Assembly: GCA_963514005.1 (NCBI GenBank)
Contig: OY740806.1
Coordinates: 19,840,001-19,904,000 of the forward strand
Reading direction: 5' to 3'
From: Raja brachyura
Lineage: Eukaryota
DNA length: 64,000 nucleotides
Numbering within the stretch: position 1 is the first letter of the stretch; the number at the start of each line of letters is the position of its first letter. The translations under genes and the position numbers were made by a program. Of this stretch, positions 1 to 64,000 are shown in pieces. The notes below the pieces were generated by a model. That model saw only the letters and a list, made by a program, of their open reading frames with translations, ran no database searches and was not told the DNA's origin.

Positions 1-927
1 TCCATTTTACATTACCTGAGGATGGATGTGAGCATCAGTGGTGGGTGGGCAACACTGCAGGCCAATTATTATTTATTGTGTGTAATGTGCCTGTAATGTA
101 GCCGCAAGTGGTTGAGTTATGGGATTATCACAACATGGTAGGTAGGTAGGTAGGTAACACACCCAGCATCTGATTTATTTTCCAGACTGCCACAGAGCGA
201 GTTTGTGATTTCCTCTGCTCATTGTCATTATCAGGAAGCTGAGATTAATTGTATTTACCATTCACATTGCAGCAATGTCTTTGGGCAGAGTGTGCTTTCA
301 TTAATAAAGACCGTCAACTGTAAAACAAATTGACCAAAATAATAGCATAGCAACACATTATGCTCCGTGAAAACCAAGGCGTTGCTTTTGCACATGAAGA
401 TGAGTGACAAGAGAGAAAGATATGTGTCTTGCATCTTGTCATTCTGCTTGTCTACAGAGCTACTGCATTCACAATCTTGTTGTAAAATCATACTTGAACA
501 GACCGCTCATTTGCTAAGGATGATTTCTACTCATTGCAGCTCTTACAAATATGTTTTAGCAGCATTTTCTTGGCTGCTATAACACTACATGCTGCACTCT
601 GTTTATTTTCTCTTGCACTACCTAATGTACATGTATAGTACGAATTTTGTGGATGGAACACAAAACAACATTTTTGACAATATCTTATACATATGGCAAT
701 AGTAATTAAACTAAATTCTAAAAAAGCTTTTAGAGATATGGACGAAGCATTATTTTGTTTATACTCGGCATGTAGTTAGTTAACTTAGTTTGATAACAGA
801 GAGCCCACACTAAGAAGTTATTGATGTTTACTGTTCTCCTAACATTATAGATGTATAATTCCCCTGAACTGACTTCATAATGATGACCTCCTGAATTAAA
901 ATCTACATACATTGCAGCTTTAACGTC

Positions 928-1545
928 ATGAATTTGTTAGGGATCGATTGCGAGAGCTCCAACTGCAGGAGCTTCGACTGCCCCGGTCGCAGGAGCTGCG
1001 AATACCCCGATGTGGAGGATTTGATTCCCGACTGCGGGACCTTTGATTGCCCCAACTACGAAGGTGTCGATTGCCCCGACCGCGGGAGAAAAGGAGTGGG
1101 GAATGTGAGGTTGCCGATAAAACAAGATGGATGTGCTGCCTATACTGTTGAGGACTCTGTGGGAGTGCCATGAATGCCGTGATCTCGTTGTTTTACGGGG
1201 ACATGGCTCCATTAGGACATCCCACGAGTCTAGTGCGAATATGGACGGCCTTCTGACTGTTCGGGCGGACAGGGACTGCAGAGAGAGTGACAGCGGTCGG
1301 TACAACTCTGGTCACATCACATGAAGGAGCGTGCGTGTGTGGCTCGAACATTGAACTGATGGCTGTGGGTCTCCACTTATGCTGTGTGCCCTGGGGATTC
1401 TCACATGCTATTGTGGTGGATGTTTATGTTTAATTTTTGTACGGTTATATGTATCTTGTTGCTTTTTTGTATGACTGTTGGCAAATCAAATTCATTGTAT
1501 GCTTACTTACTTGGCTAATAAATTAATTGCAATTATAATTACAAT
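928..1545 (+). repeat. Interspersed repeat fragment with degenerate ~24-bp tandem units and an AATAAA/(AATTAC)n-like tail
   Basis: Repeated ttcgactgccccg..cgcaggagc-like units at 940-1090; AT-rich tail near 1517-1545; boundaries approximate. Confidence 0.5.
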
Positions 1546-1957
1546 TATTTTAATTACAGAAAAAGTGTTTAACCACCAGGAAAGTAGGTCAACATTATGG
1601 CATCGAGGGACCAAAACTTTTATCATATAGGTGACAGACAGGAATTAAGAAAAGTTGAAGAATCGTCAATGAGGAAGAGCTATGCAAAACCTACTTTCCT
1701 ATTTAAGTGCAAACTGCACATTCTATTGTAAATGTAATCTGCTACTTGCTTGTCCAAGTCTTGTGTTTATATATCCTCTGCAGTAAGACTGAAAAAAGTA
1801 TAATTCTATTTCAGGACTCTCTGATGTGCTGCACACTTTTGGAGTCGTATTGTGATGCAGAAATTGTGGAAATTCAAGTTGCATGGAGTGGGATCCCACA
1901 GTGAGTAAAGAGTGAAAACTCAGTCTATTGTTAAAAGATTAGAGTGCGGCAGCGTTA

Positions 1958-2330
1958 AGGGGCTGTCCGACTGTGGCGACCTAATTGGCGAGTTTAGGAG
2001 AGATTTAAAAAATGTCATGTTGAAGACTTCCTTCAACTATGTTGAAGACTTCCTTCGACCTCCTTCGACTATGTTGAAGACTAGCTATGACTAACTTCGG
2101 GAAAATTGGACACCGAATAGTGGAGAGTGAAGACGACCTCCTTCGACCTCCCTTCGACTTCCCTTCGACCTCCCTTCGACTATGATGAAGACTATCTACG
2201 ACTACCTTTGACTACCTTTGATTACCTTCGACAACCTCGATTACCTACGACTAACATGCCGACCTACTACGACTTACTACGACCTACTACTACTAAACCT
2301 ACGAGTAAAAAAAAGCATCGATTTTCATCA
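1958..2330. mobile_element. Truncated PIF/Harbinger-like non-autonomous element with internal CGAC-rich simple repeats
   Basis: TTA followed by AGGGGCTGTCC terminus; internal similarity to the 8544-9225 element; right end not found. Confidence 0.55.
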
Positions 2331-3739
2331 GGAACAGGAACAGGAACCAAGCATCAGGAACAACTGATTGCCAACATCTTTCCTTCACAAACTACCCTTT
2401 TATTGATCACTTTATTTTCATCCACTTTTTTTAATCTTCCCTTCAATGAAAGTTTTCAATACTGCACCACAAGTCCAGTTCTCTACTTTAGTATTTTTCT
2501 AGCTTTTTCCAATGAAATAAATATTGGCTATTAGTATAGTCCTAATAAACACAAGCTGGACGGAAGTAAGATCAACAATAAAGATATTATTCATTTTAAT
2601 TTGTCAATGCAATTGGAGGGTGTTCCAAATTAAGTTGACAGCTGTTCACTCACTGACCCGCCCTGTCATTCTGTAACAATAAGGAACTGCAGAAATTGGT
2701 TTATGCCAATGTTTAACCCTATTATTTTCATGCTTACAGGCTATTAACACATTAGTAATATGCTAGGGACGTACTTTCAGTTTAATCTATTGTGGAAGAG
2801 GCTTGCACTGGAGAGATGTCTGTGGCTGCTGAAGGGAGTGAATGGAAGTAATGAGAAAGCTTTTTCCAAGCAGCATCTATAAAGTAAACAGCTGTGTAGC
2901 ATGATTTGTATAAACATTAACAGAAATGCAGGAATCACATGGCTCCATGGACAAGGTCTGTGGAAAAAGCAACCAGTTAAAGTAAAACACCAAAAAAAGA
3001 CACCAAATGCTTGAGTAACTCAGCAGGTCAGACTACATTTCTGGAGAACATGGATAGGTGTTGTTTTGGGAAGAAGAGTCCCAACGGAATTGTCACCTAT
3101 TCCTATGTTCTCCAGTGATGCTTCCTGACCCATTGAGTCACTGCAGCACTTTTTGTCTTTATTTTTGTATAAACCAGCATCTGCAGTTCCTCGTATCTCT
3201 ACACAAAACAAAATGTGCTGGAGGAACTCAGCGTCTCAGGCAGCACATTGAGAGGGAATGGACAGGCAGCTTTTCAGGTCATGATACCTTCCTTGGTGGA
3301 ATGGTCCTGAACTGAAATTCACCAGTCCATTCCTATACCAGACCTGTTAAGTTCCTCCGGTACTTTGCCCAATATTTCTGTATCTTCAGTCTCTTGTATA
3401 TTCAGACAAGTTAGCGTTTCAGGTTGCAGACTCTTCATCAGGACTATCCCTATAAACATTAGCCTATTTCCATCAAACTAATTGGGTTCTGGAAATCAGA
3501 AATGCAAGCAGAAATCTTTTGAAGAAGGGTTTTGGTCCGAAACATTGCCTATCTCCTTCGCTCCATAGATGCTGCTGCACCCACTGAGTTTCCCCAGCAT
3601 TTGTGTACCCCAGCAGAAATCTTTTGCGGTCTCTTCTACCTACTGCATACCCTTGCACACTTAGCTGGCAACGTTTATTATCCCAAATCACAATTGCATA
3701 TCAGCAATTGCCAAACCAATATTCGGGTAATCTACTTCA

Positions 3740-4295
3740 CATATTCCCGACTCCACACGGCAGCTTTCCCGACTCCACACGGCGGTTTATTTTTCACCGA
3801 TCGGAACAAAACTTGGTGGCTTGGAGCAGAGGAGAACGGTGAGTAATGTGGCCAAAAAATCCTAGCGATATAGGGTTGCATTTTTGCGCATATTTTATTA
3901 CAGTGGTCAAGGTGAGAGTTTTAGTAATAGTATTGAGAATGATGTGAAACATATTCAACTTGAGATGTTTAGAGATCAGCACAAATCCGTGGTTTCCTGT
4001 CCACACCAACAACAACCATGCGAACAAAACAGTAAGTCATGAGTAGTATTTCTCGAAATTGGCAGGAAATTACTGACGTCAGATTCTATTTGTTTTGTGG
4101 GTCCCTTACAAAACAGGGATGGAAAAACAAAAATTGCTCTGAGATTAATTGCGCTGGTTTCTTCAAAGCGCAATGTTTGCCCACTTCCTCGTGGCAAGTT
4201 TCTGCATCGCATCCTTTGACGAGTACTGCCGAACTTAATATGTTTTGCCTTTGATCTCGTTGTTGTGCTTACAAAAAGATTCTGGTATCCACCTG
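3740..4295. repeat. Unclassified, probable DNA-transposon remnant
   Basis: Tandem duplicated ccgactccacacggc near the left end; CpG-richer than flanks; no termini identified. Confidence 0.3.
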
Positions 4296-5635
4296 CCAAT
4301 ACAAAAGAAATGATGTTGGAAGAAACTGCAGATACTAGTTTAAATCGAAGATGGACACAAAATGCTGGAGTAACTCAGCGGGACAGGCAGCATCTCTGGA
4401 AAGAAGGAATGGAAGAAATGTCACCCATTCCTTCTCTCCAGAGATGCTGCCTGTCCCGCTGAGTTTCACCAGCGTTTTGTGTGCATCTTCACAAAATAAA
4501 TGAAAGAAAGTCAGTAGAGAACACAATTTTCATAGTATTGTTATTTTGGGTCTTCTTGGTGTCATTCAATTGCTTTTGAAAGTGTTTAATTGTTCTTGAC
4601 TTCAGAAGAAGATTTGAAGAATCTTCTTAAGAAGGAGAATACTTGGAGACTCACCAGTCCAACAATATTGCCCTGGAGTCAACATACATTAAACATTGAC
4701 ATTGTACACATTGCTGTATTGGAAATAGAGAAAATATATATGAATGAAAAAACAATCTGCTTTTAGCTTATCTCACTGGTTATGAAAAACATTGGGAAAT
4801 GGGGAATTACTTGAAAAGACCTTTAAGGAAATGTCCTGCTAATATCGGCAACACTGTACAGTAGTGTCTCTCCTTCACCCACAATAAACAGTACACTTGA
4901 AAAAAACCTTAGTGTCAGAGTTGGAATGTGCAATGATGAGGAAAATGCTTGGATTTCAGGGACTGTCATTAACTCCAACAATCCTTATTCCAGGAGTTAT
5001 TGGGAATCATTAAACCCATGCATGTTTGCCTGAACATGAGGCCACTGCAGGCTACAAGCTTGAACTGCAATGATGATGAACCCCATGCTATATCGGGTAT
5101 GCCCCCCTTTACAAATTGCATCATGTGACTAATGGCTGTCTTCACAAATGTTTCAGTGCCAGACGTAGAATGCACAAGAAGATTCCTGTCCCTATGTAAA
5201 CTTTTCTTGTCTCTAATAAAGTAGCCTTGTTTCCTTGAATCACTAGCCATTTTGCAGTGTTTCAGAGCGGGAATCTGAGCTGCCAAGGTGCTCCTGGTGT
5301 GGGTTTTAGAAATGATATTTGAAGTCAGTAACCTGATAGCCTCCCAGCTTGAATGCAGTTGAAATGTTCTTTGGGGAATTGTTCAGCGTGGGATTGTTTT
5401 GTTATATTTAAATGTCAACCTGAAAAGTCTGTTCTGAGAAGCGAGCAGTTTCAATTAACACAAGAGTCAGAACAGTCCGTGAAATGTACTTTTTGTCACT
5501 TAAATCATTCAAAGGCACTGCATTCTGTGTTTTTCAACTGCCTCCATAATTCTCATTAATGGAACCATTAAATATTGAGAGAGATTGCAACTTACCAAGA
5601 CTGGGCTGGGGCCTCCAGCAATCAAAGATTTGCGC

Positions 5636-5748
5636 CTTGGATGCTGCTAAATGATCTGAAGGAAATTCATATTGACTTCCCATAAAACGGTGTCCATTTT
5701 ATGAGAAGTCAATATGAATTTCCTTCAGATCATTTAGCAGTTTCCAAG
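5636..5748. repeat. Near-perfect inverted repeat (hairpin)
   Basis: Arms 5644-5687 and 5697-5740 match at 43/44; extends outward through cttgga/tccaag and inward to a 3-nt loop. Confidence 0.95.
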
Positions 5749-6884
5749 AAACACTTTAGTTGAAAATCTTTTTTGTTATTTCAAAACTGGAGATAGAAAG
5801 GAGAGGTATTTGTACACCAATGCAGGTGAGAGCTTTGAAGGAGGCAGATATTCACAGGGAACAGGCATGAAAATAAAGCTTGGATCCATGAAATATCCTT
5901 AGGTCGATATCTCATAGCAGCCATGAACTCATGGACTTGTGAAACAGGAAAGAAGGGCCAAATGGCTCTACTTCTGCTCCTGTCCTCTCCGTCTGAAGTC
6001 TTCCAACTGGAATTGACACCAACCCCAACAGCACCAACCAGAATAGCATGAATGTACAAAATATTAGCCTGTGAATGACTCTAAAATAATTACCCCGCCA
6101 CTTATTTTGTTAGCTGAAATAAAACAAGTTAATGCTGGGAATACTCAGCAAGTCATGCAATATCTGCGGAGAAAAGCTAAGTTGGCCTTTCAGGTTGAGT
6201 AAGTGCCCTCAGCAATTTGCTTGCACTGGAAATCTCACTACAGCTGGATAATGAAGTAGGGAATGATTGACGTACATAGGAGTATGTGATATACAATGCA
6301 TTTATTGATTGCTGCTCTTAAGCAGATTAAAAGGAGCATTGACTTTTTTTGCACCCTGCCGAAATGTGGAAATCAGTGATCAGCAATATTAAATGTCATG
6401 TTAACAATCTCAATAAATCCTGGGTAAATTGTGCATGTCAGTAGGAGTCGGCTGGTCAAGGTTAGACTTTCCCACATTGTACAACTGGGACTTCTTTGAT
6501 AGGAACTAATTCATTTGTATAGCCTTTGTTGCTTCTGTCTCCAATGTGCACGAGTCAGTTTCTCTGCTGAAAATTACATCTAATCTGTTACTTACCTTAG
6601 ATCATAAATAGTTTTGAGACATGATTGAATGCTCCTAACCAAAAAGATTGTTAGTCCATTCCCTCCAGAGCTGCTGTCTGAACCGTCGAGTTACTCCTGC
6701 ACTTTGTGCTTTACTTAAGAGGTGTTTGTTTTCGAAAGATAAAAAGGTGCAACAGATGGTTTATTCAGCTGGTATCTGGTGTGTGGTTTCAAGGTTTGCT
6801 CATTGACTCAACCTTGATGTGTTGATTTAAAAAATGAGTACGAAAATGCACAGCCAGCCATTGTATGGAAATTGAGGCATACTG

Positions 6885-7136
6885 CCTTTCACACAGAGAG
6901 TGGTGAGTCTCTGGAACTCTCTGCCACAGAGGGTAGTTGAGGCCAGTTCATTGGCTATATTTAAGAGGGAGTTAGATGTGGCCCTTGTGGCTAAGGGGAT
7001 AAGAGGGTATGGAGAGAAGGCAGGTACAGGATACTGAGTTGGATGATCAGCCATGATCATATTGAATGGCGGTGCAGGCTCGAAGGGCCGAATGGACTAC
7101 TCCTGCACCTAATTTCTATGTTTCTATGTTTCTATG
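6885..7136 (+). mobile_element. CR1-type LINE 3' fragment
   Basis: FTQRVVSLWNSLP-type ORF2 end, 3'UTR and (TTCTATGT)n tail. Confidence 0.85.
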
Positions 7137-7414
7137 CTTTGATGATGCACATTTTTAATATCCATCGTGAATTGTCTCATTAGAAAACATAGAAACATAA
7201 AAAAATAGGTGCAGGAGGAGGCCATTTGGCCCTTCGAGCCTGCACCGCCATTCATTATGATCATGGCTGATCATCCACAATCAGTAACTCATGCTTGCCT
7301 TCTCCCCATATACTTTGATTCCGCTAGCCCCTAGAACTCTATCTAACTCTCGTTTAAATTCATCCAGTGAATTGGCCTCTACTGCATTCTGTGGCAGACA
7401 ATTCCACAAATTCA

Positions 7415-8226
7415 TAAGGGGAGTTGAGTACAGGAGCAAAGAGGTCCTTCTGCAGCTGTACAGGACCCTAGTGAGACCACACCTGAAGTATTGTGCGCGG
7501 TTTTGGTCTCCAAATTTGAGGAAGGACATTCTTGCTATTGAGGGAGTGCTGCATAGGTTCACAAGGTTAATTCCCGGGATGGTGGGACTGTCATATGCTG
7601 AGAGAATGGAGCGGCTGGGCTTGTATGCTCTGGAATTTAGAAACATGAGAGGGGAATCTTATTGAAACATGATTATTAAGGGTTTCGACATGCTAGAGCA
7701 GTGGTTCTTAACCTGGGGGTCGTGACCCCCTAGTGGGGTCGTTTGGGGCTTTGCCAGGGGACATGAAGGCGACACAAATAACATATCAATTTGTTGAGCC
7801 CATGTTTAGGAACCTAACAAAGGTACACACCACATACAGTGTTTTGTTCGCGAATGCGGGTACTGGTGCCAAAAAGGTTAAGAACCGCTGTGCTAGAGGC
7901 AGGAAACATGTTCCCGATGTTGGGGGAGTCCAGAACCAAGGGGCCACAATTTAAGAATAAGGGGTTAGCCAATTAAAACGGAGATGAGAAAACACTTTTT
8001 CACGCAGAGAGTTGTGAGTCGGTGGAATTCTCTGCCTCAGAGGGCGGTGGAGGCCGGTTCGCTGAATATTTTCAAGAGAGAGCTAGATAGCATTTAAAGA
8101 TAGTGGAGTCAGGGGATATGGGGTGAAGGCAGGAACAGGGTACTGATTGTGGATAATCAGCCATGATCACATTGAATGGCGGTGCTGGCTCGAAGGGCCA
8201 AATGGCCTTCTCACTGTCTATTGTCT
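7415..8226 (+). mobile_element. CR1 LINE fragment nested in an opposite-strand CR1
   Basis: LYRTLVRPHLKYC..FWSP motif; flanked by duplicated AAATTCA (7408-7414, 8227-8233). Confidence 0.88.
7699..7890. mobile_element. hAT (Charlie-like) MITE
   Basis: TIR CAGTGGTTCTTAACCT / AGGTTAAGAACCGCTG; perfect 8-bp TSD TGCTAGAG. Confidence 0.92.
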
Positions 8227-8543
8227 AAATTCACAACTCTCTGGGTGAAAAGGGTTTTTTTCTCATCACCGTTTTAAATGGCCTCCCCTTTATTCTTAGT
8301 CTGTGGCCCCTGGTTCTGGACTCCCCCAACATTGGGAACATTTTTCCTGCATCTAGCTTGTCCAGTCCTTTTATCATTTTCTGTCTCTATAAGATCCCTT
8401 CTCATCCTTCTAAATTCCAGTGAATACAAGCCCAGTCTTTCCAATCTTTCCTCATATGGCACATTATGCCATTCCTCATTAATTGATTATTATAGGTTTA
8501 TGCATATTATTTGAATATAATGGTTTGAGAGCAGGATGTCTTA

Positions 8544-9225
8544 AGGGCCGGCCCACTTGGGTGACTTCTCAGCATACTGCAGGCGACTTTCAAGTTCGTG
8601 GCACTCGCTGAAAAACCGGGAACTGGAACGGTGGGTGTCAGAGTGGAACATAAAAACACACAAGCTGGGGAGCGCTGTCTGAAATTCACACGGTGCAAAG
8701 CCAAGGTGATACAGCAACACACAATGAAGAGGAAGGTTAAGACGGCTAGCACAGAGTACGATAACTCCTTTAACAGCGGGGAGAAGGGGGGGGGGGGGGG
8801 GAGGAGTGGAGACTACTTCAGAGAAGCCAGACAACTTTTAATAAGCTAGAGATACACAGCTGTGAAGTTTGGCAGCCATTTAACATAACCGGTTGGTTCT
8901 CCTTGGTTCTGAAAACATGAAAATGCCTGGTCAGCAAAGGCGATTAACTAAAACTACCTACGACTAGCTCGACTACCTATAACTACATGGCGACCCCACT
9001 GCAACTTCACCTACGACTACAAAAGTATCGATTTTCTCCATGGCGACCAATTGTTGAAGAATTTGTAGCGACCATACTGAGGCCGCGACTAATTCCCAGA
9101 ATGCGGGAACTCCTCGCGACCATTAAAGAACTCACCAGAGACCACCAGCGAACATGTGGCGACCATGTGGCAAGCGCAGAGTCTCCTGCACTCACCTAAA
9201 AAGTTGCCTAAGTGGGACAGGCCCT
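8544..9225. mobile_element. PIF/Harbinger-like non-autonomous DNA transposon
   Basis: TIR AGGGCCGGCCCACTTGG / CTAAGTGGGACAGGCCCT; TTA TSD. Confidence 0.85.
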
Positions 9226-9959
9226 TTAGAGAGAGAATTTCCATAATTTTGTTGAAGGCCGTATTTGAACCATTCGTCCATTCTTTACTTAAATTCATGG
9301 TGTCATCAGATCCAATACATTCACTGTGTCAATAAGTTAATACATTTCATCTACAGAGAACCAATCCCAATTAAGTCAAACACAAAGTGATGGAATAACT
9401 CAACGGGTCAGGCAGCAACTCTGGGGTAATGGACAAGCGACTTTTCCGGTTGCGAGCTTTCACTTACGTGGCCTCTGTGAATATTACATCCTGAATCCAT
9501 GGCCCCAATTGTAACCATGTAAGAATGAGATGCTTCTCATCAGACACACACCCTGCCTGAAATCATCCACCACCAACTCTGGAACTGTCCGAGGCGACTC
9601 AAGGTGACCCAAAATCAAACCTATTTCCATATTGGCACTGGATGTAGGAATCATCACTGATGCATTTGTAAGGGTCTGATTTAGGTATAATTATTTCCAA
9701 TGATAGCTCTTACACGGAGAGCAATGTCTTCTGATTGTGCGTATGTCCAGTTGATTTTGATACCAATTTTCTGAGGCATTAAAATAAAGACAAATGGGGA
9801 ATTTATTTATTCATGCTTTGGACAAACTTCTCAAATCCAACATTCTTAAGAAACATTTTGCCATTACAAACCATCCCAGGCCTATATAAGGAGGTTTTTG
9901 GCTATTTGTTTCTCAACTTAAACTCAATACCGGTGAGTTTACTAAATTGGCATCATTTC

Positions 9960-10450
9960 TAGAGTCGTGGAGTAATACAGCACGGAAACAGGCCCTTCGC
10001 CTCAACTGGCCCATGCCAACCAAGACGCCCCATCTATACTGGTCCCACCTGCCCATGTTTGGCCCATATCCCTCTAAACCTTTTCAACCATGTACCTGTC
10101 AAAATGTCTTTCAAATACTGTTGTCGTACCTGCTTCAACTACCTCCTCTGGCAGCTTCTTCCAGAAACCCACTACCCTTTGTGTTAACTAAGTTGCCGCT
10201 CGGGTTCCTATTAAAATCTTTTCTCTCTCCTCTTATACATATGTTCTCTGGTTCTTGATTCCCCTGCTGTGGGTAAAAGACCCTGTCCATTCACCCTATC
10301 TATTCCTCTCATGATTGTATATACTTCGATCAGATCATCCATCACCCTCATACGCTCCAAGGAATACATTTCCAGCCTGTCCAGCCTCTCCCTCTAGCTG
10401 AGGACCTCAAGTCCCGGCAACATTCTCGTAAATCTTCTCTGAACTCCTTC
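9960..10450 (-). mobile_element. Degenerate CR1 LINE 3' fragment
   Basis: Similar to the other CR1 3' ends in the window; boundaries approximate. Confidence 0.7.
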
Positions 10451-10650
10451 TAGTTTTATATTTGGCCAGCAGATGGTGCAAGAACCACACTAGGATTCAG
10501 TACATAAATCAAAGTGCAGATAACTGCAGCAACTGTAGCAATTTATTTTCTGAAAGCAAGAAAACTACAAATATGGAGCCAAGTAAAAGTCCGATTATCC
10601 GACACACTTGGGAATTTGGAAGTTGGTTTATTGTCAAATTTTCCAGATTA

Positions 10651-11135
10651 TGAGATTGATCCCTGCGATGGCGGGACTGTCATATGAGGAAAGATTGAAA
10701 TGACTAGGCTTGTATTCACTGGAATTTAGAAGGATGAGGGGGATCTTATAGAAACATATAAAATTATAAAATAACTGGACAAGATAGATGCAGGAAAAAT
10801 GTTCCCAATGTGGGGCGAGTCCAGAACCAGGGGCCACAGTCTTAGAATAAAGGGGAGGTCATTTAAAGCTGAGGTGAGAAAAAACCTTTTCACCCAGAGA
10901 GTTGTGAATTTATGAAATTCCCTGCCACAAAGGGCAGTGGAGGCCAAGTCACTGGATGGATTTAAGAGAGAGTTAGATAGAGCTCTAGGGGCTAGTGGAG
11001 TCAAGGAATATGGGGAGAAGGCAGGCACGGGTTATTGATAGGGGACGATCAGCCATGATCACAATGAATGGCAGTGCTGGCTCTAAGAGTCAAATGGCAT
11101 CCTCCTGCACCTATTTTCTGTGTTTCTATCTTTCT
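10651..11135 (+). mobile_element. CR1 LINE 3' fragment
   Basis: LIPAMAGLSYEERL...FTQRVVN coding remnant plus 3'UTR and tail. Confidence 0.88.
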
Positions 11136-11271
11136 ATTATTGAATGTTATTCCTATTCACGCCCTACACGTTTTCAATTCATATGAAAAAATATTATATA
11201 GTATTGCTGTGCTATATTTTCTATGTTCTATAATATAAAAAAACAAATTCAACACTGGAGCTATTGTATCA

Positions 11272-11555
11272 ATAGACAATAGGTGCCGGGGTAGGCCATT
11301 CGGCCCTTCGAGTCAGCACTGCCATTCAATGTGATCATGGCTGATCATCCCCAATCAGTACCCCGTTCCTGCCTTCTCCCCATATCCCCTGACTCCGCTA
11401 TCTTTAGGAGCCCTATCTAGCTCTCTCTTGACAGTATCCAGAGAACCGGCCTCCACCGCCCTCTGAGGCAGAGAATTCCACGTTTCTCACAACTCTCTGT
11501 GAGAAAAAGTGTTTCCTCGTCTCTGTTCTAAATGACTTGCCCCTTATTCTTAAAT
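11272..11555 (-). mobile_element. CR1 LINE 3' fragment
   Basis: Reverse complement of the subfamily seen at 7415-8226, with (CAATAGA)n tail. Confidence 0.85.
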
Positions 11556-12899
11556 GATTTCTTAAATACTTAAATAGTTATTACTTTAGCTACCTCAACA
11601 AAGTAATTGGTTCTTGCTTGATACCCTTATTTTTCCAAAGTAGAATTGTTCTTCCTTGCTGATTATCTAGCTTATCCACATAATGCCTTTCTTATTCATC
11701 AGCAAAGCAGTTAGAGAAGACATCCAAATAATGGGCCAATTGATCACATGCGCCATCGTACTTGAGTACATTGATTACTCACAACTGATCACCACTGGAA
11801 AAGGCCTAGATATTTCACCAAATAGGGTGTAAACGTTAGTCACCGTCATGGAGAGATACAGCGTGAAAACAGACACTTTGACCCACCAAATCTGTGCCAA
11901 CATATTATATGTTATCATTATACTATGTTATAATACATTTAATGCACCAAACCAAATGTCTTTTAAGCAGATAACTGCTATGTTAAATGTATGCACAAGG
12001 TGGCGCACTGGTAGAAAAGTTAGGAACGGCATCTACAGTGCCAATAGGTATAACTATGATATGGCCTTGTACGGATGCAGACCAGTTCCACATATGCAAT
12101 ATAAGAGGTTAGTTCACAATCTGACCCCAGAATATAGTACAGAAGAGTAGTGAAAATCAAGCAAACACTTTAATGCCTCTGTTTATCACATTCACTATGA
12201 TCTTCTCCCCATGAATCTAAAATTCAGTTGGGCCATTTCTTGCATCTCTCCCTTTTTCTGTATCTCTCTGTCTCTGTCTCAGGAGACTTAACAATCTACT
12301 GACATTTCATATGGTACAACTGACTCCCACAATGATCTTCCTCCAACATGGTCACTTGTAAACATAGAAAATAGGTGCAGGACAAGGCCATTTGTCCCTA
12401 CGAGTCAGCACCACAATGCTGTAGGTCCACCTTTCTTTACTTTTCGCTCAGTGTCACTTTTTCTGTTGCACCTATTCTCACGAAGAGACTTTCCTTTCCA
12501 GAACATAGGCTCTGGTGAAGTTATTTTCATCATAGGTTTAAGGTAATAGGGGAAAGGCTTAATAGGAACCTGATAGGGTGGAGGGTGCATGGAACAAGCT
12601 GCCAGAGGAGGTAATTGAGGCAGGTATTGTCACTTGCAGCATCTATGAAACATTTAGACAGGTACATGGATAGGACAGGTTTAGTGGGACATGGACCAAA
12701 CGCAGATTGGAGGGACTAGTGTAGCTGGGACATGTTGGCCACTGTGAGCAAATTGGGCCAATGGGCCTGTTTCCACACTGTATGACCCTATGACTATAAC
12801 ATCTCAAATGTCCTCCAGGAAATGTGATTTCTCCTCTGCTGTGGTTGATGGACCTCCTGTTCACATTTCCTCCATTTAACACAGATACTATTCTTTAAA

Positions 12900-13480
12900 G
12901 TCTTTACCTTTCACCTTTCCACTAGCTGCGATGGGATCCCACCAGTAGTCACATCTTCCCCATCCCATCTCTTCTTGCTTTCCACAGGGGCCATTCCCTC
13001 TGCCGCTCACTAATTCACTTATCCATTCCCACCCACCTCTCCCTGCCTCCTGGCACGTTCCACTGCAACCGTAAGAGATGCTACACTTGTTCCTACATCT
13101 CTGCCCTAACTACCATCCAGTGACCTAAACAGAGCTTCCAGGTCAGATGTAGATTCACAATTTCCTACAACTTTGTCGATCAATTTGTATTCCTGATGTG
13201 ACCTCCTCTACATCGGCGAGATCATGTGTAGGTCAAGCAGCTGCCTTGTGGAATTGCTCTGTCCCTAATGGCTATTCTGACTTTCCAGTTGCCAGACCTT
13301 TCATCTCCCCTTCCTACTCACACTGACCAGTCTGTCCTAGGCCTTCTCATGACCATGGTGTGGCCTAATCCAGATTGGAAGAACAACACTTCAGATCTCA
13401 TCTGGGTAATCTACAATTTAGTATGAACAATGAAAAATGGATTATTACATGTGTTCATATCTCCAATTTCAGGTAATCCT
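12900..13480 (+). mobile_element. Degenerate Penelope-like element (GIY-YIG region)
   Basis: Similar to the 47470-47900 region in reverse orientation (ctctacatcggcgag = LYIGE). Confidence 0.7.
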
Positions 13481-13618
13481 GTGCTCCCTTTTCTCTCATT
13501 TTTGCCATTGTGTAAAAAAAGTTGCCCCTCAGATTCCTTTTAATTCCTCCTTCACTTTAAACCTATGTGCTATAGGTTGAACAAGGGCGGAAAAAAACAA
13601 TGTTCAGTTGTGCCACTG

Positions 13619-13906
13619 CAGGAAGTGAGACTTAAACTTTATCAAAATGCTTCAATGGGTGAAAGAAAATCACTTGAAGTAAGACAACCTTGCTACAGTG
13701 AATTATAAAAGGCACTGAAGTCACTCTGACGGCGCATTGACTGGGGCAGCTGTTTTAGATGCCGTGACATTGTTTTTGATTCAGTTCTCTTCCAACACGC
13801 ACTCTGTGGATTTCATTGACACAGATCCTCAGTGTTTGCTTGAACAAAGGCAGAGATATTAATCTAGGGAAAGTGAAAACTTCCTTCGGCTCGAACGTAA
13901 CTTCCT
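13619..13906 (+). promoter_or_regulatory. Putative promoter of the IgSF receptor with ETS and IRF-type motifs
   Basis: CAGGAAGTG at 13619, TATAAAAG at 13704, GAAAGTGAAA at 13869-13878 abutting ACTTCC, second ACTTCCT at 13900; 160-450 nt upstream of the ATG and next to a locally CpG-richer stretch. Confidence 0.5.
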
Positions 13907-14065
13907 CCGCTCAGTACACCCTCTGGCATTTCACAGTCTCTGCCATTCTCCGTCTGTGATGCGAGTTCGCAGCGGACGGATCATCCTCACTTGACATTTG
14001 CACCATTGGAGCTGGCCGCGGGCGGAGAGTTTAATATTTCCAGGGACGGCCAGAACCGAGTAAAC

Positions 14066-14114
14066 ATGCAACTCCTCCTGAAGCTGCTCTTCCTCCTGCA
14101 TGCAGGGACACAAG
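14066..14114 (+). CDS. IgSF inhibitory-type receptor, exon 1 (signal peptide MQLLLKLLFLLHAGTQ-G)
   Basis: ATG in aaacATGc context; hydrophobic 16-codon leader; 49-nt phase-1 exon ending AAG|gcaagt (GC donor); joins in frame to the V exon. Confidence 0.85.
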
Positions 14115-14864
14115 GCAAGTTATGTTGATCGGACAATCTGTGGACCAAAGAGCCGTGATGGGGACCATCATTATGTGGCATATTGCATCGATAGATAGTT
14201 AAGGAGCGAGTCTGTTATTAAGACAGCAGGTCGATTAATATCTCTGCTCAAAGGCCGAGAAACCCGTCAAAATATTTAGTCTCCATTTAATCTATATTTT
14301 TAATGTTGGAATAAAAGTTTTGCATCTTCATTGACTGCGATTGCCTGCAATGATTCAATTAGTTAAAGCATTTGAGATATAATTCGGTCACTACAACTCC
14401 ATCAGAGAGCACAAAGCAAGAATCTTACGAAGGTGTAGAAACGAGGAACAGCAGATTCTGGTTTGCAAGAGAAGACACAGAGGCTGGAGCAACTCAGCGG
14501 GTCAGGCAGCATCCATGGAGAACATGGACAGATGGCGTTTCGGGTCGGGCCCCGTTTTCAGACTTTGGAAAGTCATCTCATCCATGTGCTCCAGAGATGC
14601 TGCCTGAGCCGTCGAGTTACTCCAGTCCCTTGTGTCTTTCTAGCGTCCAAAGATCACGGTGTCACCTCCCACCGCATCTGCTGAGAGAAGGCATTTGCAA
14701 CCATAATAGAGGCGAGAATCGTTGTTTGAAAACGTCAGATTTGAATACGTTTCTTTTAAATATTGTTTCCGTTAGAAAACCAATCCCTTGTTCAGTGTGT
14801 AAAGTGGATGTTTATTGAAATACTAACGGGATTATAATTGACAAATGTATTTATTTTCTACCAG

Positions 14865-15212
14865 GAGTTCCGCTAATCTCAAATTTGACCCAGCCACGTC
14901 TGGTCAGTGTGTGGAGGGGCGAGTCCGTCACGTTAAACTGTACATTTACTTATGGTGGAAGTGCGAATGCCTGGCTCCTCGTTTCATGGTATCGGACATC
15001 ACCTGGACGGCCTGATGATACTTACAACACGAACAAATCGCTCTGCATTCCTCACCCCACCAGGAATGGTTTCAAAAACTGCATGGTATCACTGAAGATT
15101 GAAAATGTATCGTTTGGTCACTCTGTTTACAACTACACTTGTGTGGTGAAGGTACCAAATGTCTTCCCTCCAATTCATGAAAAGGGCCAAGGAACACGAA
15201 TACAGGTTTATG
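14865..15212 (+). CDS. IgSF receptor exon 2: VJ-type Ig V domain
   Basis: Branch point tactaac 14821-14827, acceptor ttttctaccag, donor G|gtaaag; GESVTLNC...VSWYR...SLKIENV...YTC...GQGTRIQVY; 66 aa between the B and F cysteines; phase 1/1. Confidence 0.95.
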
Positions 15213-15304
15213 GTAAAGTATTTGCAATACCATGATGATCTCCAGTCTCTGCACTTTATGTTTATGAAATCGATAATGTTAAACGCAGGTACATTTAAAC
15301 CAAG

Positions 15305-15512
15305 GGTACACAAAAAGCTGGAGAAACTCAGCGGGTGCAGCAGCATCTAAGGAGCGAAGGAGATAGGCGACGTTTCGGGTCGAGACCCTTCCTCAGGCCC
15401 GAATCGACCCGAAACGTCGCCTATCTCCTTCGCTCCATAGATGCTGCTGCACCCGCTGAGTTTCTCCAGCTTTTTGTGTGCCCTCGATTCTCCAGCATCT
15501 GCAGTTCCTTCT
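15305..15512. mobile_element. Fold-back element made of inverted Penelope-type terminal repeats; related copies near 3000, 4320, 14440, 15640, 21080, 34430, 45185, 49175, 54390 and 60110
   Basis: aaaagctggagaaactcagcgggtgcagcagcatc ... gatgctgctgcacccgctgagtttctccagctttt inverted arms; the same sequence terminates the Penelope fragment at 56870-57435. Confidence 0.8.
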
Positions 15513-16299
15513 TTAATACATTTAAACCAATCCATTTACAGATACTTTAACAGAAATATTAGCAAGCAGACCCAATTAGAAATAAGATGAAATGAACACA
15601 TTTTGTTTCAACCTAAATGAATAAGGCGTACTTAAGATGACACAAAGGGCTGGAACAATTCAATGGGTCAGGAAGCATCCCTGGAGAACATGGATAGGTG
15701 ACATATCGGGTCTAGACCTTCATCAGACCATGTTCCCCTGAGATGTTGACTGACCCTCTGAGTTACTCCAACACTCTGTCTTGTTTTGTAAACCAGTATC
15801 TACAGTTCCGTGTTTCACAGAGGTACTTCAAGGTTGGTGTTTCCAGCTTTTTTTGGTAAAACACGGCTTGTGATATTGTTGCGTTGTCTCATTTGATCTT
15901 AAATCATATATGGATACCAACAGTGACAATATTCCTCCATTTCTCTTTCTTTTCACTTTCTATTCTGTCCATACCAAAGGATGAGCTGGTTTTACAACAG
16001 TTAAAAAAATAACTCTTTGAGATAGTTTGATTGACTGCATTCAGTGAGGATTCAGTTTGTGATAGATTTCACTCTGGCAATGGAGGAAGGGATGACAGGT
16101 CAGTATGGGAATGGAAATGCAAATTGAAATGGATAGCAATTGGCAGGTCCTTCCCAGAGGGAGCAATGGTGGGTAGATGGGGATGATGCATGGAAGGGAA
16201 CATTTTAAGGGGAGTTCACTTCTTGTACTAAGAATTAATGGAAACAGAACTTAGCCAAGTCAAGCTGTTTATTGTCATTGGCACAAGAACGGTGAGGTA

Positions 16300-17150
16300 C
16301 AGGTGTAACAAAAATCTGCACACAGAAACATAAATTATAAGTAAATTGTTTATAAATCACATAAAATTCTATAAGACAAAAAAATGGAAGAAGACTGTAA
16401 AACGCAATAAGAAAAACAAACAAGTCCATGGTGTTCCATTGTCGTGGGAGGTTTGGGGTTGTGTGGGTTGGTTCAAAAAAGTTGTAGGAAAGTAGTGGTT
16501 TCTGAACCTGGTGGTGTGATACTCTAGGCTTTTACACCTCACCCTATGGTAACAGTGAGAACAGGGCATGGCATGGATGGAGAGATAATAGATGCCACCA
16601 TCTTGAGGCATGTAGGTGGGGAGGCCTGTGGCTGTGATTGCTTGAGCTGAGTATAGCCTCTTGAGTTCCCGTGTTTTGAAATTTCCATACCAGCCCAAGA
16701 TGCAACCAGTCAGAATACTTCCTGCAGTACATCGGTAGAAGTTTCTTTGCATGTTGCATAACCTGCCCAATCTCTTTAAACTTCGAACAAATTAGAGGCA
16801 GTGGCAGATCTTCTTCATGGTTACAGCTATGTGCTCTGCTTACGAGAGGTTATCATCCAGGAATTTGAAGTTGCTAACTCATACCACCATTGACCCAATC
16901 TTAAAAACTGCACATTGTCTCCCGACTTTACCGTTCCAAAGTCAATGGTTAGCTACTTTGTTTTGTTGACCTTGAGTGAGAGTTTGTTGTTGCGGCACCA
17001 CTAACCACTTGTTCCATCTCTCTCTTGCACACTGACTGTTCACCACCCATAATTCAGCTAACAACAATGGTGTCGTTGTTGAGTTTATAGATGGTATTTG
17101 AGCTATGCTTAACCACATAGCTATGGTTGAGAAAGGAGTAGAGTAGGGTG
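16300..17150 (-). mobile_element. Degenerate Rex1/Babar-type LINE 3' fragment
   Basis: NFYRCTAGSILTGCILGWYGN and TTRFRNHYFP motifs. Confidence 0.75.
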
Positions 17151-17546
17151 CTAACGGCTTGGAAATTATATGGCTGCCTTGGTCTCCTTTGTTTGCAACA
17201 AATAAGTCTGAGGAGCAATTAAATTGCAGTGCATTCAATTATGTGAGGTCTCAACACACAAACCAGAAAGGACTTGGATCTCATTGCCTGGAGTAACATA
17301 GAAGCATAGATGTATATTAGCTGGTAGAAGAATTGGGTTGATGTTGTGAACAAATAAATTCACTCAATCAGTGGCAGTGACTGGAACTCATATTCAGAAT
17401 GGGTAAAAGAAGTAGAAATCTTCACCAAATTTCATGTACCTGAATGAGCACTTGAGGTGCATCACCTGCAGGGCTTTGAACTAGAGAAGTGAGAGTAAAT
17501 TAAAAGTATGTCTTAGAGCAGCATGTATTCAATAGATCTCCTACAC

Positions 17547-17781
17547 CAGGGGTTCCCACACTTTTTCGTCCCGTTTACCCCTGGCAACTTTAATAGCACA
17601 TAATAATGTTATTTCACATATTTATGAACAACTAATGAAGAACAGATACCGGTGTGCCAGAACCAAACACAGTCAGTCAATGAGAAAAAATATGTACAAA
17701 ATCCAGAATCAACAAATTTACCCCCTGGGTAGGCGAAATCTACCCCCTGGGGGTAAATTTATCCCAGGTTGGGAACTCTTG
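17547..17781. mobile_element. hAT MITE
   Basis: TIR CAGGGGTTCCCA / TGGGAACTCTTG; perfect 8-bp TSD TCCTACAC. Confidence 0.9.
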
Positions 17782-18169
17782 TCCTACACCATAAATTTCT
17801 ACAATGATTATCATTAACTCAAGCTTCCCCATATTTCAAGAGTTCAAGAGTAATCTCTCACTGAAATGTTTTACTGTGCATTACGAGTATCGTCAATACT
17901 AACCAAAAGACTACGCCATGTGAGTCTGTGTGATATACATAATCTTATTTTGCCAGGACCATGGAGTATATTATAATGGTCCAGCATATATTTGATCCTT
18001 GATGCTTCTCAGCTAAAGAAGTGCTCTATTATTATGATTCTACATCATTAACTTAATATATTCTCTATGAAAATAGGGCAGAATTTTGGACAATTTACTC
18101 TGACAGAGTTTCACTGATATTGAAATGTGTGATATATAGTTTAATACTTTATGCTTTATCTTCTCTCAG

Positions 18170-18460
18170 ATCTTCCAGAAATTTATATACGTGGTGATAC
18201 TTTGGTTGCTGGTCATGAATCCACTCTAACCTGCTCTGGCAAGGGATTGTACGACAAGGATATCTCCTTTACATGGACATGCACTTCTACAAATATCACT
18301 GCACCAACTTTTGAAACAGACAGTAATGGCACACAACTTGCCACCAGTCATTACAAGATTGTCCCAAAAGTGGAAGACAATGGGACTGTTTGCAGTTGTC
18401 AGATTAATCATTCCACTTTTGGACGACCAGCTGTAAATACAATCAAACTAAATATTATGT
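18170..18460 (+). CDS. IgSF receptor exon 3: C1-like Ig domain
   Basis: Acceptor ttctctcag, donor T|gtaagt; TLTCSGKGLYDKDISFTW...DSNGT...CSCQINHSTF; phase 1/1. Confidence 0.95.
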
Positions 18461-18821
18461 GTAAGTATCATCTTTAACTTTTGAAGTGGTATTCACTGTA
18501 TTGCTAATCTTTGAATTCTTGTTGTATGCACATTATGTTTTATCACTTATATTTTCTCTCATTAATATTGTTCTTGGTTTCTTCTATTTTGCCTTTCTCT
18601 CTTGTCCTGTTACTCAGACCGAAAGTTTTAATTCACCTTTCTCAATTGCTTTAAATCAATCTGCCCCAAATACTCTACCTTCTTACTATGATGATTATTT
18701 CCCAGATTTGAATCATTCTCAGTTAAGTTTGAAGCTTCCTTATAGATATCTCTTGGTAATCCTATGTGTGTGTCTCCCCATCTCCACTGAAGCAATCTTA
18801 AAGGCTAAACCTGCTAACCTT

Positions 18822-20552
18822 ATACCTCCCTAAAACTTTTTTTTAAAATCGATTCCATTGTTAACAGCTTTATTTGGGATTATAACAATCACAGAATAAG
18901 TAAAAAACACTTATGTAAATCCAAGATAAACGGAGGATTAGCGTTACCTATTTTTTTATATTATTTTTGGGCGGTTCAGATTAAGAATATGAATTTTTGG
19001 TTGGTAAAAATGGATCAGGAACCAGCTTGGCTAAAGATGGAAAAGGAAGACTGTTTACCGTTTGATACAAGTTCGATTCTTTTTGCTCCAATGGAAGTAC
19101 AAAAAAAAACATATGGGGAAAACCCAATAATTCATAGCAATAGACGTATTTGGAAACAAATAGTTAAGACTTTACATTTGGATAATATGTCGCTTTGTTT
19201 ACCAATTATGAATAATCCCTTATTTAAACCTTCTATATTGGATAAGGGGTTTAGACATTGGAAAAAATTAGGAATTATAAGGATAGAACACCTTTACAGG
19301 AAAGGAAAATTTCTCTCATTTCAAGAGTTAAAAGATATTTATGGATTGCACCCAAATAACTTGTTTAGGTATTTACAAATTAGAGACTATATCAAGTCAA
19401 ACATGCAAGACTATAAGAATAGAGAATCAGGATTACTTGATGAATTGCTTAACAAGCACCCAAATACAGAAAAATTAATAGCATACATATATAATACTCT
19501 TTTGGATAGGGAAGTCCCAACAACAGAATCATACCGACAGATATGGGAAAATGAAATAGGTCTATCTATAATGAAAGACACTTGGGAAGAAAGTTTACAA
19601 CATATACACCGTTGCTTGTTAAATGCCAGACATACCTTGATACAATTTAAAGTATTACATAGATTACACTATTCAAAAACAAAATTAAATAGAATTGTTC
19701 CTAACATCTCTTCTATTTGCGATAAATGTCAGAATTTAGAAGCTAATTTAACGCATAGTTTTGTAACATGCATAAAACTTAATAGTTATTGGGCTGATAT
19801 TTTTAGAATCATTTCTGAAGTTCTTAAAACTAAATTGGACACCGATCTAAAGCTAATAATATTAGGAGTTCCTGATTCAAGCCTAATATTAACAGTAAGT
19901 CAAATAAATTTTCTTGATTACTGTTTGATAATTGGAAAAAAATTAATATTAAAATTCTGGAAGAGAACATTATCCCCCACAATCAAAATGTGGACTGTGG
20001 AAATGTCGGAGACGTTGCATTTTGAGAGAATTAGGTTTGTCCTAATGGACAACTACGAACTGTTTGAACAAATATGGTCTCCATTCATTGATTATTTAAA
20101 GGGGTAGCTGAGCTCAGCATTGTAATTCAATAAGTACCCTGGTGTAGGATTAGATGAAAAGATGTATTCTGGGATTTGTATACACGTCTCTATAGATATT
20201 GTTATGTGAAATAGCTCCATTCATTGCTAAGATGTATACTTCATTTTTTTATTATATAATAATTGTTTTGTTTTTTTTTCTTATTTGTTTATTTTTATAA
20301 TTTTTTATTATTTTTTTTTATTTTTTAAATTTTTCTTATATAATTATAATCATTATTATTTAATCACCATCCGTATTGATTATAGATCTATTATTTTACT
20401 TCTTTACTTCCCAAAAAAAACCAGAAGCATACATACATGATTTCGTAATATTAGTATAATTTTTGAAACAAGTTAAACTTGTATTTGAAGAACTGTTATA
20501 CTGTGGACAATACGCATTGCTTCTAATAAAAATATTAAAAAAAAATAATAAT
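18822..20552 (+). mobile_element. 5'-truncated L1-clade LINE (ORF2 C-terminus, 3'UTR, A-rich tail)
   Basis: 372-aa ORF 18989-20107 with CDKC...H....C motif, preceded in frame by GGLALP; 15-bp TSD AAACCTGCTAACCTT at 18807-18821 and 20553-20567. Confidence 0.93.
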
Positions 20553-21792
20553 AAACCTGCTAACCTTCCTTCTCAATCAGAGTTTTGCGACATTTACAGG
20601 GTGGATCAATATTCATCATCCCTCTCCCTTCCGCATTCATATTCTGTCCTATTTATTTTAGAATTTGAATTTTGCCAAGCCCTCATTGTGCGCGTGTGCA
20701 TTGATAAAAGTATTTCAAGTATAACTGATTGGCCTTCTCCAAACTTCTTGGCTAAGGCCTCACAGAGGTTCTATGTTCCCTTTCACCAAAATTCACTTTC
20801 TTCTGTCCTTATCCATCTCCTGCAACACTTCACCCTTTTGCATTTCTACTTGTTTTGTACTTCATATCTCTCCATTACATTTATGCCAACAAAAGTTGAT
20901 TTTTCTCTCCCAGCTTTTGCAGTGAGTGGTATCTTCTTGTTGCTATTTTCAATGCCCATCTTATGTACCTGTCTTAACCTTAGGTCTTTGAGTTCATAGC
21001 CCTCTGTCCTGCACTAACTTTGTTTTCAATATAAACTCCTCTATTCATGGCCACACCAACAATATTCCCTTCTCATGTGTAGGAAGAAACTGCAGATGTT
21101 GATTTAAACCGAAGATAGACACAAAATGCTGGAGTAACTCAGCCGGAGAAGGGTCTCGACGCAAAGCATCACTCATTCCCTCTCCAGAGATGCTGCCTGT
21201 CCCGCTGAGTTACTCTAGCATTTTGTGTCTACCTTCCCTTCACAAGTGGCCCTACTACTCTCACCATATGCAGGGGTATCTGTGATCATTTGTGGTATCC
21301 GTAGAAATCACTTACAACGCCACACCCACCTGTGTTCCGACAGGTGAAGAAAATCACCAAAGAATTATATTAGTGGCTTCACTCTTCAAACTGTTAGGAA
21401 TTTGGACCTCCATTTGCCACGTTTACCAAACACTTCATCTCTCTACTACCAGCAGTATAACCCTCGAACAATTCTAAATTTCTCCAGAAGTAATGTCGAA
21501 GAATCTCAACTTTCATCGTGCAAATGGTTCATTAAGCTCTAGCATTCACCTTCCTCTCTGCATCAATCCCTCACTCTCCATAGACAAGAACAAGCTTGGC
21601 TTTTTGTTACGTATCTGATTCTTTCCAACTTTGCTTCAGTGGCAGTCCGAGTTATACTCAGGTCCCTTGAAAATGATTAGCTTTCAGAAGTGCAATGTTT
21701 GATTGTGAATAGCTGTTCTGTGTATACTTCCATGTTAATTCTTTTCACATTGCTTTCATCTAAAATGAAGTGTACATTATCTTTACCATTAG

Positions 21793-22110
21793 ATGGACCA
21801 CAAGATCTATTAATAACATACAGGTTGAAAGCAGTGGATATTTATCGACCGATCAATAATAGCATCATCTTTGTTGCTGCTGATTCATTCCTGGAACTGA
21901 ATTGTCGTGTAGATAGTAATCCGGTCTCCATTGTTACCTGGACAAAGGCCACGGAGAATCATAATGTAACGTTGCAAACTGGAGTCGGGTTCAACAGTTC
22001 AAAAGAATGGACCCGTTTCCAGCGTAAAGATGAAGGAATGTATTGGTGCATGGCAAAAAACAGCTACGGCTGGAGAAACAGAAGTATCTCGATAAACACA
22101 AAACAGAAAG
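21793..22110 (+). CDS. IgSF receptor exon 4: I/C2-set Ig domain
   Basis: Acceptor ccattag, donor G|gtaaat; YGP...LELNCRVDSNP...VTW...DEGMYWCMAKNSYG; phase 1/1. Confidence 0.95.
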
Positions 22111-22519
22111 GTAAATAGAAATGTAATTATACATGTGCCTAAGTAACAATGTTCATTGAGGTAGAATCATTCTTAGCAAATAAGACCTCAACTTAATTAG
22201 TTCAATGTCTTTTTTCTTGATCTTAGTGATTGATCAATTGTAATATTTTAATTATTTTACAAATCATATATAGTAAAGACCATTTACTGCTGTCATCTTC
22301 AAATGCTTTGATTTTATAGTGTTTTTCCATTGTAGATTAAAAAAAATTAAACATTAGAGTGCTGCAGTTTTGTTTATTAATGGCAGTGTATCTCTTCTGG
22401 AATTGAAATAAATATATGTAAAACAAATAAAGTAAAACGATTGCAGTGTTTTTTTTTAAACTTTTTATGTCTCTCAGTGCTGTCGACATTTAGTTGACAT
22501 CTGGAATTTTCTTTCACAG

Positions 22520-22618
22520 ATTATTCTTTTCTTTATGCTCTGGTCCTGGTCCCCCTAACTACTGCCATTATTTTCGCAATGATATATGTTTGTCTGAACT
22601 GCAAGAGGCAACGGAAAG
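22520..22618 (+). CDS. IgSF receptor exon 5: transmembrane segment (DYSFLYALVLVPLTTAIIFAMIYVCLNCKRQRK)
   Basis: Acceptor ttttctttcacag, donor G|gtaaaa; uncharged hydrophobic stretch followed by basic stop-transfer residues; 99 nt, phase 1/1; too short for the ORF track. Confidence 0.92.
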
Positions 22619-22869
22619 GTAAAACTGAAAATAAAGCGTTGGTTGTAGGTGTTAACCTTAAAACGACAACAATAGCCAGCTGAAAAATAATGTGGTTTTC
22701 AATCAATCGTGTTATTACACAATCCTTTTTGATATCCTGTGTGTTGCTTGTTGGGTTAATTTCATGGCCAAGCCTTTATTTGGTTAAATAAGTGTTACAT
22801 TTCAAGTTAGAGGATCATGAAAGACCTTGTTCAATATTTTCCAGCAATGCCCTGATCTCAAAAATGAAT

Positions 22870-23175
22870 TTAGTTTAGTTTAACGATACAGCGTGGAAAC
22901 AGGCCCTTCAGCCCATCGAGACAGTACTGGACAATGATCACCCTTACACTAGTTCTGTTATTCCACTTTCGCATCCTACACACTGGGGGGAAATTACAGA
23001 GGCCAATTAACCTACGACTTTGGAATGTGGGAAGAAACCAGAGCACCAGGAGAAAACCCATGCGGTCACAGGGAGAATGTACAAACTCCATACAGATAGA
23101 ACCCGTAGTTAGGATTAAACCCGGGTCTCTGGTGCAGCAAGTCAGTAATTCTATGGCTGTGCCACTCTGCTGCCC
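22870..23175 (-). mobile_element. tRNA-derived SINE; related copies near 32553-32815(-), 35122-35435(+), 39495-39690(+), 56430-56595(-) and 61070-61325(-)
   Basis: A/B-box-like head, shared core (ggtttcctcccacattcc) and (CTAAA)n tail. Confidence 0.8.
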
Positions 23176-24679
23176 TAATTGAAAATAATATTATTTATTA
23201 ATTCATAGAAAAACACCAAACTTGGCAAGGCATTTTCAAAATTGGAATCAGGAACTAAATTACAAAAGATGCAAATGTTTTTAATATGATTAGTATTTTG
23301 AAGTAGTGCAGGTATTTTGAGTGAGTTTTTTTTAAAAATAAAAATTAAGACTTTTTATGGGAAATATTTAAATTAGATAAAGAGATGCACCAAATGTAGA
23401 AAAACAAGTAGTTCAACTATGTTCTGTTTTGCATTCTAGAGACATTGATTTGATTTTGTACTATTCTTTGAGTCTCTACGAGTCTTTCAAATGCATTGAC
23501 CATTATAATAGAAAAGGAAATGATCTTGAACTTGTTTGACCTACTGAAGTTAGGGAGGAATTTTGTACAGGAAATTCATTTCTGGAAAAAGTGCAGCATG
23601 AATGCTCCACAAAGCCACCAGGATGTGGAATTATTCACTAAGAGACTTGAAAAGACTCAAGTCTATTTAGTTAACTCTGCAACGGTTAAAAGGATGAAAG
23701 GGCAAGTTGAATAATGAGAGAGTGACATAACATTTCACAAAGGGAGCAGCAAGAAAGTTTTGAAATGAAATTCGTTGAGAGTAAATTTAGAAAAAAAGTC
23801 TAATTCTCTGTTTGCTATTAACAGTTTATGATGACTTCGAAAATAATTTAGTTGTTTGGAAAAAAGAAACCTTTAAATACAGCAGGTAGCAAAAATGCTG
23901 GAGAAACTCAGCAGGTAGGGCAGCATCTATGGAGAGAAGGAATAGGCGACGTTTTGGGTTGAGACACTTCTTCAGACTGATAATACAGCAGCGTGAGCCT
24001 GGATAATGTGGAACCAATTGGATTAATTGGATTTGATTGGACTTTTTCATGCCGTATATGATTCACGATATTAGGCTGCGTGACAGCTTATCTGCCCCTC
24101 AGCTTATTAAATCAATATGTGAAATTGAAGTTTGAATGCCATCAATACCAATGGAATATTTTTCCTGCTGTGAATCTTATGATTGGCGTTTCTTTATTTG
24201 TCACTGCTTTGCTATTTCTTTTCACTTGCTTCGCTCAAGGATAAAGTGCACCCTCCCCCATGCATTTCCTGTTCAAGAGTGCATTGGAATCACCCAAAAA
24301 AAATCCTCAAGACAGCGGAATGCCTTGGCTTCCACTGCAGTACATTTCTAGTGCAACGTACAGGCCTTTGTTAACCAAAGCGTAATGTGTTCTGACCACT
24401 ACGTCTCCGAATTTCTCATTACCCAGATCTTTGCAACTTGAATGTACAGTAATATCTCACCACAACTATAGACCTGAAAATTTAAACATGCAGATTTCTG
24501 AAAAAATAAAATGCTGCTTTACAAAACCAGGCCACGTTTAGAGGAAATTGGGTCTGAAATACACCCACTTTGATGTGGGAAGGAATCTATCGATGCTAAT
24601 CCATTCTGGGCACTGTGCAAGAGAGAATATTTAGCATATGTAATTTGGGAATTTTGTTAATTGCTGCAAGTTTGACCTG

Positions 24680-25015
24680 GGCCGGGATAGAGTGGATGTG
24701 GAGAGGATGTTTCCACTAGTCGGAGAATCTAGGACCAGAGGTTATAGGCTCAGAATTAAAGTATGGTCCTTTAGGAAGGAGATGAGGAGGAATTTCATTG
24801 AGCGTGGTATATCTGTGGAATTTATTCCCACAGAGGGCTGGGGAGGTCAGTTCAGTGGATATTTTTAAGGCAGAGATAGATAGATTCTTGATTAGTACGG
24901 GTGTCAGGAGTTATTGGAAGAAGGCAGGAGAATGGGGTTAGGAAGCAGAGATGAATCGACCATGATTGAATGTCAGAATGGCCTAATTCTGCTCCTTTCA
25001 CTTATGACCTTATGA
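24680..25015 (+). mobile_element. CR1 LINE 3' fragment
   Basis: Degenerate ORF2 end and 3'UTR. Confidence 0.75.
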
Positions 25016-25593
25016 ACAAGCACTGCTTATCCAGTTGCACTATTTTCTTTTAAAATTTACAATATCTTGCACACTCCTACCAAAAGTGAATATAAACTGA
25101 GTTTAATAAATGCCTTCAGAGAAGACAAAAGATTGCCTGTCATTGTATTGTCCTTCTCTAAATCAAAGCAGGCTTACTTTCCAATCTTTGACAGGATGGT
25201 CCAGATTTTGGCTTTTCACGTTTCTCCCTGAAAATTGTATGGTTTTCTTGACTCTGGGTTTCATCTTTCTGCTCTGCATTCCTCATTGGATGAGTTTCCT
25301 AACTCAACACTAGGATTTAGTAAAAAACCTGTATTATCTGGCAATTACCTTATCTGTCCCACCATTTATGGCTTGTTGTATTGTTTATTTGGAGAGCAAA
25401 TTGACTAACATCTAAATCAGCAAATCAGACACTATTTACATGCAAAAGTAGAAAATTGCACTGAAGTGACAAAAAAAATGGGAGCTAATGTATCAGCTAT
25501 ACATATATTGAATAATGGCCAGATTATCTTGGTTGGTTTGGGGAAGATCTCATGCTATACTACCATTTTGCACTGAAAAAGTGAGACGCATTG

Positions 25594-26117
25594 GTCGCCT
25601 AATTATAGGAAGGATTTCAACAAAATAGAGAGAGTACAGAGGAGATTTACTAGAATGTTGCCTGGGTTCCAGCAACTAAGTTACAGAGAAAGGTTGAACA
25701 AGTTAGGTCTTTATTCTTTGGAGCGCAGAAGGTTAAGGGGGGACTTGATTGAGGTATTTAAAATGATGAAAGGGATAGACAGAGTTGACGTGGATAAGCT
25801 TTGAGGGTAGGGAAGATTCAAACAAGAGGGCATGACATGAGAATTAAGGGACAGAAGTTTAGGGCTAACATGAGGGGGACCTTCTTTACTCAGAGAGTGG
25901 TGGCTGTGTGGAATGATCTTCCAGCAGAAGTGGTGGAGGCAGGATCGATTTTAACATTTAAAAGTAAAGTGGATAGGCATATGGACGGGAAGGGAATGGA
26001 AGGGTATGGTGTGAGTGCAGGTAGATGGGACTAGGGGAAAATAAATGGTCGGCACGGACTGGAAGGACCGAGAAGGCCTGTTTCTGTGCTGTAATTGTTA
26101 TATGGTTATATGGTTAT
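25594..26117 (+). mobile_element. CR1 LINE 3' fragment
   Basis: FFTQRVVAVWNDLP motif; (GGTTATAT)n tail. Confidence 0.85.
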
Positions 26118-27671
26118 TTCTACACCTATAATGATGACACTCAGTGAAAAATCAATTATTAAAAAATAGCTGAGTATCAAAATCCTACATGCAGTCTAGG
26201 TCCCAAATTCTAAATCAAAGAAAATGATGTGGCAATTAAAAAATTGATAAAACAATTTACAAATATTTGTTATTCATTTGAATTTTAAAACATCTTAAAT
26301 TAGGATTAAAGTAATCCTCCTAATTCAGGTTTTGGCTTTTCCTCCCTCACTGAAGCAAATCAATTGAATTTTAATCACAGAAATATTGCATTGGTCCACT
26401 GATACATACTTTCTTCCATCTTAAAGAGATTAAATGGTGTAATAGGGCAGGATTTGAAAAGTTCCAGTGTTCTACGCTCTAAGTTGTTCTTGTCAACGAA
26501 CAGAGGAAATAAAAAGTGGATGGTACAATAGCAGCCTTCATACATGAAATCGCATTTCAGCTTGCTTGTGCAGTGAACTGTTACAAAAAGCCATAGTAAA
26601 AAGGAAATTTGCAAAGATTGGAAGGGACAGTGGCTTTACTCTTGCAGTTCTTATGCTTGGCCTGGTTTGGAGCTACATTTGTACAATGTGGTTAACTGCA
26701 GCATTTGTAAGTGAGAGCAGTGTGTGGTATGCAGCTGGATATGCCATTTGAATAGCTCTGGTGACCACAGTAAAAAATAGTACAATTGTCTATTTTTAAA
26801 TTTTAATCATTTTATCTCAACTACAGATAAAATACCATAACATTTTGGGTTTGGAGTGAGATATACAATCAGAGAAATCCTTTGCATAGTGTGCAAGTTA
26901 TATTTTAAACAAATTCATTTGGGTTAATATTTTTTACTTAAAAATTAAATGTTGCTTGGCCTTTTTTTCAAATCAAAATTTCAATTTGCTACCTATTGTC
27001 ACAAGTAAATATCATGCAACGAAAGCTTTGTGACAAAAAATAGTTGATAAGCTTGATAATTCTAATAAGAATTATTAAAATTATTCAAAGAAGGTCTAAA
27101 ATAAATTAGGATGGAGTCAAAGTAAACAGGATATAACATTTTCCAAATTTTGAGAAGAATCTTTTTGAGAGGTTCTTGTCGCAGCCCATCACAAGTTACC
27201 ACATATACGATTTACTGTATGAAGGCTACGGAACAGTGCTCTTCTTATTTTTATTCTTTGAAAATAAGATGAATTTACCACGTGCAATGTCACAATTTAT
27301 TAATTACTTTATTCACTGAAATGGTGAATTTATACCTGTAACCTTTGTAGCCAATAATTAATTATTATTTTATGAAATATTTCACAGAGGTCAATGTTGA
27401 ATTCAACAACCCAGTGGAGTAAATCAATAAAAATTATTGATTTTTTTCCGATGCTCAGATCCTCACTTCTCACCTAAAACTGACAGGAATCAGATCACTT
27501 TAGCAATACAGATTTTGGGATATTTCCATTGTTTTTCTTGTAGAAATGTGGATAGTAAATGTTTACAAACATTGTAGCTTCACTGTAACATCTTTCAAAG
27601 TTGGCCAAGACCAAGTTTTGTCGCAGCTTGTGAGAGTCTGTCCGTCTTCTCCTGCATTTCTGAAGACATAA

Positions 27672-27991
27672 ACCCCTGTCCCACTATACGAGTTCATTCC
27701 ACGAGTTCTCCCGAGTTTGCCCTGATTCGAACTCGGAGATTTACAGTAATGGCCACTCGTTGGTTCTCGGGGCTCTCGTGGACATTTTTCATCATGTTGA
27801 AAAATTCTTCACAAGTCTTTCCGTGCTAACCTGCTGTTAGCGAGTCTTCCCGAGTACCTGCCGTTAGCGCTAAGAGACGTCCCCGAGCTCCGACGTACCC
27901 ACTACGTTCATTCTCTGTGCTTACCATTTGAGTTTGATTTTTTTTAAACTTGTGAGAGCTCTTGGAATGAACTCGCACCATGGGACAGGAC
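27672..27991. mobile_element. PIF/Harbinger-like MITE
   Basis: Termini CCTGTCCCA / TGGGACAGG flanked by TAA; internal CGAG-rich repeats. Confidence 0.7.
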
Positions 27992-30900
27992 TAATACTCC
28001 CAGTATATTAAGCATTTAAAAAGCCTCTATGATATTCTCAGTGTATTTTGTAACATTTTTACAATGGTCGGGTTTTTCTTCCTGAATTGCTGCCACTGGT
28101 GTTCAGCATGGAAACATGATGATAATTATCTTTCAAGATATATTAAATTGTACAATTGATGACTGCATAATCTGATTTGCTACTGCAGATTGAATGAGGA
28201 AACAAAACCTTTTGCTGTTAGTTAGTTTGTAGCGCATGGTTTTGTGATTTCATCTCAGCAGGAAGTCTATATGTAATGTTTCCTCTGCTTATGGCAACAA
28301 GGCAGCATGCACAGAGTTACACTGAAGTATCGAGCGGCACTGGGGTCCGCAGAAGGACTTCTCACATCCAGTGTTATAAGGATGAAACCATTATCAAGCA
28401 GGCCAATTATGACTTTACAAATAATTAACAAGGAATTATACATGCTACTGCTGAAGATAATACTCAAATAAGGCTTGGTCTGCCCGTTCCACAAGTTCAG
28501 ACAGTATTAAAGATTTGGTAATCCTATTTTAAAGTGTTATAGATTCATGCAGCACGGAAACAGACCCTTCGGCCCAACTTGCCCATGCCAACCAAGATGC
28601 CCCATCTTCACGTCCCACCTGCCCATGTTTGGCTCTCTAAACCTTTCCTATCCATATACATATTTGCTGTGTGTTGTGTAAAGCATTGCACTGTCAATGA
28701 CAACATAAGTGTTATTGGATGAATGTCTTGGTTTGTCTTAAGCATTCCTGTGAGTTACTCCAGCACTTTGTGCCCTTTTGTGTAAACCAACGTCCGCAAT
28801 CCCTTGTTTTACACTGAAAATTCTGCTGGAGTGGACTTGGAAGGACCCAAGATACAGTAGAAAGGCAGATGTGGGAAGCAGAGGGCTGCTGAGTGACTGT
28901 CAATACAAACTGATAGTTAAAAAAGTTGCTTGGGTGGAATACTTGTTCTAGTTTGCATTAGGTACTGAAGATGGTAAAAACATTACTCACTCTCTGAGCA
29001 ATCACCTCTGCTGGTTGGGCTAATTGCTTACTGATATTGTGAAGTGCCTTTCGACATTTTGTACTACAATGAATAATCGAACGATTTCCTGGCAGTGCAC
29101 CAAAATAGTAATAATTCGTCAAACTGCCTTGTGGTGGACTAAAGAACATATCATTATGCATTATTATGTTCTGTGTGAAATTATACTTACTTTACTTAAT
29201 CTCTTTAAATGAAGAACAAACAATTATCGTAGCCATTTGCTGCATAATCTACACACATGTTTATGACACTCCCAAGTTTGGGTGCAATACTTTTGTCAGA
29301 GAATTGGGCACAGTATTATGGTTCTTAACATGTTAATTAAATGATAACTCCTGAATACTCTGAGCTCTATGTTATTCTAGTTACAACCAAAGCATTAAAG
29401 ACAGCTGGACAAGTCCCTAGGGAAAAGTACTTTCAAATTAACTCATTTTTGATTAAATCTTATCTGTTGCCTTCATAATTTTATATTACCTGCATGGGTG
29501 CAGTCAACCATCATATCCTTGTTTCACTTCCCTCTTAAACCAGCGAAGACTCAGCTATACTGAGTTGTAGGAGTCGTTTTGTGACAAGTCAGCTGTGCAA
29601 GTGTTTCTCCGTGTTTGCTGAACCCATGTGATGCTCTACATCTACATATTCAGTCAAACGGAGGACACATGGATTTGAGTCAGATAAGACAGTGACCCCA
29701 GCAATGAGTCAATGCAACTCATTATCTTGGCCCGGGCATCATGAACAGATACTTCATGATACATGAAAGCCATTATCAAGCACAATCATCTAGCAGGATA
29801 GCAGTGAAGACTATTTTTAGAAGCATTGTTATATTATTGTGGTCTAAAGCAGCCTTTAGTAGGAATTGTAACAAATTGGTGCTCTATTGACAAAATTAAT
29901 TCTGGCAATAAACATAACTTAAAAAAACGATGGAAAAGATGGACTGCAAAGCTAAAATATAATTACTATGGTAATTAAAGTACATTTGAACCTAACATTT
30001 TGATAATTTAATATATAGGCCTGGCTGAATATTTTTTAATTTTTTGGGCTCCGTTTTTGTTTTAGTGATTGTCCCAATATTCATCCTTGCTGCATGCGCA
30101 CCTGTGTTGGAGATTTATACTTTAAAACTGGCATTCGATGCACACTAAGATAAAGCCGTTGGTTTGGATCTGAATAACCTAGAACAGAGAACCTTCTACA
30201 GTGAAAAGCTCCAAGAAAGTTGGGAATAAGTGTTCATTCTAATGTTATAATCATGTTATAGGAGTAATCCAAAAACCTATTGGATACAGATTTTTAGATC
30301 TAGAGGCCATTGAGTTTAGTTTAGTTTATTGGTTATTGTCATGTGTACCGAGGTACAGTGAAAAGCTCATGTGGCCTGCTAACCAGTCAGCAGAAAGACA
30401 ATACGTGATTACAATCGAACCATCCACAGTGTTATCCAAATGTTATATACTTGGACTGATGATTGGACTGCAGAAGTACAAAGGGCAGTTTTGTGGAACA
30501 CTCCTAAATTGCCTCTGTGACGTACAAGATTGTTATTGATTCTTTATGCCCAACAAAGTCCATTTGCAGAATATACGGACAAATACTCTTGATCCTCAAG
30601 AAGACCAAGGTGCAAACTTTTTACTCAAGGGTTTCTCAAGGAATTCCTCTCTGAAATTCACTACGGATATCATTACAGCCCAGAGAGCAGTTAATCACAT
30701 GGCACAACCGTTGGTAGTCTAAAGTAACATATATTGTTCATTGTCAATAATATACACACTTCATCCTGAGATGTGAATCTGTGTAACTTTATCGGAATGG
30801 AATCTGGATTTCCCAATTTTTACGAGAAGTGAGGGAGCAAACTAGTACTGAATTAATTAAAACTGTAGAAGATGCAGGTTGACATTCCCTTTCGTGTTGA

Positions 30901-31093
30901 ACGTCCCTAGAGTAGGATGTAAGCCCACAGCCGTCTGACAGAGTATTATCAAACCAGGGTGATGCTTTCTACCGAGGGAGCAAAAAGCCAATGCTAATAA
31001 TACCTCAAGAGTGACTGATCTAATAATCACAACTGACAAGCTATGTGTTGAAATTAGCATTTGATTGGCAAATTTTTTTTTTCCTTTCCCCAG

Positions 31094-31121
31094 ATCCAGT
31101 CAATGTGACCATTGAGCTGAG
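31094..31121 (+). CDS. IgSF receptor exon 6 (cytoplasmic, DPVNVTIEL)
   Basis: Very strong polypyrimidine acceptor (T-run, ttcctttccccag), donor GAG|gtaaga; 28 nt, phase 1/2. Confidence 0.72.
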
Positions 31122-32485
31122 GTAAGAACTTTGATTTAATTTTAACATTTTGTGAAAACATTTGATTAATATATTTATAAAATTGTACAATTTGTTTAAT
31201 GATTTCACATTCCACCAAGTACTAATTTACATCATTCCCAGAACATCAAATTCTACTGATGTGCAGCTGCACCCGCTGAGTTTCTCCAGCATTTTGTGTA
31301 CCCTGCAGTAAATGAGAAGTTGATGTTAACAGTGTCAGAAAATTACTGCAAACCTTCATGATTTAACATATCTCAGAAGTAAAAGCTGACGTGTAACAAC
31401 AGAAATCAGTGTAGGGGTCTGTGAAAAGCTTCGTTGTCCATGTTTATTCCACACGTCCAATTCTTATAAGTTTGTTATCCAAGAAAATATGAGAAAATGT
31501 AATTGAAACCCCCCAAAGGGAACAATGTCCCTGGCCTATCCAAAATGTGTGACAATGAGATGGGTGTTTCCCAGTGGATGATAGAATTAATGTTTCAATT
31601 GGAATTAGAGGAAGAACTAAAGACACTGTAAAGGCATTAATTGCACTGACAAAATGCTGGTAGCTCAGAATATTTCACTTTCACCTTCACCAGTCTCCAT
31701 ATGCAACTCTGCATACATTGCTGAGGTGTCCAGCAGTTTTCTTCCAAACACCTAACTACACTTTAATCCCTGAGAATATTTCCCATCTGAGAGTCCAAGC
31801 ATTAGGTGTCTTTCAGGCGAAGTGTAATTTTCCATTCTCACAACCCCTGTTACACCAGAGGCCAAAATACCTAAGATGAACGATGATTAGAAGCGTCACA
31901 ACTGCTAACACTGTTAGCTGCACTAACTGGTGATGACTCTAAACTGTGCCTGCTCAAGGTTTTTGTTGGACGATCAGTAATTCCCTTCGAACATTCAGTC
32001 AGCTCACCAGCAACTTGTAGTTTTTTATTCATTATTAAACAACACTAATTTGTTCAAATGATGGGATTCAAGAGAGGAAAATCCTTATGTCCCATTCCCA
32101 TGAATAAATGTTATTCTTCAATGGTTTTACGTTAAACACCATTTACTCATTTAAAAATGGGTGACATAACCATGGTAAGTGCTCTGGATGTATTTGAATA
32201 CTTATGTAAAAAGATGATGAATTACTCTGTATGGAAAGGAAGTCTGGACAAAGGTGACAGGTTGTGCATTATGGCATTGGCTGGTAACATAGTTCAAGTC
32301 ATAAACCAATGCATGGTTGTGGTAATTGTGCAAGTTATTAAAATGCATAAGACTGTCACTTTTTTACCATTCTCGTATACAATGTCATTAGATAATAGAA
32401 GAATGAAATAAGGTTAATAGTATTCTCTTTTAAAATTCTTCCTACCTTGTATTGATTTTGTCTTTTTTATTTCTATCTGTTCAAG

Positions 32486-32529
32486 TCCTGAAAACATGCA
32501 CAGGGATGCAAACTGCAACAAGGAGTTAG
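32486..32529 (+). CDS. IgSF receptor exon 7 (cytoplasmic, SPENMHRDANCNKEL)
   Basis: Long pyrimidine tract with aag acceptor, donor TAG|gtatgt; 44 nt, phase 2/1, restores the frame together with exon 6. Confidence 0.68.
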
Positions 32530-35500
32530 GTATGTATATTATATGCAACTGTGTTTAGTTTAGTTTAGTTCAGAGATACAGCATGGAAACAGGCCCTTAG
32601 GCCCACTGAGCCTGCGCAGACCAACAATCACCTGTACATAAGTTCTACCCTGTACATGGAGGACAATTTACAGAAGCCAATTAACCTACAAACCTGCACG
32701 TCTTTGGAATGTGTGAGGAAACCGGAGCACCTGGAGATAACCCAAGTGGTCACAGGGTAAATGTCCATACAGACAGCACCCGTGGTCGGGATCGAACCCG
32801 TGTGCCTGGTGTTGTATCAGACAGAGTACACTAACTATTCAATGTCAATTGCGAAAAGTTCAACTGTACATGTGAGAACAAAAGAGCATTGAACTAAAAT
32901 TTAATCAGCTGGTTAACTCTTCTTCAGCAGTTCTAAAGGATGCAACTTTATTTGGACCAGTATCTGAGCGTCCAAGCATTGGGCGTCTTTCAGGCTTTGT
33001 GTCTTTTTCCATTATCTCAACCCCCATGCCCAGCCTTCCTGCTGATGTCCTCAAAACCATCCCACCTCAATCCTGAGCCCAGACCCTCGGCTCTAGCTCC
33101 ACCACCCATCTAAAATAACAGCCTGGCAGATAATATGAAACAGGACATAAATTAAAGCAAAATTTGGCATTAGTAGATAACATAATACAAGCATTAAGCT
33201 GATGGAAGATTGTAGTTATTATGTAAGTTACAAGGCAAAAAAAAACAGTAGGGAATGGAGGGATATGGATTACATGCAGGTAGATAAGAGATGGTCTGCC
33301 ATCATGTTCGGCATAGACATCGTAGGCCACAAGGCCTCTTCTTGTGCTGTTATGTGTTCTATGTGGTAAGTGTAGCATGCTTGAGACAATGTGGGTGACT
33401 TTTGACATTTGGCTGTCCTACATTTCAATACATTTCAATAATTTTACTCAAAATATTTCTTGACGTAAATGGAATATATTTCTCTGATCCGTCAACAGCA
33501 TTGTATCAGGCAGTTTACAGATTGGTAAAAGGCAAATAAGGTGGACCTTGGTCTTATAGCTCCTGGCAATGCTTATCTTCCTGAGAAGCTGGAGTATAAC
33601 AGCTAGTAAGGGCTAACCCTGAGGATCCTTCAGGAAAATGGGATTCTTTTCAATTGGTCAGGAGTCATATGTACCCACTACAGGACAATGGAATTCTTAC
33701 TTGCTGCAGTCTTACTTAAGCAATAATGCATGGGTCCATATATCATAATCCAGGAGACTCCAATACAAGATGCTACACAATCTTCAGAGCTTTCCTTACA
33801 GCAAAGAATACAGCAGAAACTGCGGTATGATTCAGGTTGATGATTGACCAGGCACATTAACTCTGCCTTCCTCCCCACAGCGACTACCTGGTCCGCTGAG
33901 TATTTCCACCGTTTTTGTCAAATTAATTCATTGCCACCGATGGCGGTGGAGACCAAGTCTTTTGGTATTTTAAAACTGGAGATTGACAGGTTCTTGATTA
34001 GTTATGGATGTCAAAGGCTATGGGGGAAAAGGCAGGAGAATGAGGTTGAAGGAAAGACAGATCAGCCATGATTGAATGGCAGAGTAGACTTGATGGGTTG
34101 AAGGACCTAATTCTGCTCCTATGACTTATGAACCAAAGAACCATTTTCAGTTTCATACAAAGTAGCTCACACTATCGACAGCGATTAAAACTAAGCTAAA
34201 TTATAGAAATGTTATAGAATTATGAATTTCTAAATTATGGAAATAGGAATGTTTATGGTGACTGGAGCCAGTGGTTAAAGTCACCATTCACTATCATTGT
34301 AGGTTGTTGAAATAGATTGGCGAACATGTGCAAAGGCAGGCAACAAATTGATCAAAATGATACTTAATACCTTGTTAGATGCGGTGGTGAGATCACACTG
34401 GGACCTCCATCCATTGAAGGTGAGGAACAGACACAAAATGCTGGACAGGCAGCATCTCTGGAGAGAAGGAATGGGTGACATTTCAGGTCGAGACCCTTAT
34501 TCAGTCTTAAGAAGGGTCTTCACCCGAAACATCACCCATTCCTTCTCTCCAGAGATGCTGCCTGTCACGCTGAGTTACTCCAGCATTTTGAGTGTATCTT
34601 CAATTTAAACCAGCATCTGCAGTTCTTTGCTGCACAAAGGTGAGGAGGCCTTCCAGTCACACAGTGAAATGGCAATGGGGGTGGGGGAAGTGGACGAGGA
34701 GATGGTATGAATGTGAATGGAAGGAATTTAGCTGCAATGCAATTGTTTGTAGAAAGAATCATTGTACTCACATGTTTGGACAAGGCCAGAATGACCAGTT
34801 CACTTAGCATCGCCAGGCCCCAATCCAGCTCCATAGAACATCAGCCTCATCTAACAGGTGAAGGTGCCTAACCTTCAAATGACCCCCATGCATTACCATT
34901 ACACCAGTCTCACACTCAGATATCACAGCTTGTGCACATTGCTAGCATTTCAACCATGGGACCACATATATTGGGCATCGTTCAATAATTTACTTTGCTC
35001 GTGTTTAAAGGTCAAGAGATGCAAAACTATTACGAGCATCACCACTTAGCAAGCCACCAAGGCAGTTGCTGCTTATGGTGTTAGGCTTGCCGTAAGTCTC
35101 CACTATAGTCAGTAATCTTCCACGGCACAGTGATGCAGCTGGTAGAGCTGCTGCCACACAGCACCAGACACCTGGGTTTAATTCTGACATTGGTTGCTGA
35201 ATGTGTAGAGTTTTCATGTTCTCCCTAGAAGCATGTAGGTTTCTTCCAGGTGATCCGGTTTCCTCCCACATCCCAGAGATGTAGGTTAGGTGGCTTCTGT
35301 AAATTGCCCCAAATGTTTAAAGAGCGAGTAAGAGAGTGGCATTAACCTAGAACTTGTGTGAATGAGAGAGCAATAATCAGCCTGGCCTTCAGGGGGCCAA
35401 AGGGCCTGTTTGCATGCTGCAATCAGAAAACTAAAACAAAATTAAAAACCATCCACACTGTGGACACTGGGGAGAACTGCAGAGGAGTACTTGAACAGGT

Positions 35501-35749
35501 ATGGGGAAGATAGGTATTAAGCAGATACACGTACATTGATTTTTGTTTTTTTGCGCAGTAGGTGGATGAATAAATGTGGTCTACTATGTGGTATGAAATA
35601 TAGTCACAGCATCATATAGCATGGTAACAACCCTTTTGCCCTACTTGCCCATGACAACTGAAGTGCCCCGGCTACACTAGTCCCACCTGCCTGCATTTGC
35701 CCCATATATGTCGACCTTCCCTATCCATGTACAAGTTCAAATACCTATT

Positions 35750-36706
35750 AATGATTTAGATGAGGAATTAAAAGTAACATTAGCAAATTTGCAGATGACA
35801 CATAGCTGGGTGGCAGTGTGACTGTGAGGAGGATGCTATGAGGATGCAGGTTGACTTGGATAGGTTAGGTAAGTGGGCAGATTCAGTATAATGTGGATAC
35901 ATGTGAGGTTGTCCACTTTGGTGGCAAGAACAAGAAGGCAGGTTATTATCTGAATGGTGTCAGATTAGGAAAATGGGAAGTGCAATGAGACCTGGGTGTT
36001 CTTGTACATCAGCCAATGAAAGTAAGCATGCAGGTGCAGCAGGCAGTAAAGAATGCAAATGGCATGTTGGCCTTCGTAATGAGATTTGAGTACAGGAACA
36101 AATAGGTGTTTTTGCAGTTGTATAGGGCCCTGGTGAGACCACACCTGGAGTATTGTGTGCAGTTTTGGTCCCCTAATTTGAGGAAGGACATTCTTGCTAT
36201 TGAGGGAGTGCAGCGCAGGTTTACAAGGTTAATTCCCGGGATGGCAGGACTGTCATATGATGAAAGAATGGAACAACTGGGCTTATATTCACTGGAAATT
36301 AGAAGGATGAGAGGGGATCTCATAGAAACATATAAAATTATTAAGAGATTGGACATGTTAGACGCAGGAAACATGTTCCCGATGTTGGGGAAGTCCAGAA
36401 CCAGGGGCTACAGTTTAAGAATAAGGGGTGGGCCATTTAGAACTGAGACGAGGAAAAACATTTTCAACCAGAGAGTTGTGAATTTGTGGAATTCTCTGCC
36501 ACAGAAGGCAGTGGAGGCTGACTCACTGGATTAATTCAAAAGAGAGTTAGATAGAGCTCATAGGGCTAGCAGAATCAAGGGATATGGGGCGAAGGCAGGA
36601 ATGGGGTACTGAACGTGGATGATCAGCCACGATCACATTGAATGGCAGTGCTGGCTCGAAGGGCCAAATGGCCTACTCCTGCACCTATTTTCTATGTAAC
36701 TATGCA
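35750..36706 (+). mobile_element. CR1 LINE 3' fragment, about 950 bp including the end of RT
   Basis: KFADDT, LYRALVRPHLEYCVQFWSP and RVVNLWNSLP motifs. Confidence 0.9.
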
Positions 36707-38526
36707 TGTCTCTTAAATGTTGTTCTTGTATTTCCTCAACTACCTTCTGTGGCAGCTTGTTCCATTTATTCGCCAGCCTCCATGCCTCAAAGATTCCTAT
36801 TAAATCTATCCCTCACGCCTTAAATCTATGTCCTCTGGTTCTTGATTCCCCTACTTTTTGGATAAAAAGAAACTCTGTGCATCTACCCTGTCTATTCCAT
36901 ATTGATTTATCTTGAATTTGCATCTCTGAGCAAAGTGAGTGCGGTGAAAGTCCTCTCTGGGAAGCTCAAATAATCACAAGGATAAAAGCTGCTGCTGCTC
37001 TGGTGCTTCCTGCAAAGGCGGAGTGCGATGATTGACACAGTGAAACCTGCGACCAGATTAAATCATTCAAATTCCCCCAAAAGTTTGATCATCCCTTCTT
37101 TGCTACATATTTTCAAGAGGGTTCCTATTTGCACATTCAGCATCATCAGCAATAGAATATTCACATCTGCAAAACATGTACAAGTCTACCTTGCACGTTT
37201 TGAGGCTACAAAGCCGCTCGGCCTTGTATTTTTCACAGAACAGTATATTAAATTAGTTGCCAGAATCTCTTTACTGAGAACACTACAGCATGCTTTATAG
37301 TGAAGTAGTTACTTTCATTCTAAGCATGCATTACAAGCCACCAAATATGCAACCACCTGCTTTTTCAAATGCCAGACATATATCAATGTAAACAGCACCT
37401 TTATTCAGAGAATCAGTAAGATAAGCCTTTAGACACGATAACAAACGTCAAGACACAACGGTTATTACTACATCCCCAGTAGTGGTGTCAGAGCTACATT
37501 CAATTCTGAATATCATTTGTGGTTAAAAAAGCACAATGTAGCGATACTGCAATTTTAGGTCAAGGGAAGGATATGACAATAAAGCTCTGTGTTTGATGCG
37601 GATAATTCTCAGCAGGGGCTGTCAGAGTGTGGATCAACTAACTACAGCTATGGTCAAGAGGGAAAAAATTAAATACTCAGAACTTATGATCCTAAATACT
37701 AATTATTTATAGAATGATATAGCACAGAAACAGGCCTTTCACTTGCAGAGGCCAATCAGACCATTGTACCTGTCTATACTTAGCCCCATTTGCTAGCACT
37801 CAATCCGTATTTTTTTCGGAATAAAAACAAAAGTTGTTAACGAAAGTAGTGTGGAATCAGGAACAAAGACACAAAACATGTCAAAAATTGTACATATGGA
37901 TGTATTACCACAACAGAACTTTGAGCCAAATCACGCTCTGCTTTTTTTTGTAGTTCAGTAGAAAACTTCCAAAGACAACCTCCTTATAGTTCAGCTGATC
38001 TCGGAGGCAAATCAGAGGTCAGATACCAAAACATTTAAACCTCCTTTCCTCAATGGACTAATCAACTGGTGGTGAAATGCTTGATTGTTATTACTAAAAT
38101 ATCCACATTCATATTAATGAGGTCACCATCACTGAATATAAATGAAATTGTTAGTATGTGGTTAACTTATTTTTCTTCATTTACCATGTCTAAAACTTCA
38201 AGGTGCTTTTAATTAATTTTATATTCTACTTTAAATAATTGTTATATTTTTTTAAATGTTTTAAACCTTTTCAAGCTGCTTTTCATGTTCTCAGAGGCAT
38301 TGAGAATCAGCTTGAAATGTCCTCTAAATTGTATCTAGAGGTTAGTGTAGACAGGTGAGGACCTTTGGCAGTAAGTTCAGGCACTGGGTCAAAACTCGAA
38401 TAGCATCGGCCAATATCCAAGCATGGCTGAGACTGATCAACTTGTACTCTGTGGACTTGTGCCAGGGAATATTAATGGTAGGCATATTGTTTCAGTTGGT
38501 AGCACTCAAAACAGATTATAGAAGTA

Positions 38527-38731
38527 CAGGCACCTCGCGTTTTATGCATGTTTGATTTATGTGTTTTTGAAATAACGCACGTGTTTAATTAATACCAATA
38601 TCAAATTTATGCGCTGTATTTTTTAAATATTGCGTTAAAAGTTACACATGTTTAAATGTATTCATTTAATTTATGCATCTTTGAATTACATGCTCCAGGA
38701 GCGTAACCCCTGCGTAAAGTTTAAAATACTG
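38527..38731. mobile_element. Possible Tc1/mariner (Tigger-like) MITE remnant
   Basis: TA followed by CAGGCACCTCG at the left end; internal ttatgcg/taacgc repeats; right TIR degenerate. Confidence 0.4.
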
Positions 38732-38862
38732 AAACAGCCTTACCGATCTTCGCTACTATTTATTCCTCACACTTAGCTCCTCCCATCCTTATCTAAACTA
38801 TCCAGATGCTAGATGAGTTTATTATTACTTCTGATATTCATGCATTCTGATTTGTTTGGCAG

Positions 38863-38922
38863 ATACAATATATGCAGTGGTCAGGAAGAATGGTCCACCA
38901 ATCAGCAGACCGTTTTCAACAG
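38863..38922 (+). CDS. IgSF receptor exon 8 (ITSM: DTIYAVVRKNGPPISRPFST)
   Basis: Acceptor tttgtttggcag, donor CAG|gtaaga; TxYxxV motif; 60 nt, phase 1/1. Confidence 0.88.
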
Positions 38923-39000
38923 GTAAGATAAAATTCAGGGACCTAAACTTCTTCCATATATTCCGATAAATGCTTCACATGGTCATTCTTTTCCCCACAG

Positions 39001-39098
39001 AGGTTGCTTTTGTTAATGAAGGGAACAGTGAAGAAGAAGTCTCCTATGCGGACATTGTTATCCACAGTCCAAAACAACGCTACAACCAAAAATCTAAG
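39001..39098 (+). CDS. IgSF receptor exon 9 (ITIM: ...EEEVSYADIVIH...)
   Basis: 78-nt intron, acceptor ttttccccacag, donor AAG|gtattg; VxYxxI preceded by acidic residues; phase 1/0. Confidence 0.9.
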
Positions 39099-39125
39099 GT
39101 ATTGATAATTGCCTCAGAGTATCTA

Positions 39126-39402
39126 GGTCATTTAAGACTGAGATGAGAAAAAAACTTTTTACCCAGAGAGTTGTGAATTCATGGAATTCCCTGCCACGTA
39201 GGGCAGTGGAGGCCAAATCACTGGATGGATTTAAGAGAGAGTTGGATAGAGCTCTAGGGCTAGTGGAGTCAAGGGATATGGGGAGAAGGCAGGCACGGGT
39301 TATTGATAGAGGACGATCAGCCATGATCACAATGAATGGCGGTGTTGGCTCGAGGGGCTGAATGGCCTCCTCCTGCACCTATTTTCTATGTTTCTATGTT
39401 TC
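39126..39402 (+). mobile_element. CR1 LINE 3' fragment just downstream of exon 9
   Basis: FTQRVVNSWNSLP motif; close match to 10857-11130. Confidence 0.88.
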
Positions 39403-41160
39403 TAGAAAGCCCCCTTGTTTATTTATCCTTGATGTATCTTAAATTCCAGGACACTCATAGCTATATCCCCGGAGAGGAATTATATCCAACCAAGTACACA
39501 TTTCCCTGTGGCCGCAGAGGTTTTCTCTGTTTGTTTCAGTTTCCTCGCACATTCCAAAGACATGTAGGTTAAATGGCTTCTGCAAAATTGGCCCTCGGGT
39601 GTTTGATAGAACTAATGTATGATGCATCACAGGTCAACAGAGACTCGATGTGCCAAAGGGCCTGCTTCCACACTATGTCTCTAAACTAAACTCAATCCTT
39701 TTGCTTTTGGCATAGATGTAAAAACTGTTGATTGATTCACATTGCCTTGTTTTAGTGACAACACTATCCTGCCCCATAATTGACATTATAACTTTAGAAA
39801 GCTCCTTTAGCATAATAAAATGTTCCAAAGGTGGTTCATTATCAAACAGGATTTGCCACTGAACACCAAAATAATCTTAAAACAGATCACCAAATTTGGT
39901 CAAAGAAGTCGGATTAGGAAGGTGAAGTAGGAAAATAAAGCGATTTAGAGAGTGGATAGTTGTTCTGACGGTTTAATCAGCTGAAAAATACAGCACGCAA
40001 TAATGGAAAAAATAACCAAGATAAAAGTTAGATGTGAGCAGATAATGATGTGGGCTCAAAACAGATAATGCTGGAAATACTCAGCAGAACATGCAGCATC
40101 TGCGGAAAGAGAAACCGTCAAGGTTTCAGGTCGGAGACCTCATGTCAGAACAGTTGTAAAATTGACGTTGCATTATTTTAGCGGCCCCACCATCCCGTCG
40201 TAACCCACAGAACAACTTTGCAAAGCTCCCTTAGCCCAGTAGGATGCCTCAAAGTGGGTCGTTGGAAAGCTTTCAAGCAGAACAGTTTCCATTTTCTCAA
40301 ATGTTGCCCGACCGACTGAGGGAAGGGTCTCGACCCGAAACGTCACCCATTCCTTCTCTCCAGAGATGCTGCCTGTCCTGCTGAATTACTCCACCTTTTT
40401 GTGTATATCGTCGGTTTAAACTAGCATCCGCAGTTCCTTCTCACACATTTCCTGTTTTTACTTTAGTTTTCCAGCATTTGCAGTTTTTTTTTACTACCTC
40501 TGTGGTCTGCAGGCCTGGCAGAGATGGAAAGGAATAGGGCAGGTTGAGGCTTTGAGGAGAGGGTGTGGCTTCAAAACAAAAGTGACTATTTTAAAATTCA
40601 GCCATTGCTTAACCAAGAGTTATTGGTTTGCAGCAAGAACGTGTATGATGGCTGAACAATAATCAGTGTGAGTTAAAATGTGAGTTTAGTAGCGAGTTGT
40701 CTTGGGTATACAGGGATGAGATTGTGGGAGATGAGACCCGAGTGCCTGTGGTGGTAAAGCATCAGTAACAGATGAACTGAGGCATAGGCCATGTTTGACA
40801 ATATAGCAGAAGTAGAAATAGTCAGTCCGAGGGTTTGCTGTGTGGTTGGAGACATGGCTGTGCTTGGACTCTGATATATTAATATTCATCGATGTACTGA
40901 TCAACCACATTCCTTGGCAGATAGCACATGATCCTTCAAACTTCAAAAAATATTTTCATATTTTCTTAAAACACAGATGGAGGCCATTCAGCCCATCACG
41001 TCTCTGCCAGCTCTCAGCACAATCCAATCACTCACTACCCCATTCATTTTTCTGTAACCGATTCTCTGGTAATTTAACTCCTTCCCCCCTCCACTCACCT
41101 CACAACTATGTCAGATGCACTGCACAGGAGCCAATAACATTATAAACCTATACATCTTTA

Positions 41161-42193
41161 TAGCAATGTTACAAAATTTTGAGATTTAAAAAATCAAGTC
41201 TGCAATTTATCCCATCAAATAAAGCATAAAAAGAAGTTTAATTTGACACCTAATTTACTTTCATATCTTCAGTATTAAGAAAGTTATGGCCATTTTCATA
41301 CTCAGAAATTAGCATCTTGCTCCCCATTGCCTTTCAATTGACGTAACTCAAAAGCTGTGATCTGGAAAAGTTAAAAGCCCATAACTTTCTTAAAAATTAA
41401 GAGAACTCAATGAAATTTTCAGTTATTATAGATTGAAGCATTCTGAAACAAATATGAAACAATCTTACTTGCATGACCTGAAATGAAAGCATATAATTAG
41501 TTAGTTATCTAATTGTAGCTAATTACAAAATTCAATGAGTAGATCTAAACATCTATCCATTTCTTAAGAAAAGATAAACTTTTTTTAAATTGCCTAAGTA
41601 TCCAAATAACATTCACACAATAATCCACAATATAACATAATTTTTAAATTTCATTTTCATGAATTTCTGGGCCAAATGGAAGGAATTTAGTGTTTGATTC
41701 CTGTAAATTAATGGCCATTTAAATCAACTAGCGAGTGGGTTTTAGTGGAATGCGGTGGATTGGAACGTTGCGGTTAGCGGTGGTCGGGAGGAAAAATATT
41801 GTTTGTTCATAGATTTTTTGGGACCCCATTTCGCAACATAAAAATATTATTAAAGACTCCCGAAAGAACAAATTTTAATATAAAAATAAACTATTTACCT
41901 TTTCTTCTCCCCTACGCAAACTTCTTCCGGTTGTCGGCGCTCACGGCTTTTGAAGGTGATTTTTAAATTACTCTAGTTAATAAATAATTTAGAGTAATTT
42001 AAAAATACCTTCATTCATGAAATGTCGGAGCGATTTTTCTTCCGCAACCAAATCGCCCGACATTCATCGATTTGTCCTGCCTGTTGAAAAACGGCACTTT
42101 AAGCCCGCCCCCCCTCTGAAAGGCGCCAAAGTCGCGCACATGGGGAGCGGCAGAACTGCAGCGCCGCTAAAGGTAAGTTTTGCAACATACCTA
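41161..42193. mobile_element. Non-autonomous DNA transposon (1033 bp) inserted into a SINE
   Basis: Imperfect TIR TAGCAATGTTACAAAA / TTTTGCAACATACCTA; direct repeat ATCTTTA on both sides; SINE sequence resumes after 42200. Confidence 0.75.
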
Positions 42194-43823
42194 ATCTTTA
42201 GGATGCGGGAAGAAACCAGAGCAGATGTAGGAATCCTCATGGTCACATGGAGTATTAACAGATTCCACCCAGTCAAAGACCACAGTTCAGGTTTGAGCCA
42301 GATCATTGGAGCTGTGAGACAGCTGTACTGACTACAGTGCCACTATGCCATCCTAGCGTATATGTTTAATACACAGAACATTTCCCATCATTGATCTTTG
42401 ATGCTCCAAATTTAGTTTTGAGCTGAAGTGGAAACGGATGTCAGTGACTTCAGTGTCAACATTATGGTAATATTTTTCCTAATGTACATAGAACAGTACC
42501 ACCCAGGGACAGATATGTCGGCCCACAAAGTACTTGCCAAGCACGATGTTAAGTTTATCAAATCTCCCTTGCCTGCACATCATCCATATCTCTCAATTCC
42601 TTGCAAAACCATGTGCTGATCTAGCTGCCACTATTGTATCTGTTAACATATTTAATGCTAGTCTTGTATCTAATACAGAACCTGAATATAGCTCTCCACA
42701 TAATGATCTCAAATCATCGTAACATTCCTAACAGTTCAAATTTAACTGATTTGAATAAAAATCTGTTTATTTCTAACTGAAAATAAATGAGATAGTCTCC
42801 ATGCCATTTAGCGGATATGTCCTGTTAGTATTTGACATTCCAAAATACATTAATACCCCTCTGTATTAAACCCATCGTCCACTCCTCTACCCAATTTCCC
42901 AACTAATCAACGGTGTTCCGTTTTCTTTCACAACCCTCTTCATTATCTATTATTCCATTAATTTTTGTGTCGTCAACAAGTTTACTAATCAGTCCACCTA
43001 CTTTCTCATCTAAAGATAGCCACAAAATGCTCAGTGTGTCAAACAATATCTTTTGGGATCACACTGTCCCAAGCCAACAATTGGTCTATCAGGAACCATC
43101 CTGCCTGAGGTCATCTGTTGCCTTCCCTGATTTGCCTTTTCGCCTTTTCTTGCTTCCTGCTCTCCCCACCCCCACCACCCCCATACAATCAGTCTGAAGA
43201 AGGGTCCCGACTTGAAACATCACATCAATTTTCTCCAGAGATGCTGCCTGACCTGCTGAGTTCCTCCAGCATTTTGTGTCTATCGTTGTTATAAACCAGC
43301 ATCTGCAGTTCCTTTTTATTACTTTCTCATCCAAGTCATTTACAATGCCATTCACCACTGAAAAATGGAAAAATATCCCTCAACTACTGTTATCATTTAA
43401 ACTAGAAAATATCGCAAAATAGTAAGACTTTTTCAACATATTACAAGATGGTCTTCTATTACTATGATAGCCTTTGCTAACTAACATCCACGCAGGCATT
43501 ATTTATAGACATTTCCAGGTAATGTATGAATCATCAGGAAAATCACAGATAATATGGAAAGTGCTCATGTGCCAACCACTGTGTTTTTCACAAATCTAAA
43601 TATAATATAATATAAATTGTACATAAATATAAAATTGCTGATTTGATTTAAACCAGTTGGCTCAAAGGAGTGGATAATTCAATTTCCATTCCACAAGGTA
43701 CATTTTGTTAGTTTCCTCTATCCACAGTTACTGCCTGACCGAAACATTTCCAGTAATCTTGATTTTATTCCACTTGCGCTCGGCATGTGATAGTGATTAT
43801 TCTTCATTTTTGTGTTCATTCAG

Positions 43824-43961
43824 CAAATTTGTGACGTAATGGACAAAAATGCCAAAAAACAGTTACCGTATGGTTACAGTTCATCTCCTCTCCACCATGT
43901 TGATGATACATCTGAATATTCTGTGGTGCGAATGTCACGCCAAGACTTGAGGACTGTGTGA
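43824..43961 (+). CDS. IgSF receptor exon 10, last coding exon (ITIM: ...DDTSEYSVVRMSRQDLRTV*)
   Basis: Acceptor tttttgtgttcattcag; phase 0 fits exon 9; SxYxxV near the C-terminus; TGA at 43959-43961. Confidence 0.85.
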   Translation, partial: QICDVMDKNAKKQLPYGYSSSPLHHVDDTSEYSVVRMSRQDLRTV

Positions 43962-45524
43962 CCTTGAAATTAGTTCTCAGCTACTTTGCAGCCTCAGGAA
44001 TGACCTACTCACAAGTGGTTTCACAGAGCGACATGCAGGACGAGCCTCTGGAAACTGAGTGACCAACGCCAAGACGTCTGTGCTCAGCAATAGACTTCAT
44101 CGCTTTATAGTTCTTCCTATGGACAAGAGTCTATTGTTCACTTTTCTTAGGTGTTAGATATCCTTAAGGAGTGAAACATTTTGTCAGGCATATTTTAGTC
44201 CCAGTTCATTTTTCTCTTGCAAAAGACAAAATTATTTGGTGGCTGAACTTCTTTCGGAGCTGGCAGCTGCAGGAGTAACTCAATAAGTTGACCATTTTCT
44301 CAAGGGTCTAAAAATGCAATTTCTCTGGTGCTTAAATTGGGATCTTCCGTTGACTGGAGATAACTGTAAACTGTCCTTGCCCATCACATGTGGAGTTTAC
44401 ATGAAGAGGTATTGGACATTCATCTGACTTTTCCATGCAGTCCCGGCCTGGGCCCAAAAACAACAGTCACTGACCTCCCATCCTGCAGAGATCTGTACAG
44501 GACTACTGCAATCCCTATTCTTCAGCTCCAGGCTGGACTGTGTGCTCACACTGAAATATCATTGAGCTGATGAGAAACATTAACACAGCCAAGTTGCTGT
44601 AGTGAACAGTAATATTATTTGCATGTATTCTACTGTTTGAATGTACAAGTCTATACATAAAAATTATGAACAGAAACTTGAATTCTATGTAGAGTGCACT
44701 GTGAAAATTATTTTTTTTGCTCCATTGCTTTTATGAAATCGGACTGGATTTTGTAATACAGCCCCAATTAAAATTGGATTTAAAAATGTCCTACAAATTT
44801 ACAAAACCAGAAGCTTACAAAATGTATACAAACCAGCTTATTTAGTGGATGGAGCAGTATCTGACAATGAAAATACCAGGATATCAGTTGATATGATCCG
44901 ACCGACCAACACAGGAACACACTGCAGCCCAGGGCAAGTGTCCAGCAAATTTGGGGCAACAGAAGATCTGCCTTGTTACCATAGTAACTTGATCAACCAA
45001 ACTTTAGCATGAGCATATAAATAGCCAAAGATCATGAAAGAAGAATGTTTACAGACAGGTAATGTGATTCCTATGCAATCTTTTAGCAACATTCACTGGA
45101 TGCATGCACGTGTTGGACAATGTGGGAACCCTCACCTGTCAATATGTTGCTGCCATTAGTGCTCTAACATTGATATCTGATGTGTGGGAAGGAACTACAG
45201 ATGCTGGTTTAAAATGAAGATAGACACAAAATGCTGGAGTAACTCAGCGGGACAGGCAGCATCTCTGGAGAGATCTCTATCTGAAGAAGGGTCTCGACCC
45301 GAAACATCACCTATTCCTTCTCTCCAGAGGTGCTGCCTGTTCTGCTGATTTACTCCAGAATTTTGTGTCTACCTATGATATCTGATGTACTGGATCTGTA
45401 GTTACCTCGGATCATGCAGCAGATATGTATGGCTCACAACATCAATCTAGATGAGATCGGAGGCATGATTGTGACTAGGTCCACTTGATAATTCTCTCTG
45501 CTTCATTTTCCGATCATTATTGAA

Positions 45525-45530
45525 AATAAA
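45525..45530 (+). terminator. Candidate polyadenylation signal for the IgSF receptor
   Basis: First AATAAA I found downstream of the stop codon (an ATTAAA occurs at 44767); motif only. Confidence 0.25.
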
Positions 45531-45989
45531 GCATAAGAAGGAAATACTAGAGGCTTGAGATGCTGGGATCTGGAGCAAAACACAATCTGTTCAACGGATC
45601 AGGCAATATCTGTGAGGGGGAAGGAATCATCAATATTTTGGGATGACTGGACAGGACTGGTAGAGAGAAGATAGCAAGTATAAAGACACGTTTGTCCTTA
45701 TTATGAAATGAAAATATGCTGAGCAGTGGGGGAAAATATTTCATTCATGAAAACTTGAATTCTCAAAATACTGCAAATATAATGTAATTGATTGTTCCAA
45801 TTAATGAGATTAAGATCAGTTGCCTTATTTTTTGATTTTTACATATTGTTTGAATTTTGGACCACTCCAGCCTTTGAGAAAATAGGAGGCCAGTTCTCAA
45901 CAAATCCTCCAGTCAGTTTTAATGGGACTCTGATGCCTGTGGGACTGTGTCAAACATGATTTGATGTGAAGAGAAAGGGAAAAATGATA

Positions 45990-46745
45990 CTAGAATTGTA
46001 GGTGTCATAGATGGTGAAGAAGGTTGTCAAATGTTACAGCTAGGTAATCGGGCCAAAAAATAGCGAGAGGCATTCATTTCAGGTAAGTGCGAGTTTTGTA
46101 TTTTATTAAGTCAAACCAAATTTGGACTTTCACAGTGAACGGCAGATTGCTGGGGAGTGTTGCAGAACCTCAGAGTGCAAGTACATTCTTCCCTGAAGGT
46201 TGCATCACATGTAGACAGGGAGATGAATGTGACATCTTGCATGCTGGTTTAATCTGTCAAGGCATTGATTTGAGGAGTTGGGACATTATATCACAGTTGT
46301 ACAACTCACTGTGAGGCCTGTACTTGGAGCATTATGTACAGTTTTGGTTATCATGCTACAGGAAATATGTCATTAAGCTGGAACTATTACAAAGATGTTG
46401 CCAGGACTTTTGAGCCAAAGTAAAAGGCAGAATTTGGGCAGCAAAGGCTTTATTCCTTATAGAGGCACATAAAATGAAGAGGGTCATAGATAAGTTGAGT
46501 GCACGCAGTCTTTTTCCCCAGGGAAGGGGAATCAAAAACTAATGAGCATAGGATTAAGATGAGAGAGACTTGAGGAGCAACCTCTTTCCACAGAGGGTGG
46601 TACATACATGGATCAAGCTGCCAGAGGAAGTTGTGAGGGAGTTACATTAACTACATTCAAAATACATTTGAATGCATATATGGATAGGAAAGATTTAGAC
46701 TAGAGAGATGTGTGCTTAACACGGGTAAATTGAACTAGCTCAGAT
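45990..46745 (+). mobile_element. Old, degenerate CR1 LINE fragment
   Basis: Remnants of LYNSLVRP.LE..VQFW and the 3' end. Confidence 0.7.
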
Positions 46746-46775
46746 GGACAATTTTCTCACAACACACTTCCATCC

Positions 46776-48560
46776 AGATGTCTGGCTCCATTACATCTGA
46801 CATAGACGTAGACGGCGTAGACGGAGGAATTGCAAGTAGGGGATAGAGTTTTTACAAGAAGCAGGGTAGGAAGAAGTGTAGTCAAGATAGTTTTTTTTTT
46901 TTTTTAATTTTTTTTATAAATACTTTATTCAAAAAAAAATCAACATACAAAGTAGTATATAGTTCACATCAAAACTGTCTATATCCAGTTTACAAACAAA
47001 GACAAAAAATTCAAATTAAAATCCCGCTATCCTTATCTATAATACCATCGACCTCCCGCGGTGACCAGCGCGCACGGAAGGCTTCCAGTGTCCCCGTAGA
47101 CACGGCGTGATCGTCAAGATAGCTATGGGAGTCGGTAGGTTTGTAGTAGATGTAGGTCAATAGTTTGTTTCCTGTGATGGAGATGATGAGATCTAGAAAC
47201 GGTAGGGAGATGTCAAGATGATTCAAGTGAATTTGAATGCCGGATGGAAATTAATGGTGAAGTTGATGAAGTCACTGAGTTCTGCATGTCTGCAGGAGGT
47301 GGCACTAATGCAGTTATCAATGTAGCAGAGGTAGAATTTGGGGATAGGGCTTGTTCGACCCTGCAAAGAGGCAGGCATAGCTAGGGCCCACGCGAGTGTC
47401 CATGGCTATGCCTTGGATTTGGAGGAAGTGGGATGAGTAAAAAGGAGAAGTTGTTGAGGGTAGGTCAAATGAGAAATTGAAGTGCTGAGCCATCAGGTGA
47501 TCAGGTAGGTTAAGACAGACTGAGCGGAGGTGTTCAGCGAAATGATCGCTGAGTTTGTGCTTGGTCTCACCAATGTAGAGCAGTTGACACCTGGAACAGC
47601 GGATACAGTAGATGACCCTACAGTAGATGCAGGTGAACCTCTGCCTCACCTGGAAAGACTGTTTGGGTTTATGGATGGAGTCGCAGGGGGAGGTAAATGG
47701 ACAGGTGTTGTATCTCCTGTGGTTGCAGGGGAAAGTAACCGGGGAGGGGTTGGTTTGGGTGGGAAGGGACAAGTTGACCAGGGAGTTTCGGAGGGAACAG
47801 ACACTGGAAAGCAGAAAGGGGTGGACATGGGCAGATGTGGCCAGTAAAGGGATCCCGTTGGAGGTGGCAAAAATATTGGAAGATTATATGCTGTATGCGA
47901 TGACTGATGGGGTGGAAGGTGAGGACAAGGGGGGCTCTGTCCTTGTTACGAATGGGGGAAGGAGTAGTAAGAGCGGTGCTGCGGGATATCGAGGAGACCC
48001 TAGTGAGAGCCTCATCTATAATGGAAGAGGGGAACCCCCGTTTCCTAAAGAAAGAGGACATCTCCAATGCCCTGGTGTGGAACACCACATCCTGGATGCA
48101 GCTGCGGCATAGACATATGAATTGGGAGTAGGGGGTAGAGTCTTTACAGCAAGCAGGGTGGGAATAAGTGTAGTCTAGATAGCTATGGGAGTCGGTAGGT
48201 TTGTAGTAGATGTCGGTCAATAGTCTGTTTCCTGTGATGGAGATGGTGAGATCTAGAAATGGCAGGGAGATGTCAGAGATGGTCCAAGTGAATATGAATG
48301 CCGGATGGAAATTAGTGATGAAGTTGATGAAGTCACTGAGTTCTGTATGTCTGCAGGAGGTAGCACCAATGCAGTTGTCAATGTAGTGGAGGTAGAGTTT
48401 GGGGATAGGGCCAGTGTACGCCTGGAACAGGGATTGTTTGACGTACCCTACAAAGTGGCAGGCAGGCCCATGCGAGTGTCCATAGCTACGCATTGGATTT
48501 GGAGGAAATGGGAGGAGTCAATGGAGAAGTTGTTGAGGGGAAGTCAAAGGAGAAGTTGTT
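46776..48560 (-). mobile_element. Penelope-like retroelement, two tandem partial copies (RT and GIY-YIG endonuclease)
   Basis: LPFLDL...YYKPTDSHSYL...HP (RT thumb) and VIYCIRC...LYIGET...EH (GIY-YIG); frameshifted; RT segment present twice. Confidence 0.92.
46891..47112 (-). mobile_element. Short L1/Tx1-like 3' end with poly(A), inserted into Penelope
   Basis: Poly(T) on the + strand, ORF end ...EAFRARW..., 10-bp TSD GTCAAGATAG (46881-46890, 47113-47122). Confidence 0.85.
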
Positions 48561-51060
48561 GTGCGTAAGTTCAAAGGATAGAATGTGCAGAGCTGGAGCC
48601 CAATAGCAAGCCCCAAGTCATGTATGATGTACCTGCCACAACCTCCCAACTCAACATCAACATCTGTTTCCATTTCCTATGAACCTTGTCAACCCTCAGC
48701 TAGTTTGGTTGTGAAATTAGAATCTAAGACTTTATGCTTATAGCTACAAACCAGCTTCTAGTTTAAATATAGAACATGGAAACTGCTTATAGATTTTGTG
48801 ATATATCGGGCATTTGAAATAAAATGTGCTGTTACTTCCAGTTTTAGAAATGAGATGAGCACTCAAATTTAAGATATCGACTGGTTCTATATTCAGACGC
48901 ATGAACTTGCATACAGATGAAAGCTGTTCCATGCTTTTATCATGTTAGATTTTAACAGCCCCAGTAGAAAGAAGATAAAATTTAATTCAGCGAACATTTA
49001 CATTTCAAAACTCTTTAAAAAAATTACCAAATTAACACATTTAATGATATAAAATGATAGGCAAAGAATTATAACAGTTAATTATAACAGAGAAAAATAG
49101 TATTATAACGTAGTAAAACATTTTCAAGCCTTTCATAGGTGTGTTGCCAAATATGAAACTACATTAAAGGATACAAAATGCTAGAGTAACTCAGCGTGTC
49201 AGGCAGCATCCCTGGATAACATGGATAGGTGATGTTTCGGGTCGAGACCGATCTACAGACTCCAGCACTATGGGTCCTTTTGTGTAGTTACCAGCATCCT
49301 CAGTTCTTTGTTTCTGCATGAAACTACATTTGTAGATATCACAGTGGATGACCAAAACTTTGCTTAAAGAGGTAGGAGATCAGGAACATTCTTAAGGAGG
49401 TATGAGAGGTAAAGTCTTGTTTGAAGAAAGGAAGTAGAGGATTTAAAATTGAGATGCTGAAGTGGTCAGGATTAGAAATGAGATAAAATCATGCAAAATA
49501 TTATAACAGAAGGAGATTGTTTAGTCATTTACAGTTCATGTTGGTTGAAAAAGATCTATCGGCTTAAACCAATTTCCAGTATTTGGACCATTGCCCCTAG
49601 GATCTCTCTTCCAGTGCACATCCATGGACTCTTTAAGTGTGATTGCTGGCTTAATCACACCAGGGAGAAGTCACCTCCAAACCTTACATCTATTTCTTCA
49701 GTTTTATGTCCCAAATGTTTGACACTTGGACGAACAGAAATACTTTAGTTCATCCTATTTACCATCCAGGTAGCTTGTAATTTCATACATCTCATATAAA
49801 TCTCCCCTCACACTACAAAAGAGTACAAATCCAGCCTATCCAAGCTGGAGCTCTCTCTTGGATGTGTTTTATTGTTCATGAGTTGCAGGAGCAGAATTAG
49901 GCCATTCGACCCATCAGTCTGTTCTGCCATTCAATCTTTCCCTCTCAACCCCATTCTCCTGCCTTCTCCCCGTAACCCATGACACTTGCTATTGTGACAA
50001 ATACCAAGTGTGACCTTGCCCAGATCCATTCATTCTATATTAGATGTCCTGTCTCACTGATCTCGAGTTCATGATGTCTGTCACAAGCTTTCCTTTTTCC
50101 CTCATGTTGCCGTTTTTTTATTGTCCAAGGAGCTTGCAGGCAATCTTACAGGAACACGTGCATCCTGTTTTGTGTGCATCCTGTTTCACTTTCCTGAAGG
50201 TCTCCCATTCCTCTCATTTTAATTTACCTTCAAGTATCTGAACATTTTACTAAAACATCTCAGCTGAGTGAAATTTGCAATAACTCAGTTTGCAACTACA
50301 GCTCCTGTTTCATCTTTCATCGTTTCCACTATTCTGCTAACTCTGTGGTCATTGCTGCAAACATGATCTCCCACTGTTACTGGGAGAACGCCAATAACTT
50401 GATAAGATTTTTTAAGGCTGAAGGGACTGATCTTGAGTTGTATTCAGAGACGAATTCAACCCATTCAGCCCCATAAATCTCTCCCAGACATCTGCATTCA
50501 TCCAGTAACAGTATTTTGTGGTCCTGACCCGAAATGTCACCTATCCCTGTCCTCCCGCGATGCTGCCTGCCATTTACCACAGTGCCTTATCCTTTTCTTT
50601 TTAGTAAAGCAGCATCTGTACTTCCTTGTGTCTCCAAGTCAAAACATGGGAGGCCAATAAAGACAAATCTTGGTCAAATCTTAAGATAATAAAAATGTAG
50701 GTCAGTGTTTCAACGCATTTGATTGCGACAAACAAAATGAGCAATATTCGATTCAAAGAGTAATAGAGTTGTACAGCATAGAAACAGGCACTGTGGCCAA
50801 CCAGGTCTATGCTGGCCATGATACCTACACTGATTCTGCATCTCACTGTGAAGTACCGAAACGGATACCTCTTAAATATTGCAACTGTTCCAACCTCCAC
50901 CACCTTCCCTGGCAGCTTATTTCAGATACCAACTAGTCCTTGTGTGAACATTTACCCCTCAGAACCCCTTCAAGTCTCTTCCCTCTCACCTTAAATATTG
51001 TATCCTTTATCCTTTCTCTGTGCACTGTGGTCATCTTGATTGTAATCATATATAAACTTA

Positions 51061-51295
51061 AGGGCCTGTCCCACTTGGGTGTCATTTGCACATCACGCAG
51101 CTGGCGCGCAAAGATTTTGTGAATCCCAAAATCCTGGGGCGCCCCGCGCAACCGCGCGTCACTGCCTACGCCACCACGCACCATGCGCGCGTAATGCACG
51201 CCATGCTCATATCACGACACGTGCGTCATGCATTTTGACGCGTAAATAATGTTGCGTAAATGACGCTCAAATGACGCCCAAGTGGGTCAGGCCCT
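51061..51295. mobile_element. PIF/Harbinger-like MITE (235 bp)
   Basis: TIR AGGGCCTGTCCCACTTGGG; TTA TSD; CpG-rich interior. Confidence 0.9.
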
Positions 51296-53804
51296 TTATC
51301 TTTAACTGGATAGCACGCAAACAAAAGCTTTTTATTGTACCTTGGTACACGTGACAATAATCAACTATACTTCTTCTTCTTATCGAGTCCACACGCAAGA
51401 TTAAAAGTTGTTCAGCCAGTGTCTGTCTTGCGCTTCTTGCACTTCTTGTGCATGGTGGTGGAAAGATTGCTGAAAACAGGGCCGCAATGTGAACGCTCTT
51501 TCCTTGATCCCATCAACTATACTAAAAACTAAACTAAAACCCTTTTAATTTTTGACACATTTACCATGGGAAACATTCATTGTCTATCTGTGGTGCGTAT
51601 TAGTTTATCTACTTCTACCATGTTATCTCCCAGTGTCCTTATATCCACTTTGAGGTCAAAATGACCTATCCTCATTTTAAAAAAAATGTATACAACCTAA
51701 ACATAACCTGTGATCAAATATCACCACAAGGTTACATGTGACCTAATTTGGTTTAGGTCTTTGGCTCAGGAAATAAATGGAACCAATAGATAGGAAACAT
51801 TGTTTATGGTAAGACAATATCTATTATTCTATAGTTGTAGAAATTTCTGTTCATTCAGTGCTCGAGACCAGGAAGTGTAAGAGCTTGGAAACAGTAGCAA
51901 GGTCAGAAGAGATGTTGGTGAATTGGAGCTCAAAATCAAAATAATTTGCTTGGAAACTGACAATCTTCTCCCAGACATTGCCTCCAAGTAGCAACATATA
52001 AATGAAATGACAACTGTTGTCAGAGCCTGAATTTTGCTTCCTCATTTTAGTGTTACTTTTGTTCATATTTATTTTTATTCATATTTTTATGAGATCGTCA
52101 AAGAATTTGTAGGAATCGTGTTATATTATTTTGCTGCCTGAAAAATAACTTTTATATTATAAATGAAAACAATAACGCTGACCAGATTGTATTAGATTTG
52201 CGTGAAATAAAGTCGTTATGGTAAATTCCACTTAGTCTCTACTTGTTTTTGATCTTTACCGCTGACGCAGACCTAGTTTAACATCAGCATAAATTTATCC
52301 AGCAAGCAGTCTCTTGCTATCTGCTCGATTTGATACTTTGCTACAGATAACTTTCAGCCCACTGGCTTGATCGTTATCTGTATGCAAATGTTGTTTAATT
52401 CATATGTTTTTATGATTCATGTCTTTATTGTCAGTGTTCAAATGTCAGACACTAAAACCCCGTCAGATTTTCTGACCTTTAAGAGAATAATTAATAAACT
52501 AGTTTCATTAGTTCCACAGAAGACACACTTTAAAACTTGCCGAATCTATGAAGTTTAGTTTAGATCTTATCTCTCTCTTATTACTTGCAAACATTTCTAT
52601 CGCCATAAATGGTATTGCAGAAAATTGAGCTCATTAAAGTAGGTGGTCTCAATTCGGTACAAGGATTGAATGAGGAAGAGCAATGTAATTTTCTTCTCAA
52701 AGGCCAATGGAAATCTAAAAATCTCACGAGAGCCTCTTGTGTTGGTGTGAGATTGATAACTTTCAAGGTGGAAGCATAAATAAATAACCCAATGAATGTG
52801 ATTTAGAAGCGGATCTGCCGCTATCAGTATATACACCTGACTGGAGGCCATCTGTGAAATTATTTACATTGTAGTAGGTTTGCAATTCAACAAGTTTGCC
52901 ACCAAATTTGAAACCTGCTTTTCAATGAAAAATATAAAATCATCGCAATGAAAAGCTTTCGATTCCCTCGGTTTCCTGCACGAGCGATAAATGAGCACAT
53001 TGTGATGAAGCAGATGCTGTAAGTAACGTGTAATCCAGAACACAGGATGTGGTGCAATGGTACAGATGCAGGAAATGTTGGTTATTCCGAAGCACAAGTA
53101 ACTACATTATGAATTGTGCCTTGACCGGATGGCACCACCTGGAATTTAAAATATTTTGTATTCGTGCTCAGCTGAGCCGATGGTAGAATGTTTGCATTGC
53201 AGGATAACAGTGCAGCAAATAACTTGAGTCTTTCTTCAGTTTGCAATGTGCTCCACTGAATCGCATGATGGTTCAGCCCTTAACTGGATGCTCCTCCTTG
53301 TATAACACAGGTCCGTTTCCTGTATTCTGCTCAGTTACGTGGTGCTACTCATTGTGAGAGTGCAGTACTCTCTTATTTTATACTTTCATACCGTGGCATA
53401 GAAGGAGGCCCAATGTGTGGGTTGACAGAGTATTCCCATCAGTCGACTTACTTTCAACCATGAACAACCCCCATGATACTGTTAATCCTGGCTAAATTGC
53501 ACCAGCCAGGACTTCAAAATGGGGTTAAGTTTCAGGGTTACTGGGAGATTTGGTCAAATTGGAATTACTCTCTGCAGAGATGGGACAGGCTGCGGAGAGG
53601 TGCCAGAGTGTCTGGAGCTTAGATACAATTTACATGCAAAGAATGGGAAGATTTGCAAACCCTGCCAATCTGGTGCAAAGTGCATAGAATGGATTGAATG
53701 GCTGCAACCAGACGTACACCTTGTAAATAGTTGTACATAATGTTGCAGAGTTTGACTTTGCTAAGTGTTGATTGGACGAGGTGTTGAGCCTTGTCTGAGT
53801 TTTC

Positions 53805-54235
53805 TGTTAATCAGGGTAAATGTTTCCAAGTTGGCTTCCTCTCAAAGTCCGGTTTGTATACAATGTATTGAACTGTTGTATCATTAGGTTAGGGAAATGC
53901 CTGTTATGTATGGGGTTAATCGATATCTGTAATTGGGTGATTAAGACACCACCCCCATGTGGTTCGGCCTCTCGAGGTCCCGGGACATATAAATGTCCGT
54001 GATCACGAGGCTCAGGGTCGATTGTTCGGAAGAGCGCTCAGGACCGCGTGAACGTCTGGAGTGCCTCTGTCTGAGTGGGGCCTAGAGGGCTTGAACAGGC
54101 AGGCGCGAGGATCGAACCCGCGGTGGGATAGGTACAGTGGGTGATATGTGACGAGCTTTTGGTAAAATAAAAATTTAGTTGTTTCAAGGGCTTGATTCAG
54201 TGTTTTTACTGAAACTAGACTGGGGGGGGGGGGGG
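53805..54235 (+). mobile_element. Possible solo LTR
   Basis: TATAAAT near 53988, GC-rich tract, AATAAA near 54166; termini and TSD not resolved. Confidence 0.3.
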
Positions 54236-55419
54236 AAGCTTAAAAACGAGCAATTATCAATACTTCCACAACCACTTCTACTTGGGGGCAAATCACAAAT
54301 GTCAATGAATCCACAAACCCGTAGATCTTTGGTGTGTGGGATGAAACCTGTGCAGTATCACGGGGGAATCTAGATTAAGGTGTAGAAACTAAGAGCTGCA
54401 GATGGTGGTTTATGCCAAAGATGCTGGAGCAACTCAGCAGGTCAGGCAGCATCTCTGGAGAAAAACGATGGGTGATGTTTCGGGTTAGGCCCATTCTTCA
54501 GATGCCATCTTCAGACTTCAGCATCTGAAGAAGAGTCCCAACCCAAAACGTCACCCATTCTTTTTCTCTAGAGATGTTACCTGACCCCCTGGGTTACTCC
54601 AGCCCTTTGTGTCTATCATAGATTACTAAGCATAGCATTATACAGCATGGATACAGCCCTTTCAACAATTTATCTATCCTCTCCAACCTGCTTATTTATG
54701 CTAATCCCACTTGCCTGTTTTTGGCCCATATCTCTCTAATCCTGTCCTATCCATGTATCTGTCCAACTGTCCTGTAAATGTTGTTATTGTACTTGTTTCC
54801 AGCAACTCCTCAAACTCTACACAGACTGTGCACAAGATCAGGATTGAACCCAGGTAACTAGATCTGTAATTTCAGTCAATGGTGCAGTGAAGGCACGGGG
54901 AAAAGGGTCCAAGATAATGTCCAAGCCTGGTGACTCTTGTGCTGGTCACAGAAGTGGATCTGCAATCACGCATTATAAAACTTACAAAAAATTAATGCCA
55001 TTCAGGGCTGCTCTCTGAAAAATCACCAAGTGTCTAAGTCTTATTTAGAAACAGTGAGAAACCATACAGCAACTGAAGTTGGCGTTGTCAGGAAAAGAAG
55101 AGAAATCTGGCACCTAGTGAAAGGTGTCATCGTGATTTTTCACACATTGTGGAAACTTGGCTTCAATAAGTGGGTATTTTCTATAAGTAAACCATTTATT
55201 TTGAAGTCAGTATCACATGTGAAACTGATGTGTACCCCGAGCTATGAGATTGCAATTATTTGCCTGTATGTTTCTCACCCTTGTATGGTTCATGTCAGTC
55301 CATACAGGCACCCATGCAAATATTAATTTGCACAACTCATTAAGGCCATCCTTAACACCAGGGCAAGGAAAAGCCAACAAAGTCTGGTCAAAGAAAGTCA
55401 GAAGGACATCAAAAAGGTA

Positions 55420-55590
55420 GATAGTTCAGCACTGCTCTCTGGTTGTGGTAGGATAACTCAGTTGCCTGATGACAGCTGGGAAGAAACTGTCCCTGAATCT
55501 GGTGGCGTGCATTTTCACACTTCTATACCTTTTGCTTGACGGGAGAGGGGAGAAGAAGGAGTGGTCTGGTTGCGACTCATCCTTATTTGT
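55420..55590 (-). mobile_element. Rex1/Babar-type LINE 3' fragment
   Basis: FFSPLPSSKRYRS...TRFRDSFFPAVIR motif. Confidence 0.7.
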
Positions 55591-55599
55591 TCTCCTGTT

Positions 55600-56240
55600 G
55601 CTCTCCCTCCCCCCCAAGAATCCAAGGATAGACTTCCCCTGGTCATCCCCTTTCACCCCACCAGCCTCCACATCCAACATATCATTCTCCGACATTTACA
55701 CCATTGCAACCTGATCCTGCCACCAGTCACATAGTCCCATTCCCTCTCCTGCTGCCTTCCGCAGAGACCACTCCTTCTTGCATCTCCTTGGTTCACTAAT
55801 CGCTTCCCACCCAAAGCACCCCCTCCCCAGGTACTTTCCCCTTCATCCGCAGGAGATGTTCCTATGTGCCTGAGATGTATCTGTGCCACTACCTCCTCCC
55901 TCACATCCATCCAGGGACCACAACAGTCCTTCTAGATGAGACCGAGATCAACCTGCACCTTCTCTAACTTTATTTACTGCATTTGGTGTTCCCAATGTGG
56001 CTTCCTATACATTGGCGAGACGAAGCATAGATTCGATGACTGGGTCGCCATATACTTGGGTCTGCTTGATGAATCTCCCACTTGCTAACCATTTTAACTC
56101 CTCTTCCAATTCCCATACTAACTTATGTCTCCTCCATTGGCAGAGTGAGGCCACACCCAACTGGAGGAACACCTCAGTTTCTACTTGGATAGCTTACAAC
56201 AACAATATGAACATCGAATTCTCAAATTTCAGGTAATGAA
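55600..56240 (+). mobile_element. Degenerate Penelope-like fragment
   Basis: Similar to the reverse complement of 47470-47960 (IYCIWCSQCGFLYIGET). Confidence 0.8.
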
Positions 56241-56869
56241 CCTACATACAATCCCCCCTCCCCCTCCCCCACACACCTTTATCCCCCTATCTTCTGTGTG
56301 TCATATCTGAATTGGAACCCATTTCTCCTGTCCCCAATCCCTTCCACCTACAATATATTCTTTACACAGCCTTCATAATTCACACCTCTTCAAATTTAGT
56401 TCAGTGTAGTTTATTATCAAGTTTAGGCTAATTAACCTACATGTCTTTCTGATGGGGAAGGAAAGCAAACTACCCAGAGGAAACCCACACAGTCATAGAG
56501 AAAACGTGCAAACTCCACACCAACAGCACCCGAGGTCAGGATCGAGCCCGGTTGTCTGGTGCTGTGGGGCAGCAGATCTACCAACTCTGCCATCCACCTT
56601 TTTTATTTTTATTTTTTTCAATTTTTATAATGAATTTATAGCCAGGTAGATGCCCAATTGATACCAAATCCCAACCCCTGAACTTATAGCACAGAGGTGC
56701 TAATGTTCATGGTCAAGTCAACAGTAAACTCCTCCCATTGCCCTAGTTCAGATATTAAGCACAATGCAGTAAGTGAGAGGCTCAGACTAAAGTGTTTGAA
56801 AAATAGCCATTTGGAAACCAAGGGAATATCAAGTCTCCAGCTATGGGGTAAGAGTTTGATAAATGTTTT

Positions 56870-57435
56870 GGGTAGGCAAAAGTGCTGGAGAAACTCAGCG
56901 GGTGCAGCAGCATCTATGGAGCGAAGGAAGTAGGCAACATTTCGGGCCAAAACCCTTCTTCAGACTGATGTAGGGTAGGGTGTGGGGGGGGGGGGGGGGG
57001 GGGGCGGGGAGAAGAAAGGATAAAGGAAGAGGAGGAGCCCGAGGGTTGAGGGAGAGCTGAGAAGCGGAGGAGACAGCAAGGGCTACCGGAAATTGAAGAA
57101 TTCAATGTTTATGCCACTAGGGTGCAACCTGCCCAAGCGGAATATGAGGTGCTGCTCCTCCAATTTCCGGTGGTGTTCACTCTGGCCATGGAGGAGGCCC
57201 AGGACAGAAAGGTCGGATTTGGAATGGGAGAGGGAGTTGAAGTGCTGAGCCACCGGGAGATCAGGTTGGATAGTGCGGTGTTGGTTAATGAGATGTTCGG
57301 CGAAACGATCGCCAAGCCTACGCTTGGTCTTACCGATGTAGATCAGCTGACATCTAGAGCAGCAATTGCAATAGATGAGGTTGGAGGAGATGCAGGTGAA
57401 CCTCTTCTGTACCTGGAACGACTGCTTGGGTCCTT
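56870..57435 (-). mobile_element. Penelope-like 3' fragment with terminal repeat
   Basis: GIY-YIG end followed by a C-rich tract and the ctgaagaagg...cccgaaa terminal repeat. Confidence 0.85.
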
Positions 57436-58129
57436 AGGTGATAAATGTTTTGTTTAGGAAAGAACTGCAGATGCTGGTTTATACTGAAGGTAGACACGAA
57501 AAGCTGGAGTAACCCAGTGGGTTAAGAGGCATCTCTGGAGAAAAGGAAATGGGTGATGTTTCCGGTCCGAATCCTTCTTCAGACTGAATAATGGAAGTGC
57601 TGGAAGGGGTAAACTGCAGGCTAGACAATGCCAGAACAAATCAGGACTGACAACAGATGACCTCACGAAGGGTGGAGTCCACAATAGCCCATTGTTGGCT
57701 GGGGAAGATGCACTAATGAGAGGGATACAAAGATGAGAACAATGGAAAAGCGAGGTCAACTAGAGAGGGGAGGTGAGGGCATGCAGGTGTTTCTTGAATT
57801 GTTATGTGCAATACGGTATATGTGGTGATATGCATCAGATCCCTTCAGCCTACACTTGGGAGTCGTTTTCTCTTTGACTTGTACTGCAGCCCATGTGGGT
57901 ATCTCAAACACTACCCAAACTCTTTCCCTTATTTTGTCTGAGCACTTCATGTAAACAAAAGCATGTTGTGGATCTTGTTGGTGATGTCCATCCTTTATGT
58001 GGCTTTACAGGCTCCTGTTTCATCTTGGTAAGTTATTCCCATTATTAATGCTGTTTCTCAAGTTTTCTTTATTTCCAACTAGAATACAGCACAGCAAAGA
58101 ATACGATCTTTCACTTTAGGAGAAGGAAT

Positions 58130-58865
58130 AAAGGCATAGACTTTTCTAAATGGGGAGAGGATTGAGAAATCGAAGGTGCAAAGGGATTTGAGAGTGCTGG
58201 TGCAGGATCCCCAAAAGATTAATTTGCAAGTTTAATCAGTAGTAAGGAAAACAAAACTAATGTTAGCATTCATTTGAAGAGGACAGGAATATGAAAGAAT
58301 GGAAGTAATCCTGAGGCTTTGTAAGGTGCTGATCAGACCACATTTCCAATTTTGTGAGCAGTTTCGAATCCCATAACTGATGAGGGATGTGCTAGTGTTG
58401 GAGAGGGCCCGGAAGAGGTTTATGTGAATGATCCTGGGGATGATTGAGTTAATATACGAAGAGTGATGGCTCTAGGCCTGTACTTACTGACGTTTAGAAG
58501 AAAGAGGAGGATACCAATGAAATCTTCTGGATAATGAAGTGGACATGGAAAGGATGTTTCCAGTAATGGGAGAGTCTACGACTAGAGAGCTCAGCCTTAG
58601 AACAAAAGGATGTACCATTAGAAAGGAGATGAGGAGGGATTAATTTAGTCAGAGGATAATGAATCTGTGGAATTCATTGGCACTGATGGCTGTGGAGGCC
58701 AAGTCATTGGGTATTTTCAAACCAGGGGTTGCTGATGAATAAGAACATCAAAGGTTACGGGGAGAAAGAGAATGGGATTGAGAGGGAGAGATATATCAGC
58801 CATGATGGAATGGCAGAGCAGACTCAATGGGATGAATGGCCCAATTCTGCTCCTATGTCTTGTGA
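58130..58865 (+). mobile_element. Degenerate CR1 LINE fragment
   Basis: Colinear with 35940-36700. Confidence 0.78.
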
Positions 58866-59251
58866 TAGGCACACTGAGACCAAAGTGCCACACTTCACGT
58901 GACAGTCTCAGGAATATTTGAGAAATGAAAGTACAGTCATGTCATTGAAGTTTTGGATTTTGATCCCAGCATCTGGAGAAATGTGTCGGCAAACTTGACT
59001 GAGTTTTATGGACGAATCTTGTACCTACAGCTTCTGCCTAGATTCTATGGAAGTTGTGTCTGCCTGCAAGAGTCATTCTAACCAGTCACCTTTCAGCAAA
59101 GAGGAATAATTGCTCAGACAATGATTGAATGTAGCTGTAGTCAATGATTGAAACTTCACTGATGATCAAATGGAATGATACAAGACGCAAGTTATATATT
59201 AGTTGTGACTATCCAACGTAGTATGTTGCATTGTAAACATTTAGCTTGTTT

Positions 59252-59257
59252 TTTATT
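59252..59257 (-). terminator. Candidate polyadenylation signal for the CBS-like gene
   Basis: AATAAA on the minus strand about 665 nt after the stop codon; motif only. Confidence 0.35.
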
Positions 59258-59921
59258 AATCTACTATTGGCCATTGGTGAAATTGAAAGAAAATTCTTTC
59301 TATTAGAGATTCACAATATGGAAATTGATGCTTATCTCAAAGCCAGGCAAACGTGTCACATTAAAGGTGATGGTTAGTGAAGGTGGTCACCTTGCTAACC
59401 TCAAAATCATCAGCACATCCTCACTGTGAGCCAACAAGTCAACCTGTTAACCTCATTCTTTTTTTTCAATAATATCTATAGAAAACAACAAGATACATTT
59501 CTTGTTGAAAGCTATTAACTCAGGCCTTGTCGATAAAATTAAGGAATGGAATCGTTAGTGTATGGGGCTTTTCCTGGGTTTTGTAGAGCTTGTCATGTTT
59601 CAAGAGAGCACGTGTTACCACACTTTTAGTTACTGCTATGTACATATTAATATAATCACAGGTTCTGAAGCAGCTAACCTCACTCGCATCAGGGGAAGAG
59701 GAAAGCACAGGAGTCTGTGTAACTTTAATTGGTGGGGGAGGAATGGTAGCTGAGTTTACCTCTTGCGGCACTCTCCGTGGTCTTGGCATATGTTCACACA
59801 ATACCCAGCCCTGATCTGCCCACATCAACCCAGCCCAGATATCATCTACTCCAAACAAACTATATTAACAATGCATTGTTGTTTTGTGTCTTTAGCCTGT
59901 GCCTTGCTTTTCTTCTGCCGA

Positions 59922-60007
59922 TTAGGCTGTGATTTGGGTTATCACATCCATAAATGTGACAACGCTGTGTACTTCTTCTCTCCTTCCACATTCATCACTG
60001 GCATTAT
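59922..60007 (-). CDS. CBS: Cystathionine beta-synthase-like, last coding exon
   Basis: DNASDECGRREEVHSVVTFMDVITQITA* versus recalled human [28 protein letters not shown]; acceptor tttttgtttcag; phase 1 matches. Confidence 0.85.
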
Positions 60008-60407
60008 CTGAAACAAAAACCACAAAAGAGGAGATGTCAGAATGCTCCAGGAGACTATTGACGATGTCGGTAGCGAGGAACCAAAGATCACTCAACAATG
60101 ATAGATGCAAAAAGCTGGAGTAACTCAGCGAGTCAGACAGCGTCTTTGGAGAAAAGGAACAGGTGACGTTTCAGGTCGAGACCCTTCTTGAGACTGAAAG
60201 TCAAGGCTCAGAATGAAGAAGGGTCTCGACCTGAAACACCACCTATTCCCTTCCTCCAGACATGCACCAGTCTGAAGATGGGTCTCGACCCAAAGCGTCC
60301 CCCATTCCTTCTCTGCAGAGATGCTGTCTGACACACCGTTACTACAGCTTTGTGTCTATCTTCGGTTTAAACCTGCATCTGCAGTTCCTTCCGACATGAT
60401 CACTCAC

Positions 60408-60416
60408 CAATGATAG
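60408..60416 (-). CDS. Candidate 9-nt microexon of the CBS-like gene (adds A-I-I)
   Basis: ttattttcctctctgacag|CTATCATTG|gtgagt with about 170 nt of pyrimidine-rich sequence upstream; frame-preserving. Confidence 0.4.
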
Positions 60417-60834
60417 CTGTCAGAGAGGAAAATAAATAATAAGATAGAGTGGTAGTGAGGATGAGGCAGCAAGATTCTGAGGAGGATAAGGATGAATGAC
60501 AGTAGGAAGAACAAGTGAGAGGGAAAGGGAAGGATGGAGACAGGAGATACAAGTGGGAATGCAGTGAGAGAGACGCAATGGAGAGCAATGCATCTATTAA
60601 TCCCTTTGCTGTTTCAAACGTGTTTGTTCCGACCGACTATGACAACCCAGCAGGTTGGTGAATTTTTAAACAACGGACAATTACCATCATGAAAAATGGC
60701 CACCTGGATGGCACAGATATACCAAAAATAAATGGCCTAAATTCCGTAAACTTCAGGCCTTCAAAGAGTCAGTTATGTAATGTCCCCATGCACTTCAATT
60801 TGCAAAGAAAACAATGAAACCAAGCTTGACTTAC

Positions 60835-60919
60835 CGTGAATTTGTTCGTGAATGATTAACACAAAGTGATTCAATGCCAAAGCCTGGGTGATTTTTCCAA
60901 GGGTGTCATTTAAACTCAC
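60835..60919 (-). CDS. CBS: Cystathionine beta-synthase-like, penultimate coding exon
   Basis: VSLNDTLGKITQALALNHFVLIIHEQIH versus recalled human [28 protein letters not shown]; 85 nt, phase 0/1; acceptor ttccctcaatag, donor gtaagt. Confidence 0.93.
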
Positions 60920-61999
60920 CTATTGAGGGAATAGAAAAGTTGATAAAGTGACTGTATATTAATATTTAACATATCTTGTTTGAATCACATTATTAAAATT
61001 AAAATTATGACCATAGGATAGAACAAGTGTATAGATGATGGTGAATGTTGAAAAATCGTTGGTGCTCTTTTAGTTTAGATGAGTTTAGAGATACAACGGG
61101 GAAACCAGACCTTTAACCCACCAAGGCCTATCCTATGTATGAGGGACAATTTATAAAAGCCAATTAACCTACAAACCCATTTGTCTTTGGAGTGTGGGAG
61201 GAAACCAGAGCATGCAGAGAAAGCCCACGCAGTCACAGGGAGAACGTGCAAACTCTGTACAGGCAGCACCTGTAGTCAGGATCAAACCCGAGTCTCTAGC
61301 GCTGTGACTACCACTGTGCTGCCCCAAATTGCAAATAAATCACTTGGAACATTTATTGCACTTTCAGCCGGTTGCAAAAATAGAAGCACAATGCAAGATC
61401 GACTTGACCTGAAATGGATTTGCTTAGATTAGAAAAAAAGGAAACTTCAGAAGGAAGATGGTCTTCCGATTCTGGCTAAAATGGACTTGAAAAGTTCAAT
61501 TCCTAAGAAAACAAGTATCAGCTTAACTAAGTTAGTAGCCCAATACCCAAAGGATAAATTCAAAATAGCGAAAAAATAAATCTAAAATAAAAGATAGCAA
61601 AAATGATTTTATCAACATCCATTTTCTTAGGCGGTAGACACACTGTTTTTATCCATTTTTGTGACTTACGCAGTCAATATACTGTGCCACACTGTAATAT
61701 CAAGATAGTTTAAATATGAAGGGAGATTTATATTAATGTGATCTTAGTCTCAGCGAGCAAGTCTTGATTTCGATGCATCTCTCTGTTCTGTCATGTTACC
61801 AAGGGGGACAATTAGGAGTACAACTCCTGCGAGAGAAATGCTGTGAACTTTTAAAACATGTTTAAAAGTTAAAACAAGTAGCCAAGGAGTAGCGGATTCT
61901 TCTCGAGGCGTGCATCTGTCGGAGGGCGCTTGAACAAAGGGGAGACCCAGTGAGGGCCGATGAGAAAGATGGGGAACTGCTGCCATGCAAACACAAACA

Positions 62000-62296
62000 T
62001 ATACAATTCTTAAGGGATTGGACATGCTGGATCCAGGAAAAATGGTCCCGATGTTTTCACCCAGAGAGTTGTGAATCTGTGGAATTCTCTGCCACACGAG
62101 GCAGTGAAGGCCAATTCACTGGATGTTTTCAAGAGAGAGTTAGAAATAGCTCTTAGGCCTGACAAAATCAAAGGATATGGGGAAAGCATGAACAGGGTAC
62201 TGATTTTGGATGATCAGCCATGATTATATTGAATGGCGGTGTTGGCTCAAAGGGCCAAATGGCCTACTCGTGCACCTATTTTCTATGTTTCTATGT
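62000..62296 (+). mobile_element. CR1 LINE 3' fragment in a CBS intron
   Basis: FTQRVVNLWNSLP motif and (TTCTATGT)n tail. Confidence 0.85.
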
Positions 62297-62914
62297 GTAG
62301 CGGCAGGCAGTGGACAGGAATTTTCGGTGTAACTTTGTCAGAGCCCTAACATGATGAGACTTATGTACTGCCGAAGTGAGGTCTGCTACATGATTTCTAC
62401 TAGATTGGATGCAAAACAAAGCATCTCACTGTCACTGATTTCCCAATCCCTGTTTATATACGCCACCTGGTGGTATAACAGAAATTATTTAACAACACAA
62501 ACATAGTACTGATGCAGACTGCTGTGTTAAAATTTGAAGCATGAAGGTGCTGCATCCATAACACAACGTCCCGTCCAAGAAATCGCTTAGCCCTCTAAAG
62601 TAAATTTGACTTTATGTAGAATTATTTCAAAAATGCAAATATCTACCCAGATGTAATCTACTTAAATTGCTGTAAACCCAAAAATGAAGAAATTTTAGAC
62701 CAAAGTTTCACTCAATTAATCTTTTTAATCCAGCTGTCCTTTCAATGAAGAGATTTAATATACTTCTACCTTGAGTTTTTTTTAATATATTAGGTTTTAC
62801 ATCCTAATTTCCTTTCCTAAGTGCTATCAATGATAGGTAAATTATTACTCAAAAATATTGATGATTATTTTAAAAGGTCTATAAGTTCTTAAATGTATAT
62901 ATTCAAGTCATTGT

Positions 62915-63360
62915 GGGGCAGCACAGTGACACAGCGGCAAAGATGCTGCCTTAAGGGCCCGTCCCACTTGGGTGTCCATGTGCGCGTAATGCACGCCATG
63001 CGCACGTCACGTGTGCGTTACGAGGCGCTTGTCATGCATCGTGATACGTAAATGGTGTCATGCAAATGACACCCAAGTGGGACAGGCCCTTTACTGCCCC
63101 AGATACTCGGGTTCGATCCTGACTACAGGTGCTGTCTATACGGGATTTGTACATTCTCCTCATGACCGCATGGGTTTTCTCCTTTCTATGTTCTGGTTTC
63201 CTCCTACACTCCAAAGACGTACAGGTTTGTAAGTTAATTGGCTTCGGCAAGATTGTAAATTATCACTAGAGTGTAGGATCGTGCTAGTGTATGGGGTGAT
63301 CGCTGGTCGGCACGGACTCGGGGGGCCGAGGGGCCTGTTTCCGCGCTGTACCTCTAAAGT
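62915..63360 (+). mobile_element. tRNA-derived SINE split by a MITE
   Basis: Head ggcagcacagtgacacagcgg, B-box gggttcgatcc after the insertion, shared core and tail. Confidence 0.82.
62954..63090. mobile_element. PIF/Harbinger-like MITE (137 bp) nested in the SINE
   Basis: TIR AGGGCCCGTCCCACTTGGGTGTC / GACACCCAAGTGGGACAGGCCCT; TTA TSD. Confidence 0.9.
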
Positions 63361-63412
63361 CTGAAGTCAAGCTTACAGAATGCACATATAGCACAAGAGG
63401 AAATGGTCCTAC

Positions 63413-63521
63413 CTTACTGAAGCGGTTGTAAATAATTTTCATCACAGGGTCAGTGAGCTGCAGCTTCCCATCACGAATTAAAGACTCCATGTTCCCTAAT
63501 GTGACTATACCTTGTATTGTG
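63413..63521 (-). CDS. CBS: Cystathionine beta-synthase-like, third-from-last coding exon (Bateman/CBS domain)
   Basis: TIQGIVTLGNMESLIRDGKLQLTDPVMKIIYNRFSK aligns with recalled human [36 protein letters not shown]; 109 nt, the size I recall for the human exon; cag and gtagga splice sites. Confidence 0.93.
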
Positions 63522-63839
63522 CTGCATATAAATCAGATACAATATTTATTTTCTTACATATCAAAATATCATGGTAGTCTGTTTACCAGCTTGTGTTCCA
63601 GCAATTATCCATTGGCACTTCAGATTTATTTAAATGGGTAAAGGAGGTTTCAAATTGTGTCTGGGTGGAAGTAGAAGCTTAAAACTGACAAAACATCAAG
63701 TAATCAAATTAAGTCCATTGAAACTTCTTGCACTTTCACCCACTGGGTATGTGTCATAGAATCATTTGATCATGACTAGATAGAGGAATTAAATCGTAGA
63801 ACTATTCTAGTTTTTTACTTGCTCCCACTCTGGGCCTTA

Positions 63840-64000
63840 AGGGGTTGTCCCACCAGCATGCAACACCATGCAATGAGCGCGACCTAACATGGTTGCTTGA
63901 GCCGTCCAGCGTCGCGGGGCCGGTCCCACTTCGATCGCCGAAGCTGTGCGGAATTGTGCGGAGTTCATCCCGACATCGCGCGGGGCTCCGAAAAACTGAC
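63840..64000. mobile_element. PIF/Harbinger-like element, left end (runs off the window)
   Basis: TTA followed by AGGGGTTGTCCCAC terminus; CpG-rich interior. Confidence 0.6.

Follow-up and report, generated by a model that had tools for sequence, protein, structure and literature searches.

A ten-exon gene of the skate Raja brachyura that probably encodes an inhibitory-type V, C1, I-set receptor of an old fish family

Introduction

The N-terminal domains of CD22 and MAG, two classical Siglecs, follow the order V, C1-type and C2-type, and the arginine that is essential for sialic-acid binding is located on strand F, as R118 in MAG and R120 in CD22 (PMC5150538, PMC5624926). UrIg and UrIg2 are defined by a VJ exon followed by only C1-type constant domains, of which nurse shark UrIg2 has nine, and by linkage to the MHC or the antigen-receptor complex; their description mentions neither ITIMs nor an I-set domain and reports retention in elasmobranchs alone among vertebrates (PMC12227049). 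SIRPs are paired receptors with a V-C1-C1 ectodomain, and the nectin/PVR/Necl adhesion molecules are built as V-C-C. PVR carries an ITIM, and ITIM-like motifs are also known from non-immune adhesion molecules.

Here, we analysed a gene within a stretch of 64,000 nucleotides from R. brachyura (hereafter the window), for which a first-pass annotation had proposed an undescribed inhibitory or switch receptor restricted to cartilaginous fishes.

Gene structure and transcripts

The gene is found at 14066–43961 of the + strand, as are all features given below, and comprises ten exons, as originally stated. Rebuilding the model reproduced the open 490-residue frame, with exons summing to 1473 nt (490 codons plus TGA at 43959–43961 in exon 10) and zero inner stops. 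The intron phases (1,1,1,1,1,2,1,1,0) are mutually compatible, all acceptors are AG and all donors are GT, except for the GC donor of intron 1 (AAG/GCAAGT, at 14115), which was read from the sequence and chosen because no other donor yields the phase-1 junction required by exon 2. Exon 1 (14066–14114), likewise read from the sequence, provides the start codon, the signal peptide MQLLLKLLFLLHAGTQ and the first base of a glycine codon, with the leader in the same register in the Rhinoraja and Leucoraja orthologues. Database orthologues match every one of the ten exons in tblastn searches, and the ten-exon structure is far beyond chance expectation. The flanks of the window contain only repeat-derived ORFs.

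Contigs from two runs (X3 record 16, 2109 nt; X2 record 9, 880 nt) join exon 3 exactly to exon 4 (18460>21793), in line with the spliced transcripts that the first-pass annotation had set as a check. This is the single junction seen directly; for the other eight, the model relies on compatible phases, on splice signals and on similarity to homologous proteins that are themselves predicted. Contigs covered exon 4 in all four runs, and the bin at 22500–22699 (exon 5) was likewise covered in all four; unique intron bins had a depth of 0. The runs are presumed to be RNA.

Within intron 5, positions 28816–28860 encode ENSAGVDLEGPKIQ followed by a stop; in tblastn, 12 of these 14 residues recur at the C-terminus of P0001, a short Rhinoraja protein. 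The junction required for this candidate exon is preceded by TG instead of AG. The segment may be what is left of an alternative terminal exon for a short tail, and is probably not usable in R. brachyura.

The V domain

Exon 2 (14865–15212) encodes the first domain (D1), which scores on the Pfam V-set model (5.9e-9) and shows the antigen-receptor-type pattern WY...PG plus GxGT. Its J-like end, GQGTRIQVY (GQGT at 15185–15196), is germline-joined in a single exon, in agreement with the unrearranged VJ type assigned earlier, and the family profile kGqgTrlqv lines up with FGTGTKVTV of lambda chains. D1 holds the canonical cysteines of strands B (LNCTF) and F (YTCVV) plus an extra conserved pair, C77 and C89, and C42, C77, C89 and C109 are invariant in the family alignment (A1). 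All of the best 60 PDB matches of this exon were antibody V regions, headed by Ig lambda V regions (2e-9), with no Siglec chain among them. The likeness to the lambda light chain extends from the LTQP... start of framework 1 through WY..PG to GxGT. Unlike Ig lambda, the skate gene has no V-J split or rearrangement, and it encodes a membrane-anchored protein with a third domain, a signalling tail and the extra V cysteine pair.

The automatic database names would make this gene a true, if divergent, classical Siglec of the CD22/MAG type whose V domain binds sialic acid. The first half of D1 does align weakly to the MAG V domain (11.9 bits), but the conventional VJ features differ from those of CD22 and MAG, and neither the sialic-acid arginine nor the interdomain cysteine is present. 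At the arginine position, which we take to be the residue after the F-strand cysteine from the canonical D.(A/G).Y.C sequence pattern, the window has V and the 16 aligned relatives have A, E, I, V, T or K, with R in 0 of 16. Siglecs replace the B–F disulfide with an intrasheet B–E bond and add a bond between the V domain and domain 2; here, the B and F cysteines are invariant, the family alignment lacks a cysteine immediately before strand B, and an extra N-terminal cysteine for the V–D2 disulfide is absent. C89 has an NC.VSL context that may resemble that of the Siglec strand-E cysteine.

The C1-type domain and the V-C1 unit

Exon 3 (18170–18460) encodes the second domain (D2), for which the Pfam C1-set model scored 29.8 bits (7.9e-7; cut-off 21), compared with 16.6 for C2-set_2. 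All ten family members scored above the C1-set cut-off, which bears out the earlier view of D2 as C1-like, and in nine of the ten C1-set outscored C2-set_2. The C2-set_2 (CD80-like) model also scores on D2 in most relatives. PDB matches of D2 include IgA and IgG constant domains, SIRP-gamma D3 and UrIg2, and MAG Ig2 is more distant from it in sequence than are the C1 domains of antigen receptors and SIRPs.

When D1 and D2 were searched as one profile, Ig lambda was the best match (52.0 bits), followed by SIRP-alpha, aligned contiguously over D1–D2 (48.5 bits), and UrIg2 (46.3 bits); MAG was outside the best 60. By these sequence scores, the V-C1 unit is roughly as far from Ig lambda as from SIRP-alpha or UrIg2, and the special relevance to pre-RAG VJ-C1 receptor evolution proposed earlier was not sustained. 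UrIg and UrIg2 share with the skate gene a non-rearranging single-exon VJ followed by a C1-set domain and kept in elasmobranchs (PMC12227049), and D2 matches UrIg2 C3 at 38.6 bits. Unlike them, the family of the skate receptor combines a single C1 domain with a following I-set domain and a tail with ITIMs, and its members are found in chimaera and ray-finned fishes as well.

These data bear likewise on whether the gene is a fish SIRP whose third domain was swapped for a C2/I-set exon. A non-rearranging VJ-like V domain followed by a true C1-set domain within a three-domain ectodomain is common to both, and D2 further matches SIRP-alpha D3 (41.4 bits), but Ig lambda and UrIg2 score on a par with SIRP-alpha, and a specific affinity is thus absent.

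The third domain and overall fold

Exon 4 (21793–22110), supported by Pfam and by contigs, opens with a YGPQD linker and encodes the third domain (D3), which contains CRVDSNP...YWCMAKNSYG. D3 scores on the Ig_3 (8.8e-10), I-set (7.6e-7) and ig models only, and Pfam gave no C1-set match on D3 either in the window or in relatives. A SIRP requires C1 at this position, which, together with the scores of the V-C1 profile, renders the SIRP reading unlikely.

The best single-domain PDB matches of D3 were MAG Ig3 (25.8 bits) and Siglec-8 (25 bits), consistent with the Siglec-like character that had been attributed to it. D2–D3 of the family profile aligned as one unit with MAG Ig2–Ig3, including the L.V.Y.P linker (52.4 bits, i-E 2.7e-13), and the alignment to Siglec-8 also spans D2–D3. 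The skate order by Pfam (V-set, C1-set, I-set/Ig_3) corresponds to the V, C1-type, C2-type layout of CD22 and MAG (PMC5624926, PMC5150538). The description of Siglecs as V plus C2 domains only, on which the first-pass annotation relied, is therefore outdated, and, given this layout and the joint D2–D3 alignment, the skate layout has a precedent. In fold comparisons, MAG Ig1–3 and CD22 d1–d3 ranked near the top (Foldseek 1.5e-16 and 7.5e-15; VIA Z 16.0 and 13.7), and CD22 similarly has several ITIMs in its tail. CD22 and MAG have five to seven Ig domains, versus three in the skate receptor. With its V domain matched by antibody V regions to the exclusion of Siglecs among the best 60, we regard a true classical Siglec as quite improbable.

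SIRP-gamma was another fold match (VIA Z 14.4, rmsd 5.4). Nectin-3, nectin-1, Necl-4 and CD155 matched as well as MAG and SIRP did (Foldseek 1.8e-15 to 2.5e-12), with VIA Z values of 15.0–13.8 at the lowest rmsd of all fold matches (4.9–7.9), which reflects a three-Ig ectodomain of similar overall shape. Together with the C2-set_2 scores on D2, this would suit a nectin/PVR/Necl-type adhesion molecule with PVR-like ITIM signalling. Against it, the best 60 PDB sequence matches of each exon or profile include none from nectin, Necl, PVR or CD96, C1-set prevails over C2-set_2 in D2, and the V pattern is of antigen-receptor type. The similarity is one of fold, common to many three-Ig proteins, with no specific sequence relationship detected, and such an identity is highly improbable. 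The earlier conclusion that the gene fits none of the Siglec, SIRP and nectin families cleanly stands.

Membrane helix and cytoplasmic tail

Exon 5 (22520–22618) was assigned by hydrophobicity scan and tblastn of orthologues, and encodes a transmembrane helix without charged residues followed by the stop-transfer sequence KRQRK. The tail has ~125 residues. Exon 6 (31094–31121), a tiny cytoplasmic exon of 28 nt, was located by its motif between an AG and a GT. It leads from phase 1 to phase 2, and its peptide, (D)PVNVTIEL, has counterparts in Leucoraja (DPVNVTIEL) and in shark proteins (DPVNVS.E). Exon 7 (32486–32529), encoding SPENMHRDANCNKEL, was found by tblastn of database protein P0056 and reading of the splice sites.

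One ITSM-type motif and two ITIMs follow, as anticipated for an inhibitory or switch receptor. Exon 8 (38863–38922; tblastn of P0056, P0003 and P0005) carries the ITSM-type TIYAVV (38865–38882); exon 9 (39001–39098; tblastn) has an acidic run and then the ITIM VSYADI (39039–39056); and exon 10 (43824–43961; sequence and tblastn, 82.6% identity to P0056) holds the ITIM SEYSVV (43911–43928) and the C-terminus QDLRTV. The column D[TI][IV]YA.V of the first motif is kept from chimaera to skates. EEVSYADIVIH is kept across elasmobranch orthologues with one substitution (Heterodontus EEVPYADIVIY), its Callorhinchus counterpart being NEVSYADIMI, and DDTSEYS[VA][VI]R and QDLRT[VA] are kept in the family alignment. 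Overall, the three tyrosine motifs persist in nearly all full-tail orthologues, with one model diverging at the C-terminus and Callorhinchus having all three in variant form. In its sequence features, the protein agrees with the functional class of ITIM-bearing inhibitory IgSF receptors, which are type I membrane proteins whose transmembrane helix is uncharged and whose cytoplasmic part contains one or more (S/I/V/L)xYxx(I/V/L) motifs kept in orthologues. VSYADI and SEYSVV may also resemble SIRP-alpha tail motifs. The terminal RTV could alternatively act in PDZ scaffolding.

Relatives and age

The same layout and tail were found in Leucoraja (432 of 490 residues identical), Rhinoraja, Mobula, Narcine, eight shark genera and Callorhinchus. 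The tree mostly mirrors the species tree, with Callorhinchus on a long, unresolved branch. Skates, rays, sharks and chimaera have kept this gene, mostly in a single copy, with the R. brachyura gene as its skate orthologue; it is therefore more than 400 million years old. Shark paralogues (P0083, P0078 and P0004) have an arginine in the transmembrane segment and lack the tail. Relatives with the V-C1-I layout also occur in paddlefish, sturgeon, gar and bowfin, which contradicts the proposed restriction to cartilaginous fishes; the relatives in these non-teleost ray-finned fishes are short-tailed.

No paper that describes the gene or its family was found, and in this sense it is undescribed; nevertheless, orthologues from more than 15 species already figure among the predictions of NCBI, labelled as Siglec, MAG or SIRP-like. 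These labels are all automatic (Siglec-6/8/12/13/14, MAG-like and, for the paddlefish and sturgeon relatives, SIRP-alpha-like) and are misleading for the family. The occurrence of an ITIM-tailed form alongside arginine-transmembrane tail-less and short-tailed relatives, which parallels SIRP-alpha and SIRP-beta, is how families of paired inhibitory and activating receptors are built.

Proposed function and evolutionary position

From the gene structure, domain types, exon 3–4 splice, conservation and motifs, we consider it likely that this is an intact, transcribed gene for a 490-residue type I receptor of inhibitory design, which belongs to an old fish family and has the order signal peptide, V, C1-set, I-set/C2, uncharged transmembrane helix and tyrosine-motif tail, and which would operate as follows. 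Expressed, as we infer, in immune cells, the receptor would bind some presumed ligand through its V domain, which the C1 and C2 domains would keep distant from the membrane. Src-family kinases would phosphorylate the tail tyrosines, which may then recruit SHP-1/SHP-2, phosphatases with SH2 domains, and perhaps, at the ITSM, adaptors of the SAP type; activating signals would thereby be damped. The arginine-transmembrane paralogues would pair with an adaptor.

More tentatively, the gene may represent an ancient jawed-vertebrate paired-receptor family, with a germline VJ, a true C1 and a Siglec-type C2 domain and either ITIMs or a transmembrane arginine, whose only survivors are in cartilaginous fishes and in ray-finned fishes other than teleosts, and which is intermediate between the classical CD22/MAG Siglecs and the VJ-C1 lineage of SIRPs and antigen receptors. 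If so, it would be a relative of the ancestor out of which Siglec V domains were remodelled, or else an old exon-shuffling product of both lineages.

Gene structure and transcript evidence

The gene comprises ten exons on the forward strand of the window. The leader is encoded by exon 1 (14066–14114), placed from the sequence and followed by a GC donor, and the three ectodomain Ig domains by exon 2 (14865–15212; V domain, D1), exon 3 (18170–18460; C1 domain, D2) and exon 4 (21793–22110; I-set domain, D3). Exon 5 (22520–22618) contributes the transmembrane segment and is followed by the tail exons 6 (31094–31121, 28 nt), 7 (32486–32529), 8 (38863–38922), 9 (39001–39098) and 10 (43824–43961), the last of which includes the stop. 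By codon count, the exons sum to 1473 nt, corresponding to 490 codons plus TGA without inner stops, which equals the 490-aa length reported in the first-pass annotation and confirms its ten-exon open frame.

Acceptors are AG throughout and donors are GT except in intron 1, which, from the reading frame and the orthologue leaders, would be a GC–AG pair with the donor AAG/GCAAGT (GC at 14115–14116). The neighbouring GT (GGCAA/GT) was rejected because its phase is wrong and it would break the frame, so that the GC donor alone suits exon 2 and the orthologue leader; the leaders of the Rhinoraja and Leucoraja proteins continue exactly as predicted from this junction. An ab initio scan for tail exons, based on splice sites and open reading frames, returned 34 candidates among which no choice was possible, and the tail exons were settled by homology to database orthologues. 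Searches with tblastn using the four main exons as queries found no paralogous exons within the window, and no Rfam families were found in 13000–45000. Queries in all searches were individual exons from the window or proteins naturally present in databases; the joined exons served solely for counting codons, stops and mismatches to the database protein P0068.

Transcript contigs from four runs (X1–X4), presumed to be RNA, were compared with the window over 16700–22699. Letters 428–719 of one contig (X3 record 16, 2109 nt) lie on 18169–18460 and letters 720–1035 on 21793–22108, and an identical join is present in a second contig (X2 record 9, 880 nt). These joins are the exon 3–exon 4 splice, so the splicing proposed in the first-pass annotation is seen at this junction in contigs from two runs; for the remaining eight, support comes from phase, splice signals and homology. 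The 427 letters ahead of exon 3 in the longer contig are consistent with the 397 nt of exons 1 and 2 preceded by a short 5' UTR. Depth was zero in the unique intron bins 17100–17499, 17900–18099, 18500–18699 and 20500–20899, and the exon bins of the compared region, including exon 5, were covered, which argues that the runs, taken as RNA, hold processed transcripts rather than genomic DNA of the locus. Divergence between contigs and window is approximately 3% within these exons, so the contigs stem from either a divergent individual or a close relative. Coverage in X2–X4 (depth 4.7–6.4), and not in X1, extended to the intron stretch immediately preceding exon 4 (21500–21699); this could reflect retention of the intron's end, an alternative form of exon 4 that is longer, or a piece of unrelated origin.

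Domain types and cytoplasmic tail

Exon 2 matched Pfam V-set (5.9e-9), and its best 60 matches among solved structures were all antibody V regions (top 2e-9), of lambda type wherever the chain type was stated. The J-like end of the domain, EKGQGTRIQVY, is encoded within the same exon and is paired by the profile with the lambda J segment FGTGTKVTV, so D1 is a germline VJ-type domain, although the Phe or Trp found in antigen-receptor J segments is absent from its J-like end. Exon 3 scored 29.8 bits as C1-set (7.9e-7; cut-off 21) and 16.6 as C2-set_2, and its matches among solved structures were IgA and IgG constant domains, SIRP-gamma D3 and UrIg2. C1-set was above cut-off for D2 in all ten relatives scored, reaching 65 bits in those from paddlefish and bowfin, and exceeded C2-set_2 in nine. 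An objection to the C1-like assignment of the first-pass annotation on the grounds of a clearly non-C1 D2 therefore fails. Exon 4 was assigned to Ig_3/I-set; its best single-domain matches among solved structures were MAG Ig3 (25.8 bits) and Siglec-8 (25 bits), below which came generic I-set proteins such as contactin.

The membrane helix contains no charged residues. Exon 8 encodes the ITSM-type motif TIYAVV (TxYxxV), and VSYADI in exon 9 and SEYSVV in exon 10 both match the ITIM pattern. The stretch EEVSYADIVIH is constant in the aligned elasmobranch orthologues save for one substituted version (Heterodontus EEVPYADIVIY), and the counterparts of the three motifs in Callorhinchus are TIYAEV, VSYADI and TEYAAV. 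The conserved C-terminus QDLRT(V/A) could act as a PDZ ligand. Judging from what is known of such motifs, the product is most likely an inhibitory receptor whose tail would recruit SH2 phosphatases.

Orthologues, paralogues and distribution

A HMMER scan with the V exon retrieved six close proteins, followed by light-chain arrays and multi-V proteins only. Matches from teleosts, lamprey, turtle and cattle were excluded from the family because they are multi-V proteins that lack a C1-set domain. Searches that used database orthologues and a profile of the family as queries brought in the wider relatives. The Leucoraja erinacea protein (490 aa) is identical to the window product at 432 of 490 positions and shares its layout and tail, as do proteins from Rhinoraja, Mobula, Narcine and Hypanus, from eight shark genera and from Callorhinchus milii. 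The gene tree mostly tracks the species tree, with Callorhinchus unresolved on a long branch, and thus fits one old orthologue group.

Two exceptions to single-copy status were found. Rhinoraja longicauda has two copies, approximately 96% identical and on one contig (P0001 and P0056), of which one has a short tail and the other the complete ITIM tail, and the Hemiscyllium ocellatum model P0070 (610 aa) carries the V domain twice in tandem. In intron 5 of the gene, an open stretch at 28816–28860 (+), ENSAGVDLEGPKIQ followed by a stop, is identical at 12 of 14 positions to the C-terminus of the short Rhinoraja protein P0001 (380 aa). It was considered as the exon of a short-tail isoform and rejected: it is coding-like, but the dinucleotide ahead of the required junction is TG in place of the acceptor AG. 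The stretch probably represents either an alternative terminal exon that is now dead or nothing more than conserved intron sequence.

Shark paralogues from Scyliorhinus canicula (P0083) and Pristiophorus japonicus (P0078 and P0004) have an arginine in the membrane helix, e.g. WIFIVRSISVAAFIL, and almost no tail, and represent the ITIM gene's counterpart of activating type. On the same motif knowledge, the inhibitory receptor is most likely paired in sharks with these partners; the window itself contains no such tail-less copy with a membrane arginine. V–C1–I proteins also occur in paddlefish, sturgeon, gar and bowfin; these are short-tailed, and their membrane segment has a related R..V..P.F pattern. 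The restriction to cartilaginous fish suggested in the first-pass annotation was therefore not borne out. No teleost or tetrapod member of the family was found within the limits of these searches.

Database names for these proteins are automatic and inconsistent (Siglec-6/-8/-12/-13/-14, MAG-like, sialoadhesin-like, SIRP-alpha-like and HMCN2). The literature on SIRPs, Siglecs and VJ–C1 receptors in cartilaginous fish yielded no published description of the family. The earlier description of the receptor as undescribed thus stands as regards the papers searched but not databases, where its orthologues are already predicted.

Flanking regions and repeats

No neighbouring gene was recognised in 1–14000 or 44000–64000, where only repeat-derived open reading frames were present, so the window itself provides no synteny. 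Repeat-derived frames are exemplified by LYRALVRPHLEYCVQFWSP-type stretches at 7291–7665 and 36106–36534, which have no Pfam matches. Intron 3 contains a 372-aa LINE-type frame (18989–20107, +) with a weak zf-RVT match (E 0.0037, below cut-off). Many contigs, diverged and of high depth, cover this frame, which is extremely abundant among them; it is probably the tail end of a retroelement of LINE type rather than part of the receptor gene. Over a short repeat at 21075–21235, with a similar core at approximately 15360–15390, contig depth summed to more than 500,000 in all four runs. The repeat shows numerous internal joints, and its loose-end consensus includes GGTCTCGACCCGAAACGTCACC. It belongs to no Rfam family and resembles a SINE-like element of very high abundance.

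Comparison with known receptor families

The first-pass annotation had contrasted the gene with Siglecs, taken to have only C2 domains beyond the V domain. This view is outdated: in the crystal structures solved for CD22 and MAG, the first three domains are V, C1-type and C2-type (PMC5624926, PMC5150538), a layout that is a precedent for the skate gene. MAG Ig2–Ig3 also aligned with D2–D3 of the family as a single unit (52.4 bits), including the L.V.Y.P linker. By contrast with the Siglec V domain, that of the family retains the B–F cysteines, has a J motif, and lacks both the arginine at the sialic-acid position and the interdomain cysteine; on these residues, D1 is not a Siglec V domain. A profile limited to V–C1 scored 52.0 bits with Ig lambda, 48.5 with SIRP-alpha and 46.3 with UrIg2, and MAG was absent from its best 60 matches. 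Given these near-equal scores, V–C1 is a generic antigen-receptor/SIRP-type module without special affinity to any one of the three, which leaves the special bearing on pre-RAG evolution claimed for it unproven. D3 and the D2–D3 junction lean towards Siglecs.

The predicted structure of the Leucoraja orthologue (ectodomain pLDDT mostly 75–94) matched MAG Ig1–3, nectins, CD22 and SIRPs about equally, with Foldseek values of 1.5e-16 to 3e-13 and model-based VIA Z scores of 16.0 to 12.7. Fold searches were thus unable to discriminate between MAG, CD22, nectin, SIRP and further proteins with three Ig domains. For each of the Siglec, SIRP, UrIg and nectin families, the gene misses at least one defining feature, in agreement with the earlier view that it fits no named family cleanly. 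Overall, the first-pass interpretation is partly supported, and the gene is real, conserved and uncharacterised and encodes a probable inhibitory receptor outside any named family's clean definition.

Significance

The gene does not represent a new type of system, because inhibitory Ig-superfamily receptors are well known and it is already in public annotation. The novelty lies in recognising these proteins as a single conserved orthologue group, more than 400 million years old, in which an antigen-receptor-like VJ–C1 unit is combined with a Siglec-like domain next to the membrane and with a predicted inhibitory tail bearing three tyrosines, and which has activating-type partners in sharks. 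Counts of early-vertebrate Siglecs or SIRPs would be misled by the inconsistent Siglec, MAG, SIRP and HMCN2 names. A link of the family to SIRPs or CD22/MAG, should synteny or trees of the single domains reveal one, would help to clarify the relationship between those two families and their C1-type second domains. The gene would also provide comparative immunologists with a tractable, mostly single-copy and probably inhibitory receptor of sharks and skates.
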